A stretch of DNA of 60,000 nucleotides, from contig NW_027437476.1 in the NCBI RefSeq assembly GCF_964204645.1, forward strand, positions 1-60,000, given 5' to 3'. A model generated the notes under the pieces. That model searched no databases. It was not told the origin of the DNA and saw nothing but the letters and a program-made list of their open reading frames with translations. Numbering within the stretch: position 1 is the stretch's first letter; every line of letters starts with the position of its first letter. Positions 1 through 60,000 of the stretch are shown piece by piece. The stretch comes from Tubulanus polymorphus. Taxonomy: Eukaryota > Animalia > Nemertea. The position numbers and the translations under genes were made by a program.

Positions 1-1066
1 GAAAAATAATTGCAGTATTATTGTCTTTAAGTTGTGAAATGGAATAAAAATTTGAATTATTTCAAATAAAGAAGTGACTAGAATAAACTTGTTGAATCAG
101 AATAAATTACTTTTTCCTCCATGAAGGCATACAAAAGAGTGGCGTTGGCGTTTTATCAATTTTTTACTCTGTGTCCATGTGACCATGCTCCAAATTGTAA
201 ATTATGAGCTATCCCACCAAGATAATAATGTTCGAGTTACTCAAAAAAGAAAGTAACCTGCCTAGAGAATTGATGCACCAGAAGATAGAATATGTGCTGC
301 AGTTGTACTTGTATCCGCCCCTGTTTATGATCCAGAGAAGAACCCCCCCCCTAAAAGAAACCTGTGTATGGGTCGGTTGGTACCCAGTTCTGGAATCCAG
401 TTAGAGAGATACATAAATGAACTATTTGATTATCCCGTGTCCTTGGAAACTGCTAATTTGCAAACATCCTGATGGGTTATTTGGGTGGATGAAGCCGGAA
501 AAATCTGTAGCGATTGCTGTAAGGCAGTCGGATCACATCGGGTCGAAGGCTCACCAACCAAAAAGTCAAGTTTTGAGAAAGTCACAATTATTGGAAAAAA
601 ACAAAATGATTAAAAAAACAAATCTGCTTCAAATCATCTTTGTTACATTATGAAAGATACATTATCAAACAGATACCTGAATGAATACAATTTTACCTCT
701 CGCCCCATCAAGAGTGAAAGACCCACTAACTGACTTCTACGTGGTTAACTAACAGTCTAGTTTTGCAACTGCGAAATATATGAGTACACGAAAAAAACCC
801 CAGCAAAACAGCCACATAAAATTTCATGTTTCATAACTTCTGATAATGCTAATACTTTTTTGGTTTGATTGCCATGACAAAATTCATTTTAAAATTAACG
901 ACGCTTAAAATAAACTGCACTACTTAATACCAAGACTTATATCGCTAAACAAATTCCAGCTGTTAAGGGAGTGCTTCATACATGAGAAAGCAGGAGGACA
1001 TCATCATTATTGGATGAAAGGTGCTGCTGTTGTTTTCGGTAATAAGGAATCAATTGCTTCTGGCCT

Positions 1067-1197
1067 CTATCGTGCCATTGATGGGCTTACATCATGACGA
1101 TGTTCTGGCAATGGATAATTATTCATCGGTGGTCCCATGGCCAACTGTGGTCCAAGCGACTGTTGAAGATAATGACTTTGCCCAAACATACCATGAG
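1067..1197 (-). CDS. Candidate terminal exon of a flanking host gene (Q/P/M/H-rich)
   Basis: Minus strand: acceptor atatttcag| then an open frame (x)HGMFGQSHYLQQSLGPQLAMGPPMNNYPLPEHRHDVSPSMAR-TAG. No upstream exons identified. Confidence 0.3.
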
Positions 1198-1755
1198 CTG
1201 AAATATTTGATCTAGAAAATTGATTTTAACAGTCTGTTTTCTTTATAGAGCCATGACGCTGAGCCATGCTAATTACATAGATACTTATCTTTGTAATGTG
1301 TAATTGAAATAGTGGATAATCAAAGAAAAGTTGTCAATGGGCATGATAGGTGCACTGGTAAAATGGACTGCAAAATGCTTAGAACACAAAACAAACGTAT
1401 TCGGAATATCTCTAATTTTTTCCTCGTGTAGCCTGAAAATAAAGGATTTTTCCTCTTGTATAGATGGGCGGTATATCTCCTCGGATCCATCCTCTCCGGA
1501 AGGGATTTGAACATGATGGCATCGAGACTGCCACGGTATGAAACCAAGCCACTGGACGGAGTGCGCAGCTTAGATGATGTCATTTTCTTGACATAAAGAA
1601 ATCCTCTTTAGTTTCAGCCCGGGTCTTTCCATAATTCTTCCGTGAAATTTGCCCCAGTTATTACATTTTGGGCAATCTGCTGATTCTTTCTAGTGTGGCA
1701 GAGGTTAGGCTAGGTAGGTTAGGTTAACGTGAAAATAGATTTTCCTATATCTATT

Positions 1756-1821
1756 TGTGTGTGTGTGCGCATGTGCGCGTATGTATGCGTGTATGCGCGT
1801 ATGCGCGTGTGCGTGTGTGTG
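1756..1821. repeat. Alternating purine-pyrimidine microsatellite (GT/GC mix)
   Basis: tgtgtgtgtgtgcgcatgtgcgcgtatgtatgcgtg... directly visible. Confidence 0.85.
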
Positions 1822-1886
1822 GCAACTGACTCCAAGGTTAAGTTTTGTAAGATAGTAAGATAGACATAAAGAATATTATTTCTTAA

Positions 1887-2459
1887 CCCTTTTACCTTTA
1901 AGTATTTTTCGGCCTACGAGAGATTTTGGACCTTGCTCAGTAGATGTGAGGGATAACCCCATACTGTATGTTTTTTATGAAAGCTCTTTTCACATGCTTT
2001 CAAATGATACCATGTTTGCGAACTTTGGGAGTTACCTTCAGGGTCTGAACCCAAGGTCACAGATCCCAAGGTCATCCAGATTTTTGGGCCACCCATAATA
2101 AAAAACTGTCATGAGATTCATCCCAATATGAATTATCATCAGAATCTTTCATTACTATGTCCAAAATATCAGCCAAACTCACTAGAGAACGTCTTTAGTG
2201 CATTGGCCATTACTACTAACGATATTCTCAATTTTGGAAATCTGACCCACGCGACATGTGGTTTCCATACCCCCTTCTACATGCCAAATGTATGATATAT
2301 CACTTTCCAACCTTGTTAGACATTGTAGGCCGTCTGGTGTCGCCATCTGCTGATAGGAAAATGAGTTAGAATGCTTCGCTGAAATCAATACTTGACTATT
2401 CTATTCACTATAGCTGGTCTATTCAAATCGGTCGCTAGCGACCGATTGCCAGTTAAAGG
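1887..2459. mobile_element. Degenerate piggyBac-like non-autonomous element
   Basis: TTAA|CCCTTTTACC ... CAGTTAAAGG|TTAA, plus a subterminal perfect palindrome TCGGTCGCTAGCGACCGA (~2428-2445). TIRs are imperfect. Confidence 0.45.
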
Positions 2460-3159
2460 TTAAGCACTGCATTTTTACATTTTAGGTTCTTTTAGTGAAG
2501 GAGAGTTTTCTAAACAGACAAAATTTGCAAGTATGTTTATTTAATGTAAATCAAAATTCTCATACTGATTCAAATGTGTACCTATCCATGATTGAAAATA
2601 TGTGTTAATTAGTTTGATGAATTTGAAAGTACATAGTCTGAAAAACTATCAGATTTGCAGCATCGGATCAGAGGAGGCTATAAATTATCTGCCTAAACCA
2701 ACCTTGGCATATGATGCGTACAGAACAATGGCGGCGGGGCTCGGCCATGTTTTTGAATCGTTACTCGCTTGGCAGAAAACGAAATAGACATACGCCTTGA
2801 CATGTGTCAGTCATCCAGCGGACAGATCCGGTTCTGGTCAAGCAAGAAACCACAGTGCCATTTTACGGACCTTATCATTATTCAACTTAGTTCATAAAGT
2901 GCCTTAAGTCGTTTCATGGATAAAATTGTAAATATATTTCGGTAGAGCCTGTTCATCAACCGTCGGATAATGATTGGACTTATTTATTGAACATGTTGAA
3001 CAAATTCGTAATACACATAACCTCGTCCGAAAAAATAATGTAAAATCCGAAAAGATACATTTTTTGATTCTGTTTTGATGATTTTTTTTCGTGAAAAATC
3101 ATCTTCTTTGAGGCTGTTTTGAAGCGAAGGCGTTCCTCAAAAAGGTGTAAAATCAAATT

Positions 3160-4340
3160 TTTTGGCACTTAAACAGGGGCGTCTCTAAAAAAATTGTAAG
3201 CTGTTTTGGCACTTAAACGAGGGGCGTCCCTCAAAAAAGTGTGAAATCTCTGTTTTGGCACTAAAACGAGGGGCGTCCCTCAAAAAAGTGGGAAATCACG
3301 GTTTTGGCACTAAAACGAGGACCGTCCCTCAAAAAGTGGGAAATTACGGCTTTGGCACTGAAACGAGGGGCGTCCCTCAAAAAAGTGGGAAATCGCGGTT
3401 TTAACACTAAAACGAGGAGCGTCCCTCCAAAAGTGGGAAATTACGGCTTTGGCACTAAAACGAGGATCGTCCCTCAAAAAAGTGGGAAATCAAGGTTTTG
3501 GCACTAAAGCGAGGGGCGTCCCTCAAAAAAGTGGGAAATCACGGTTTTAACACTAAAACGAGGAGCGTCCCTCAAAAAGTGGGAAATTACGGCTTTGGCA
3601 CTAAAACCAGGAGCGTCCCTCAAAAAGTGGAAAACTACAGCTTTGGCACTAAAACGAGGGGCGTCCCTCAAAAAAGTGCGAAATCACGGTTTTGGCACTA
3701 AAACGAGGGGCGTCCCTCAAAAAAGTGGGAAATCACGGTTTTAACACTAAAACGAGGAGCGTCCCTCAAAAAGTGGGAAATTACGGCTTTGGCACTAAAA
3801 CGAGGAGCGTCCCTCAAAAAGTGGAAAACTACAGCTTTGGCACTAAAACGAGGGGCGTCCCTCAAAAAAGTGCGAAATCACGGTTTTGGCACTAAAACGA
3901 GGAACGTCCCTCAAAAAGTAGGAAATCACGGTTTTGGCACTAAAACGAGGAGCGTCCCTCAAAAAAGTGTGAAATGACTGTTATTGCACTAAAACGAGGG
4001 GCGTCCCTCAAAAAAGTGGGAAATCACGGTTTTGGCACTAAAACGAGGAGCGTCCCTCAAAAAAGTGTGAAATGACTGTTATTGCACTAAAACGAGGGGC
4101 GTCCCTCCAAAAAGTGGGAAATCACGGTTTTGGCACTAAAACGAGGAGCGTCCCTCAAAAAAGTGTGAAATGACTGTTATTGCACTAAAACGAGGGGCGT
4201 CCCTCCAAAAAGTGTGAAATGACTGTTATTGCACTAAAACGAGGGGCGTCCCTCCAAAAAGTGGGAAATCACTGTTATTGCACTAAAACGAGGGCCGTCC
4301 CTCAAAAAAGTGTGAAATCGTTGTTTTGGCACTAAAACTA
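3160..4340 (+). repeat. Tandem array of ~24 x 48-49 bp units with a 194 bp (4-unit) higher-order period in part
   Basis: Unit ttttggcactaaaacgaggggcgtccctcaaaaaagtgggaaatcacgg. Near-identical ORFs start at 3304, 3498 and 3692 (period 194). Units degenerate toward ~3110. Confidence 0.95.
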
Positions 4341-5439
4341 GGGGCACCCAAGCGTGAAATCGCAATTTTGGCGGTGAATCGATAAGCTCCTCGAATAAGC
4401 GTTAATCCCAATCTTGATGGTGAAAAGAGAGTGCCTCTTGAAGAAATCCGTTTTGACGATAAGATGAGGAATGTCACTGCAATATGTGCGAAATCGCATA
4501 TGTTCAAACATCAATGATAATTTGAGAGTATTCAACGTGTATCAAAAATGTATTTATTGACCATTAGAAATTTCTATCAATTTGATAAGCACAAATGTTT
4601 GATTAATTTTACATAATTCTTGATATTCAATTCATAATATTTATTGATGAACACATGACTTTTAAACACGCGTTGTATCTAACAACGCTGAATATTTTCA
4701 ACGAAAGTGGTTATCGTAATAAGTCTTTATTTCATAAAATATGTACACACCAGGTGTAAAAAGAACATACACAATTAACAACAAGTTCATATACATGGAA
4801 AAAGTGTCACCGTATGTATAATCTGAATGCATTATGATTATGGCATAGATTAGAAAAATACTCTCACTCTCATTGGCTTTATTAACAGATACAATAGTAT
4901 ATAACAACTGCATAATGCTGGACAGAATAAAAGATATGTACATACGGGATCAAATTAACGTGTACAAAATATAGAAATTGACTCAACTATACATAAAACA
5001 TTGCAACTGTGCAATTTATCGTGGTTACAAAATATGTTTTCAGTTTCCTATACACGGAATTATTGAAATGTTGTGTTAATTTAATTTACTCATCCAAGTT
5101 ATACAAACGGGTCTCACATTATTCAACAAAATAATTATAAGAAGGCCGTCTACTAATGACGGCGGAATGAGAGAAATGATAAATGTTATAAAACATGACG
5201 CAGGCATTAAACATGATGATTTTTTGCGGATGATTATGGTTCGATAGAAAATAGCGGATTCACCGTGTATCCATCAAATTCGAACGCAGCTTATTAAGGG
5301 GAGAATTAAGTACGTAACTAAAATCTAGTAAGTTTCTACTTATTTTACTTGAATGGAGGTAAAACTGGTAGTTCTCTGAAGATTTACTTTATTTAGATGA
5401 AGCTTCCACCAATATCATTTTTTCCTAACAACCACGGCA

Positions 5440-8400
5440 TTAATTTGTTGAAATTGCCGCACAGTCAATTCTATTTATAGTATATTTTCAGAAATTCTAT
5501 GAAATTTCAAATCAGCCCCCATGTCGGAATATGATAACAAATGACTTGAGTTACAATGTACTAGTAAGAAAAATTCAAATTAAGAATTTAAAATACACAA
5601 ATAACTGTTCATCTGAAAAATTCTAAGACAAGATTATCAGTACACCTAATGTAAGATCTTTGGACGGTATCGCGGGATAAGTCCTCTTAAAGTCACTTTA
5701 AGACGCAACGGTTATTGTCGAAATTCGATATTCTGCAAATCGAACTTAGTACAAAGAGGAAAGCATTTTTTCACTCAAATTTCTCTGTCAAATTCGAGAC
5801 AAGCAAATTCATTTGTTTTTCTATAGAAATCGCTTAAACATATTTCAAAGTTAAGTCTTCACTCAATATCTATTGAATCGACATAAAACAGGCAGCACTC
5901 TGAGGGTTTTCTTTATCTATTTGGCAAGTAAGAGTTTTTTTCTGCTAGTCTAAAGAAGCGACCCGATGAAGCTTCTATAAACTAGTAGCGATAGATCGTA
6001 TACATCAAATAAATGTAGACTACCAACAGAGTACTACCTGTTTAACGTCAATTCTTTTGGTTAATGAATTTCGGTCAATTTATTCTGGTTAAAACGGCTT
6101 GCTTCTTCTTAATTTTACCTATGAATATATGTAGACTTTATATCATTCTAATCATTTCAAAATATCGTATAGCACTTAATTGAACGAATAATGATTATCA
6201 TTGAGCGCTAAGTAAACTAAACCCATTTTCCTGGCAATCACGGAACTTATTTGTTGAAATTTTCGCACAGGCAATTCTAATTATAGTATGTTTTCAGTGA
6301 TCCTATGAAATGTCAAATCAGCCCCATTGTCGGAATATGATAACGAATGACTGAGTTACAATGTACTAGTAAGAAATATTCAGATTAGGAATTAAATACA
6401 CAAATAACTGTTCATCTGAAAAATCAAAGACAAGATTATCAGTACACCTAATGTAAGACTCTGGCGCCCAATAAACTTCCTATCAGCGAAACAGAAACCT
6501 GAATGTCACCGTGGACCAGAATTTCTTATCACACCAGTTAGAATACTAGACTATGAAACTTACACCGGCCGAGGCAAGGATTTAATCCCAGGACCCCGGA
6601 GACGTCAAATCTTTGGACAATATCGCGAGATAGGTCCTCTTAAAGTCGGATATTGAGACGCAACGGTTATTGTCGAAATTCGATAATCTGCAAATCGAAC
6701 TTAGTACAAAGTGGAAAACATTTTTTCACTAAAATTCGAGACAAGCAAATTGATTTGTTTTTCTATAGAAATCGCTTAAACCTATTTCAAAATTAAGTCT
6801 TAACTCAATATCTATTGAATTGACATAAAACAGGCAGCACTCTGAGGGTTTTCTTTATCTATTGGGCAAGTAAGAGTTTTTTTCTGCTAGTCTAAAGAAG
6901 CGACCCGATGAAGCTTCTATAAACTAGTAGCGATAGATCGTATATATCAAATAAATGTAGACTACCAACAGAGTACTACCTGTTTAACGTCAATTCTTTT
7001 GGTTAATGAATTTCGGTCAATTTATTCTGGTTAAAACGGCTTGCTTCTTCTTAATTTTACCTATAAATATATGTAGACTTTATATCATTCTAATCATTTC
7101 AAAATATCGTATAGCACTTAATTGAACGAATAATGATTATCATTGAGCGCTAAGTAAACTAAACCCATTTTCCTGGCAATCACGGAACTTATTTGTTGAA
7201 ATTTTCGCACAGGCAATTCTAATTATAGTATGTTTTCAGTGATCCTATGAAATGTCAAATCAGCCCCATTGTCGGAATATGATAACGAATGACTGAGTTA
7301 CAATGTACTAGTAAGAAATATTCAGATTAGGAATTAAATACACAAATAACTGTTCATCTGAAAAATCAAAGACAAGATTATCAGTACACCTAATGTAAGA
7401 CTCTGGCGCCCAATAAACTTCCTATCAGCGAAACAGAAACCTGAATGTCACCGTGGACCAGAATTTCTTATCACACCAGTTAGAATACTAGACTATGAAA
7501 CTTACACCGGCCGAGGCAAGGATTTAATCCCAGGACCCCGGAGACGTCAAATCTTTGGACAATATCGCGAGATAGGTCCTCTTAAAGTCGGATATTGAGA
7601 CGCAACGGTTATTGTCGAAATTCGATAATCTGCAAATCGAACTTAGTACAAAGTGGAAAACATTTTTTCACTAAAATTCGAGACAAGCAAATTGATTTGT
7701 TTTTCTATAGAAATCGCTTAAACCTATTTCAAAATTAAGTCTTAACTCAATATCTATTGAATTGACATAAAACAGGCAGCACTCTGAGGGTTTTCTTTAT
7801 CTATTGGGCAAGTAAGAGTTTTTTTCTGCTAGTCTAAAGAAGCGACCCGATGAAGCTTCTATAAACTAGTAGCGATAGATCGTATATATCAAATAAATGT
7901 AGACTACCTACAGAGTACTACCTGTTTAACGTCAATTCTTTTGGTTAATGAATTTCGGTCAATTTATTTTGGTTAAAACGGCTTGCTTCTTCTTAATTTT
8001 ACCTATAAATATATGTAGACTTTATATCATTCTAATCATTTCAAAATATCGTATAGCACTTAATTGAACGAATAATGTTTATTATTAAGCGCTAAGTAAA
8101 CTAAACCCATTTTCCTGGCAATCACGGAACTTATTTGTTGAAATTTTCGCACAGACAATTCTAATTATAGTATGTTTTCAGTGATTCTATGAAATGTCAA
8201 ATCAGCCCCATTGTCGGAATATGATAACGAATGACTGAGTTACAATGTACTAGTAAGAAATATTCAGATTAGGAATTAAATACACAAATAACTGTTCATC
8301 TGAAAAATCAAAGACAAGATTATCAGTACACCTAATGTAAGACTCTGGCGCCCAATAAACTTCCTATCAGCGAAACAGAAACCTGAATGTCACCGTGGAC

Positions 8401-9103
8401 CAGAATTTCTTATCACACCAGTTAGAATACTAGACTATGAAACTTACACCGGCCGAGGCAAGGATTTAATCCCAGGACCCCGGAGACGTCAAATCTTTGG
8501 ACAATATCGCGAGATAGGTCCTCTTAAAGTCGGATATTAAGATGCAACAGTTAATGTCGAAATTCGATAATCTGCAAATCGAACTTAGTACAAAGTGGAA
8601 AACATTTTTTCACTCAAATTTATCTGTCAAATTCGAGACAAGCAAATTGATTTGTTTTTCTATAGAAATCGCTTTAACATATTTCAAAATTAAGTCTTAA
8701 CTCAATATCTATTGAATTGACAGGCAGCACTTTGAGGGTTTTCTTTATCTATTTGGCAAGTACGATTTTTTTCTGCTAGTCTAAAGAAGCGACCCGATGA
8801 AGCTTCTATAAACTAGTAGCGATAGATCGTATATATCAAATAAATGTAGACTACCTACAGAGTACTACCTGTTTAACGTCAATTCTTTTGGTTAATGAAT
8901 TTCGGTCAATTTATTCTGTTTAAAACGGCTTGCTTCTTCTTAATTTTACCTATAAATTTACCCATTCTAATCATTTCAAAATATCGTATAGCACTTAATT
9001 GAACGAATAATGTTTATTATTAAGCGCCAAGTAATCTAAACCCATTTTCCTGGCAATCACGGAACTTATTTGTTGAATTTTCAGTGATTCTATGAAATGT
9101 CAA
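5440..9103 (+). repeat. Tandem array of ~4 x 942-947 bp units
   Basis: Marker acccgatgaagcttc at 5961, 6903, 7845 and 8792. The outermost unit lacks the ~140 bp ctctggcgccc...gacgtcaa segment. Confidence 0.95.
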
Positions 9104-10295
9104 CAAGTGACTCCACAAGTTTCAGTCAACAAGTCCCCCCTGCGCACTAAGGCCAGCCTAGCTATCGTCTTCAAAAAATTATACCAATTACGAAGATACA
9201 ATATCTCAATCTGCTACCACCGACAGTGGTTGGCAGGAACAAATACTTCGGATCGGTTTGTTTTCCTATATGAATCTGAAAATGAATGAAATTGATCAGA
9301 ACTGAATTTGGTTTTTTTGTCGAATATAATTAACTTGATATTGAATTTGCTGATCTGCCACTTAATGGTTTAATTTAATTCATATGACTATTAATACTTC
9401 ATTAAAGTTTCTGAATCTCAAGCTGTACCAACTAAGAATGCGTTACATTGATTTCAACTGCTTAGTGAAATATGGCTTAATCGAGTCACGATGATAGTTC
9501 AAAAGATCGAGAGGTACATTTGAATTTTTCAATTGTTGATAACCATCAATTTAATTTTAACCATTAGAATATTGCAGTGGAACTTCTTCAATATACAGGA
9601 GGAAAAATGATGCTCATGTGCCCATAAACCCTTTGAGTAACTAGGTTACTATAGGGTATAGACATATTCATGTAAAATGTACCGCATTCTTTAAAATAGT
9701 CATTTGAACGGTTCACAAAGTAAATTGATATCTTGTCTCCAGTCATTCTTATAGAATTGTGGTCTTGGAAATATATGGTTGGGACAAACTTTTCTGAACA
9801 TCTACCTCGGGGATTTTTTAAAACTTAGTGAGATTTTAAACTATGTAAATTTACATGTTCCAACCATAAATTACCAAAAGAGACTGGTAGATACGCATAT
9901 TGCATATTTCGAAATGAATTCACTTGTAAACTATTCTTTGAAGAATTAAATCGCCTCCATCAAACTTAAAATATTACATCTATATTTACATACTATCAAT
10001 GATACTTTTAAATTTAGTGCTTAAAACGTATCCATTTACCCAATATTATTCAAATTAATATCTAAAAAATCGTTTTGTATTCATTGTTTTTAACATTCGA
10101 GTATCATTCTTGTAAATCGCTTAGAAACGCACATATAAGGCGGTATAACAATCATTACCTGGAATTGAATAATAATGGTAATACCATTATTATTCAATTT
10201 CATTTGAAAAGCGAACTCCATAGCCGCGCAATAGAGGGTAAAAAAGTCAGAGCAGATCCAGGTGGCTAGAGGCTAACTTCAGGCATTCAATGAAT

Positions 10296-13200
10296 TCACA
10301 CAGTTATCTGTAAAGAAAATATAAGATTAGACAATAGTCCTTTCATATTAAAGCAGCTTTTTGCTAAAGCAGCATCTCACTGAAACTTCAACAAAAATAA
10401 TTCAAAAATAGAAATAAAACATACCACTGGATTATCTGTTCCTGCAACTTGTTGAAGCAGGTTAGCAGGAGTTTCTGGCACTGCATCAATCAGATCCGAC
10501 AACTGATATTTCTTAAAACGAGGCAGAAACCAGTATGCATCTGCCATTGAATGGTTCTCCAAAAATTTCTTGTCATGTTGTAGTCTTTTTATGGTGTCAA
10601 TGTATCTTGTCCACCAGTTCACCGTATTATCGTCCAAAAAGTTTTTCCATTTGTTTAGATTAGTAAGATATTTGCTTGATAAAAAGTCATCATAACATTG
10701 AATCAAAATTTCTGGCCGACCGACAGGTATTGAATTCAATAGTCCACCTCTCAATACACGCCATGTGCCCGAACTTGACTTTCTATAAAATAAACTGCAG
10801 CCATCCTCTGTTTTGCGGAAGCAAAAATTTCTTATCTTTGAATGCCCAGATATATTTCTAATATGGGGCTCAAGCCACGCCCTTATATCAAAAAGACCAT
10901 TCAAAAATTGACCACCGATTAATTTCTGCAGCATCGCGTCAAGGGTTAAAGCTTCCTCCTTTCGTAAAGTTCCTGCGATTACCGAAAACATTTGATCAAC
11001 ATCCTCGTGTGTGTGACCGACAGATAGAAATGATAGATTTGTCTGCAAAATAGAATCATGACAGTAGGGAGGTGAAGAAAGGCAAGGCAAAATTAATTCC
11101 ATATCAATCTTTTGAATCTGGAACGAGTGATATTCATTTATGAAATAGTCATGTCTTACCTCATGGCATATTCCAAGTCGTACAAAAAGTTCCAAAAAGG
11201 CTAATAGATAGCGATTTTTGTTTTCTCGACATGTATTATCCGCTTGAAGATAAAGAATTGGCGGTAAATGACCATTCTGAAAATAAACATACATAACGCT
11301 TTATCAACACTTTTTTGAAACCTACTTATAGTAAATTAGCTAAAATAGGGGATATGTTGTTTGCTAAATTATAAATTAGGCATCCAGGGATCCTTTGAAT
11401 ATAGAACTAAAATGCTTGACAACTTCTGACCACATTTAATATTCAAATCCCGCTAGCTATGAAAAAGAGCTATGAAAAAGATATTGCTGACCTTGAATCT
11501 CACCATGATGATATTTCATCAACCATAACTTTGTAACTCATTATCGTTACAAAATATGCATAGGTTCCATAATCAAATCATTAAATTTTTCAATGATGGT
11601 CCTTCGTGAAACTTGCCTCAACAATGTCAAGGTACGTAGGACTAAAACATCAAAAGCGTACCATATACGTACAAGGGTAGGCAAGGAAGACACATCAAGA
11701 TAATTGATTAAAGCCTATTAAGACCTTTCGTGGGAAACTTCAGAACAACAATGGCTGCTCGTTGGCCATCATGATACTGATCCGGCCAGTTTTTGGGCAG
11801 CAGATGTGTCTAGCCACATGTATAAACCAAATATCAGCAAAATCAATTGAAGCGTCATAGAACTTTTTCCATAACAACTGGATTCTTTCAAAGGATGAAC
11901 AGATTGAGAAAAAGCTTAAGACTCAATACTTACCACTGACTCCTTCCACAAAGTCTTCAATAACACATTCATTACCATGTTAGAATCATGCGGATACTGT
12001 AAGACATCTAAGTAGCAATACCTGCGCTGCATAGCATGACATATGACACCAGTCACGTGTGTTTTTAACAACTCATTAGAGCTAAATTCCTGCAAATAGT
12101 GTTAACCATTAAAAGAGTATGTATTTTCGTATGGAAAGATTATTGCTTTAATCAACATCGGCTTCAAACTAACCTTAGGAACTGAACCAGTTAAATGAGG
12201 AATGTACGTTTTCTTCTGATCCATGCCATCGATGATTAATGATGTATAGCGTTGTGGGTTAGCTTTAGCTCGATTCCTCCTTACCGTATATGCCTGTCTA
12301 TCCATTCTAAATAAAATCCAATTGCATACTTTAATAATCAGCTGTGTTAGGAGATATGAATATCGATGTCAATCGGTTATATCACTGAATCCCAAAAAAA
12401 TCTGTATGGAGCATCAATTACTAAAATTCAAGGGAAGTGTTTATGTATATCTTATGACAGTGCCTTGCAAAAGCCTACTTTCCTTCTTAACACACAGCCA
12501 CCATAAGAATGGTTTTGGTCTTGAACTGTTGGCCAATTGTGGAAAAATATCTAGTTGCCAATAATCTTAGACATAACAGAAATGCATGCCCGTATTTAGG
12601 GGGTTCAGGGTTCGCTTATTCATGAAGTTCCACTCTGATGTCAGCCTGACAAAAACTGGAGCATGACTCATTTTTGTAAGTGCTCGCTCAAATAGGAGTC
12701 GAACTTAATTCGAGGCAGTTTTTTGGAGACAGAAGTATTGAAAGTTGCTCCTTGTTGTATCTATTGTTTTAATGATTTTCTGGGGTAGCTTTACATGCCT
12801 TGGGTGGCATATTTATCACATATGAGTTAAACTTTCCTTAAAATTCAACCCCCCCCCCCCCCCAAAGACAGGGCTGGCAATGGGCCTGAAATGCATCATT
12901 TTATAAGTACATACGTTATCTGGTCATAATGAGTTTGCCTCAAGCTTTTAATACGCTCTTTCATCGCTGGATCAGTTGTTGCTTGCATCTTACGATTTAG
13001 AATGACGCAAGTTGTGCATTTTGTGAAGGCATTTCCCTTGAAAATATATAGAATTCATCAACAATTACAAATTTCCAAATGAGTGAAATGAGTTGCACTT
13101 CAATAAAAAAATTGTTTGGATATAAGTAACTTAAGTGATTTAAATAGAAAGTAAATATCTTCCTCGCATACCTTCCGGATTTTAACATTTGGGAAAGATT

Positions 13201-13725
13201 CTTTCCATAACTGATAGAACGAAGTCCGCTTTAGGTATGGCAGGTTATGGTGATCTCTTTGTTTGCGGTAAAATTTCCAGACGTCAACCTTCCGAGTAGC
13301 GGATGGAAGCCATGCTTCAGCTTTGTGGGGTGCATGCTCAGCATTTTCGGTCAGGTATTTTTCTAACCAAGCCGATGCTTCGATGTTGACAGCTGTTTTA
13401 GAACGTGCACCCACCCTGACACGGCTTTTACCGGAGAGAACATTGCTCAGTGTCACAGCATGAATACCGTGAGCCATCAACCAAGCCTTCTGACACACAC
13501 TCACACCTTTCACTGTATAGCTTTTTGTACTGCCCAATGAATCCTTTATAAACTGGTGACGTTCTCGCCACGATCTTGACCAAACGCTTCGGCGAATTTG
13601 CAAAATATCTTCTCTCAAAAGGAAGCTGTTGCAATGGTTCTTTTTACAGCACGGCATTAAAGCACGTGCTATTTGCCTTGCTGCTATTTTTTTCAGCAGA
13701 ACGTTTGGTTTGGGATTTGATGAAC
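10296..13725 (-). CDS. DDD transposase-like protein, conserved core (~570 aa; Sola1/DUF7869-like)
   Basis: Phase-compatible GT-AG exons 13725-13172, 13036-12915, 12306-12174, 12089-11934, 11276-11160, 11042-10425, 10307-10296 with no stops. Motifs PCCKKNHC, VCQKAW..HGI, FTKCTTC..H, IIDGMDQKKTYIPH, YPHDSN, LYLQADNTCRENKN, FLSVGHTHEDVDQMFS. Family name is from recall of these motifs. Confidence 0.8.
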
Positions 13726-14172
13726 CTACAAATGATTGCAATACATGTATCAGATTTAGTATTCATTGGGGTAACAAACTTAAACATCATTAAACTCATT
13801 GCATCTCCTCCTGCAATCAAGTGTATGATTAGTGGAACGAAGTGTGTGCACTAAGCAATAGCTATATCCCCTTCTACTACTTACTTTAGCCTATCCCTTG
13901 ACTGAAATGCTCCAGGGCACCAGATTGTATTTTTACAAGGAGCAGACTTGTAGGACCGTGTACCCCTCCCAACTTTCGCTATTAAACTACCAGTCCTCTC
14001 ATTCTGGTAAGTATAATTTCATTTTTTGAACCCATAAGTAGGTGCCTGTTTGAATAGTATTATAGGGGTCAGGCCATAAATGTGATCCCCTTCCACTATG
14101 ATCCCTTTCAATTTATGATAGTAACTTCTTTCTGAATCTTTCTTTATCATGATACCTCCTCCAATACCATAC

Positions 14173-17100
14173 CTTTTTTAATACATTTTCTAGGCTCCAC
14201 TGGTTTGATAACGCAATCCATAGCAACAGGGGATTCAAGCACTTCATTTCCATCAACTGTAAGGCAAAAGATTTTCACAAAATACATTTTTGATATCATT
14301 TAATAACTAGGGGTCCTGGGAAAACATGGCCACTTGGGAGTTGGCTTGAAATGCTAAAAAATTAATTAAAATTATTCTTCAAAATTTCCCCTCAAAAACT
14401 TCAAATACATGTATAAACCAAATATGAAGACAATCCATAGAGATGCGAACAGCAGACGAAATAGCCTGCCTAGGACTGGGCTAAGTGGGCTAAAAACTGG
14501 TTTTAACGTGGCGTTAAAACAAAAGACTGGTTTTCATACTTTTTATGAGTGTTATATTTTTTTCTTAATGTGGCCCGAATCAGCCACCATATGATGGGCT
14601 CTGAGGGATACAAATATATATGACAGATCAAGATAAATCATTGAGGGGTCTTCAAAATTTCCTCGATTAACCCTCGATTACAAGATAATTTGCTTTAATT
14701 CGACGAGAAAATGAAAAATGGCCCTTTCCACAAATAAAAACTATCCATAAAATCAATGGTAGTTTTTTATTTTGAAAATCCCTACGAAATAGTAGAGTAT
14801 TTACAGAAGTATAGCTATTTTAGAAGTAGAATTTCCGTTTCCCTTACAAAATTCAGTGTAGGGATAGGGACCTGTGTTCTGGCAAAATTTAAGTTTTAGG
14901 TTATGAAGCCTTAAATAAATGCATCTTCTTATTCAGCTTGTGGAGAGGTTATCAGGGCGGGGATTAAACTCAAAGGACTAATGTTTTTTAAACTTAAGTC
15001 ATTTTTAATGTGCGGAACTAAATAGTAAATATTGGTCCGGCCAATAAGGCCCCAAATGCCCCGGTTCCGCTGCCCATGGCTGGGTAGGACATATGTTCAA
15101 AGTGGGCTAAAAATTGATCTATAAAGGAATTCCCTGAAAATTTAATTCTATTAAGCCTATTTACCTTTGATGACACTAGTTATAGCGTTCAGGGTTGTAC
15201 TCAAATCAAACTCGTTCGATTCTGAAAAAACACATGTGTTAAATGAATGATTTTGCTTTAGATGTCCATATGTTTCGTTGATTTTACAAATGCTTATTTC
15301 TTTTCGGGTAAACCTACGTTCATTTAGATCTATATCTTCATCATACAAGGAACGATTGTGTGAATTTTCTTCAACTAGCAGTGATCCCATATCTTCTAAA
15401 AATGATTTTATAACACAACATTTGCAATTTTCCTCATTACTGCAATGAACTGCAACTCATATTTAAATTTCAATTAGAACTCATTAAAAAATGAAAATTG
15501 TTTTTTATCAACATTGATCATTTGGGCCAAAAAACTAGATACCTTGTTTTTTATTACTATTTCTATTATCTTTAAGAAAAAATAAGTTTGTTATAAGACA
15601 ATCACAAGCTTGCTCTCAGAAAACATGAAATACTTATTGAATATAAAACATTAAGGTAAAGGCTGACTTATGTCGACAAGCAACGCGACACCTATCGACT
15701 CGACTGAGAGCACCAGCAATCGCAGCCCAGCTTATGTCGACTGCGCTCCGATTCGCAGCAACTGATGGCTCAGATGGTCACGCGATAAACATTTAAAGAA
15801 TAAATTTATATTATTTTGAATTATAGGGAAATATGTTTCTAGTTGAAAAGCTATTTCTTTAAGATCTTATCTTTCTGATTTTGTTTTGAATACAATGTGC
15901 TAGCGACATCATATAAAGATGGCCGCCCACACGGTAATTCTACCAATTTCATTTCTAGATCGCCGGTCCAGTCATCTGCCGTGCTGAAGGTTTGGTTTGC
16001 CTTTGAAATTACTTAAAGGGCAAATGCTGTCAAAATTGATCTTTCAGTGATTTCTTAACCAGAAGAAACTTAAGTATAATGACCCGAGACCTGACTTATC
16101 GAAAAAGGTTGCTCGAATTAGCCGTAAATTAGTCATTTATCCTTCACTCCGTGCGTATATTTCACATACAATACAACGCTAACTAGCAGTCAAAATTTGC
16201 ACTGTACATATTCGGTCTCTGATTGGCTGGAATTCATGCGCTCAGTTCCATCGCGTCGTAAATGAGCTTATGTCGGTTGCGATCGAAAGCAACTGCCCGC
16301 CTGCCATAGGCCGGAGTAGAACATGAGCAACTAGCCGGATACGGTTTGCAACGAGTCTGTAGGCGTCGGGTTGCCGTCGCAAGCCGATTTATGTCGAACC
16401 GATAGAGCAGCAACTGGCGGCCTCTCGTAGGCCGCTATTCGGCGATAAACCCAGTTGCATCGGTAGGCATTGAGTGGCTTGTCGACACCAGCCATTCATG
16501 CAGTTCAGATTTTATCTATACTATTGAATTTTCAGGTCACTCTACAATCCTGGGCAATTTCGTTATCATTTAGCCTATAATTGTTTACATAAAAATTGAG
16601 ACATGGGTAGTGATGAGAAACAAGGTATCTTTTTAGCCCTAATTAATTAACTTAAAGGGTTCATAAGATCCTATAAATTACACTTCAGTTTATCGTACCC
16701 CTACCTTCAAAGAGACCGACACCTATTTCACCTCCTTGCTGTGAAACGTTTTCAATTATTAGTGACTCCAATCCATCTGAAATTTATATTTGCAAGATTG
16801 TGATAAACAATTTTCATTCTGACTTTTCAGATATATTTCTATATTATCTTCATTTGATACTGTTTCTTGTGACAAACTTTTTGATATCAAGCCATGCAAT
16901 GAGATTCCACTCCGCTCTAGATCATCAAAACCAGTTTTAACCAGGTTCACATATTCTCTGAGGGGTAATCAGATGTCACCTATGATCCGAGGTCACTGTT
17001 CTATGCAATCATTTATGAGAATTGGATAGTCGACCTCTCTCACGTCAAAATACATGATGTACTTATTTTCACAGTAACAGAATATAAATTAACTTTCATG

Positions 17101-20100
17101 ATGCGGTCGCTTGGCTAAGGGATGATAAACTGGGGTCCGTGGACTTATGTTCACTTGGTGAAATGCTTGACAATCTGACAAATATAATATCCAATGCTGT
17201 GATGACTGACCAATTGTGTATGAAAATTGACTGATAAAACACCTGTGTGACAAAACAAAGTCCTATCCGAAGTATACCATCATGAAGTCCATCATGAATT
17301 TCAAATGACACACACCATGAATAAGCTACAGGGCATGGAAAATGTCTAAGTAGCGTCCAATTGACCTTGTCGAAAAGTGGCGTGAAAGACTTTACCTTTA
17401 TGATACCACAAGCAAGGCATACGCAAACAGAACCACTAAACGCGCTGCCCTCCAGTCACATGGCGCCGCCTTGCTTTTCCCTTGGTATTCAATTAAATTC
17501 AAATTTATTTAGATAGCGCGTGAGTTGCCTTCGATGTGCGCACTGTGGATCTCAACGATCGGCAAGTCCCATGCAGTTGCTGCAACTAACTGGTTGTAAC
17601 TAGAATTTTGATTTGTGCGGGGCAATCACTTGTTAGTGGTCTCCAGTCGCTTTGTCAATGTACGCTAGGCTTAATTTACCAGGTTCATGTATTGATCTCA
17701 ATGTAATCGTGTTGGTTCAGCAGCGACCACTAATCAGATCGTTAAAGAGTTCTTAGAATAGCCAGAAAAAGAGTTATGGTCAGCGATTTAAATTTTTTAC
17801 CCTGCTGTTTTGTTGCACAATTATTCATTGTTGTAAGATTTCCACATGAGATTTACTTTGGACATGTCCGCGAATAGCTGCAACTAACAATATGTAAAAA
17901 GTACTTCTCGGTGAACAGCAATGGCTGCCAGCCAGCTAACTAGAATCTGATGTGTCTAGGGGTAGATACACGTATAGCCAAAATATCAAGGCAAAACATT
18001 GAACAGTCTTCGTGAAAAATGAACACAATTGCTTATTGGGACTAGGCTAAAGTCCTAAGTGGGCAAAAAATGAATTAAATAAATAAGAACTTACCAGTTC
18101 TCTCCTGTGGGGCTACAGATAATTCTAAGTCCTGATCGGCGTTGATGAGTGAGACATCTATGTTCTCCGAAATCACACTGCCTTCTGCAACTACAATGCA
18201 TAAAACCCCTTATTTTAAAGCATATATATGGAAATAAAAACAAACATTTATCATTCGTTTCCACTGCCACATCATCTTTTGACATCACACACGCGCGCGC
18301 TCGCGCGCGCGCACCCACGCACGCACGCACACACACACACACAATGGATGGATACATTTTCTCGGGTTAGTTCAGTGAATAGCAACAGTTATTTGTGTGT
18401 GGGCAATAAAAATATGTGTGTAATAAAACGCTTACCAGTACTCTCCTGAGGGGCTACAGATAATTCTAAGTCTTGATCAGCGTTGATGAGTGATACAATT
18501 GAGACGTCTATGTTCTCCGATATCACACTGCCTTCTGCAACTACAATGCATAAAAATCATTTTCATGTTATCCCTGTTAATAAGATAAAGGTTATTCATG
18601 CAATTGGTCATGATACATACCTTTAAGTAGGGGTGAGCTTCTTTTCTTATTCGGAGTGCTTGAAAACACATTCATTGAAGTCACATCAACTGAAAATAAA
18701 ATAAATGGGGTCCATATTTTTAAGTAATTTCTTTATGTATTAGCATATAACTTGATATTGGTTGCCCCCTAGCTAAAGGATAATAAAATAAAGTTATAAA
18801 GTTATCCCGATTAGATAAAAACATTACAAAATTTTCCTCAAAATATCCTTGTTCCTACGTAATGAGGTCAAAATGGTAGCCTAGCTGATTACGTAATAAC
18901 ACACTGCTCCTACAACCCATCAGATATAAGGTTCTTCCCTATCATTCATACCTCACATTTCACTATTATATGCAAACCATTAAAGATCAAGTGTAGCCTA
19001 TTCATCAACATTCTTATTATGATCTCATTCCATAGATATACCAGGAGAAAAAAGTTATTTTTTCGATAAATACTGAACTTCAATAAATATATGGATTTGA
19101 GAAATGAATAACAGGTACGCAAATTTTCTGAACGCGCACTGACTACTCGCGCACTGACTACTCGCTATGCATATGAAGTCGAGGGGGCTACAGTGAATAC
19201 AACACAACGTGCGCTGTACACACATTGTCAGTATAAGTCTTATCAGTCTTTTTATATTTCAGTAATCCATCACTCATTACAGCTAAAATTTCTCCAGAAT
19301 GATAATTATGAATTTATGTAACATAATCTATTGTTAAACACAAAAGCTATCTTGGGCTACACTTGATCTTTAAGAATCTGTAAGCCTAAGAATTCTAACC
19401 ACAAAAACACTTTTTTGGATAATGCCATCGCATAGGTAAGAGTTTCTGATACCGCTAAATTTCATTGCAATACTGGGCTCTTATGTAAGTAGAACATATA
19501 CACACTTAATATCAAATAAATTCATTGGGTTTTAACATGCTGATTTTGCGAAGAGGGGTTTAGTATGATCGTGCCAGATTTGGGCTGCAGATGTGACTAC
19601 ATAAGCTACAAGTAGGCTTATAACCAATTCCAAAAAATCCATCTTAGTGTCATCAAAACATCCCAAATTAAGTGGATTCCATGTACAGATGGACTACGGC
19701 AAAAAAGTAGATCCCCAAGTTGACTCGGGGTTCTCTGACATAGAAATCCAGAAAACTTTAAAAAAAATGCTTACCAGTACTCTCCTGAGCAGCTACAGAT
19801 AATTCTAAGTCTTGATCAGCGTTGATGAGTGATACAATTGAGACGTCTATGTTCTCCGATATCACACTGCCTTCTGCAACTACAATGCATAAAAATCATT
19901 TTCATGTAATCCCTATAAATAACTCAAGGCCGTTTTTCATTATTAGTTGGGATTACGGATCCGCCGCAAAAATTTTCCGATTCTAGATGTAAACAGAAAT
20001 CTTATTCTTATCCCCCCCCCCTTATACTTAAGCATATACTATACGGATATAAAAACAAATAGGCCTATTTATAACTAGTAAAAATACCCATCTTCGATGG

Positions 20101-22046
20101 GTTGGAAGATTATGTGCGGCTTCTTAAATGTCAGCCTAATAAATCCCGATTGACCTTTCCAATTAAATTCAAGCGATTTTTCCTCCCTCCCCTGAAATAA
20201 TCCCCATTCTCAACATGCCCCTCAAGCAACATTTCCTCCCAGAAGCCTGGAGAATGTCTACCCCTTTATTCCTGGATCCTTACTATGCCTTACAATAAAT
20301 ATTTATTTAGAAATTTATTGTTCACCCCGTACTGAGAGTGGCTGGTTTGCAGCGGATACAAATGGTTCAGTGAAATTCGGGTCAAATTGAGTAAAACACC
20401 CCCACACAACACTGCAGTAACAGATAACACAGCACATGCGCATGTACACGCAATCTACTTCCAACTTCTGGAATCTACTGGGATTTTGGGGTCAAATTGA
20501 GTAAAACACCCCCACACAACACTGCAGTAACAGATAACACAGCACATGCGCATGTACACGCAATCTACTTCCAACTTCTGGAATCTACTGGGATTTTGGG
20601 GATTTAAATGCAGGTGAAATTAGACCCTGGATCCAAAAAAGTTGTTATCTTTACCATAAGAAACCATCCCTCTATGCACATGCCAAGTTTCATTGCCGAA
20701 CAACGAAGAGATTTCGCGCAAACTGGTAACGAAAAATGACAGTCCCCTTTATAGTATAGATTATTTTCCACTGCCACATCATCTTTTGACATCACACACA
20801 CACAATGGATGGATAAATTTTCTCGGTTCGTTCAGTGAATAGCATCACTTGCAAAATGATTACGTCAGTTATTTGTGTGTGGGCAATAAAACCTTGTGTA
20901 ATAAAATGCTTACCAGTACTCTCCTGTGAGGCTACAGATAATTCTAAGTCCTGATCGGCGTTGATGAGTGAGACATCTATGTTCTCCGAAATCACACTGC
21001 CTTCTTCAACTACAATGCATAAAACGCCTTATTTTAAAGCACATGAAAATAAAAACAAACATTTATCATTCTTTTCCACTGCCACATCATCCTTTGACAT
21101 CACACACATAATGGATGGATACATTTTCTCTGGTTCGTTCAGTGAATAGCATCACTTGTACAAATGGCGACGTCAGTTATGTGTGTGTGGGCAATAAATA
21201 GGCAATATTCGGGTATTATTATCTCAAAACGACCTCCATGATAGTTTTATTATTTTTCAAATCCCGCTCCCTGATCACTTATTTAGTAATGAATTCAATG
21301 CTTTGAGAGAAAAAGAATGTTTGCTTTTTAATTCTTTTCTTGCCTCTGCAATTCTTTCAAGTGCATCAAATCCGTGATCCAACTTATAAAAAACACCCCA
21401 TTGGAGTCACATCAACAACTGAAGAGAAGTTGAGAAGTTCTTGATTTCTCAAATTTTGGCCCCAAAAAAATAAACTTAGGTGTCAAAATATTTGTTCACC
21501 ACACACAACCATAATTCACACAATTCCTTCTGAGCACAAATGCAGCAGTTTCTTTACCCAGAGATGAATAAACAAGAAACTTCAGTCACAAGCAATCCCA
21601 AAAGGAAATTGCCAAAAAGATAAAAATGACATCAGTTGTCAAGCATTCATGCATATCATGGAGATCCTAAACCGCCTGATACCAGAAATTTCTTTTTTTA
21701 AATTCCATCTTATATAGCCCAATGAACTATCTCAGAGTACGAAAATGTACACTCAAATTTAATTTATAATGCATGTTGATTAACTAGTTTTCTCGAGAGA
21801 AATAAAGCATCTATTTCTCTCAACTTCAGATTCAAGTTGTGTTGAGGAAAATCTAGCAATATTTATTGTTCAAAGACATGACTCAACTTCAAAATAGCTT
21901 GGCATCCTCGTTTCCAGTTGCTCAATTAGGCCTACTCAATGAAAAATTGTGTAGGCCTTGTGAACCTAGCACAACATTTGGTGCCAAAAAATCTTACCTA
22001 CCTATCAGACTTATGCTAGTGTCAGTACAATCAGTTGATTCACCAC
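14173..22046 (-). CDS. Probable upstream acidic/low-complexity exons of the same transposase gene
   Basis: Chain of phase 1-1 GT-AG exons: 22046-22002, 21009-20914, 19879-19775, 18540-18436, 18190-18095, 16776-16705, 15395-15165, 14256-14173. All are open multiples of 3 and compatible with the phase-1 acceptor at 13725. Start codon not located; possible extra exons at ~16.8-17.2 kb are unresolved. Confidence 0.6.
15661..16493. mobile_element. MITE-like element with imperfect GGCTG...CAGCC TIRs
   Basis: Left ggctgacttatgtcgacaagc vs right (revcomp) ggctggtgtcgacaagc; internal ttatgtcg repeats; no clean TSD. Confidence 0.5.
18984..19369. mobile_element. Kolobok-like MITE (386 bp)
   Basis: Perfect 15 bp TIR AGATCAAGTGTAGCC with TTAA on both sides (18980-18983, 19370-19373). 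Confidence 0.85.
20075..20760 (-). mobile_element. Non-autonomous Helitron
   Basis: Minus strand: A|TCTATACTATAAA at the 5' end and CTAG|T at the 3' end. Subterminal hairpin ACCCATC-TTC-GATGGGT (20086-20102). Internal ~112 bp tandem duplication (~20379-20601). Paralogous exon units show the empty site. Confidence 0.8.
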
Positions 22047-24689
22047 CTGAAAGTACATATCGAAGGGAACTCATTATGAATTCTAATTTTCTAAAAGGGA
22101 TAAAAATGTTTTAGATATGACCAGAGAAAACCGGTGTACACCCCACTTTGCTATCAATTGCTATAAAAAAAATTAATAATTAGGGATAAAATTTGGTAAA
22201 TTACTGATATTCTAGGCAGATTCTAAATAATATGATTTATGGCAGGAATCTGAACAAAAAGTTCAATTAGAATAAAGATAGAGTTTGGCGTGTCTGTTGC
22301 TGTTAACTTAAAAAGGGGTCGTCTCATTGCTCCGAAAGACCCATTACTCCGAAAATCCATTAGATAAAATGTAGTTAAAGCTGGTCCCATTACTCTGAAG
22401 TCGCAATACTCCGAGGTCCCAATACTCCAAACAATTTATTTGTGAGGATCAATAAAGCAGGACTGAACTTAAGATTTCATTAGGAAAGCTAGGCCTGATA
22501 GCACAAATTATGAAAAATGTTTAATTCAAGGCGCCGAAATAACATCCTTGAAAACGTTCTATTGATTTTTACAATAACATAATGCCGGGGTAGATAGTGA
22601 TATAGGGTACGGCGACTTTACGATCAATTCCCCGTTTTTGAAATTCCGTGGCCAGGCGAGTTGTTTCAAAGCGAGTTGTTTAAAAGGCAACCAAAAGGCT
22701 CCCAATCTGAACCCTTCAAATAATGTTCATCAATGTCGTGATTGTGTCTCTTTTACCCCTTTCAATATAGGCCTAGTTACAAATGGATTAAAAATTAATA
22801 TATAGGTCAACTGCCAGTGCTTTCAGGTTTCAATGCAGACTTTTTAGCAATCCTTCAATGGGGCCTACAGTGAAGAATTTATTAGAAATTAATGTTTTAG
22901 GTCAACTGCCAGTCCTCTCTGGCCCTAAAAAGACTTATATCAGGTATGTACCTCCAAAACTGACTGAGGTAGCCCACCTGGTATGCTCTCAAGTCAGGGC
23001 GAAATAGACATTAGACATTGTACTATCTGCATGAGGCCAAGGCCTAATTACCAATTAGGCCTTATTTGGCCTAATTACCAAATCACAAAATTTTTGATAA
23101 AAGGTATAGTTCCATCATAGCTTGGTCATTTTGATTACTTAAAAAGGCACTTTTTTGCTAAAAAAATTACACTAAACATGTATTTATTTAAAAAGGATAT
23201 CATTGACACTGATGCCTTTTTTCTTAAATGCCTTTTTTCAAATTCTGACATGGTCAGAAATAACAGCTAGATCCACCCTGATCCTCACTTGCCAGGGTTT
23301 GATTGCTTCCCGCCGCACAGCTCACACCAACACAAACCCTCTAGGCACCCACCAGTCTATGTATTAACCCAATCAGACACGCTACTTTCCATCTAGGTCC
23401 TATTTAATTTAAACACCATCAGAGGGGCCTGACAAAAACTTTTTGACCCCAGTATCAGGTACTATTCTTAAAGGGTAACTGACACTTTTTTTTAATTTCA
23501 AAATATGATGTATTCTATTGATCTATACACTCATCTTCAACCGTTCTGTTCAAAAATGTTAAGTTCACGCGCAATTTGTGATTTTATAACATGATTTTTG
23601 ACCTCATTTCGTTGTTTACATCGCTTACTGTTCAGCATCGGCTAAATCAGCAGGGGCGCGCTGCAACGTCATTAACGGGACAGCTGAGAAATAGCCTAGC
23701 GTCTATAGAAATGCGTTGTTGAATTTTGAGGAAACTGCGTGTATTTTCTGTTATATCTCAATGCCTGATTGTTCTTCAGCTTTGAAACTGGCCAGGAAGG
23801 CAAAAGGATCTATTGTCTATTGCATAAACCTATTTCAAAGAATCAATGAGTAGGCCTAATTTGAATAGGCTAAATCCATCAAATTGAAGATGCAGATTTC
23901 AATGCACTGCGTAACGGTACACTATGCTAAGCTCTCAGCACTGTTACTGCTGTTCTACAGTTCACCTATACAAAATGTAGTTCAGCACCACAGGCACAAA
24001 ATGTCTTAGCTGGTAGGGTAACTCCACGTAATTTCGGAAGGTATTTTCGGATGCGCTGTTTTGACGGATGATTTTCGACATGAACAAATGCCGTTGGAAG
24101 GTGGATATTTTTACAGCCTGATATTTCTGCTTCCAAATATTACTCCAGAATCGATTTGAAATATATCCATTAAAATAACTTACCAGTATGAGACATTTAT
24201 AGAGACAACATAATTTCGGAAGCCCGGGTTACGTAATTTCGGAAATAGTCAACATAAATTCGGAAATGCATATATTCGTTATTTTTGTGTATGCGTTCTA
24301 TGAAACTAGGCTAGAACGTATTTGGGTTATACTAATTGCTTCTACAGGGGTGGCAGCATTTAGTAACAGCTGGTTAGATCAGAAACATCTAGGGACAAGA
24401 CACCATTTGGGTTCGAATCCCATAAATATTTTTTTTATCCGAGTGGAATTTCCAGCAATTGTATGAATTTCTACAGCCTACTAGATGGTGGATATGGTAA
24501 TCCCAATTCACCAAGATAAAAGGAAGACCGTTAGAAATGCAGCAACCGTCGAGAAGGTACATGTAATAAACTGATTAACTAACATGTAATGTAGGCCTAA
24601 AAGGCGTAACAGAAAGTAATAAATTTTTATTGCACTATTTATAAACATTTTTAAGACTAGATGAGTAACAAAAAGAGTAACAAAAAACA

Positions 24690-24900
24690 AACATACATAG
24701 GCCTACATATATACACATACATACATACATAAATACATACACACATACATAAATACTTGGTAAATACATACATACATACACACATACATAAATATATACA
24801 TAAATACTTGGTAACTACATACACGCATACATAAATACATACACACATACATAAATACATACACACATACATAGATACACGCACACGCACACACGTATAT
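24690..24900. repeat. (ATAC)n-type compound microsatellite inside the pogo 3' region
   Basis: acatacatacataaatacatacacac... directly visible. Confidence 0.9.
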
Positions 24901-24959
24901 ACAATACAATAGCAATACAACTTTAAGGCCTCTCTACGTAACAAAACGTAGTAAGCCTA

Positions 24960-27900
24960 TTACATGCAAGCGAACAAATCGCAAGTCTTTGAAAATTCAT
25001 CAACTTGAAATGCCATCTGCATCCTCGTATTTACCACCTCAGGCGGTTTCAAGTTGTTCAGTACATTCTCAACGGGATGCTCTTCGATAATATCCACATC
25101 GGGCCAAACGAATAAATTTTTCTTGCAGTGTTGTTCAAGAAACTGAACGGATATTACTTCTCCGAAGTCCAATATCTCTAGAATCTGCAAGCAGTTAAAC
25201 ATAACAATCACAGGAGAATTGTATTTTTCCTTTCAGATAAAATAATTCAGCCGATTAATACATACCACTCCAAAGTATAAGTGCTTCCTGCGCTTCTCAC
25301 CTTCCTGATAAAGGGCAATATATGAACCTTCACTACAAAGTAAGTACCCCGGTACAAATAAATTATTCATCACTAGTGACTAGATATTTATATTTTATAT
25401 TTAGAAGCGCAGCAAGTTATTTACCTTATGTTGATTTCGTAAACCATGTTGACACCACTTGTCTCAGGCACAGGATCCTGAAATTCAGAATTACACATTA
25501 TAGCCATTCTCAATATGAAATTTTAATTAAACGGTTTAATTTTTGTTCAATAAACTTATATATAATTTTAGCCTACCGGTTACCGGGTACCTCAGTTACT
25601 CATATTACAAATAAACTGACGAAAGTGAACACATATAACATATTTTTTTACTCACATGAACTACGGCTAATTTTTCCTTGTCTGGTCTTGATGGAGCCTG
25701 AACAATAAAGGAATACAAAGTATGAATATTATTTTCATTAAATTTGCTCATTTCAAGAGATCTTTTTCAACTTACAGGATTAATGGAGCAAGTTCCATTT
25801 TGTGGTCTTGTTGAAGCCTGCAAGAGTTTTTATTAATTATTGAATTAATTTCTTTATGATGTGTGTTTTTCACCGTTTGATATGAATCGTAGAACTGTTC
25901 TTAAACTTACCGTTGTCAAACATTTCTTTTTCCTTCTTTCTAGTTTTTCCTTTTCTTTTTGTTCTTTCAACTTCTGTTTTGAAACCGCATTTGCATATGC
26001 ATCATCCGCAGTTAGAATGAAATAACGCTTATCATCGCGTTTTCTTTTCTTTTCAGTTGGCATCAGTACGGGATAATCCAGCACATCATTGTCGGGATCA
26101 GCTAAGTACATCAAAATTAATCAGTAAGTATATGCAATTTGTTTGTAATTATATATTATTTATACTGCATATTTACATGGCGAATAAGTATTATCATTAT
26201 TTTAAAAATGATCTTAACTCTTACCTGGGGATGAGTTATTTTCGATCGGGAAGCTATCGATAACTTCAGCTGATGATTTAGTTTTCAAAATTTTCCATGC
26301 TGAATACAGTGCATCATTAGTCAAGTCACAGCCTTCGGTGTATCGTTCTTCAAATTTTTTCTTCATTTCCGAGGAAATGGCTGATTCCATTGCCTTTAAG
26401 GCAATGGAATGACCATCGATAGTTATAGGCAGTGTCTACAAAATAATATGGTCAACCACTGATTGAGAAGATTATAAAACAATTCACAAATTAAAATATC
26501 TCATCCATTTGAAATCATCAATAAAATCTGCAATTATCATTTTGAAAAGGATATATTGTGCTTGGACTTGAGAGACTGAAAAAATCAATGATCATGAAAA
26601 AGGTTAGAAACTGTAACACACAATGCAACAAACACTCGAACAGGTCATTAGTCCAAAAACAATCTAAACAAATTAAATTAATCATAAAAAAGTTGAAGTG
26701 AAATTAAATCACTATTCACACCTCACGAAATGGTTTTTCAACTGTTGTCAATACATTAGATGCAGATTCCTAAGTAAAAAGTAATGTGAAGAAAATTTTT
26801 TTTTTTCATCTTTACATTTGATAATATATATGGAACTAGGTTCTCTTAGATATATTTTAGATTTTTGTGCAAGTTTTACGAGAAAAATACCTTCGATAAT
26901 CCTGAAAATGGATCTTGCATCGTTTCAATTGTAGGATCTGATACCTATAACCCATTATAAAAAAAAACATGTAGGTACAGTTAACCTCAATTAAGGGCAA
27001 TACGGGTTACTTATTATTCAGTAACTCACCACATCAGCAACTCTTGTGCTTGATGGTAAAAAAGCTTCCTTGGGAATGATCTCGGGATTGAATGGAAAAA
27101 GACCACATGCTCGAAAACCATTTATAAGGTTCTCCGGGGTTATACTGAGCCATGTTGGTCTGAAGATCTCAAAGAAACAACTTTTGTTCACTATACGTCC
27201 CGGATTTTCGTTATGAAAATTCAAACATAGGCGATTCCATGATGCTTTCAATGTCTTAAAGCATGATCTTCAAAGAAAGTGAAACATTAATTAGTCAGTT
27301 GAGGTCTAATTTCATTGGAAGATGTATTCTTTAATAAAATCTGTAAGAAGTGTGTTTACCGATCTAAAGGTTGCAACCAATGTGAGGTATGTTCTGGTAA
27401 TTCTAACAGTGTTACTCCATTTTCTCTTGCCAGCTCGACCAATTCAAGAAAATTGTGGCTGTTATGTCCATCGGATATCAAAATCTGTGGACGAGCCGCT
27501 CCAATAGCAGGTAAAAAATTTTTCTTAAACCAAATCGTTGCAATTCCCTGTTGAAATCATGAATACATGAAATTTGACAATGCTTTTCACTTCAGGAGCC
27601 TGATTCAAAATGTGACTGACAACTAATTACCTGTTTCGTCCAACCACTCTCCGATACAGAAACTGTCGTACCTGCCGGTGCGTTCATTGTGTCAACTGAG
27701 AGTAATGATGCTGCCGTCTTGCCCTTAAAAATAACGTTAGGGGCCAGCATCTGCCCAGCAGCATTTCCACATGCCATGATCGTAACTGTTTCGCGATTGC
27801 CGCTGATTCGAGATTGAACATACTTGCTCCCTTTTCTGTAAATAAGAGTTTTGAAAATAAAATTTTCATCGTTATAACGTTCATTCCTAAATCTGTTGTT

Positions 27901-28697
27901 TTATGACTGTGGTATTGAGTTTCTGTATCTGGATGATTGCTGATAGTCGGAAATTAAAAATACTTCAACAACTCATTAGAATATTGCTGGGCTTAATAAC
28001 TTGGGTTTGATAAGGGCTATTTATAGACCAACAGTTGAAGTATTTAAATGATAGGCTAATTTAGTTCAAAGCCTACCGTGCAACAATTTTTCCGGGGACA
28101 TGAGAAAACTGAACGCCAGTTTCATCGAGATTCCAAATATGCATCGGTTGAGCATTTAGCAATACTTTTGTGGCCGATCTAAAGAACATTCCAACCTTCT
28201 TAACATTCATGCACTGATGTCGGATTGCCGCAGTGCCCTCTGGCTTTCGGAGTGCAACAGTGGGGTTTCTAGTTTTAAAGCCAGCCCAGAACTGGTCACT
28301 CGGGATAATCTAAAAGTAAAATATATATACCAGTATTAATTATAAGGGATAAACAACAACCTTTTAGTGAAAATCGTTGGCCTACCTGTTTAAATGGTGT
28401 CCCCCTTTTTAAGGCGAGATCACCCGCATATTTCAATAGATTTCCCTTTGAAAAACCGTAACCGAGGTCTGCACGGTTTTTCGCGAAATCCGCAAGTTTT
28501 GATTCATCTGCCTCAGACAGATTCGTCGGTCGACCTAGTTTCCTTCCTGCAGGAATTTTCCCACTTATTCGGTCATGTAATGTTGATTTTGGTACGCCAA
28601 AGTTTTTTGCTGCCGATAATATTGACATCCCATTCTGAACAGCCTCAACAGCTTCACCCATTTGCACTTCTGTCCAACGCCGATACACTTTTGACAT
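24960..28697 (-). CDS. Multi-exon pogo transposase (HTH_psq, CENP-B-type HTH, DDE_1 domain, DD35D)
   Basis: [41 protein letters not shown]; WNLDETG; [24 protein letters not shown]; SESGWTKQ; [10 protein letters not shown]...[13 protein letters not shown] (35 residues between D2 and D3); [16 protein letters not shown]. The first five exons join in frame; small downstream exons were not fully verified. Confidence 0.92.
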
Positions 28698-31600
28698 ACT
28701 TAAAAATAAAAAACATTGTAAATATCATGTTGATTATAAAAATAATAATAAAATGAATTCATTTTCTTTTATAAATAAGCCTTAATTATTTTCCTTAGTA
28801 AATATCATCACATGTTATTAGTTACAACCTGATCTCAGAATGGCATTTTCATAATTTAGGCCTACTGATAACTGTGTTATGGAGACTAGGTTATAGGCCT
28901 AGGCTCTGGGGCTAAAATGATGAATCAATTTGCATTTGTTTTCAGTATGCACTCTTTTGTGACAGTTATCTCAGAAAAAGGCCTGTTTGATGATAGACTA
29001 CCGAGAAAACACACACAAATACCATCTATACATAAATTCGGAACTTCCGAAATTACGTGAACGAGCCAGAATAACCGGGTATACGATATCCGAAATTATG
29101 TGTAGGCGAGCGAGTTTCTAAAAATCGCTGATATTTCATCAATGACCGTATTCCAATAGCGAATGAATGTTTATAAACAAACTTTTTACTTCCTAGAACT
29201 TCTTAGTAGTGTTTACATAACAGCTGGCCGCGAAATGCCGTAAAAATGGGGCAATCAATAATGTACTTACATGACCGATTTTTATCTCCTGCTTCGCTGG
29301 TTTCGTGTGCCGGGAAGAAATGCGTACTACGTCATCAAAACGGCGCGGATTTCCGTGGAATTCCCAGGAAATACCAACCTACCTCCCCTTTTTCAAATTT
29401 AAGCTCGTCCGAATAGGTATTCCCTCTACGCGACTGCTGAGAGGCCGTAGAAGAAAACTTCCGAAATTACGTGGTCTTCCGAAATTACGTGGAGTTACCC
29501 TAAAAGTGCAGATTCGCACCTCTCGTGATTGACGCAATCTACTGAATTACAAATCACTGTTCTAACTTCAGAATGTCTCACAGAATCCAATGCAGTTATT
29601 TATTTTATGATATCTCTTCTAGAGAGCAGATTTTTGGCCCGGTTTTTTATCCCAGAATCGTGACGATCTTTCAGTAGGATGCCTTATTGGATTAGGAAAT
29701 CTAAAGTTAAGATTTGTCTTAAGTTATAACTGAAACGATGTGAGGGTAATCAGTAGGCCTACATAAAACTAATCAAATTTTTGTCAACTGTCACTGGGGT
29801 TATTAATGCTAACCAAATTTCAAGATATCATCGTTGAAATAGACAAGAAATTTATATTTTCTTCCTCAAAATGAATGGGTCATGAAACATTGTTTCAGCA
29901 ATATTCTAAACAAATCTTCACTTTAGATTGACCCATCCAATATGGCGTCCGGTTCAAAAATCGTGACGATCTCGAGACAAAATACAGGCTAAAAATGTAC
30001 TTTCTAGTGAAGATACCATAAAATAAACCAGTGTACTGAATTGCTGATGACATTTTGGGTCTGAATCAGTGATATTTAATGTAGCCTAATTGATTGAACC
30101 ATTTTAAGAGAGGTGCGGATCTGCACTTTTACCTCTTAGCCTATAGGACAGATTTTGATCTCAAAAATAAATAGGCCCTAAATTCATATTCATTTGCTAT
30201 TTATCCTACTATTTTTCATAGGCCTAGGCCTGTATAATAGCTAGATATAGACTAGTGCCGAGCAGCAACCTGTCTGCCCAGGTCTTGGACGGTGTTAGGC
30301 AGACCAATCGGAGGGTCTGCGGCCGGGAGACAACCCAATCGAGGAGCATGGGTCTCATAAACATTAGTCATCACTCTAGTCTCTAATCGTCTACAATAAT
30401 AATAAAACCATGTTTTGTCCTTACTTTTAACTTTTTCGATGTGGCTCTGTTTTTACCGTACTTTGTTTGTGGACTCGGAGGAGGCAGGTCGGACAACAAA
30501 ATGAATCGGCTAGCTAGGCCTAATAATGTTACGAGCCCTTGAAGTGACACTTTAGATATGTGAAACTGGTACCACTGGGGTAAAACACGTGTAGCCGTGT
30601 AACTCAGCAGGCTCTAGCAGAAATTCAATCGAAGGATCTTAAATAGGGCCTATTAAAGCGGATACTCCACACACCGCTTCTACGGTGGCCGTGACGTACA
30701 TAACGGTACAGTACGGTGATCCGTGAGTGCAAATCGTTGCACTTTTTTCTCTAAAGATCCCCTGCTAGATGCACCCCGATTTGATCGATTGCTTTCCAAA
30801 AGCGATTAGGGCCTGGTCTAAATGAGAAAAGCTGACGAAAAAGAATTCCAAAGCCAACTTGAAATTCATTGGATGTAGCTGCTCTTAATAAAAGGCCTAC
30901 AAGCTGCAGGCCTATGAAGGCGAATAAAGGAGGGTACGGCCTAAACACTATATCGAACAATTAAAAATAACTTATTTTCAATTTCAGGTGTCGGATAATA
31001 TTCACTTAGGGATTAACCTCGGGACGGCAGAGGAAATTTAAATATTCTTTTCTTAAATCCCGTTATTAAGCGCTTGATCATATCATATATCACATATTTT
31101 AAAGATTTTATTAACTTCCTATATTTATTGTCTAAGTTTGCGATTACGTACTGGTACTTTTTATCTTTTAATATTTATTGTCATAAATTTGTACCGTCGG
31201 AATTATATGGGCATTTTTAACATCCAACCAATCTATCACCTAGGGAAAACTCAATCAACCACTACGCGCGTAGCCTCCATTTAAAACGATTTGACGAGCG
31301 CCTCCCAAGAGAGGACTGGACTAGGTCTATAGGCTCTTGAAAAAGTTGGTTAAAGATAACCGGCGGATACAAGTCAACTATCCATTATGGTTACTCTAAC
31401 CATGGACGTATATACGTCCATGCTCTAACCAACTTTTGACTGAGCAACTCACCCGAGATGGTACAATAGGCCTAGGCTAGACTAAATAATGATTATATTT
31501 TCAACTCACATATCGTCAAACTTATTTCACTGCTACCACAATCCATCTCCTTAATGTTGTAGATCAACTTCAGTATAACCACACGCCTTAATCCCAAAAA

Positions 31601-32177
31601 TTTGACTGAAATGGTAAAATATTTCAAAATTGAACACAAGGCATGATACAGACAATCAATCATCCAAATCGAATACCCGGTATCTAGATCAAATTTATGA
31701 TAAAACAATGTTGTTGGCCTTCGTGTGAAAAATTAAATCGAGACTCTAAAAGAAAACCTTACTTACGCGGACGCGAAACGGCTCGTGGAATGAGCGGAAT
31801 GAGTGGAGTGGGAGTTCCAATGCAATCGCGTAGTGCGCAACCAATCATGTACCCGTATATTCATAGGCGCTATGCCTAAAACGTATCATGTGAGATAAAC
31901 GCCAGAAGCGGGCAGGCATTCTTTATCACTAGGGGCCTAGATACTGAGTTAATGGCTAGATCTTGTTTTATTCGATCATTAGGAGAAACCCGGCGGAATG
32001 ATCCTTAAGGCCTTTTTGAGGGCACGGATTATGGGAGGATAACAGGGAAAACGCAATTTTTTCATTATTCTATTAATTTTCAATAAAGTATTTTCCTGAC
32101 CGAATCTTGAAAACATCCAAAAATTAGCGAAAATTGTTTTTAAATCAATTCAAATGCTGGGGAAGAGAAGCAACATA

Positions 32178-33190
32178 TATGAAAGGCTGAATCCAAGAAC
32201 ATGTCTATCGCACTTTTGAGCCCAAACGTCTACTTTTACTTAATAGTCACTTGAGAACAATAAGCAATTAACTATATCGGCTACTTTTCCAGTAGTATAC
32301 ATTTCAAAACAGTCACTCTGAAATTGTATTCCTTTCAATTCGGTTGGTTTTCTAAAGTGGCTGTTTGGAATAGTCTACTATTGAAAAGTGACCATGAAAA
32401 CATCTGGTTGCGATAGTGCACACAAGCAGTAGAGGTGACTGTAAAACCACTCGCCTGTAAACAGTGACTTTGTGATAGTAACTCCTACTATAACGGCTGC
32501 TCCAAAACATATCGTTTCTAAAAGTCAGCTATTGAAAAGTGACCATTTTGAGATCGCTTGCCAGATTCCCTGTTATATATACACTGTAGCAACATATGCT
32601 TCAGATTTGCAGTGATACGTGACAATATAAACATACTGAGAAACTCTACTCACGCTGTATAGTTCTATTTAGAGTGACTCAGTTAAGATCTGAAGATATT
32701 GTAGATACTCTTTGAGGATGTGAAAAATAATAAAATAATACGCCAAAATGTACGGTGTTCGAACTTCGCTGAATCGATGAACCAATGATCATTTAAGATA
32801 ATTATCAGTTTTTTCCAACTAAACTCTTTTTCACAAATTGTCGTAAAATAATAACTACTAATATGTGGCACCATATTCGACGACAGAAGTGCATTCAGAG
32901 TAATAACGTTACCAATACTTGAATTCCGATGCGAATGCGGGCTAGAACCAACAAAGGTACCGATTTAAGGTGCAGATATACAGGGAATCCCTATCATAGC
33001 GACCAACACGGTTGTATATCGCTTCCGTGCCGAAAAGTGAATAATTTTCAACCTAAACGACTACAGGACCCGACGAAGTCGAATAAAATACTCTAATCCG
33101 TTAACTGTAGATAAATGAAGAAATTCCACGATAGAATTTTGTATCATAAAATTTACTAAGTTAACATGTTCTTGGATTCAGCCTTTCATA
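32178..33190. mobile_element. Tc1/mariner-type MITE (~1.0 kb)
   Basis: Perfect TIR TATGAAAGGCTGAATCCAAGAACATGT flanked by TA on both sides. Confidence 0.8.
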
Positions 33191-34618
33191 TACTCAGGTC
33201 GAAATTTAGAAAATAATTTCAAATCCAAAATCAGAATTTCAAATCCTACGTTGTAGATTGAGTTAAAGTGAGATCTTAATTAGTCTGAATGTAGGCTAAT
33301 AAGTGGAATGATTCATACCTTTAAAGAATAAATGATACGTGATATTGTGCAAATGTGATATGTGAATCCTTCATATACAGAGTCGATTTGCAAGCTTTAG
33401 ATAATATTTTCTAGAAAGGATTCATGCCACGAGCAATCATCTCAATGACATAAATGCTCGTAGATTCATGTGACAGGTTTGAGGCCTCTGGCAACGGATA
33501 ATGCCAGATTGCCAAGAAAACAAACTTTGAGTAGCCTATAATCAGGTCGCCATTAAGTATCTCAGCAAACATAGGCCTAATGCTTGTTGATTTTATAACA
33601 AATAATAGGTGAGAAGCTTCCTCAGACCAGAGCAACCAGGTTTAACTACCATAAATGATAAAGAGAAACATGAAAATAATCTTAGATATTATTCTAATAT
33701 AGGCCTTTATCTGAAGAGATCGTTTCGCAGATCAAATCTATGTGTATAACATGTCATGATTATTCATAAAATAAAAAAGACAAATTAAGAAAGTACATGT
33801 ATAATATTTCATAAACTTGATTGTTTTGCTATATAGGCCCCGTAACGAGCTGAAAATCGTGCTGTGCACGTTGCGTCCGCATTATTCGGTATATGGTCAA
33901 AATGTCCCCGGGAAAAATTGTCCCCAGAAAAAATGTCCCCAGTCTATCATTACTCACTTGGTAATGTAGTTAATTTCACATCATAATAACTCCAGAGAAC
34001 AAACTTGGTAAAATATTTGATAACAATTTAAACATTTTATGACAAATAATGGCTCTACTATGATTTAATTATATTTGCATTTTAGATTTAAAATGTTCCT
34101 AAATTTGACGTATTAATTGAAGAAACTGTGCATCTACTTTATAACTTTTCATAATTTTTTCTATTAATGATGTGTAATTTAGCAAATGGCGCATTCAATT
34201 CAACAGTAAAATCTTCTTAAATTTGACGTATCATGTAATGAGTTCACGTGTTCTCAATAGGCAAAATTGATTAATGCCAAAGGCCTATAATTCTCATAGT
34301 CACTCAATGAATTCTTTTTTTATGGTTAATGTGCAATTTACTCGGTGTTTTGATGTAGTTGTTTGATGTGAAACTTGCTAAATTTTTCATTGGATAAAAT
34401 TAACCCATCTTCAAGGCATTCAAAACCTCAGAAAGGCAAATATCAATAAAAACCATTCCGACTAAATGACTTTCGAATTCCCGCCTCGATCGATTTGCTG
34501 CTCGTCGAGAAATTCACGATTCACATGTACCACAAAATTCACGAAATCACGCTGATGTTATATCATATATTCACGTGCACCAGTGCCTCTCACTATTATC
34601 AATCGATATTGCATTAGG

Positions 34619-34850
34619 CAGGCGGATCCAGGGGGTATCGGGGGTTTCGGAACACCGTCGAGCTTTGTCCATGCTCCTGGACTATCCCTCAATCTATTAC
34701 AAGTTTAGTATAAAAGTTACTTTGTGTCATATTAGTGAAATATTAAACTTCATTCACATGGCAAAATGTCCCTTTCTTCTCAGTTTTGAGTTCGGCCTAT
34801 TGAGTGCTCTTAATTTGGAACACCCTCGAGAGAGGACCCTGGATCCGCCC
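34619..34850. mobile_element. Small MITE with GGCGGATCCAGGG TIRs
   Basis: ggcggatccaggg ... ccctggatccgcc; related single ends at ~37540, 44712 and 45599. Confidence 0.6.
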
Positions 34851-34859
34851 TTGATAAAT

Positions 34860-35599
34860 CGGTTGTAGGTAAAAATCCCCTGGGTAAAAATCCCCTAGGT
34901 AAAAATCCACAAATATTCAAAGTAGGTAGAAATCCCCACTTGTTGAATTTCAAGGACATTTCAAAGCAAGATGTTTCTCCAATTTTGTTCGTTTGCAATG
35001 AGACTGAAATATGTTTAAACTGTGCAATGAAATCTTTTGTTGCGATAAATTCTTAAGAACATTCTTAGAATAAAATAAATAATTGTTAGAATAAATAAGA
35101 ATAATGAACTTTTTATTTGTAATATCTTAAAATTCGAACTGGAATATTTTGAACTGTGAACTCTTGTTAACTTGTGGTATATTTCAGCTGTGCGATGCCA
35201 TGAATTATTAGAAATAATGTACTTTTAATTTGAACTATTTTAGATTTAAGCTAGTGTAATTTAATTTGAACTATTTTAGATTTAAGCTAGTGTATTTGAA
35301 ATGTGCGATGAACCTTTTCATTCAGTTATGCGATCACTTTAAGTACTAATTGAGTATCAATGAACTGTTAATTTGTAGTGTTTTAATTCAAATAGTTTAA
35401 ACTATAGTTTGTATGCTCATGATATCCTTATGGTGTTCCACAGAATAATATGAATAAATTGGATATATGTATCAATAATATGAATTGATTAACCTAAAGA
35501 TTGTATCTACTTAGACTGCATTCGAAAGGAGGGGGATTTTTACGTACCTACTTCGAAGAATTGGGTATTTTTACCTAGGGGCTTTTTACCGCTAAACCG
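34860..35599. mobile_element. MITE with CGGTT...AACCG ends and ggtaaaaatcccc subterminal repeats
   Basis: Inverted subterminal motifs at both ends; a diverged inverted partial copy lies at ~39831-40240. Confidence 0.6.
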
Positions 35600-38500
35600 A
35601 TATAAATCTTGTCACAAAATCGTTTCACTATTCATTATAGCTAAAATTGTTTCACTGGCCCCCAATGACCCCCACCTGTTTTAGCGTATAAAAATACGTT
35701 CCGGTATAACCTGGCGCGGGCCTGCTGTTGAATGTTAGCAATCTCTATTTCAAAATCGATGATTTCAAAGATCATGTTAGTTCGCTAGATCTACGAGCAC
35801 TGAAACGTTACTCGTGGGCTAGATCAACTTTCATCAATTCTTCCACAAATAAAATGAGTCGCAAAACGAAGACAATTTTCGACAAAACGGCACGATTTAC
35901 TAACATGGCACCCATTTCATAGATTAACCCAGGGCCGGGGTACTCGAGATATTTGTGGATTTTTTTAAAGTCACCTCGGGCCATCATATATGACCTAATA
36001 ATCTTAAGTCGCAATGAAACATTCTATAATATGATCATGAGACAGTAGGCATTAGGTTTAAAATAATGTCATTTTTATGCACGTAGCTTGGTAAAAGGCA
36101 CAGATTATCCAAGGTGAACATTGTGAAACACCACGGCAAATTTGAAATTTTTGAAAACTATTAAAGTTTTTCATAACATAAGAATATACATACATATAAG
36201 AATATATATACATAAGTATCTTATTGACTTTTGCTGTGAAATCAAATTTGGACGGTTTTTTATCCGGGAATTTTACCTGAGGACATTAACCGGGGGATTA
36301 CGTATTAGGCCTACCTGTTATCGATAAAAATATATATCTGAGTTGAAAAATGAGTGTGCGTTTTATTGTTTCATAATTTTTTTTGGAATATGCACATGTC
36401 CTTAATCTTCTAAAATGAATTTACTTTTTATTTCTATAGGCGTTGATGAATATAAAAAACTCATAAACTGAAAAGAAAGATCTTTTCGGTTTATGAGTTT
36501 GCAGAACTTTACTTGTTCTATGATTTAAAGTAAATGACACGGGCGTTTTTAGACCACAAAATTGTATTTCATTCATTCTTCAACAAAAGATCACATGAGG
36601 CCAAATATAAAACTGAAGACTGGCGGACTGTGCTTATACATGTATCGTTTATGGTAGATACTCGTTCCAGATGTTAGCATTTCCCGCCGATTGCCACAAG
36701 GGATAAGAATAGCATTGTAGCCAGCTGAAACCACACACGAAAATCTAAATAGCAGCAGAGCGGAGACCTTCCCGTAGGCCACATGGTGCACTGTAAACAA
36801 CGCTCAAGTTTGACCTATGCCGTATCTGAGACCGTGTACTCTAAAATGCTGAGAGCTCCCGCCGTAGAAACATATTTTATTCTAAAGCCTTTGCAAATTT
36901 TGTCAGTTTTACAACCTGTATAGTATATCCTGTGGTGTGAATATGTCAGCTGATGTTCATGTCAGCATCCAACATCAAAGTGATATTATGATCTTGTGAC
37001 TAAAAATACGTATTTCACTATCTTGATATTCTTATCATAATCGCAAGTTCCAGACGTATTAAAAGAGGAATAATTTCATTCAAATTTTGAAAAATCGAAC
37101 AAAAACTGGTTCTATTGAAAATATGGATTTTCTGTTTAGCGGAAATTATGAGCATTTATGAAATGTAACGCATTAACAAATCTCAGTGTTGTTCACGGCG
37201 TGAAGACCATACTACTATTCTATTTTGGGGGTAGATTTTCCATGGACCCAAACTCTGTGAAAATATGGTGAATAAAGTAGCTTTTTGTAAAACACATATT
37301 TTTCGACCAAACCTTTAAAAACATTCTAGCTGCGCAACCGCGAAATATTTTCTTCGGGCCTGGTTCGCTTAAAATTAAATACCTGGCTTGTTGTCGTGTG
37401 AGAACAATGGTCACGATTTTAGTTATTTACCCCCTAATGATATTGATCGTAAACGATTGGATTTTTAGAGCAACCGGTTAAAATGCCGTCTCAATATTTG
37501 GCCAATACGTTTTGATCTTCGGCATATGTCTATCCACACCAGGGACGGATCCAAACCGTGTCACGGGACGGCCAAAATTGTTTGTGCCCTTCGAAAATCT
37601 ATTTGATTATAAGGTTATTTGGCCCACACGGCCGTTAGAAGCTATGGACAACGCCTGGTTCAGGGGTCATAACATTTGATACGTGACATGTGACGTCTTT
37701 ATTATATATTGATATAGCCGGGCCTCCTGCATGTTCTATCTAGCGAGGACCCCATTATCAAATAGTTAGGCCCGCTAGGCTGTTAGAGGTTGGGCAACAC
37801 AACCCAGATCACAGAGGAAAAAACCATAAATATGGATTCCCGTTTTTTTGTATGCAGTGAAGTTTGTATTTCATGACCAGAATAAAAATTTTTTGCGTAA
37901 ACAATTATATGATTTATTGTATAGTTTTTAAAAATCCTTGTCGACTCGATTCAGCTTGCGACTTAATGAAATACTGAACTTGTAACATGTGCTCTCAAAG
38001 TACGATCTATAGCTATTGTGGGATAGACCTACGAGCAATTGTTAGATAATTGCTCGTAGGATAGACCTTCCGTTTTATATCACTACTCTACTATCATAGA
38101 CCGGTCTAAATTTCGTCGTGTGAACGCGCCTTATCATATTTGATTGTTCGAGGTTCCTGAAATCCCCGATCGGTTGTACTCGATTCTGAATAATGAAAGA
38201 GTAATAAAACAAAGAGCAGAGGCATACGGGATTTTCACGTGGAGTGGGGGTGTTTTTAGGCGGATTTCGCTGCTCGTCGTCCCAAGAAACCTTAAAAATT
38301 AGTCCTATTTTCATGCATTCTGATAATCACGATTCAAAATGCACCTTGTATGCCTACTTTGCAGTAAAGCGTTGAAAGACTGGGTATAGATAATAAAGAA
38401 AGATTTTCAAAAGTTAATCATTTGTTGATTTACGTTAAAACTCAAGTTAGTCTCTTTCGATTTTGGAACCTTCTTCTTCACATGTCATGTTATTGTTACA

Positions 38501-39623
38501 CCTTGGATCAGTAATCATATGGTTACACTGCACATGCACTATATCCGATACAGTTGATCAGCAAGCGTATTAACCGAATTGGTTTACTAGGGAAATGAGA
38601 CACTGTTCGAACATTTATCGTTTTAACGAATTGTTCGTATCATCGTGTTAGTTCACAGTATCAAACTACTTGTATTTTTACTAGTAATTTGTGTACCGAT
38701 ACATTCCACTATGTTATAAGAATTAACAAAATCGTATTTTATTCAATGACAATCATGTTCCTGACGATGACTGTCTTTGTATCCTACAAAGATATGTTTA
38801 ACCGTTCAAATTATTAACAGCTCCTGCGCGTATATATTCGTCTTGAAAGTACATATTTCTATGATGAATCTTATCTTCAATCTTATTTGTATGAAGAAAT
38901 GAAATGTTGTGTAAACCTCATTCATCAATTTGACTTGTTAGATATATGAACGAAATGATGAGATAAAACTGGAAATGATATGGAGAAAAATTTCAACAAT
39001 GTGCCTGGGTAAAAAGGCTTTGTAGCCGACGAATATGGCTATGCGGTGTAGAGCTCTAAAGTTAGTGGATTACATGTGGCTGTTTACTTAGGACGCCATA
39101 CAATTAGGTTTTTATGCGAAATATATTCATTTTCTTGATTCGCGGAAAGTTCGGTGATAAGTCCAGCCCTTGATAGAACGCGTACAAAACGATTTTAGCC
39201 CATTTTTAACACGGAACAAGCTTTTCTGTTCGACTTCCTGTGAATTTTGTCTAGTGGAGGTATATTAAATGTGTATTTAACCGATTTTTTTTTCGAGTAT
39301 CAATTCCTTTTCTGAAGACATAGCAGCGATCTTAGACACAGAATGAATAATGAAAAAATGATTCTCCAAAAAGTTCATCGAGCAGCAATCTCCCGCATAA
39401 TATCCACCAACCCCCTTGATTTTGACGATTTTACTCTACTGTAAATTCTATCATTTATCTTAACTGGGTCAAGGAAGTGTAAGTTTCCGGACTAGGTCAA
39501 CTACGTACGTACCATCTGTTTGGCCGGAGTCTGAATGCGCGCACTTTATTTCGAGTGGTCGAGAAGTCGCACGAAGCAAAATCGGGTAGCAGCTTTTCTT
39601 AAAAGTTCTAATAATCTATCGAG

Positions 39624-42600
39624 ATGTGTAGCAAAAGTGATTCAAATGGATGGACATTTTTGTATGCGGATGGCTTAACGAAAAAGGTCATGTTAAGAAT
39701 CGGAATGCAGGTTGTCGGTCAAGTGAAGAAGTTGCGTTGTGATAAGACCACGAATGACGGATTCATATCGGTAAGTGACTTTAGATTCATTGTCTTAAGA
39801 AATTCACCATGTAAATGAATATGAAAAATTCGGTTAGCGGTAAAAATTCCCAATTCTTCAAATAGGTAAAAATTCCCATTTTTTGACTTAGAGTGTTAGT
39901 AGATACAATCTTAAGGTCAATGTAGTCAAATTATTGATACAATTTAATTCATATTCACATTTACTGTACGGTATAACATGAATATCATGAGCATTCTAAT
40001 TATCGTGCAATTGAAATTAGAAAATACTACAAATTAACAGTTTATCAATACTAAATTAATACTAAAAGTTATCGCACAGCTCAAATATATCGCAAATTGA
40101 AAAAGTGTTCATCGGACTTTACATTACGCTAGGTTGAAATAAAAATAGTTCAAATTAGTAATTCATCGAAGAATTCAAAGTAAAATATACAACAAGTCAA
40201 AAGGATTTCACAGTTCAAAAATATTCGAGGTCAAATCTATAAATACTAGGATAGAACCTGTCCTGGACACGGATTTTATCATGATTGAGTTTGAGTTGAT
40301 TATTTTCTCATCTTGAAAATTGGTCCTGCTTATTGAAATCATAAATTTCGAAATCCACTAATTTAAATACTGGTTTTTCTCCACATAATCAATTATTATC
40401 CAGACGTATCAACTCTACTTGATTTTGGTAAATGTCACTATGTGTCACTCTGTTATCGCCACCCTCTTCAGTCCACTTCACTTAGTTACATAATTTGTTT
40501 TTACTCTGAACTGTTTAGAATTGCTGTGGTTTCCACGGTACCCCTTGGTGTTTTATTGCTTGGTCTGTTTATCTTTATAGTTTTGACACACTGCTTCTAT
40601 TTTAGATCCTGTGAGTTAATATGCTTTGTTACTTGTTTTTCTGGTCATTCCATCTGATGATGGCTGTTAATCAACAGCCGAAACGTTGTGGTTTCATAAT
40701 AATAAATTGAATCGTATAATTTTAAATGCGAAGTGTGGGATTTCTTCATTTTTTATACGTAACGTAATATATAGTGAGTCACTGCTGTATAGGAAAGTTT
40801 CAGTTACCAGGCGCCTTGCCATTTTGAGGCGGTCCCACAGGTCCCGCATTATTGCACATATTTTACAGGGTAACTGACACTTTTTTAAAGATTTTCTACT
40901 ATTCAATACTTTTCTACTATACAATAAGGCTAGGTGATTTCATAATTGGAAAAATCTTTTCAATCTAGTCAGAATTGATGATTTTGATGTTCGCGCACCT
41001 GTTCAGTGTATACATTGCTTCTGCTGAACGCGTGGTACTGTGTCTATTAATAGAACTACGTCACTAAAGTGACGGCTCGGAAATGATGTCTATAGAAATG
41101 AATAGGAAATAAGCTATAAAAGCAAGCAATTCAACAAAAAAAAAGCAATTCAACTTAATTTTATACCTATTTGGCATTCGAATTGAGCCAAAATGCCTCT
41201 TGATTTTGAAAGTCTACATATTAATGATTATAATTAGCTGTTGAACGGACCATATCCGTTCAAACTAAGCGCAAAAATAGGATTTGAATAGCAATCCATG
41301 GCATTTTCTAGTAGACAGCAAGGAACACGGATGTTTAAATCATCGTTTTGTATTATCATTTAGTGATAGTAAGTATGATCATGGTTAGATCTAAGAATAT
41401 TTTCACTTATGAACTGATGAAACTTAGACAGAATTAGCCGCAAGAACAATTTCAATTCCTTTCTTGAAATATACCTCGTATTGGTAGCGGCTTTGGTCAC
41501 AAAATTAGAATATTTCCTCATCCATCCTATTTTAAAACTTAGAAATAATGTTTGTGAAAGATTTGTGATGTATCTATCAAAACTCTTCTGCAGCGTGAAA
41601 CTTTAATCGAAAAACATTATTCCTTTGAATATTTGTTGTAAAGGCTGTAGAAATTTATTAAAATTTTTTGTAGTGTTAGTTTTAAAACTACTTAGTCTTA
41701 AATGACTATGAAAAATAGTAAATAGTAAACGAATATGAATCTATTTATTCTTTAGCGAGATCGAAATCTGTGATCGCTTATAAGACACTTAGTATAGTAT
41801 GCTTGTGGTGCTAAACTATAGGTGAACTATGGAGCAGCAGTAACAGTGCTGAGAGCTTAGCATAGTGTATTAGCTTCATAGCTGCGGATTGAAATCTGCA
41901 TCTTCAATTTGATCGATTTAGCCTATTCAAATTACTCATTGATTCTTTGAAATAGGTTTATCCAATAGACAATAGATCCTTTTGCCTCCCTGGCCAGTTT
42001 CAAAGCTGTAAAACAATCTGGCATTGAGATATAACACGCAAACACACGCAGTTTCCTCAAAATTCAACGCATGACGCTATTTCTCAGCTGTCCGGTTAAT
42101 GACGTTGCAGCGCGCCCCTGCTGATTTAGCCGACGCTGAACAGTTAGCAACGTAAACAACGAAATGAGCTCAAAAATCTTGTTACAAAATCACAAATTGC
42201 GCGTAAACTAAACATTTTGGAACAGAACGGTTGAAGATGAGTGTATAGATCAATAGAATACATCATATTTTGAAATAAAAAAAGTGTCAGTTACCCTTTA
42301 ACATTTTCTAAAGTAAAACCTTTAGCGCGATTAATTGTCGTCCATCCCTCTTTTGACACAAAATTTAAACTCATGAATCGTTAGAAAGGTGACAATTTCT
42401 ATTTTCCGATGGTGTTTATTTAATTTTTCTCGGCTGCAACAATCGAACACAGTTACAGTTAAGATATGTCACTTTTAGGGAGGCACCTAAAAAAATTGGT
42501 AGTTTTGTGTCGTTGGCTGAATGAAAATAGAAATGGTCACCATGCATTCTGACGATTCATAAATTGAAATTTTGTGCGTAAAGCCCGCCGCACACGGCAC

Positions 42601-45600
42601 CGAAAAAACGTTTTTTCCTCGTGAAAAAAATTTAAATCATATATTGATATAATGTATATACTCGAATTTATTTCAAATCTTAGAGATTTCTCCCATAAAT
42701 TTGATAATTTACAAACGATTTTATTCATTTATAACAAAGATTGTTGTATATCATGGAGAAAATAAGCAGTTATCTTGATCACTGTGTTGCGGGGCGTGGG
42801 TGGCATCCTGTATACGCAACTAAATTGACCTTTTGAAATCTAGATCTTTAATTACATCGCAATATGATAACAAGTTTATCTCATTTGATAGCTTTTACTC
42901 CAATCAGGGACTAGCGAGTGCAAGGAGAACATTATTTGTAGATCCATTGTGGAAGATTCCGGCGTCGATCTCCGTAATTATGTAACAACTCATGATTCGG
43001 TGGAATGTCATATTTCGCGTAAACTTCCAATGTGTTATTGCCATCGTTTTTTATAATACAGTTAGCGTTTAACTTAGAATGGTTCAAATATGCACCTGGA
43101 TTATCCTCTATGGCCAAAAGTGTTCCATTTTTATCTCGACTACCATCGAGCCAGAGATTATTGCCCATATCATACATTGTTACGATCTCTCCGTTGCGTT
43201 GGTAGACTTTTTCGCGTTCTATTCCCTCTTTTTTACTTATTATCATACCCTTGTATTCGCAAATGAATTCACCGGCTTTGATAAATCGCGAAGAAATCGC
43301 CCCGTGCCCCTTTTCCTTGCATATAAATTTGTATTCCAACTTAACATCCTGTCTTTTTTCACCAACGTCGTCATTTTTTATATCTGCGGACCTATGTCTT
43401 GTCACCTTCGTAGTTTGAACCATATAACCGCGTTGTTTGTGCGAACAATATTTCCAGCCACGGATACCTGCCTCAGTTGACAATTGCTGAAGTAAAAGAT
43501 GAAAGTGATAGCTATTTTATAATCTATGAAAAATTATAATCTAGATAATGATTTTGATAACTTCGATTCAATTATAACATACCCTACTGAATCTTTGAAA
43601 TCCTTTCCCGATATCAATCAACTTTGGTTCACATGTTTTGATCTTAAGCCATGCTACGAACTCCATATGAAGTTCACGAGTACTCGTGATATTTTCATCG
43701 CTTTTTATTTGTTCATCACAAAATTCCTTCAAGAAGGGAATACTTGCTTTGACGTCGTTCGGAAAAGTTGAGCCTCCGTGGTGATGTCTTGCTCGTGGCA
43801 TTTTCTCCTCATTAAAATGCCGACAATGACGTACGGTAACCTGTCTGCGCGTGGGCGTGTTTTGTGTGTATAATAGCTAGTGCGGTACACTATTCGACGG
43901 GGTTGATTGATGCGTACACATTGGAATGATTTGTCCAATTCAAGCGTACACGTTGATTCACATTGATTGCGCAAATACTTTTGATAGAATGTATGTATAT
44001 ATAGTAATAATCCCCTGGTAAATATCCCCCCCCCCCCGGTAAAAATCCCTCTCAACGGGTAAAAACCCATTTCAGTTTTCTATCATATTTAAGTATAAGT
44101 CCTAAATGAAAATAGATTATACTTTTTAACAATAATATTCAGGAATATATATGTAAACCGCCTATCCCAAAGAGGAATATCGGTAGCCAATCTTTTAGCT
44201 TTATCTCACCAACACTATAATCTTACCAATATATATTCGGGTGAGCGAGTCGATTCAAATAAGAAAAAATAAAAAAAGGAAGACTTAAAACATATTTTTG
44301 ATGAAATTTAAAACTGGAAATGATTTAGCTAAAGGGAATATTGTATTTCAAACTGTTATGTTGAACATTTTTTCGTGAAGCGCTCTGAGACATTATGAGA
44401 TTTAGCGCTAAACAATAATAAATTTTGATAATGTGATTTTTATGCACATACGTAGCTTAGTAAAAGTCACAGATTATCCAAGGTGAATATTGTGAAAAAC
44501 ACCACGGCAAATTTAAATTTTTTTATCAAACTATCTAAGTTTTTCAACATAAGAATATCGAAGTATCTTATTGTATTTTGCTGTGAAATCCAATTATTAG
44601 GGGATTTTTACCGGGGGTTATTTATCGGGGGGGGGGGGGTTGACCTGTTACCGTTTTGATAAGCACGATCCACACAAAAATATATACTATATGTCGGTAC
44701 TGATTAAGACGCAGGGGTGGATCCAGAGGGGGTTCGCGGATCCGAACTTTAGACCAAGTGCCCTTTCGAAAATCACATGTGGATAATTCCACACGACATT
44801 GATCTATGACGAAAGTCCACACCGGCCATAGGCCTATATTTGATACATTTTTAAAATATCTTTTCTACTGGACTGTGAAAAAAGAAGGGATCAAGCATTG
44901 GTTCTTTTCTTTGTTATTCAGTTAGGTTAAAATGTACATAGTTCGCTAGTTTGAACCGAGAGGTGGTGTAAAATATATATGATCGAATATCAATTTCGGG
45001 GATTTCGATTAAAACTAGAACACCAAGTAACTGATGCATAATGGCATAATATTTTTCTGTGAAACAACTAACAAGAAATCTGGATAGATTTACAGAATGT
45101 CATGAAATGCCCAATCAAGAAACAATATAGGATCTCGGCGCATTCGCTTGTCGCCTGGTTTTTTTTCATGGGTGTCATACAGCTTCTTGGAACTAATTTT
45201 CTTGTTTAGAATATCTGTAATAGGCTACTCCTCTACAAACCAAAATAAAACCTCTATAAATCAAAACTCGTAAACAAACAGCTCACGGGACTAGATAAAA
45301 CATCTCATTTCACGATAAAAACTTTTACTAATGGTAATGTCACCTCTTATCGTCTAGTTCTTTTCCTTGTAGATTATTCTAAGATCGAATGAAGTCAAAT
45401 GTTTAGCGCTGAATGACTTCAGGTTCCGAACTTCTAGTGGTACTTTCACGCCACAAGCATCGGAGTCGCGGACGATCTTCAGTCGAGAATTTAAACAAAA
45501 CTTCTCGGTCCAATCAAGATATGTTGTTGATGAGACGGATAATGGTAAGTATAGCGTCTTAAATCTAAATTTGTTTTCATTTCTTTCTATCCACTAAGCA

Positions 45601-48600
45601 GGCGCAGATCCAGGATTTTTCCCAGGAGGGGAAAAATGTTAATGTTAAACTGCCGACTAAAATCTCTAATCATAGGGGCCTATTCGGCATATTGTTTGGC
45701 CAAACATAAGATGATATGGTACCATCGGAGCCATCGGATATTTTAAGCTGGTTATAGGTTTTTATGATAGGTGGGTCGTTTAGGTCGCCCTTAGTCATCA
45801 TTGGCGAATGCGCGACTCATTTGAGCTACTAAACTACTATTAGCAGCGACCGTCAGCGAGACCCCGATATGTTGTCAGTTGCATCTATGGGTAATCAGAC
45901 TGAATTACTCCAAGGTTGCATTGGCCCGAGCATGTTTACAACACTAGCCGCGATCACACAAGTGTTTTTGGGCCGGGCCACCCGAGCCAAATTCTAGCAC
46001 GAGACAAATGATTGCGTTTGAATTGCAACTGGTACCGGAAAAAACCCCACTTCGCTTTGTTCGAGCATTGTTTTAGTATCGATTGAATGGTTTGCGTGTG
46101 AACGCACTCTCTAATTAGGCACGGGCCAAATCGTCTCCGAGTGATCGCGGCTAATGTCAGCGACGAAAAATACCAGTGGCGAGTTGCGCACTAATGAGCA
46201 TGGCGTCTGAACGACATCACTCGTTGCTGAATGCACGGGGTTTTTGTCGACCGAGCGCTTCTGCGTCGCGATCGCTCCAAGGCTGACCTACCCCGGGTAT
46301 ATGACCTATATGACCTCTAAATAGAATAGGTTTAAATGCAACATTGCAACAAGCGTTTCAATGCTTGAAACAATAAATTTTCAATATCAAAATCACTTAT
46401 AAATAATTAGTGTGGATGTCAAATAAAAAACTGAATATTTTTGACGCTTATGCTTCGTTGTATGAATACGCAGAATTCCTTTTTCTAGGCATCGCTCCCT
46501 CACTAACTGAAGAACAGCCCGAGTCATCTGTTTATGGTAAATTATATTCCATTAATATCGACCCAAGCAGAAGCACAGTTTTATCTGCACTTAACACGAA
46601 AATGTCTTAATGTTTTAGATTTTGGACACGATATTCCAGAACATTTTACAAGTAAGTAGAGTATGATGGATGCTTTAGAAGCTTCATTAATGCAATCCCT
46701 TTAGCATTCAAACATACCATATTCAACAATTAAGATTAATCAATCCATAACGATTAAATTTTAAAATATTTCCTTTATAATTCCTCAATTTTTAATTTCC
46801 GTTATAGGTCAATCAGTTGAATCAGCGAATGAAACGAGTGAAAGTGAGTACCGGTAATTGTAAAATGAAAGCAGAATAATGACGCCTAATATGTTTTATA
46901 TGTAATGGGTTTATCAAATTACTTGAATTATCATATGAATAACATGTTTCCTGCCCACAGGTCAAGAAATCGAACCTCAGACATCGCGTGAGTTACTAGC
47001 AAGTACGTTATATTTAAAATTATTTTTGAATTGAAAAATAATCCATATGCCATCTAAAAGATTACCTGAAACCACCTTCAAAATAAATAGATAGTATATG
47101 TAGGAATATCAAATGAGCATGATTTATCTAATATCACCTGAAACATTGTAGGAACGCGTTTGCTGAAAGATGATACTATGAAATTCTTCATAGGTGAGCT
47201 TAAAAGTTATCCTGAAAAACGAGATCTCTAGATTCCCCTTTGTACGATGGTTGGGTAATTGAAATCCCTCCCGGTTGTGCAAACTGCTCTTGAGACAATA
47301 ACGTCAATTTCTATGTGTCTTAATTCGAGCTAATTTTAATGATCATTTACGAAAAATAACATCTTGTGATATTTCGAAAGACGAATAACTCGCGCCGATA
47401 AACCTCATTAAGAAATTTTATCTGACCAACTGTAGGAACTCAGCCAGTACCTGCGTCAAAAATTCGACAGACAGAATGGTGCCGTTCAGTGCGGGAATTG
47501 AACGGCGATCATGTTTCTTATCTCGAAAAACAGTTTCTCGAGAATCCCGCATTCTATACAATAATGTTGGTGCGGCAGGATGGAGCGGGAGAATTCGAGG
47601 TTATCGGAGGAAATCACACTCTGGCGGCGCTAAACAGAGTTCTATTAAAAGAAGGTAAGATGATTTCTGATCCCTGTCGTGATGACGTAAAAATTGAATT
47701 ATTGCAACCAAGTCCCATTTATTCTTTTCAGATCTAGGAGATAAACGAAAGGTTTATGAGACGCCGATATGCAGCGTATACTCCGCCCAGATGCCGGATG
47801 ATTTAGCGAGATTTCTGGCTGCCGACCATAATCTGGCACACTCCCGGATACTTGACACTAAGTATACCGACTTGGTTCGGTCAGCCAGAATCGTTCTCCT
47901 TCAACTCGAAGGAAAATCTGACTTCGGGGAAGAAATCGCGGCTCGAAAAGAGATAATTCAGAGATGGAAAGCTTCTCTAGAAGTTATGTTTGGTCTCAAT
48001 GTAAGTTTTCAAATACTTGTATTAGAATAAAACACTCTAATCCGTCTAAACTATAGAGATAAGTGGAGAAGTTCCCCAATAGAGTAGTATGATAGGTTTA
48101 GTATATTGCATTAATGTGACTTGTATAGTTTGGACGATTTAAAATGGTTCTTATAAACAGGTATCAGTTAAAATGATCCTTCCAATCTAAATTTGCTTTA
48201 TCTATCAGAGCCGAGAAATGTGGGGTCTTAAGTTTAGTAAAGTATATATAGGTGTCACTAAACCTAAGAACCCCTAAACCCAACACCTAAGAGTAAGGGG
48301 GTCTTATTACAACGAATCCACAACGTTTCGGCTTTTGACTAACAGCCATAATCAGATGGAATGAGATTATCATCCACCTGACTATGGCTGTTAGTCAAAA
48401 GCCGAAACGGTGTGATCTCGTTGTAATAATTGCCATCGTGAATCTAGAATTCTATTATGTGTGACTTCTTTGATTATTTCAAATACTTGAGAATAATGGT
48501 ACGTAAGTGAAACTAAAAGAGTCAAGTCGTTGTGATTTGTGGTTTGAACCGTCGATATAGCACTCGGCAGTGTTGCTTTTGGCAGATCGTTTCCCGCTAA

Positions 48601-51600
48601 TGGAACTGTATTTTTTGGAATGAAACGAAACACTACAGAGTTTTTGCACAACGTTATTTAGACCGGTCTAAATTTGATCCGGTCCAATTTAGACCCGACC
48701 AAGCGTTCACACCGGCAAAAATTCCGTTCCAAATTGGCCCGGTCCATTTTAGACCGATCTAATTTTGACCACAAAGAGTGAACCAGGTCCGGTCCAAATT
48801 TTGGTACGGATTAAATCTCTAGCCGCGTTCACACGACAACTAGTTAGACCGGTCTAAATGAGTCAGTACCTGGGGCCAGTTGCATAGTCGTGGCTTAGAC
48901 TTAAGACCAGTCTAAGACCAACTTAGTTCTATAGCCAATCTAACAAATTAAGATCAGTCTTAAGATTTAAGACCACTTTTAGACTTAAGTCACGACTGTG
49001 CAACTGGGCCCTGGTCCGGTCCAAATTTAGACCGGACCAAATTTTGGTTAGCGTTCACACGGCGTTTTGACACGCGTTGATAAAATCGCTTGTCTCTGGG
49101 CCCACAATATGTTGCCATCTGCTAGATAATTAACTGGGCCTGGATGAAGTCTTACTTCCAGATTCCAAGTAGAGCAAGACATTCTTCATTTGACGAATTC
49201 GATTCTCTCTCAGTTTTAGACATTTTTGATTCAGACGCACTCATTTGTCCTGGACACAAATTTGGTCCGCCCAAGTCCGATGTTTTTGGTCGGGCCAAGT
49301 TTGACCCTCAAGCAGACACACGCCAAAAAGGGTACCCGTCTAAACAGTTTTCCCGGGCCAATTTGGCCGGTGTAAAAATGCCAAAAATGCTCGTGTGATC
49401 GCGGCCATAAACTGGTATCACACTCAAACCAATATTTTCTTTTAGCGCAAGCAACTCAACGATCGGTACCGTATCGTCATTAAAGCAGCACAAATGCCCA
49501 CGTGTGCATGGCTGCTATGGGAAAAAATGATCGAAGGATGGTCGAAGGGGCATATCAAAGGCCAAAAATATGAAACAATCGACAGGAATGGCGAAAAAAG
49601 GAAAACATTGGTACCTTTTGGGTCAAGGAAGGTCAAATCTTTGGTATCATTACCTGTACCGGATATGATGGCTATCATGAAGGATATTACCAACGGAAAA
49701 ATCGACCAAAAAGACATTATTCCATTATGCAGTAGTAGAGCCAGGTTAGTTTGCTATTTATCTGTTATATATATAATGTCTATAAATCATATTTTAATTT
49801 ATTTATTCATTCCATTTACAGGGTTACTAAGACTACAGCTGCTAAGACTAGGGAAGTAAGTATAACAATTTAGTAGCTTCTCATTTAAAAATTAACCAAA
49901 CATGTCTGATATGGATTCTCATACTGATATATTTCATTTGTTTACAGCCTGCCGTAGAACGAGAGAAGAATGAACAAGCTGAAAATGAGGTACAGACACT
50001 TACAGCTCATATAGCTCTTTTTTCGTATATGTCACATTTCTTACAAATGATGAATATGTTTCATGAGTTATTATCAAGAGGGAGATTTTGTTTCAGCAAA
50101 ACAGAGCAAATTTAGATCGACGAGTCACCGGAGAGGTAATTTATGATTGTAAAAATATTATCACTTCATAAGAACTTAAAGCATGGACGATTAGTACAGA
50201 AGGAGTGGATTCAGTTGGGTTCTAGGAGCCCTCCCCCTCCCCGATTTTTGCCCAAAAGAAGATTATTGTATATTAGTGGTTTGTCTTAGGGCCTTAGGTT
50301 TATCTGAGGCCCACTTAACTTAAGTTATGTTTGAGGATGATAAACCTTTGACTGTGAACAGTACGTAATCTCTCAGTTAACTCATTTTGATTGATAGTCA
50401 TCAGTGTTCAATCAACATTCTTTTATTGGAAGTCATGATCAAAGGAATTTTCTCATTTCTATTCGGTTTCAGTTGGAAGTTGACCAGTCATCATTTGCAG
50501 AAGATATGGATATGGAAGACGACCCTAGTGTCTTCATAGTAAGTATATGACTATTGCACGGGCACGTTGAGCATTTTTGAGGTTTATTTCTTTGTCAGTC
50601 ATCGGCTGCCTAGGCGCATTTTCATTAAGATTTTCTGAGAAAAAATTTAGTGCATTATTTCTCAGCACGTATAAGATGGGCTGGCTGGCTGGTGAATCAA
50701 GGCACACGCGTCCTCTATGTATTGAGATGCCTTTTTGCTCTGGTTGCGTGGGTGATAAAAACTTAATTTATAAGAGTAAAATCAGAATTCATTAATATAC
50801 TTTTTTCTTTTCAGGAAAAAGAACACGCATCAATCAGCCAAGAGGTATGGAATATGTCATTTACGTAGATATTGTTGTTACAATTTTTCATTGCTTGTCT
50901 AAAAGCTTACACCCATTCTATGCGACCAACTAAGTTTTTTTTCAAAATCAACATCGATTGTTACAATTACTGATATTGTAGGTCAATGAATTGTTGACCT
51001 CTATATGTTATCTACTTCTACTAGCTTCAGAGTACCTTTATTGATGGCAATAAACGAAGACGTCCGCGCCACGATTTAGAGGTTAGTTATCATTCAAAAA
51101 AGTTTAAAATGGGAAGCGTCCTAGGAACATTGAAAACATTTTTTTAAAAATCCTATTTTCGAAAAATATCCAACGTCTGAATTAAACAAAAATAGAATTT
51201 TTGAATAAAATACCCAGGGCCTGGTGTTATAGACTGGTATTAACTTTTAACCGAGAGGTTAACTCAATTGAAAATGAATTGAGTTAGCTCTGGGTAAAAG
51301 ATAAATACAATTCTATAAAGCCGGCCCCAGGATTTTTTAATCAAACAATGATATTTTCCAGGACGCTTCCGTAAGGGTTAAACGTATTTACATTATATTG
51401 TATAATCACTTGTGTTTTTTGCACTTGTAACTCATTAATGTTGATAAACCAATGATTACACGGATACGTGTTAGAACAGTTCTTTTTATATATCCAATCA
51501 ACCATTAGTCATGTTATATGTAACTCAAGTGCATATTTCTTTAGATATCCCATGTTCTACCTACGAAGAGTTTACGCTTACAGGCAAGTAAATCTTAGTA

Positions 51601-54600
51601 TTTTTGTTTATAAAAGAAAAAACTGTATTTGCCGTCGCTTTCCCTCTCAGTGAATTATACAGTTCATAACGACCCTACCACTACTTGAGAACGAAATCGG
51701 TTTCAGCTATGTCTCGCTTTCTACGTTCAATGGTAACTGCTGTGTATTTTATAGGTGAATCAAATCAATGCGACAAGCCAGACCGAACCTAGTAATGAGG
51801 TATATATCGATAATGTAACCCTCAAGTTGTTTCAAAGGACATCGGGTGCCACAACAACAGTCAGTTTTGGTAGTATGTACTTGACATGTGTCAAAATGAT
51901 CAGCATGCTAAACCAGAGAAATAAAATATCGATTCTCAATCCATCCTGTACTGCATGGCCCGATTTTATAGACTGGTATTAACTTTAACCCGGGGGTTAA
52001 CTCAATTGAAATTGAATTGAGTTAGCCCCCGAGTGAAAGTTAATACCTGTCTATGAAACTGGCCCCAGGAGTTGAAGAATTGCATAAAATTCTTTTCACA
52101 AGGTGAATCAGAGAAAAAGTCACTCCAGCCGTAAATCAAGTTTAACCCATATATACCTATAGGGACATTGTTAAACATAAGAAAACAATTAGGTTTTTCT
52201 TCATTTAACAAAATTGGAACTGCGCATCTGTGCTGGTCATTTTAACACCTTTATCAGGTGAACTAATCGAGTTATGGCACCCCGGCTTCCTTTCAAACGT
52301 CAAGTCGAAATTTATACTAATGGCAACTTGCATCGAATTTTACAGGTTGTTACACAACAGCTCGTTACAGAGCTGAGGGAAAAGCTTGCCACCACTGAGA
52401 GAAGGCTTAAAGATATTGAGGTAAGGTTTGCGTACTTGATAACAATGAAAATCATCTAAAACATGTATATACAGTAAAACCTGCGATCATACGGAGACGA
52501 TTTGGCCGTGCTAAAATTTGACTCGGGCCTGCTCCGACGTTTTTGGTCGGGTTAAATTTGTCCCGGGTCTAACTAGCGCGCGCCTATTTGTCACCCCTGC
52601 GAACGGTAATTGTAGGCCTAATTTGGCACCCGTGTGATATAATTGTACTTAATATAACTTTTTTTTAAATTTTGTTTTAAGATTGAAAAACAGTTCTCCA
52701 CTAACATGATACAAGGCTTAGAAGAAGAATTGTTGGAAGTAAAGGTCAGTGTCACCAAATCTTACTACAAATTTGCCAAACTACCGGGTACAAAAAGTAT
52801 CCCATTTCATGGTCCTGTACTAACCATGTCCTGATCTGGAATCTATGTATATTTTTGATAGAACTGTAAGGACTACCGCACTCCTTTTTCTGAAAATCAT
52901 ATCTTCATGGTTTTGTCGGCTCATCACCAAAGTGTGCGCTTTCAATATTGGCCGACGACTTTTTTGTACGATATCTTAAACATCGCGCGGCTGTGCGCCG
53001 CAGTAATCAGCAGTGGTTCGTGGACTAACGTCGACATAGGCCTAACTAACGGCTTCATTGTTTTTTTTTTTTATTTATAGAAGTCTAATAAGGAAAAAAA
53101 CGAAAAGATTCATCTCTATGAACAGGTATGCCAATTTGATTTTTTTTTTTCTTGGAAAAAAGTATTTAGTATGCTCTAACATGGGATGCTTCAACGGTAA
53201 AAAGCGATAATTATAACAGCTGTGCCCTTCAGTTACACTTCTATGGTTCCTGGGACCTTGGAGTAATCAGACTGGTGAAATCAGAGAGTACGTTCACACA
53301 CGTGATAGTGAATTGACTACAGACCACTGGCCCCCGTAATCTATTAATGACTGCAGTTCATCATTGTCACCCGCACCTACACTCTAAACATCAAGTAGCT
53401 GTAATGAGTGTGATGGATTACAGAAATATTTATGATTCAAAAGTGTAAATTTGAAGGATTTTTAAATCTTATTACTTCAAGGTTTATCTAATCAAAAGTA
53501 CGCTTAGTTAAAAACGGTGCTGATGAAGACACGATAGGGGCGATATGCTAAATTCACGTCAGTGTGAACTCCTAGCTACACACTGATATTCATTTCATCT
53601 ACCCAAAGTTATCCCTGTAGTAATTATCTTATCCAAAGTACGCTTAGTAAGTTAAACTCAGATGAACCAGCCCCAGATTTTATGTATTGAATTTGAAAAT
53701 GCAGTGGAAAATAATTTACCGTGATGGCTTTCTGTATTTAATGTTCTAATATTCATACAGTGTGCTTACATGTATTTCTAGGAATTGAAAAGGATTCGGC
53801 ATCAAAATCCACAAGATGTAAATTGTAAAGGTAGATCATTTTACTTTATTGAAGGCCCACTAAACTGTCACTTAACCGATTTGGATCCTTCTTTTCGTCA
53901 AACATACATGTATTACTGTGTTATATTCATTTCTGTAATCAAAATGTGTTTAGATCATCCTCTTTTGAGAAATATAGCTTTAGAATTTATCTCTTCAAAA
54001 TCTATAAAATCCCTGCATAACATAAAGGGGGAACTAGCTTAGTTCAAATTCAGATTCAGATTACACATAAACAAAATGTAGGCTAATTCAAAGTACAAAT
54101 ATTGACAACTTAAATACCCGTAATTATCATCATTATTGTTACTGTTACTCATTTCAAGTGCTGAAGTCACTTTGAGCGGTCTTGGTCAAGTGCCAGTATC
54201 CACTGCAATTAAGTGATCACTTGACACATGGCTAGTGGGGTAAAATATTATTGAGCAGCTGCCCTTGAAAATAGGTGGATCTTAAGAGTATTATGAGTTT
54301 TCAACGTGTGTCAGGTTTAACCGTGTTGGGCCTACAGTACTGTTGTGATCGCCAACCATTATCGCTGTGAATATTATAAATAGGCTAACAGTAGCTAGAG
54401 GGAAGGCCTAAGTGGCATATGTGGCTGTAGAAATGCGTTACTGATATATATATATATATTTTTATTGTGCAGTTTGGATATATTATGATATAATTTCGTA
54501 ACATAATTTGATGATGCATTACTAAGTTGATTACTACTGATACATGGAATAGAGGGGCTGGGGGTAACAATACCAATTTGGGGCGAATTTGATCTAGATT

Positions 54601-55727
54601 CTGTTTAGGATACCTGCGCTTTATAAATGACATTATAATTATTGTTATTATTATTACTATTATCATTATTATAAGTTCATAGATATATACTGCAGTATTT
54701 GACAGATAATATGCCTGTTATACTGCTCCTCAGCCCAAGTTACTAACACAAACAATAGACAGACGATCATCATGATGATCTATCTAAAAAAATTAGTTGT
54801 GACTCCATTTTACGTGTTCAAGCTCAAATTCATGTGAAATATAAATTTTTCGTGAAAGATTAAACATACCCCAGCATAGCTCTTATTGGTAAAAATGAAA
54901 TGATCCTTTATAATTTACACAATTTACCGAAAAACTATGGGGCTAACATTAAAATGCATATGGTTTGAAATTGATATTTTCCAGCGAAAACGGCAGACAT
55001 ATCGCTGATTTCCCCAAATTTTAGTGATGAACTGCCATTAGTTGACATTCCCATGCAGACGAAGCAAACGGTAGGTTTTATAATACAGCCCCGGAAAAAT
55101 CCCAAGTTCTGTTATTTTGTGTTAAAGAATATTTTTGGACTACATTTTTCCATCACTAAATAGAATGTTCCCACCATCATGCAGGGACTTAGTCTTCATT
55201 TATGAAATTCACGCATCTTAATTGAAATACTGAATAACATAATAACTTGCTAGTTCTCGGAAACTATAAATAGCTGCAATACGCATGCGTTCGACATGCA
55301 CATATAAAAATATGCTGCTACTGCACTCTGGGTTTTGAAGGGTTTATGGGAATTAGCTATGTATATATCATTAAGATTTAGATTTATTGGATTATTTATT
55401 AGATTTATTATTCTCTTTTAGTTCGATGAAGGCGACGTCCTCCTTGTCGACTGGACAAGATTTGGAATCTATTTGGCAGCAGTTGATTCCACAAAAAATC
55501 TCATTTCCTGCCAAAAGCATATATGCAAAAGACCGTCGCATAACTTCAGTGACGCCTTAGAAACAAGAGTCCTCAACAAAGAGGACGTGCAAAGTATGAA
55601 GTCGGTCGACCTGAAGATGGTCATTTGCAAGGTGCCGAATGCCAGGCGAGAGGACGACGCAATAGTTGGTGTAGATTACATTTGGGTACACGCCATGGTT
55701 AAAAAATACACCTCCCAACATTCTTAA
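39624..55727 (+). CDS. Multi-exon protein: ParB/Srx-like domain, acidic micro-exons, coiled coil, C-terminal Tudor/PWWP-like barrel
   Basis: Exon 47436-47654: VRELNGDHVSYLEKQFLENP...EFEVIGGNHTLAALNRV. Exon 47732-48000: CSVYSAQMPDDLARFLAADHN. Exon 49446-49744 is in frame. Coiled-coil exons at 52.3-53.8 kb (LVTELREKLATTERRLKDIE). Last exon 55422-55727: FDEGDVLLVDWTRFGIYLAAV. Putative first exon 39624-39770 (ATG...|GTAAGT, phase 0) fits the phase-0 acceptor at 45373; the 5' end is less certain. Confidence 0.7.
40650..40691 (+). ncRNA. Minimal type I hammerhead ribozyme (Penelope-type)
   Basis: CCAU-CUGAUGA-U-GGCUGUU aauc AACAGCC-GAAA-CG-UU-GUGG: intact core, stem II, CCAU/GUGG stem I, followed by AATAAA. 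Confidence 0.75.
40867..42297. mobile_element. Kolobok-like non-autonomous element (1.43 kb)
   Basis: TIR AGGGTAACTGACACTTTTTT at both ends; flanks TTAC / TTAA; second copy at 23472. Confidence 0.8.
42932..43801 (-). CDS. Two-exon 257 aa protein: winged-helix-like N-terminus + SET8/KMT5A-like SET methyltransferase domain
   Basis: Exon 43801-43583 (AGG|GTATGT) joins 43486-42932 (ttacttcag|CAA) in phase 0. SET motifs KGHG, GEFICEYKG, YLNHSK.NANC, DIPPNHELLHNYGDR..LPQW. No Cys-rich pre/post-SET region, as in SET8. Confidence 0.88.
44010..44655. mobile_element. MITE-like repeat with poly-C/poly-G subterminal motifs
   Basis: ggtaaaaatccc motifs inverted at both ends; ~44430-44655 is homologous to ~36060-36325. 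Confidence 0.5.
48318..48414. ncRNA. Back-to-back pair of degenerate hammerhead motifs (inverted repeat)
   Basis: Minus strand: CCAU-CUGAUUA-UGGCUGUUAGUCAAAAGCC-GAAACGUUGUGG. Plus strand: CCAC-CUGACUA-UGGCUGUUAGUCAAAAGCC-GAAACGG. Both deviate from the CUGANGA core. Confidence 0.6.
48655..49075. mobile_element. gcgttcacac/accggtctaaa repeat-rich MITE containing a nested Harbinger-like MITE (48873-49010)
   Basis: The inner element has GG(G/C)CCAGTTGCA TIRs and a CTG duplication. The outer motif also occurs at ~38100. Confidence 0.6.
51218..52065. mobile_element. Two ~110 bp copies of a Harbinger-like MITE (51218-51327 and 51957-52065)
   Basis: Shared ttatagactggtattaactttaacc...gttaactcaattg core, GGCC-like ends, CAG duplication around the first copy. 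Confidence 0.65.
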
Positions 55728-55740
55728 TAATTATTTTTCT

Positions 55741-58700
55741 GTTTAGATTACTTAGCGCTTAATGATAATCATTTATTCGTTCTATTATTTGATATATACG
55801 ATCTATCGCTACTAGTTTATAGAAGCTTCATCGGGTCGCTTCTTTAGACTAGCAGAAAAAACTCGTACTTGCCAAATAGATAAAGAAAACCCTCAAAGTG
55901 CTGCCTGTCAATTCAATAGATATTGAGTTAAGACTTAATTTTGAAATATGTTTAAGCGATTTCTATAGAAAAACAAATCAATTTGCTTGTCTCGAATTTG
56001 ACAGATAAATTTGAGTGAAAAAATGTTTTCCACTTTGTACTAAGTTCGATTTGCAGATTATCGAATTTCGACATTAACCGTTGCATCTTAATATCCGACT
56101 TTAAGAGGACCTATCTCGCGATATTGTCCAAAGATTTGACGTCTCCGGGGTCCTGGGATTAAATCCTTGCCTCGGCCGGTGTAAGTTTCATAGTCTAGTA
56201 TTCTAACTGGTGTGATAAGAAATTCTGGTCCACGGTGACATTCAGGTTTCTGTTTCGCTGATAGGAAGTTTATTGGGCGCCAGAGTCTTACATTAGGTGT
56301 ACTGATAATCTTGTCTTTGATTTTTTAGATGAACAGTTATTTGTGTATTTAATTCCTAATCTGAACATTTCTTACTAGTACATTGAAACTCAGTCATTCG
56401 TTATCATATTCCGACAATGGGGCTGATTTGACATTTCATAGGATCACTGAAAACATACTATAATTAGAATTGCCTGTGCGAAAATTTCAACAAATAAGTT
56501 CCGTGATTGCCAGGAAAATGGGTTTAGTTTACTTAGCGCTTAATAATAAACATTATTCTTTCAATTAAGTGCTATACGATATTTTGAAATGATTAGAATG
56601 ATATAAAGTCTACATATATTTATAGGGAAAATTAAGAAGAAGCAAGCCGTTTTAACCAGAATAAATTGACCGAAATTGATTAACCAAAAGAATTGATTTT
56701 AAACACGTAGTACTCTGTAGGTAGTCTACATTTATTTGATATATACGATCTATCGCTACTAGTTTATAGAAGCTTCATCGGGTCGCTTCTTTAGACTAGC
56801 AGAAAAAACTCGTACTTGCCAAATAGATAAAGAAAACCCTCAAAGTGCTGCCTGTCAATTCAATAGATATTGAGTTAAGACTTAATTTTGAAATATGTTT
56901 AAGCGATTTCTATAGAAAAACAAATCAATTTGCTTGTCTCGAATTTGACAGATAAATTTGAGTGAAAAAATGTTTTCCACTTTGTACTAAGTTCGATTTG
57001 CAGATTATCGAATTTCGACATTAACTGTTGCATCTTAATATCCGACTTTAAGAGGACCTATCTCGCGATATTGTCCAAAGATTTGACGTCTCCGGGGTCC
57101 TGGGATTAAATCCTTGCCTCGGCCGGTGTAAGTTTCATAGTCTAGTATTCTAACTGGTGAGATAAGAAATTCTGGTCCACAGTGACATTCAGGTTTCTGT
57201 TTCGCTGATAGGAAGTTTATTGGGCGCCAGAGTCTTACATTAGGTGTACTGATAATCTTGTCTTTGATTTTTTAGATGAACAGTTATTTGTGTATTTAAT
57301 TCCTAATCTGAACATTTCTTACTAGTACATTGTAACTCAGTCATTCGTTATCATATTCCGACAATGGGGCTGATTTGACATTTCATAGAATCACTGAAAA
57401 CATACCATAATTAGAATTGTCTGTGCGAAAATTTCAACAAATAAGTTCCGTGATTGCCAGGAAAATAGGTTTAGATTAGTTAGCGCTTAATAATAAACAT
57501 TATTCGTTCAATTAAGTGCTATACGATATTTTGAAATGATTAGAATGATATAAAGTCTACATATATTTATAGGTAAAATTAAGAAGAAGCAAGCCGTTTT
57601 AACCAGAATAAATTGACCGAAATTCATTAACCAAAAGAATTGACGTTAAACAGGTAGTACTCTGTAGGTAGTCTACATTTATTTGATATATACGATCTAT
57701 CGCTACTAGTTTATAGAAGCTTCATCGGGTCGCTTCTTTAGACTAGCAGAAAAATCTCGTACTTGCCAAATAGATAAAGAAAACCCTCAGAGTGCTGCCT
57801 GTTTTATGTCAATTCAATAGATATTGAGTTAAGACTTTTTGAAATATGTTTAAGCGATTTATAGAAAAACAAATGAATTTGCTTGTCTCGAATTTGACAG
57901 AGAAATTAGAGTGAAAAAATGTTTTCCTCTTTGTACTAAGTTCGATTTGCAGAATATCGAATTTCGACAATAACCGTTGCGTCTTAAAGTGACTTTAAGA
58001 GGACTTATCTCGCGATACTGCCCAAAGATCTTACATTAGGTGTACTGATAATCTTGTCTTAGATTTTTTCAGATGAACAGTTATTTGTGTATTTTAAATT
58101 CTTAATTTGAATTTTTCTTACTAGTACATTGTAACTCAAGTCATTTGTTATCATATTCCGACATGGGCTGATTTGAAATTTCATAGAATTTCTGAAAATA
58201 TACTATAAATAGAATTGACTGTGCGGCAATTTCAACAAATTAATGCCGTGGTTGTTAGGAAAAAATGATATTGGTGGAAGCTTCATCTAAATAAAGTAAA
58301 TCTTCAGAGAACTACCAGTTTTACCTCCATTCAAGTAAAATAAGTAGAAACTTACTAGATTTTAGTTACGTACTTAATTCTCCCCTTAATAAGCTGCGTT
58401 CGAATTTGATGGATACACGGTGAATCCGCTATTTTCTATCGAACCATAATCATCCGCAAAAAATCATCATGTTTAATGCCTGCATCATGTTTTATAACAT
58501 TTATCATTTCTCTCATTCCGCCGTCATTAGTAGACGGCCTTCTTATAATTATTTTGTTGAATAATGTGAGACCCGTTTGTATAACTTGGATGAGTAAATT
58601 AAATTAACACAACATTTCAATAATTCCGTGTATAGGAAACTGAAAACATATTTTGTAACCACGATAAATTGCACAGTTGCAATGTTTTATGTATAGTTGA

Positions 58701-60000
58701 GTCAATTTCTATATTTTGTACACGTTAATTTGATCCCGTATGTACATGTCTTTTATTCTGTCCAGCATTATGCAGTTGTTATATACTATTGTATCTGTTA
58801 ATAAAGCCAATGAGAGTGAGAGTATTTTTCTAATCTATGCCATAATCATAATGCATTCAGATTATATATACGGTGACACTTTTCCATGTATATGAACTTG
58901 TTGTTAATTTTGTATGATCTTTTTACACCTGGTGTGTACATATTTTATGAAATAAAGACTTATTACGATAACCACTTTCGTTGTAAATATTCAGCGTTGT
59001 TAGATACAACGCGTGTTTAAAAGTCATGTGTTCATCAATAAATATTATGAATATCAAGAATTATGTAAAATTAATCGAACATTTGCGCTTATCAAATTGA
59101 TAGAAATTTCTAATGGTCAATAAATACATTTTTGATACACGTTGAATACTCTCAAATTATCATTGATGTTTGAACATATGCGATTTCGCACATATTGCAG
59201 TGACATTCCTCATCTTATCGTCAAAACGGATTTCTTCAAGAGGCACTCTTTTCACCATCAAGATTGGGATTAACGCTTATTCGAGGAGCTTATCGATTCA
59301 CCGCCAAAATTACGATTTCACGCTTGGGTGCCCCTAGTTTTAGTGCCAAAACAACGATTTCACACTTTTTTGAGGGACGGCCCTCGTTTTAGTGCAATAA
59401 CAGTGATTTCCCACTTTTTGGAGGGACGCCCCTTGTTTTAGTGCAATAACAGTCATTTCACACTTTTTTGGGGGACGCTCCTTGTTTTAGTGCCAAAACC
59501 GTGATTTCCCACTTTTTGGAGGGACGCCCCTCGTTTTAGGGCAATAACAGTCATTTCACACTTTTTTGAGGGACGCTCCTCGTTTTAGTGCCAAAACCGT
59601 GATTTCCCACTTTTTTGAGGGACGCCCCTCGTTTTAGTGCCAAAGCTGTAGTTTCCCACTTTTTGAGGGACGCTCCTCGTTTTAGTGCCAAAGCCGTAAT
59701 TTCCCACTTTTTGAGGGACGTTCCTCGTTTTAGTGTTAAAACCGTGATTTCCCACTTTTTTGAGGGACGCTCCTCGTTTTAGTGCCAAAACCGTAATTTC
59801 CCACTTTTTGAGGGACGCTCCTCGTTTTAGTGTTAAAACCGCGATTTCCCACTTTTTTGAGGGACGCCCCTCGTTTTAGTGCCAAAACCGTGATTTCCCA
59901 CTTTTTTGAGGGACGATCCTCGTTTTAGTGCCAAAGCCGTAATTTCCCACTTTTTGAGGAACGATCCTCGTTTTAGTGTTAAAACCGCGATTTCCCACTT
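55741..60000 (-). repeat. Right compound terminal inverted repeat (runs off the window)
   Basis: ~2.7 inverted 947 bp units (marker at 55822, 56769, 57716), inverted unique segment (~58250-59335) and inverted 48-49 bp array (~59335-60000). Confidence 0.92.

Follow-up and report, generated by a model that had tools for sequence, protein, structure and literature searches.

We lean, with moderate confidence, towards regarding the DNA described here as a single oversized Sola1 transposon of at least 56.9 kb, or a copy whose mobility was lost very recently. The window, that is the whole stretch analysed, comprises positions 1–60,000 (forward strand) of contig NW_027437476.1 in assembly GCF_964204645.1 of Tubulanus polymorphus (Nemertea). 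The candidate element (~57 kb) possesses two inverted ends, a transposase gene, a ParB-like gene, a SET8-like gene and a decayed pogo-like insertion. Its transposase gene reads outward to the left end and its ParB-like gene outward to the right end, which lies beyond base 60000. A single transposon is favoured because the compound layout of one arm is matched by the other in inverted orientation, because the intact transposase keeps all of its motifs, because the accessory ORF is linked to the transposase in relatives, because a giant Sola1 with an opposite-strand ParB-like gene has already been published, and because a ~99% identical SET gene is annotated at another locus. Several observations count against this reading: the arms and the transposase are each visible as one copy, the arms far exceed the reported lengths of Sola TIRs, the unit is 2.6 times as long as the giant element described in algae, the ParB-like assignment has no significant Pfam or PDB match, and the second SET gene could be an ordinary duplicate. 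No shared tip or target-site duplication can be read, because the window ends before the right terminus.

Both arms are built from the same three modules, which follow each other from the outside inwards as a 49-bp tandem array, a unique segment of 1.3 kb and a tandem array of ~945-bp units. In the left arm (3129–9082, 5.95 kb), the candidate left terminal inverted repeat (TIR), these modules occupy 3129–4345 (25 units), 4346–5655 and 5656–9082 (3.6 units), respectively. The right arm (55785–60000), the candidate right TIR, is cut by the window end and consists of 2.4 units of the ~945-bp array (55785–58029), the unique segment (58030–59332) and a 49-bp array that runs from 59333 to beyond 60000, with 14 units within the window. 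Identity between the arms is 97.5–99.2% overall, the unique segments being 99.2% identical and the ~945-bp units ~97.5%. Of a 19-nt core within the 49-bp unit we counted 39 occurrences, all located in the arms, while 0.01 would be expected by chance, and the unit variants are arranged in a similar order on both sides. The inverted repeats are genuine and well outside what chance would give; an earlier note on this DNA had described them as ~6 kb and at least 4.3 kb long and ~46 kb apart, and they were indeed recovered, with 46.7 kb between the arms (9082 to 55785). The inner boundary of each arm lies at a different phase of the ~945-bp repeat, and the arms contain unequal numbers of units.

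No inverted repeat was detected between the two ends of an arm, so neither arm is a TIR element in its own right, and no coding capacity was found within them. As inverted arms they supply the TIRs characteristic of Sola1, with the exact tips undefined. Judged by architecture alone, they resemble the ends of foldback elements (FB of Drosophila, Galileo), which have very long TIRs made mostly of tandem subrepeats in numbers that are unequal between the ends, and which can flank and carry large internal segments; the transposases of FB and Galileo belong to other superfamilies (MULE-related or P). The high similarity of the arms had also been taken as a sign of recent activity, an argument that is weakened by the way such ends are maintained. 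Unlike LTRs, the ends of cut-and-paste elements are not renewed from a shared template with every transposition, and gene conversion can homogenise long inverted repeats, so that near-identical ends provide no date for cut-and-paste activity. The longest Sola TIR reported in PMC10741241 measures 1124 bp, a length that the arms exceed about fivefold.

The transposase gene (10377–13762, minus strand) matches Pfam DUF7869 (E 5e-40) and encodes exactly the NCBI model XP_074662021.1. Six exons were inferred, with the stop at 10377 and the start codon probably near 13657; an upstream exon is joined via a 135-nt GT-AG intron and keeps the conserved CxxC. We counted no stops or frameshifts outside the GT-AG introns, and the gene is intact-looking. 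Among its 1391 relatives, amphioxus and bivalve proteins are some of the closest, and three aspartates (D/D/D) are invariant across the 20 relatives compared. In the AlphaFold model of one relative (P0007, pLDDT 79), strands and helices follow the order beta1-2-3/alpha1/beta4/alpha2/beta5/alpha, and the invariant residues D247, D329 and D369/D371 occupy the canonical catalytic places on beta1, beta4 and the following helix. The top Foldseek matches of this model were the TnsB, IstA, Mos1 and Mu transposases and integrases, all of them weak (E at least 1.7e-3). A by-eye comparison showed that the motif set CxxC, DGxxQ, DNxxxENKN and GHTHxxxDQ is common to DUF7869 relatives and to the published transposase of Sola1-1_Ec32, and the T. 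polymorphus protein keeps all four. By its sequence it is a member of the Sola1 superfamily with an RNase-H-type fold and a DDD triad predicted to be catalytic, which makes the Sola-type transposase originally proposed more specific. The 90%-identity cluster of XP_074662021.1 has a single member, that is, there is no second annotated transposase at 90% identity or above.

Two exons of the accessory gene are supported (47435–47655 and 47734–48000, plus strand), separated by a 78-nt GT-AG intron whose splice signals could be read. The start codon must lie upstream of 47435 and the gene could extend in the 3' direction as far as 55724, although neither a start codon nor the 3' part was found in the window. 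An ORF at 55422–55724, for which no homologue was detectable, stops 60 bp before the right arm. The gene is oriented opposite to the transposase, as in the Ectocarpus type of arrangement, and synteny points the same way. Twenty-six metagenomic loci extend at least 1.2 kb upstream of a DUF7869 transposase, and in five of them a head-to-head ORF with a DGxHR-type motif lies on the strand opposite to it; two of the five are matched by the window exon. By tblastn it matches the ORF of locus L036 (E 1e-3), and a profile of L036 and L059 ranked it first of the 600 ORFs in the window (E 0.0045). A profile of the L026/L078 group did not recover it, and hhalign between the two groups of ORFs gave a probability of 56%. 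The syntenic ORFs of the relatives have sub-threshold matches to GmrSD_N (0.031), DndB (0.14) and DpdB (0.025), each spanning the DGxHR region. Pfam and PDB searches yielded no significant match, either with the window exons or with a four-sequence profile, and an AlphaFold model of P0156 (pLDDT 35) was unusable. The proposed designation "ParB/Srx-like" is weakened, as it draws on the motif, the weak profile matches and synteny, with Pfam and PDB adding nothing significant; the evidence that the domain is ParB-like is moderate at best. The DNA-methyltransferase motif [DNS]PP[YFW] was absent from all plus-strand frames of 44–56 kb, a simple test with incompletely defined exons, and the ORFs downstream of the ParB-like exons have no Pfam methyltransferase match.

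Between these divergent core genes lies a central region of 33.7 kb (13763–47434), which contains the SET gene, a decayed pogo-like element and a 0.5 kb inverted pair; no coding content was recognised in the remainder. The SET gene (42932–43801, minus strand) has two exons and is intact (Pfam SET, E 4e-15). The top ten PDB matches of its product are KMT5A/SET8 proteins (best E 2.4e-7), the alignment with them includes the NHS and C-terminal Tyr-Gly motifs, and both proteins end shortly after the SET domain, so the SET8-like assignment of the earlier note holds, as does its count of three genes between the repeats. We regard the gene as encoding a SET8/KMT5A-like protein, predicted to be a methyltransferase. 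With an E-value of only 2.4e-7 against KMT5A/SET8, the histone H4K20 monomethyltransferase, its sequence suggests a divergent, lineage-specific copy rather than the host orthologue. A paralogue at another locus of the same genome (XP_074661618.1) is identical in 247 of 250 aligned residues (~99%) and shares the intron; it was the one relative returned by a word-based search of 5.8 billion proteins. This second copy could also be an ordinary gene duplicate. The nested pogo/Tigger-like transposase remnant (25857–28724, minus strand) retains an HTH_psq match (E 2e-12) and a DDE_1 fragment below the Pfam cut-off (E 0.004); the gene is broken, as its reading frame is in several pieces.

The closest published system is Sola1-1_Ec32 of the brown alga Ectocarpus, a 21.5 kb giant Sola1 with imperfect TIRs of 282 bp, about 2000 copies or fragments, a transposase classed by its best BLASTP match to Repbase Sola1, and a ParB-like/DNA-methyltransferase gene opposite the transposase (published 2025, PMC12477816). 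The two share the transposase motif set, a size far above that of ordinary Sola elements, a ParB-like gene opposite the transposase, and an epigenetic-modifier function tied to the element. They differ in host, which is an animal in the present case, in size (at least 56.9 kb with TIRs of ~6 kb, versus 21.5 kb with 282 bp), and in the modifier, which in the alga is an N4-cytosine/N6-adenine DNA methyltransferase domain fused to the ParB-like protein but in T. polymorphus is a separate SET8-like gene. As this algal Sola1 has the same pairing of transposase and ParB-like gene (PMC12477816), the core pair is already known, and the view that the gene combination is undescribed applies to the SET gene. 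Novelty is limited to the animal as host, to the size, to the 6 kb foldback-like ends and to the SET gene being separate. According to PMC10741241, which relays Bao et al. 2009, ordinary Sola elements are 2–9 kb long (some >15 kb), with TIRs of 11–1124 bp and a 4-bp target-site duplication; they share with the present unit a DDD transposase and TIRs, and their wide host range includes metazoans. Large cut-and-paste elements with chromatin or DNA-modification cargo are also seen, as cited in PMC12477816, among the KDZ/Plavaka transposons of fungi, which carry TET/JBP genes, and the giant KDZ/EnSpm elements of algae, with a different transposase superfamily and different cargo.

Of several other explanations, a locus that never moved as a block deserves the most attention, although we consider it rather unlikely. 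A compact two-gene Sola1 element would then be present next to a fast-evolving host SET gene, and the arms would represent an inverted segmental duplication or a locally amplified satellite-like repeat instead of its functional ends. The single copy of arms and transposase, arm lengths far above those reported for Sola, the decayed insertions in the interior, and the differing boundary phases and unit numbers, as expected of unstable tandem DNA, would all fit. Such a history accounts less well for arms that retain the order of three modules and a similar order of 49-bp variants, for an unbroken transposase gene, or for a near-identical SET copy elsewhere in the genome. The core genes moreover face outward as in the compact relatives, with the transposase ending 1.3 kb from the left arm. 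Of the earlier description of two large outward-pointing genes that abut the repeats, the outward direction stands, as does the closeness of the transposase to the left arm, with the large size and the right-hand end of the ParB-like gene staying putative. The symmetrical position of the transposase and ParB-like genes towards the two arms also makes it unlikely that one ~6 kb repeat was inserted twice, independently and in opposite orientation, around genes that are unrelated to it. Tandem-array repeats can disperse through genomes, but these arms have neither terminal inverted repeats nor coding capacity of their own, and the pair of transposase and ParB-like gene recurs elsewhere, including in the published alga (PMC12477816).

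A false inverted duplication generated during long-read assembly is very unlikely. Palindromic artefacts are known from such assemblies and the window could belong to a small scaffold, but the arms are 46.7 kb apart and differ by 0.8–2.5% as well as in the unit number of both arrays. A chimeric fold-back read is an unlikely source of arms so distant, so diverged and so unequal. Tandem repeats are likewise found in the long TIRs of linear DNA viruses and Polintons, and the arms would be explained if the block were an integrated Polinton/Maverick or larger DNA virus. This origin is extremely unlikely, as no polymerase (including polymerase B), integrase, capsid, protease or packaging domain was found among the ~47 ORFs scanned against Pfam, which agrees with the earlier impression that Polinton genes are missing. 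A search of viral contigs revealed no relative of the transposase or the ParB-like exon, and the coding density is very low.

If the block is one transposon, it may have arisen from the two-gene module of the compact relatives, in which ParB-like gene and transposase stand head to head, with the middle swollen to 34 kb by nested insertions and gene capture and the ends enlarged as tandem units multiplied. If it works like other cut-and-paste elements, its transposase would act on the repeated 49-bp units of the two tips, cut out the entire block and insert it again. The ParB-like protein would attach to the DNA of the element itself, most obviously at the terminal arrays, and could also bring together ends that are 57 kb apart. 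The SET8-like enzyme might mark the chromatin over the element, in parallel to the algal ParB-like/DNA-methyltransferase fusion protein, which has been proposed to "bind and epigenetically modify" its own transposon (PMC12477816). We therefore raise, as a tentative possibility, an autonomous animal transposon of at least 57 kb with its own chromatin toolkit, in which a ParB-like protein occupies the tip arrays and a SET8-like enzyme marks the element's nucleosomes. Such an element would be a histone-based counterpart to the ParB-like/DNA-methyltransferase proteins of algal transposons.

As one mobile unit, the block would rank with the largest cut-and-paste transposons bounded by TIRs that are known from animals, and would be the first animal Sola1 in which accessory genes have been observed. 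An idea so far confined to algae, that a ParB-like DNA binder and an epigenetic writer manage the transposon's own chromatin, would thereby be extended to a writer that acts on histones and not on DNA. The question of whether transposons set their own chromatin state would then become open to descriptive work in a new lineage. If the locus is static, there remain an example of extreme inverted-repeat architecture and the annotation of DUF7869 as Sola1. The present comparison ties this previously uncharacterised Pfam family to Sola1 transposases, which are frequent in aquatic metagenomes as well as in bivalves and amphioxus.

The window is most economically read as one Sola1-type element, in which two outward-facing genes abut foldback-like ends and whose centre would have been swollen by insertions and by the capture of a SET8-like gene; the block is probably a variant form of the giant Sola1 elements. 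The inverted repeats described in an earlier note on this DNA are real, and the interpretation given there is borne out in part. Inverted-repeat comparison within the window defines a left arm (3129-9082) and a right arm (55785-60000, running past the window end), which lie 46.7 kb apart and share one compound layout: from the outer to the inner side, both consist of a 49-bp tandem array, a unique 1.3 kb segment and a ~945-bp tandem array. The unique segment is 99.2% identical between the arms, and the units of the ~945-bp array (3.6 on the left, 2.4 on the right) show ~97.5% identity between them. The 49-bp array comprises 25 units in the left arm and 14 in the right arm up to the window end, and a 19-nt core of this unit occurs 39 times, always within the arms (chance expectation 0.01). 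Variants of the unit follow a similar order in the left and right arrays, apart from a few gains and losses of units, and this points to a common origin of the two arrays with later slippage. As the outermost units of the left arm are degenerate, fixing its exact tip (near 3110-3130) needs the other end.

The arms would be the element's functional ends. They may instead stem from an inverted duplication that flanks a two-gene element left stranded, though we consider this rather doubtful, and their arrival as two independent repeat insertions appears improbable. Neither arm has an inverted repeat between its own ends or any recognisable coding capacity, so that they are not self-contained TIR elements. 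Should the arms be unlinked repeats, the remaining value of the analysis would lie in the annotation of DUF7869, the family of the transposase, as Sola1. An assembly artefact is very unlikely, since the arms differ both in sequence and in unit number. A virus-like element seems hardly credible; viral contigs yielded no relative of the transposase and none of the ParB-like exon, and the scanned ORFs held no polymerase, retroviral-type integrase, capsid or packaging domain, in agreement with the earlier statement that genes of the Polinton type are absent.

The similarity of the arms had also been taken to suggest recent activity, but on its own it is no proof that the element moved recently. 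In a cut-and-paste element no single template serves to renew both ends, and gene conversion can homogenise long inverted repeats.

The predicted exons of all three genes were searched singly, exon by exon. The transposase gene (10377-13762, minus strand) is intact. The window encodes XP_074662021.1 (LOC141914665, T. polymorphus) exon for exon with 100% identity, so the DNA is that of a nemertean. Homology to full-length relatives falls in minus-strand blocks between ~13730 and ~10413. The NCBI model has four introns; a fifth, a 135-nt GT-AG intron, joins an upstream exon in frame and preserves a CxxC pair found in nearly all relatives. The probable start codon near 13657 agrees with the start of the amphioxus relative P0007, and the summed exon lengths amount to about 559 codons. 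Outside the introns the gene has neither a stop nor a frameshift, and hence 0 breaks were counted.

The encoded protein matches Pfam DUF7869 (E 5e-40). An exhaustive protein search gave 1391 relatives, those looked up being from amphioxus and bivalves, and a metagenome scan added 465 further loci. Among 20 relatives, D329, D369 and D371 are invariant and D247 nearly so. The AlphaFold model of P0007 (pLDDT 79) has a predicted core of the order beta1-2-3/alpha1/beta4/alpha2/beta5/alpha, an RNase-H-type arrangement, in which these D residues fall on beta1, on beta4 and on the helix that follows beta5. Its best Foldseek matches are the DDE transposases/integrases TnsB, IstA, Mos1 and Mu, all of them weak (E at least 1.7e-3); the sequence profile found no relative with a solved structure. 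All motifs (IIDGMDQ, ADNTCRENKN and GHTHEDVDQ) are retained in the window transposase, and a comparison by eye finds the same set in the same order in the published transposase of Sola1-1_Ec32, a giant Sola1 transposon of Ectocarpus, which its authors classed through its best BLASTP hit to Repbase Sola1 (PMC12477816). On the strength of these shared motifs we equate DUF7869 with the family of Sola1 transposases. The earlier designation as a Sola-type DDD transposase is borne out by the family match, the D triad, the RNase-H-type model and this motif set; we found no mention of DUF7869 in the literature.

A second DUF7869 protein of T. polymorphus, P0002 (XP_074653607.1), is annotated on a 23 Mb contig and is 46% identical, so the genome carries at least two Sola1 lineages. 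In other animals, some relatives are predicted as fusions, with a protein-kinase domain (P0058) or with C2H2 zinc fingers (P0036), and two Pinctada proteins (P0151 and P0008) are named "OTU domain-containing"; either chimeric gene models or genuine accessory domains could account for these. Two nearly identical metagenome contigs of 13.5 kb (L055 and L058) carry DUF7869 within an open frame of ~975 codons (7397-10324 in L055), and upstream of this frame L055 has a 158-bp inverted repeat with 97% identity (1216-1373 / 5261-5418). In a TIR search of 80 metagenomic loci, most matches were of low complexity and none outlined a clear complete element; the loci therefore yielded no tip or target-site duplication typical of the family.

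The gene facing the right arm is probably ParB-like, to judge from sequence and gene order. Two exons on the plus strand (47435-47655 and 47734-48000) are joined by a frame that continues over a 78-nt GT-AG intron; exon 1 has no in-frame start codon, which means that at least one upstream exon is absent from the gene model. The transposase profile had retrieved 80 metagenomic loci. Five of them (L026, L031, L036, L059 and L078) contain an ORF that bears a DGxHR-type motif, each time upstream of the transposase and on the opposite strand; these five belong to the 26 loci whose upstream sequence reaches at least 1.2 kb. When the whole window was searched by tblastn with the L036 ORF, exon 1 was matched with 33% identity over 78 residues (E 1e-3), and a profile of L036 and L059 ranked this exon top among 600 window ORFs (E 0.0045). 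The L026/L078 profile alone did not detect the window exon; hhalign of the window/L036/L059 group against the L026/L078 group gave a probability of 56% in the motif region. In the same region, the longer DGxHR ORFs have sub-threshold matches to GmrSD_N, DndB and DpdB, families of the ParB superfamily. Of the proposed "ParB/Srx-like" character, the ParB-like part stands as probable on indirect evidence, above all the recurring gene pair and the L036/L059 matches, while neither exon has a Pfam match and sequence and profile searches of the PDB gave chance-level matches only. The protein search with exon 1, in which a length filter left out full-length proteins, returned no candidate, and that with a mixed alignment (A3) returned only three metagenomic proteins, all close to L078. 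Protein P0156, used in testing the ParB-like assignment, had no match in a tblastn search of plasmids, and its AlphaFold model, built on 3 sequences, was discarded (pLDDT 35).

A plus-strand open frame of 101 codons (55422-55724) terminates 60 bp short of the right arm and may represent either noise or the final exon of the ParB-like gene. It has no Pfam match or homologue in the loci, and its PDB matches are at chance level; a Tudor-like reading, made from the sequence pattern, was dropped as it had no match of any kind.

The divergent transposase and ParB-like genes are separated by 33.7 kb. This interval contains a decayed pogo/Tigger-like transposase (25857-28724, minus strand), a gene broken into several pieces: after an HTH_psq ORF (E 2e-12) come DDE_1-like fragments that lie in different frames. 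The remnant is enclosed by a 0.5 kb inverted pair (23468-23970 / 41817-42301; 89% identical, 18 kb apart), both copies of which open with an identical sequence and which has no further copies within the window. The pair could represent the ends of a nested element of ~18.8 kb, or a short repeat present twice in opposite orientation. Simple repeats also occur in the interior. A 110-bp sequence is perfectly duplicated in tandem at 20379-20601, and a microsatellite rich in (ACAT)n, with a higher-order period of 51 bp, lies at 24687-24879. Beyond these and the SET gene, the scanned ORFs revealed no recognisable content in the interior. Pfam scans of ~25 further ORFs from the arms, interior and left flank gave no matches, nor did Rfam and tRNA scans of the window.

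Sola elements, as described in PMC10741241, are DDD transposons with 4-bp target-site duplications, mostly 2-9 kb in size with some above 15 kb, and with TIRs of 11-1124 bp. Sola1-1_Ec32, reported in 2025, spans 21,549 bp; its TIRs are imperfect and 282 bp long, and its target-site duplication measures 4 bp. Its authors propose that the ParB-like/DNA-methyltransferase proteins bind the transposon that encodes them and modify it epigenetically (PMC12477816). A giant Sola1 element with a ParB-like accessory gene had therefore been described already, and the claim that the gene combination is undescribed holds only for the SET gene, for which our literature search found no paper combining a SET-domain gene with a giant transposon. 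New in relation to the known giant Sola1 are the animal host, the size of at least 57 kb, the ~6 kb tandem-repeat-rich ends and the SET8-like gene. The latter is present instead of the fused DNA methyltransferase of the algal element, and no DNA methyltransferase motif was found on the plus strand between 44 and 56 kb of the window. If the algal analogy holds, a separate enzyme of the histone type would have taken the place of the epigenetic writer. The 49-bp arrays would be protein-binding sites to which the ParB-like protein binds, and the SET enzyme would act on the chromatin of the element.

The SET8-like gene is a minus-strand gene that encodes ~257 residues; its first exon runs from 43801 to ~43583, its second from ~43486 to 42935. 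Its earlier assignment is upheld by a Pfam SET match (E 4e-15), by the ten best PDB matches, which are all KMT5A/SET8 (E 2.4e-7), and by cofactor and catalytic motifs that align with SET8; like SET8, the protein terminates soon after the SET domain. A word-based search of 5.8 billion proteins returned one relative, XP_074661618.1 (P0155, LOC141914251), from an 11.5 Mb contig of T. polymorphus. It matches the window protein at 247 of 250 aligned residues and shares its intron, and so represents a near-identical second copy at another annotated locus. Seven SET-domain residues that are present in the window copy, where they align with SET8, are missing from XP_074661618.1, either because the paralogue has a deletion or because its gene model was spliced differently.

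Follow-up and report, generated by a model that had tools for sequence, protein, structure and literature searches.

Accessory DNA-binding proteins are a feature of several two-gene DNA transposons, such as the Myb-like protein of PIF/Harbinger elements and TnpA of En/Spm, which binds subterminal repeats; SopB of the F plasmid acts on the sopC tandem array, and sulfiredoxin (Srx) retains the motif arginine (GCHR). ParB-fold proteins are viewed as essentially prokaryotic, Srx being the exception and the member of this fold ordinarily found in eukaryotes (10.1101/2025.10.10.680097). In algae, giant DNA transposons carry ParB-like accessory genes on the strand opposite the transposase (PMC12477816); proteins that combine a ParB-like part with a DNA methyltransferase occur in Sola1-1_Ec32 of Ectocarpus and in green and red algae (PMC12477816; refs 50, 51), and the ParB-like protein is proposed to bind the DNA of its own element (PMC12477816). 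To date, records of such accessory genes in transposons come from algae alone, where they are fused to DNA methyltransferases (PMC12477816). In this report, we describe a predicted gene of the nemertean Tubulanus polymorphus whose exon 1 encodes, with moderate support from sequence comparison, part of a ParB/Srx-like domain, and we propose, as the reading that we judge on balance probable, that it is one of two conserved genes of a DUF7869 giant transposon and the accessory DNA-organising partner in this element.

The window analysed, a stretch of 60,000 nucleotides, is identical to sequence of T. polymorphus GCA_964204645.2, which agrees with the animal host named in the original prediction. 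The element is ~57 kb long and has inverted arms of ~5.8 kb each, the outer part of which is an array of 49-bp repeats. The left terminal inverted repeat (TIR) arm (3129-8960), recognized as an inverted-repeat match to 55785-60000, consists in order of a 49-bp array (3129-4345, 25 units), a unique part and ~942-bp repeats (5936-8960), and the window ends inside the right arm (55785-60000), whose 49-bp array starts at 59333. The arms are 87-100% identical, and 97-100% identical outside the 49-bp arrays. Between these long terminal inverted repeats lies a DDE-like DUF7869 gene encoding a putative transposase (10380-13762, - strand; Pfam DUF7869, E=5e-40), which is annotated as LOC141914665 (P0002) and marks this as a DUF7869-type TIR element; the predicted location of the ParB-like gene inside a TIR-bounded element with a DUF7869 gene is supported. 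The two genes are divergent, and each terminates beside one of the ~5.8-kb arms. A nested TIR-bounded insertion of 18.8 kb (23488-42283; arms 23488-23852 and 41933-42283, 94-95% identity) sits between them, so that of the 33 kb by which they are separated at least 18.8 kb is inserted sequence; it contains pogo-like remnants, namely HTH_psq and DDE_1 ORFs at 27.6-28.7 kb. A SET-domain ORF is also present inside the 57-kb element.

The span 47436-49744 is the 5' portion of a multi-exon gene in this nemertean giant DNA transposon. Plus-strand translation of the span, which holds three exons, recovered every motif string quoted in the original prediction, and R-x-L-x3-HV-x2-L, the GGNH motif, CSVY and LARFLAADHN are all present in exons 1-2. 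Exon 1 (47436-47654, in frame 47438-47653) encodes the first, N-terminal half of this ParB/Srx-like domain and carries R-E-L-N-G-D-H-V-S-Y-L from 47492 followed by EFEVIGGNHTLAAL, in which GGNHT occupies 47606-47620; exon 2 (47732-48000, in frame 47734-48000) encodes the strand CSVY (47770-47781), the helix LARFLAADHN (47803-47832) and further helices, and exon 3 (49446-49744) a helical region downstream of the ParB-like domain. The span starts at the exon 1 acceptor (ctgtag/GA) and ends at the exon 3 donor (AG/gttagt), the introns within it are bounded by gtaag...ttttcag and gtaagt...ttttag, and the reading frames join across the exons. No more than the initial 2.3 kb of the gene falls within it; the full gene, of 8.6 kb, is predicted to run on the + strand from 47152 or 47436 to 55727, with ~16 exons and ~575 codons. 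The earlier of these starts corresponds to a tentative first coding exon (47152-47193, + strand) spotted by eye only, with an in-frame ATG at 47178, the acceptor cattgtag/ and the donor /gtgagc; its phase 1 end suits the 2-base start of exon 1, and the junction would give M-K-F-F-I-(G).

Further downstream on the + strand, splice sites and frame define tentative exons 4, 5 and 6 (49822-49855, 49948-49989 and 50097-50135), 7 and 8 (50473-50538 and 50815-50844), 9 (51031-51081, with an NLS-like KRRRPRH), 10, 11 and 12 (51755-51799, 52346-52420 and 52682-52744) and 13, 14 and 15 (53081-53125, 53782-53830 and 54985-55070). Exons 4-15 are short, almost all of phase 0 and all frame-preserving, with polypyrimidine-AG acceptors and GT(A/T)(A/T)G-type donors. 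Exons 11-13 are charged, Leu-rich and, as judged by eye, coiled-coil-like, in line with the coiled coil that had been envisaged for this protein. The last exon, exon 16 (55422-55727, + strand; acceptor ctcttttag/), has an open frame of 101 codons (55422-55724) followed by TAA, and the stop lies 58 bp short of the right TIR arm. The predicted protein would thus be laid out as an N-terminal ParB/Srx-like domain of ~120 residues, a conserved helical region, an NLS-like patch and a coiled coil, and its C-terminal 100 residues appear to form an orphan domain, with no relatives detected in Pfam or PDB. Neither exon 3 nor exon 2 alone matched any family in Pfam, PHROG, NCBIfam or PADLOC; exon 2 alone also gave no profile match in hhalign, and an exhaustive protein search with it returned one spurious match and nothing else. 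The predicted gene is absent from public annotation.

The original prediction had suggested looking for GGNH homologs near DUF7869 genes in other genomes, and such a homolog was found in Mytilus. In four genomes (M. galloprovincialis, M. edulis, M. trossulus and M. coruscus, whose four loci represent one lineage), a gene bearing GGNHT and the HN helix lies head to head with a DUF7869 gene, ~180 bp apart. Exons 1 and 2 match one long open Mytilus exon colinearly and in a single frame (tblastn over 64 kb, E=0.006 and E=1e-5, respectively; reciprocal comparison, sum E ~3e-7), and both phyla keep C..Y...PD(D/E)LA..L...HN. Exon 3 has a weak colinear match in Mytilus, (R/K)Y(R/K)IV(I/L)K.A, and the REKLATT of exon 11 recurs in a coiled-coil ORF at the colinear place in the Mytilus gene (E=0.12). 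The Mytilus ParB-like exon is under purifying selection (dN/dS 0.14, dS 0.22, 183 codons), and the ORF 13103-13762, in the upstream part of the Tubulanus DUF7869 gene, is conserved beside the Mytilus DUF7869 genes. No TIRs were found within 26 kb around the Mytilus pairs. Thus, ~16 in-frame exons with canonical splice sites, together with the Mytilus homolog and purifying selection, indicate that the gene is real beyond chance.

The likeness to ParB comes from several searches with exon 1. In an unbiased scan of 38,880 PHROG families, two of the three matches were "ParB-like partition protein" (PHROG 723, E=7e-4, and PHROG 16545, E=0.39). Residues ~3-72 aligned in BLASTP with the N-domains of phage and archaeal-plasmid ParBs, and the best long tblastn matches in phage and plasmid collections fell on the N-domains of annotated ParBs, namely one from a Salinibaculum plasmid and one from a Vibrio phage, the latter a PHROG 1033 protein that has HTH_ParB. 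Against an alignment of 11 ParB N-domain sequences, hhalign returned a probability of 85% over 64 columns, with P=6e-6, a value that is post hoc because the alignment was seeded from a top match of exon 1; the score of 34 compares with 10.9 +/- 2.4 for shuffled sequences (maximum 25), and none of 300 shuffles reached it. With a two-phylum profile the probability was 56% (P=1e-4), and the alignment continued through the next strand. Taken at the level of sequence, the individual matches are weak but appear consistent, converging on ParB N-domains.

The ParB/Srx pattern that had been read from this sequence is backed by PHROG, BLASTP and hhalign for exon 1, but not by Pfam ParBc, the PDB profile search or the Mytilus homolog alone. 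Exons 1-3 gave no Pfam match at E<=1 (PF02195 ParBc and clan members) and no NCBIfam match at E<=10 (TIGR00180), no exon matched PADLOC, and the PDB profile search was empty. The contiguous Mytilus exon had no Pfam match at E<=10 and no PHROG match, and alone against the ParB alignment it fell in register with a score that was not significant. As predicted, the canonical arginine is replaced by threonine: the Box II or P-motif arginine (GxxR, as in GERR, DGHHR and GCHR) is missing in both phyla, with GGNHT-L in Tubulanus and GGNHT-R in Mytilus, and the Thr of GGNHT aligns with the arginine that ends DGHHR and SGNKR in genuine ParBs. As a candidate for the ENxxR-type Box III helix, both phyla have a conserved (D/E)-H-N helix after a conserved C-x-(V/L)-Y strand, with no Arg at +3 of the helix motif. 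Canonical ParB clamps (ParABS or KorB type) are marked by an HTH after the N-domain and by a parS-type site; scans of exons 2, 3 and 16 and of the Mytilus exon returned neither HTH_ParB nor another HTH, although HTH_ParB is present in the Vibrio phage comparator, and no ParA gene was seen. The AlphaFold2 models, with a pLDDT of 59.7 when exon 1 was modeled by itself and of 38.5 for the Mytilus domain (4-row alignment), were too poor for the Foldseek result, no match at E<=0.001, to speak for or against the fold. It is conceivable, though in our view rather unlikely, that the gene is real and a conserved transposase partner but that its N-terminal domain is not ParB/Srx at all, being instead a new fold with a convergent or chance strand-Gly-Gly-helix pattern. 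The lack of matches in Pfam, NCBIfam, PADLOC and PDB, the subsignificant Mytilus homolog, the missing key Arg in both phyla and, at low confidence, a strand in the exon 1 AlphaFold model at the position of the first ParB helix all fit this alternative; against it, independent weak matches share a single ParB N-domain register over ~65 residues, and the shuffles fail to reproduce the hhalign score.

We propose that the putative accessory factor enters the nucleus and recognizes repeated sites of the element, candidates for which are, within the TIRs, the 49-bp arrays (25 units) or the 942-bp repeats. It would multimerize via its coiled coil and help the DUF7869 transposase to find, pair or condense the distant ends, with control of the promoter region that the two genes share as a further or alternative role. 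We infer that the protein may bridge the ends, as the original prediction had proposed. With Thr in place of the phosphate-binding Arg in both phyla, any use of nucleotides probably departs from the CTP clamp cycle of canonical ParB. A stronger version, in which this transposon family retains a ParB-type nucleotide-gated clamp with the Arg-to-Thr motif that loads on the 49-bp arrays, spreads or bridges through its coiled coil and joins ends >50 kb apart, appears doubtful to us; the clamp would then build a partition-complex-like assembly in the service of the DUF7869 transposase.

The original prediction regarded the gene as cargo. A passenger of host or foreign origin, picked up by one element and playing no part in transposition, would accord with the intron-rich, host-like structure of the gene and with the unrelated SET-domain ORF and pogo remnants between the same TIRs. 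This now seems very improbable: recurrence of the divergent pairing in a second phylum and the dN/dS of 0.14 argue for a conserved accessory gene, the protein searches showed no homologs unlinked to DUF7869, and the gene abuts the TIR, as expected of a terminal gene. That the gene is paired head to head with the transposase gene in a second phylum suggests a core accessory gene, which looks like the element's own helper rather than a passenger. Such a helper could still be ParB-like and act mainly as a transcriptional regulator, of the KorB or phage ParB-type repressor kind, at the short divergent promoter region shared with the transposase gene rather than in end synapsis; KorB is a ParB-family clamp used in gene silencing (PMC11790492), the Mytilus gene starts are ~180 bp apart and head to head, and the closest phage ParB-like matches were deposited as transcriptional regulators, KorB-domain repressors or DNA-binding proteins, although these annotations would represent depositors' labels only. 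The undetected HTH and the 33 kb between the promoters in Tubulanus make this role unlikely in our estimation. Nor do we give much credence to a ParB-like nuclease that nicks or cuts DNA and thereby aids excision or triggers copying of the element through repair. In the same animal phyla, the second gene of Kolobok elements is one for a nuclease (PMC9587614), some matches are labeled "ParB-like nuclease domain protein", and the His and Asn that both phyla keep in GGNH and in the HN helix are possibly catalytic; however, that label is historical, there is no likeness to characterized nuclease active sites, and the two-phylum alignment has no conserved metal-binding acidic motif.

If the gene is a conserved partner of the DUF7869 transposase, its presence in both nemerteans and mussels would establish a two-gene architecture for the uncharacterized DUF7869 elements, supply a candidate factor for handling very large transposons with kilobase-long, repeat-rich ends, and reveal a gene missed by public annotation. 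It would also offer a natural Arg-to-Thr variant for studying the ParB fold without the canonical phosphate contact, and the nucleotide-gated clamp, if true, would be the first ParB-style DNA-organizing machine in metazoan chromatin.

Among prokaryotic proteins, the nearest comparators are phage and plasmid ParB-like partition or KorB-like proteins, represented by PHROG 723, 16545 and 1033, Vibrio phage 2.096.O gp54 and the Salinibaculum sp. KK48 plasmid ParB WP_302083621.1. Like the N-domains of phage and plasmid ParB/KorB, the Tubulanus domain has, in the same order, a V-P...R-(D/E)-(L/I)...H-V helix, a hydrophobic strand, a G-rich turn, the strand x-(F/Y)-x-V-I-x-G, the helix L-A-A-L and a further strand, and like these ParBs it is carried by a mobile element. 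It differs in having Thr for the GxxR Arg, in a similarity too weak for Pfam PF02195, in its eukaryotic, intron-rich gene and in a coiled coil and orphan C-terminus, with no HTH_ParB or dimerization domain detected. With Srx it shares the putative superfamily fold and occurrence in animals; Srx, however, is a small single-domain ATP-dependent enzyme that differs in context and architecture, and Pfam and PDB searches gave no match to it. As in PIF/Harbinger and En/Spm, a second conserved gene accompanies the transposase, and by analogy with En/Spm and SopB-sopC the short subterminal repeat arrays could be multimeric binding platforms, although these systems and SopB are unrelated in sequence and binding of the 49-bp units is purely hypothetical. 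Unlike the algal type, the Tubulanus gene has an animal host, a DUF7869-type transposase and an altered P-motif, and no methyltransferase domain, present in the algal type, was found in the scanned exons (1-3, 11, 12, 15 and 16) or in P0011. Like the algal type, as it has been described, it nevertheless lies inside a giant (>20 kb) TIR transposon, where it and the transposase gene are on opposite strands, an orientation that is also seen in Mytilus.

In the ~57-kb giant DNA transposon of Tubulanus polymorphus, the ParB-like gene and the DUF7869 gene (10380-13762, minus strand; Pfam E=5e-40), which belongs to a family of DDE-like putative transposases, are transcribed divergently, each in the direction of the closer inverted arm, and the ParB-like stop codon falls 58 bp short of the right one. 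An animal host had been presumed, and this was confirmed: T. polymorphus is a palaeonemertean ribbon worm (window 660-22988, reversed, matches the 22.3-kb LOC141914665 locus of GCA_964204645.2, record CAXNRA020000047.1, base for base). The left arm occupies 3129-8960 and the right arm extends from 55785 to beyond 60000; these giant repeats share 87-100% identity, and 97-100% outside the arrays of 49-bp units that form the outer part of each arm (25 units in the left arm; conserved blocks CGTCCCTC, AAAAAGTG, GAAAT and CACTAAAAC). The inner parts consist of ~942-bp repeats, with about three copies on the left (5936-8960) and about two on the right (55785-57802), and the copies are 97-99% identical. 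The two genes lie 33 kb apart, and 18.8 kb of this distance (23488-42283) is a nested element with 365-bp inverted ends (23488-23852 versus 41933-42283, 94-95% identity). Pogo-like remnants are present in the nested element, namely an HTH_psq ORF (28299-28697, minus strand) and a weak DDE_1 ORF (27595-27900, minus strand), together with an additional inverted pair in the same region (35321-35546 and 39863-40084). Just outside it, between the DUF7869 and ParB-like genes, a single-exon SET-domain ORF (42935-43483, minus strand; Pfam SET E=4e-15) could be either real cargo or an insertion of its own. P0002, the annotated DUF7869 protein, spans only ~10660-12988, and a 220-codon open frame (13103-13762, minus strand) lies upstream of this model; because tblastn shows that frame to be conserved next to DUF7869 genes of Mytilus (3e-14 and 3e-8), the public model is probably 5'-truncated. 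A literature search over a limited set of papers found no mention of DUF7869 and no placement of it in Sola or another superfamily.

The ParB-like gene is on the plus strand, and the motifs quoted in the original prediction were all recovered in frame in its first two exons; the interval originally proposed runs exactly from the exon 1 acceptor to the exon 3 donor. Exon 1 (47436-47654) encodes R-E-L-N-G-D-H-V-S-Y-L from 47492 and GGNHT at 47606-47620, exon 2 (47732-48000) encodes CSVY at 47770-47781 and LARFLAADHN at 47803-47832, and exon 3 occupies 49446-49744. Intron 1 is 77 nt long (gtaag...ttttcag), and intron 2 (1.4 kb) contains small foldback repeats; a near-perfect hairpin with arms of ~36 nt and several GGTCCGGTCCAAATTT-type motif copies in both orientations (48320-48415 and 48650-49060) resemble insertions of small foldback elements or MITEs. 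Downstream of exon 3 we read by eye 13 further exons, nearly all in phase 0 and each with a pyrimidine-rich AG acceptor and a GT donor, which code for a charged linker and a basic patch, KRRRPRH (51031-51081), for Leu- and Glu-rich, coiled-coil-like segments (52346-52420, 52682-52744 and 53081-53125) and, in the last exon, for 101 codons (55422-55724, stop 55725-55727) with no relatives detectable in Pfam or PDB searches. Exon 1 has no in-frame ATG upstream of the motifs, and a possible first coding exon, exon 0, lies at 47152-47193 (ATG at 47178). The gene totals ~575 codons, and exons 0 and 4-15 are tentative; among these, outside support exists for exon 11 only, whose REKLATT recurs in the mussel gene, in a coiled-coil ORF that is colinear. 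The gene was absent from the protein collections searched: a word search with exon 2 and exon 1 (the latter within its stop-free ORF) gave no candidates, and none of ten window ORFs was present in an exact look-up. Rfam and tRNA scans were empty.

All Tubulanus searches were run exon by exon, and the naturally contiguous exon of the mussel homologue and public mussel proteins stood in for the spliced protein. When the 10-kb flanks of other DUF7869 genes were searched in this manner, exons 1 and 2 matched one frame of a single long Mytilus galloprovincialis exon (E=0.006 and 1e-5), within a 555-residue gene that is the divergent neighbour of a DUF7869 gene. The mussel exon keeps V/I-P-A, R..R.L...H...L.KQF.EN, GGNHT, C.(V/L)Y...PD(D/E)LA..L...HN and (V/I).(Q/R)WK, and its 218-residue ORF is present in the protein collection, in a cluster that includes M. 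edulis CAG2212293.1 (410 aa) and M. coruscus CAC5396504.1. The two genes are head-to-head in M. edulis, M. galloprovincialis, M. coruscus and M. trossulus, with first coding exons ~180 bp apart in M. edulis and M. galloprovincialis; the four mussels represent one lineage, and the pairing is therefore seen in two phyla. Between M. edulis and M. coruscus, 183 clean codons, with the frameshifted M. coruscus stretch left out, gave dN 0.032, dS 0.22 and dN/dS 0.14. In that stretch (locus L009, ~14130-14260) two stops follow ...EEFHNN before the frame is regained, and the public M. coruscus model stops there; this fits element copies decaying after a selected past. A search for TIRs within 26 kb around the Mytilus pairs turned up nothing beyond small, nested inverted repeats, and similarity between loci was too patchy to place element ends. 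Tandem repeats that are related to each other adjoin the gene pair in two species, at its DUF7869 end in M. trossulus (L005 reverse-complemented, ~5030-7700) and at its ParB-like end in M. edulis (L008, 18700-20040).

Wider searches added no relatives. Exon 2 matched one of 1.84 billion representatives in an exhaustive phmmer search, a bacterial protein with Big_12 repeats that was considered a spurious hit, and a Salmonella phage SPFM10 tblastn match was rejected because it runs antisense to a gene. Metagenome and viral contigs searched with the Mytilus domain and with exon 1 yielded nothing, and the two-phylum alignment has no stretch conserved enough to serve as a query there. On one metagenome contig (ENA ERZ25039482 contig_23439, 45.5 kb) an intron-less DUF7869 gene occurs among compact gene calls with a 2OG-Fe(II) oxygenase gene nearby; a search for a ParB-like relative within 10 kb of it gave none. 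Gp7 of Methylophilales phage Melnitz-3 (L002, 1090-2373), 427 residues long and one gene downstream from a methylase of the HhaI type, contains GKNHTCAA, and its alignment to exon 1 is at chance level; it was dropped, since neither Pfam nor PHROG places it in a family and hhalign gives it no ParB signal.

The proposed ParB/Srx assignment of the N-domain is moderately supported, and all the positive evidence comes from exon 1. Of three PHROG matches of exon 1, two are to families labelled "ParB-like partition protein" (PHROG 723, E=7e-4, residues 35-68 on profile positions 41-76; PHROG 16545, E=0.39, residues 11-66), and the better one is still ~0.01 after correction for twelve exon-by-library scans. 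Against an 11-sequence ParB N-domain alignment, whose seed was itself among the top matches of exon 1, hhalign gave a probability of 85% (P=6e-6, 64 columns) and a score of 34.0, compared with 10.9 +/- 2.4 (maximum 25.4) in 300 exon 1 shuffles. Tblastn against phages and plasmids remained at chance level (E 0.7 to 9); the long alignments land on N-domains of genuine ParBs, namely Vibrio phage 2.096.O gp54 (HTH_ParB; PHROG 1033 at 2e-65; exon 1 residues 17-60) and a Salinibaculum plasmid ParB (residues 4-72). In these, GGNHT faces DGHHR and SGNKR, in agreement with the predicted Thr at the canonical Arg position; the conserved Thr in the position of the phosphate-binding Arg points to a nucleotide cycle unlike that of the ParB CTP clamp, or to none. 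A non-ParB fold would be in keeping with the lack of any Pfam, NCBIfam or PADLOC match in the exons scanned, with PDB phmmer and profile searches that returned nothing real and with a mussel sequence that, taken alone, aligns in register without significance. In hhalign, exon 2 alone was blank, and the two-phylum profile reached a probability of only 56%. AlphaFold2 gave low confidence for exon 1 alone and for the Mytilus domain, and Foldseek matches of the exon 1 model (SH2 and others) were dropped as noise because that model is poor. On balance, we regard the ParB/Srx fold as probable. A nuclease is a further, unlikely alternative, and a His-Me/HNH reading of GGNH...HN, suggested by KolobokP (PMC9587614), was supported by no profile.

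The gene had been described as cargo, with the suggestion that GGNH homologues be sought near DUF7869 genes elsewhere; such homologues do occur there, in four Mytilus genomes of one lineage. This outcome makes true cargo, meaning a passenger gene, an unlikely alternative. The ParB-like gene behaves as the second core gene of the DUF7869 transposon family. Its product may enter the nucleus, multimerise and organise DNA as a partner of the transposase; it would recognise sites repeated within the element and either aid the pairing or condensation of its ends or control the divergent promoters. A KorB-like regulator is a less likely alternative, which the head-to-head gene order in Mytilus would accommodate.

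Among proteins with the ParB-CTPase fold, sulfiredoxin is the one usually present in eukaryotes, according to a survey from 2025 (10.1101/2025.10.10.680097). The Sola1 element of Ectocarpus (21.5 kb) encodes, opposite its transposase, a fusion of a ParB-like protein with a DNA methyltransferase, and similar cases in green and red algae are cited in the same work (PMC12477816). In contrast to these algal genes, the Tubulanus gene has an animal host and a different transposase family, shows no methyltransferase in the exons scanned and combines an altered motif with a coiled-coil architecture.
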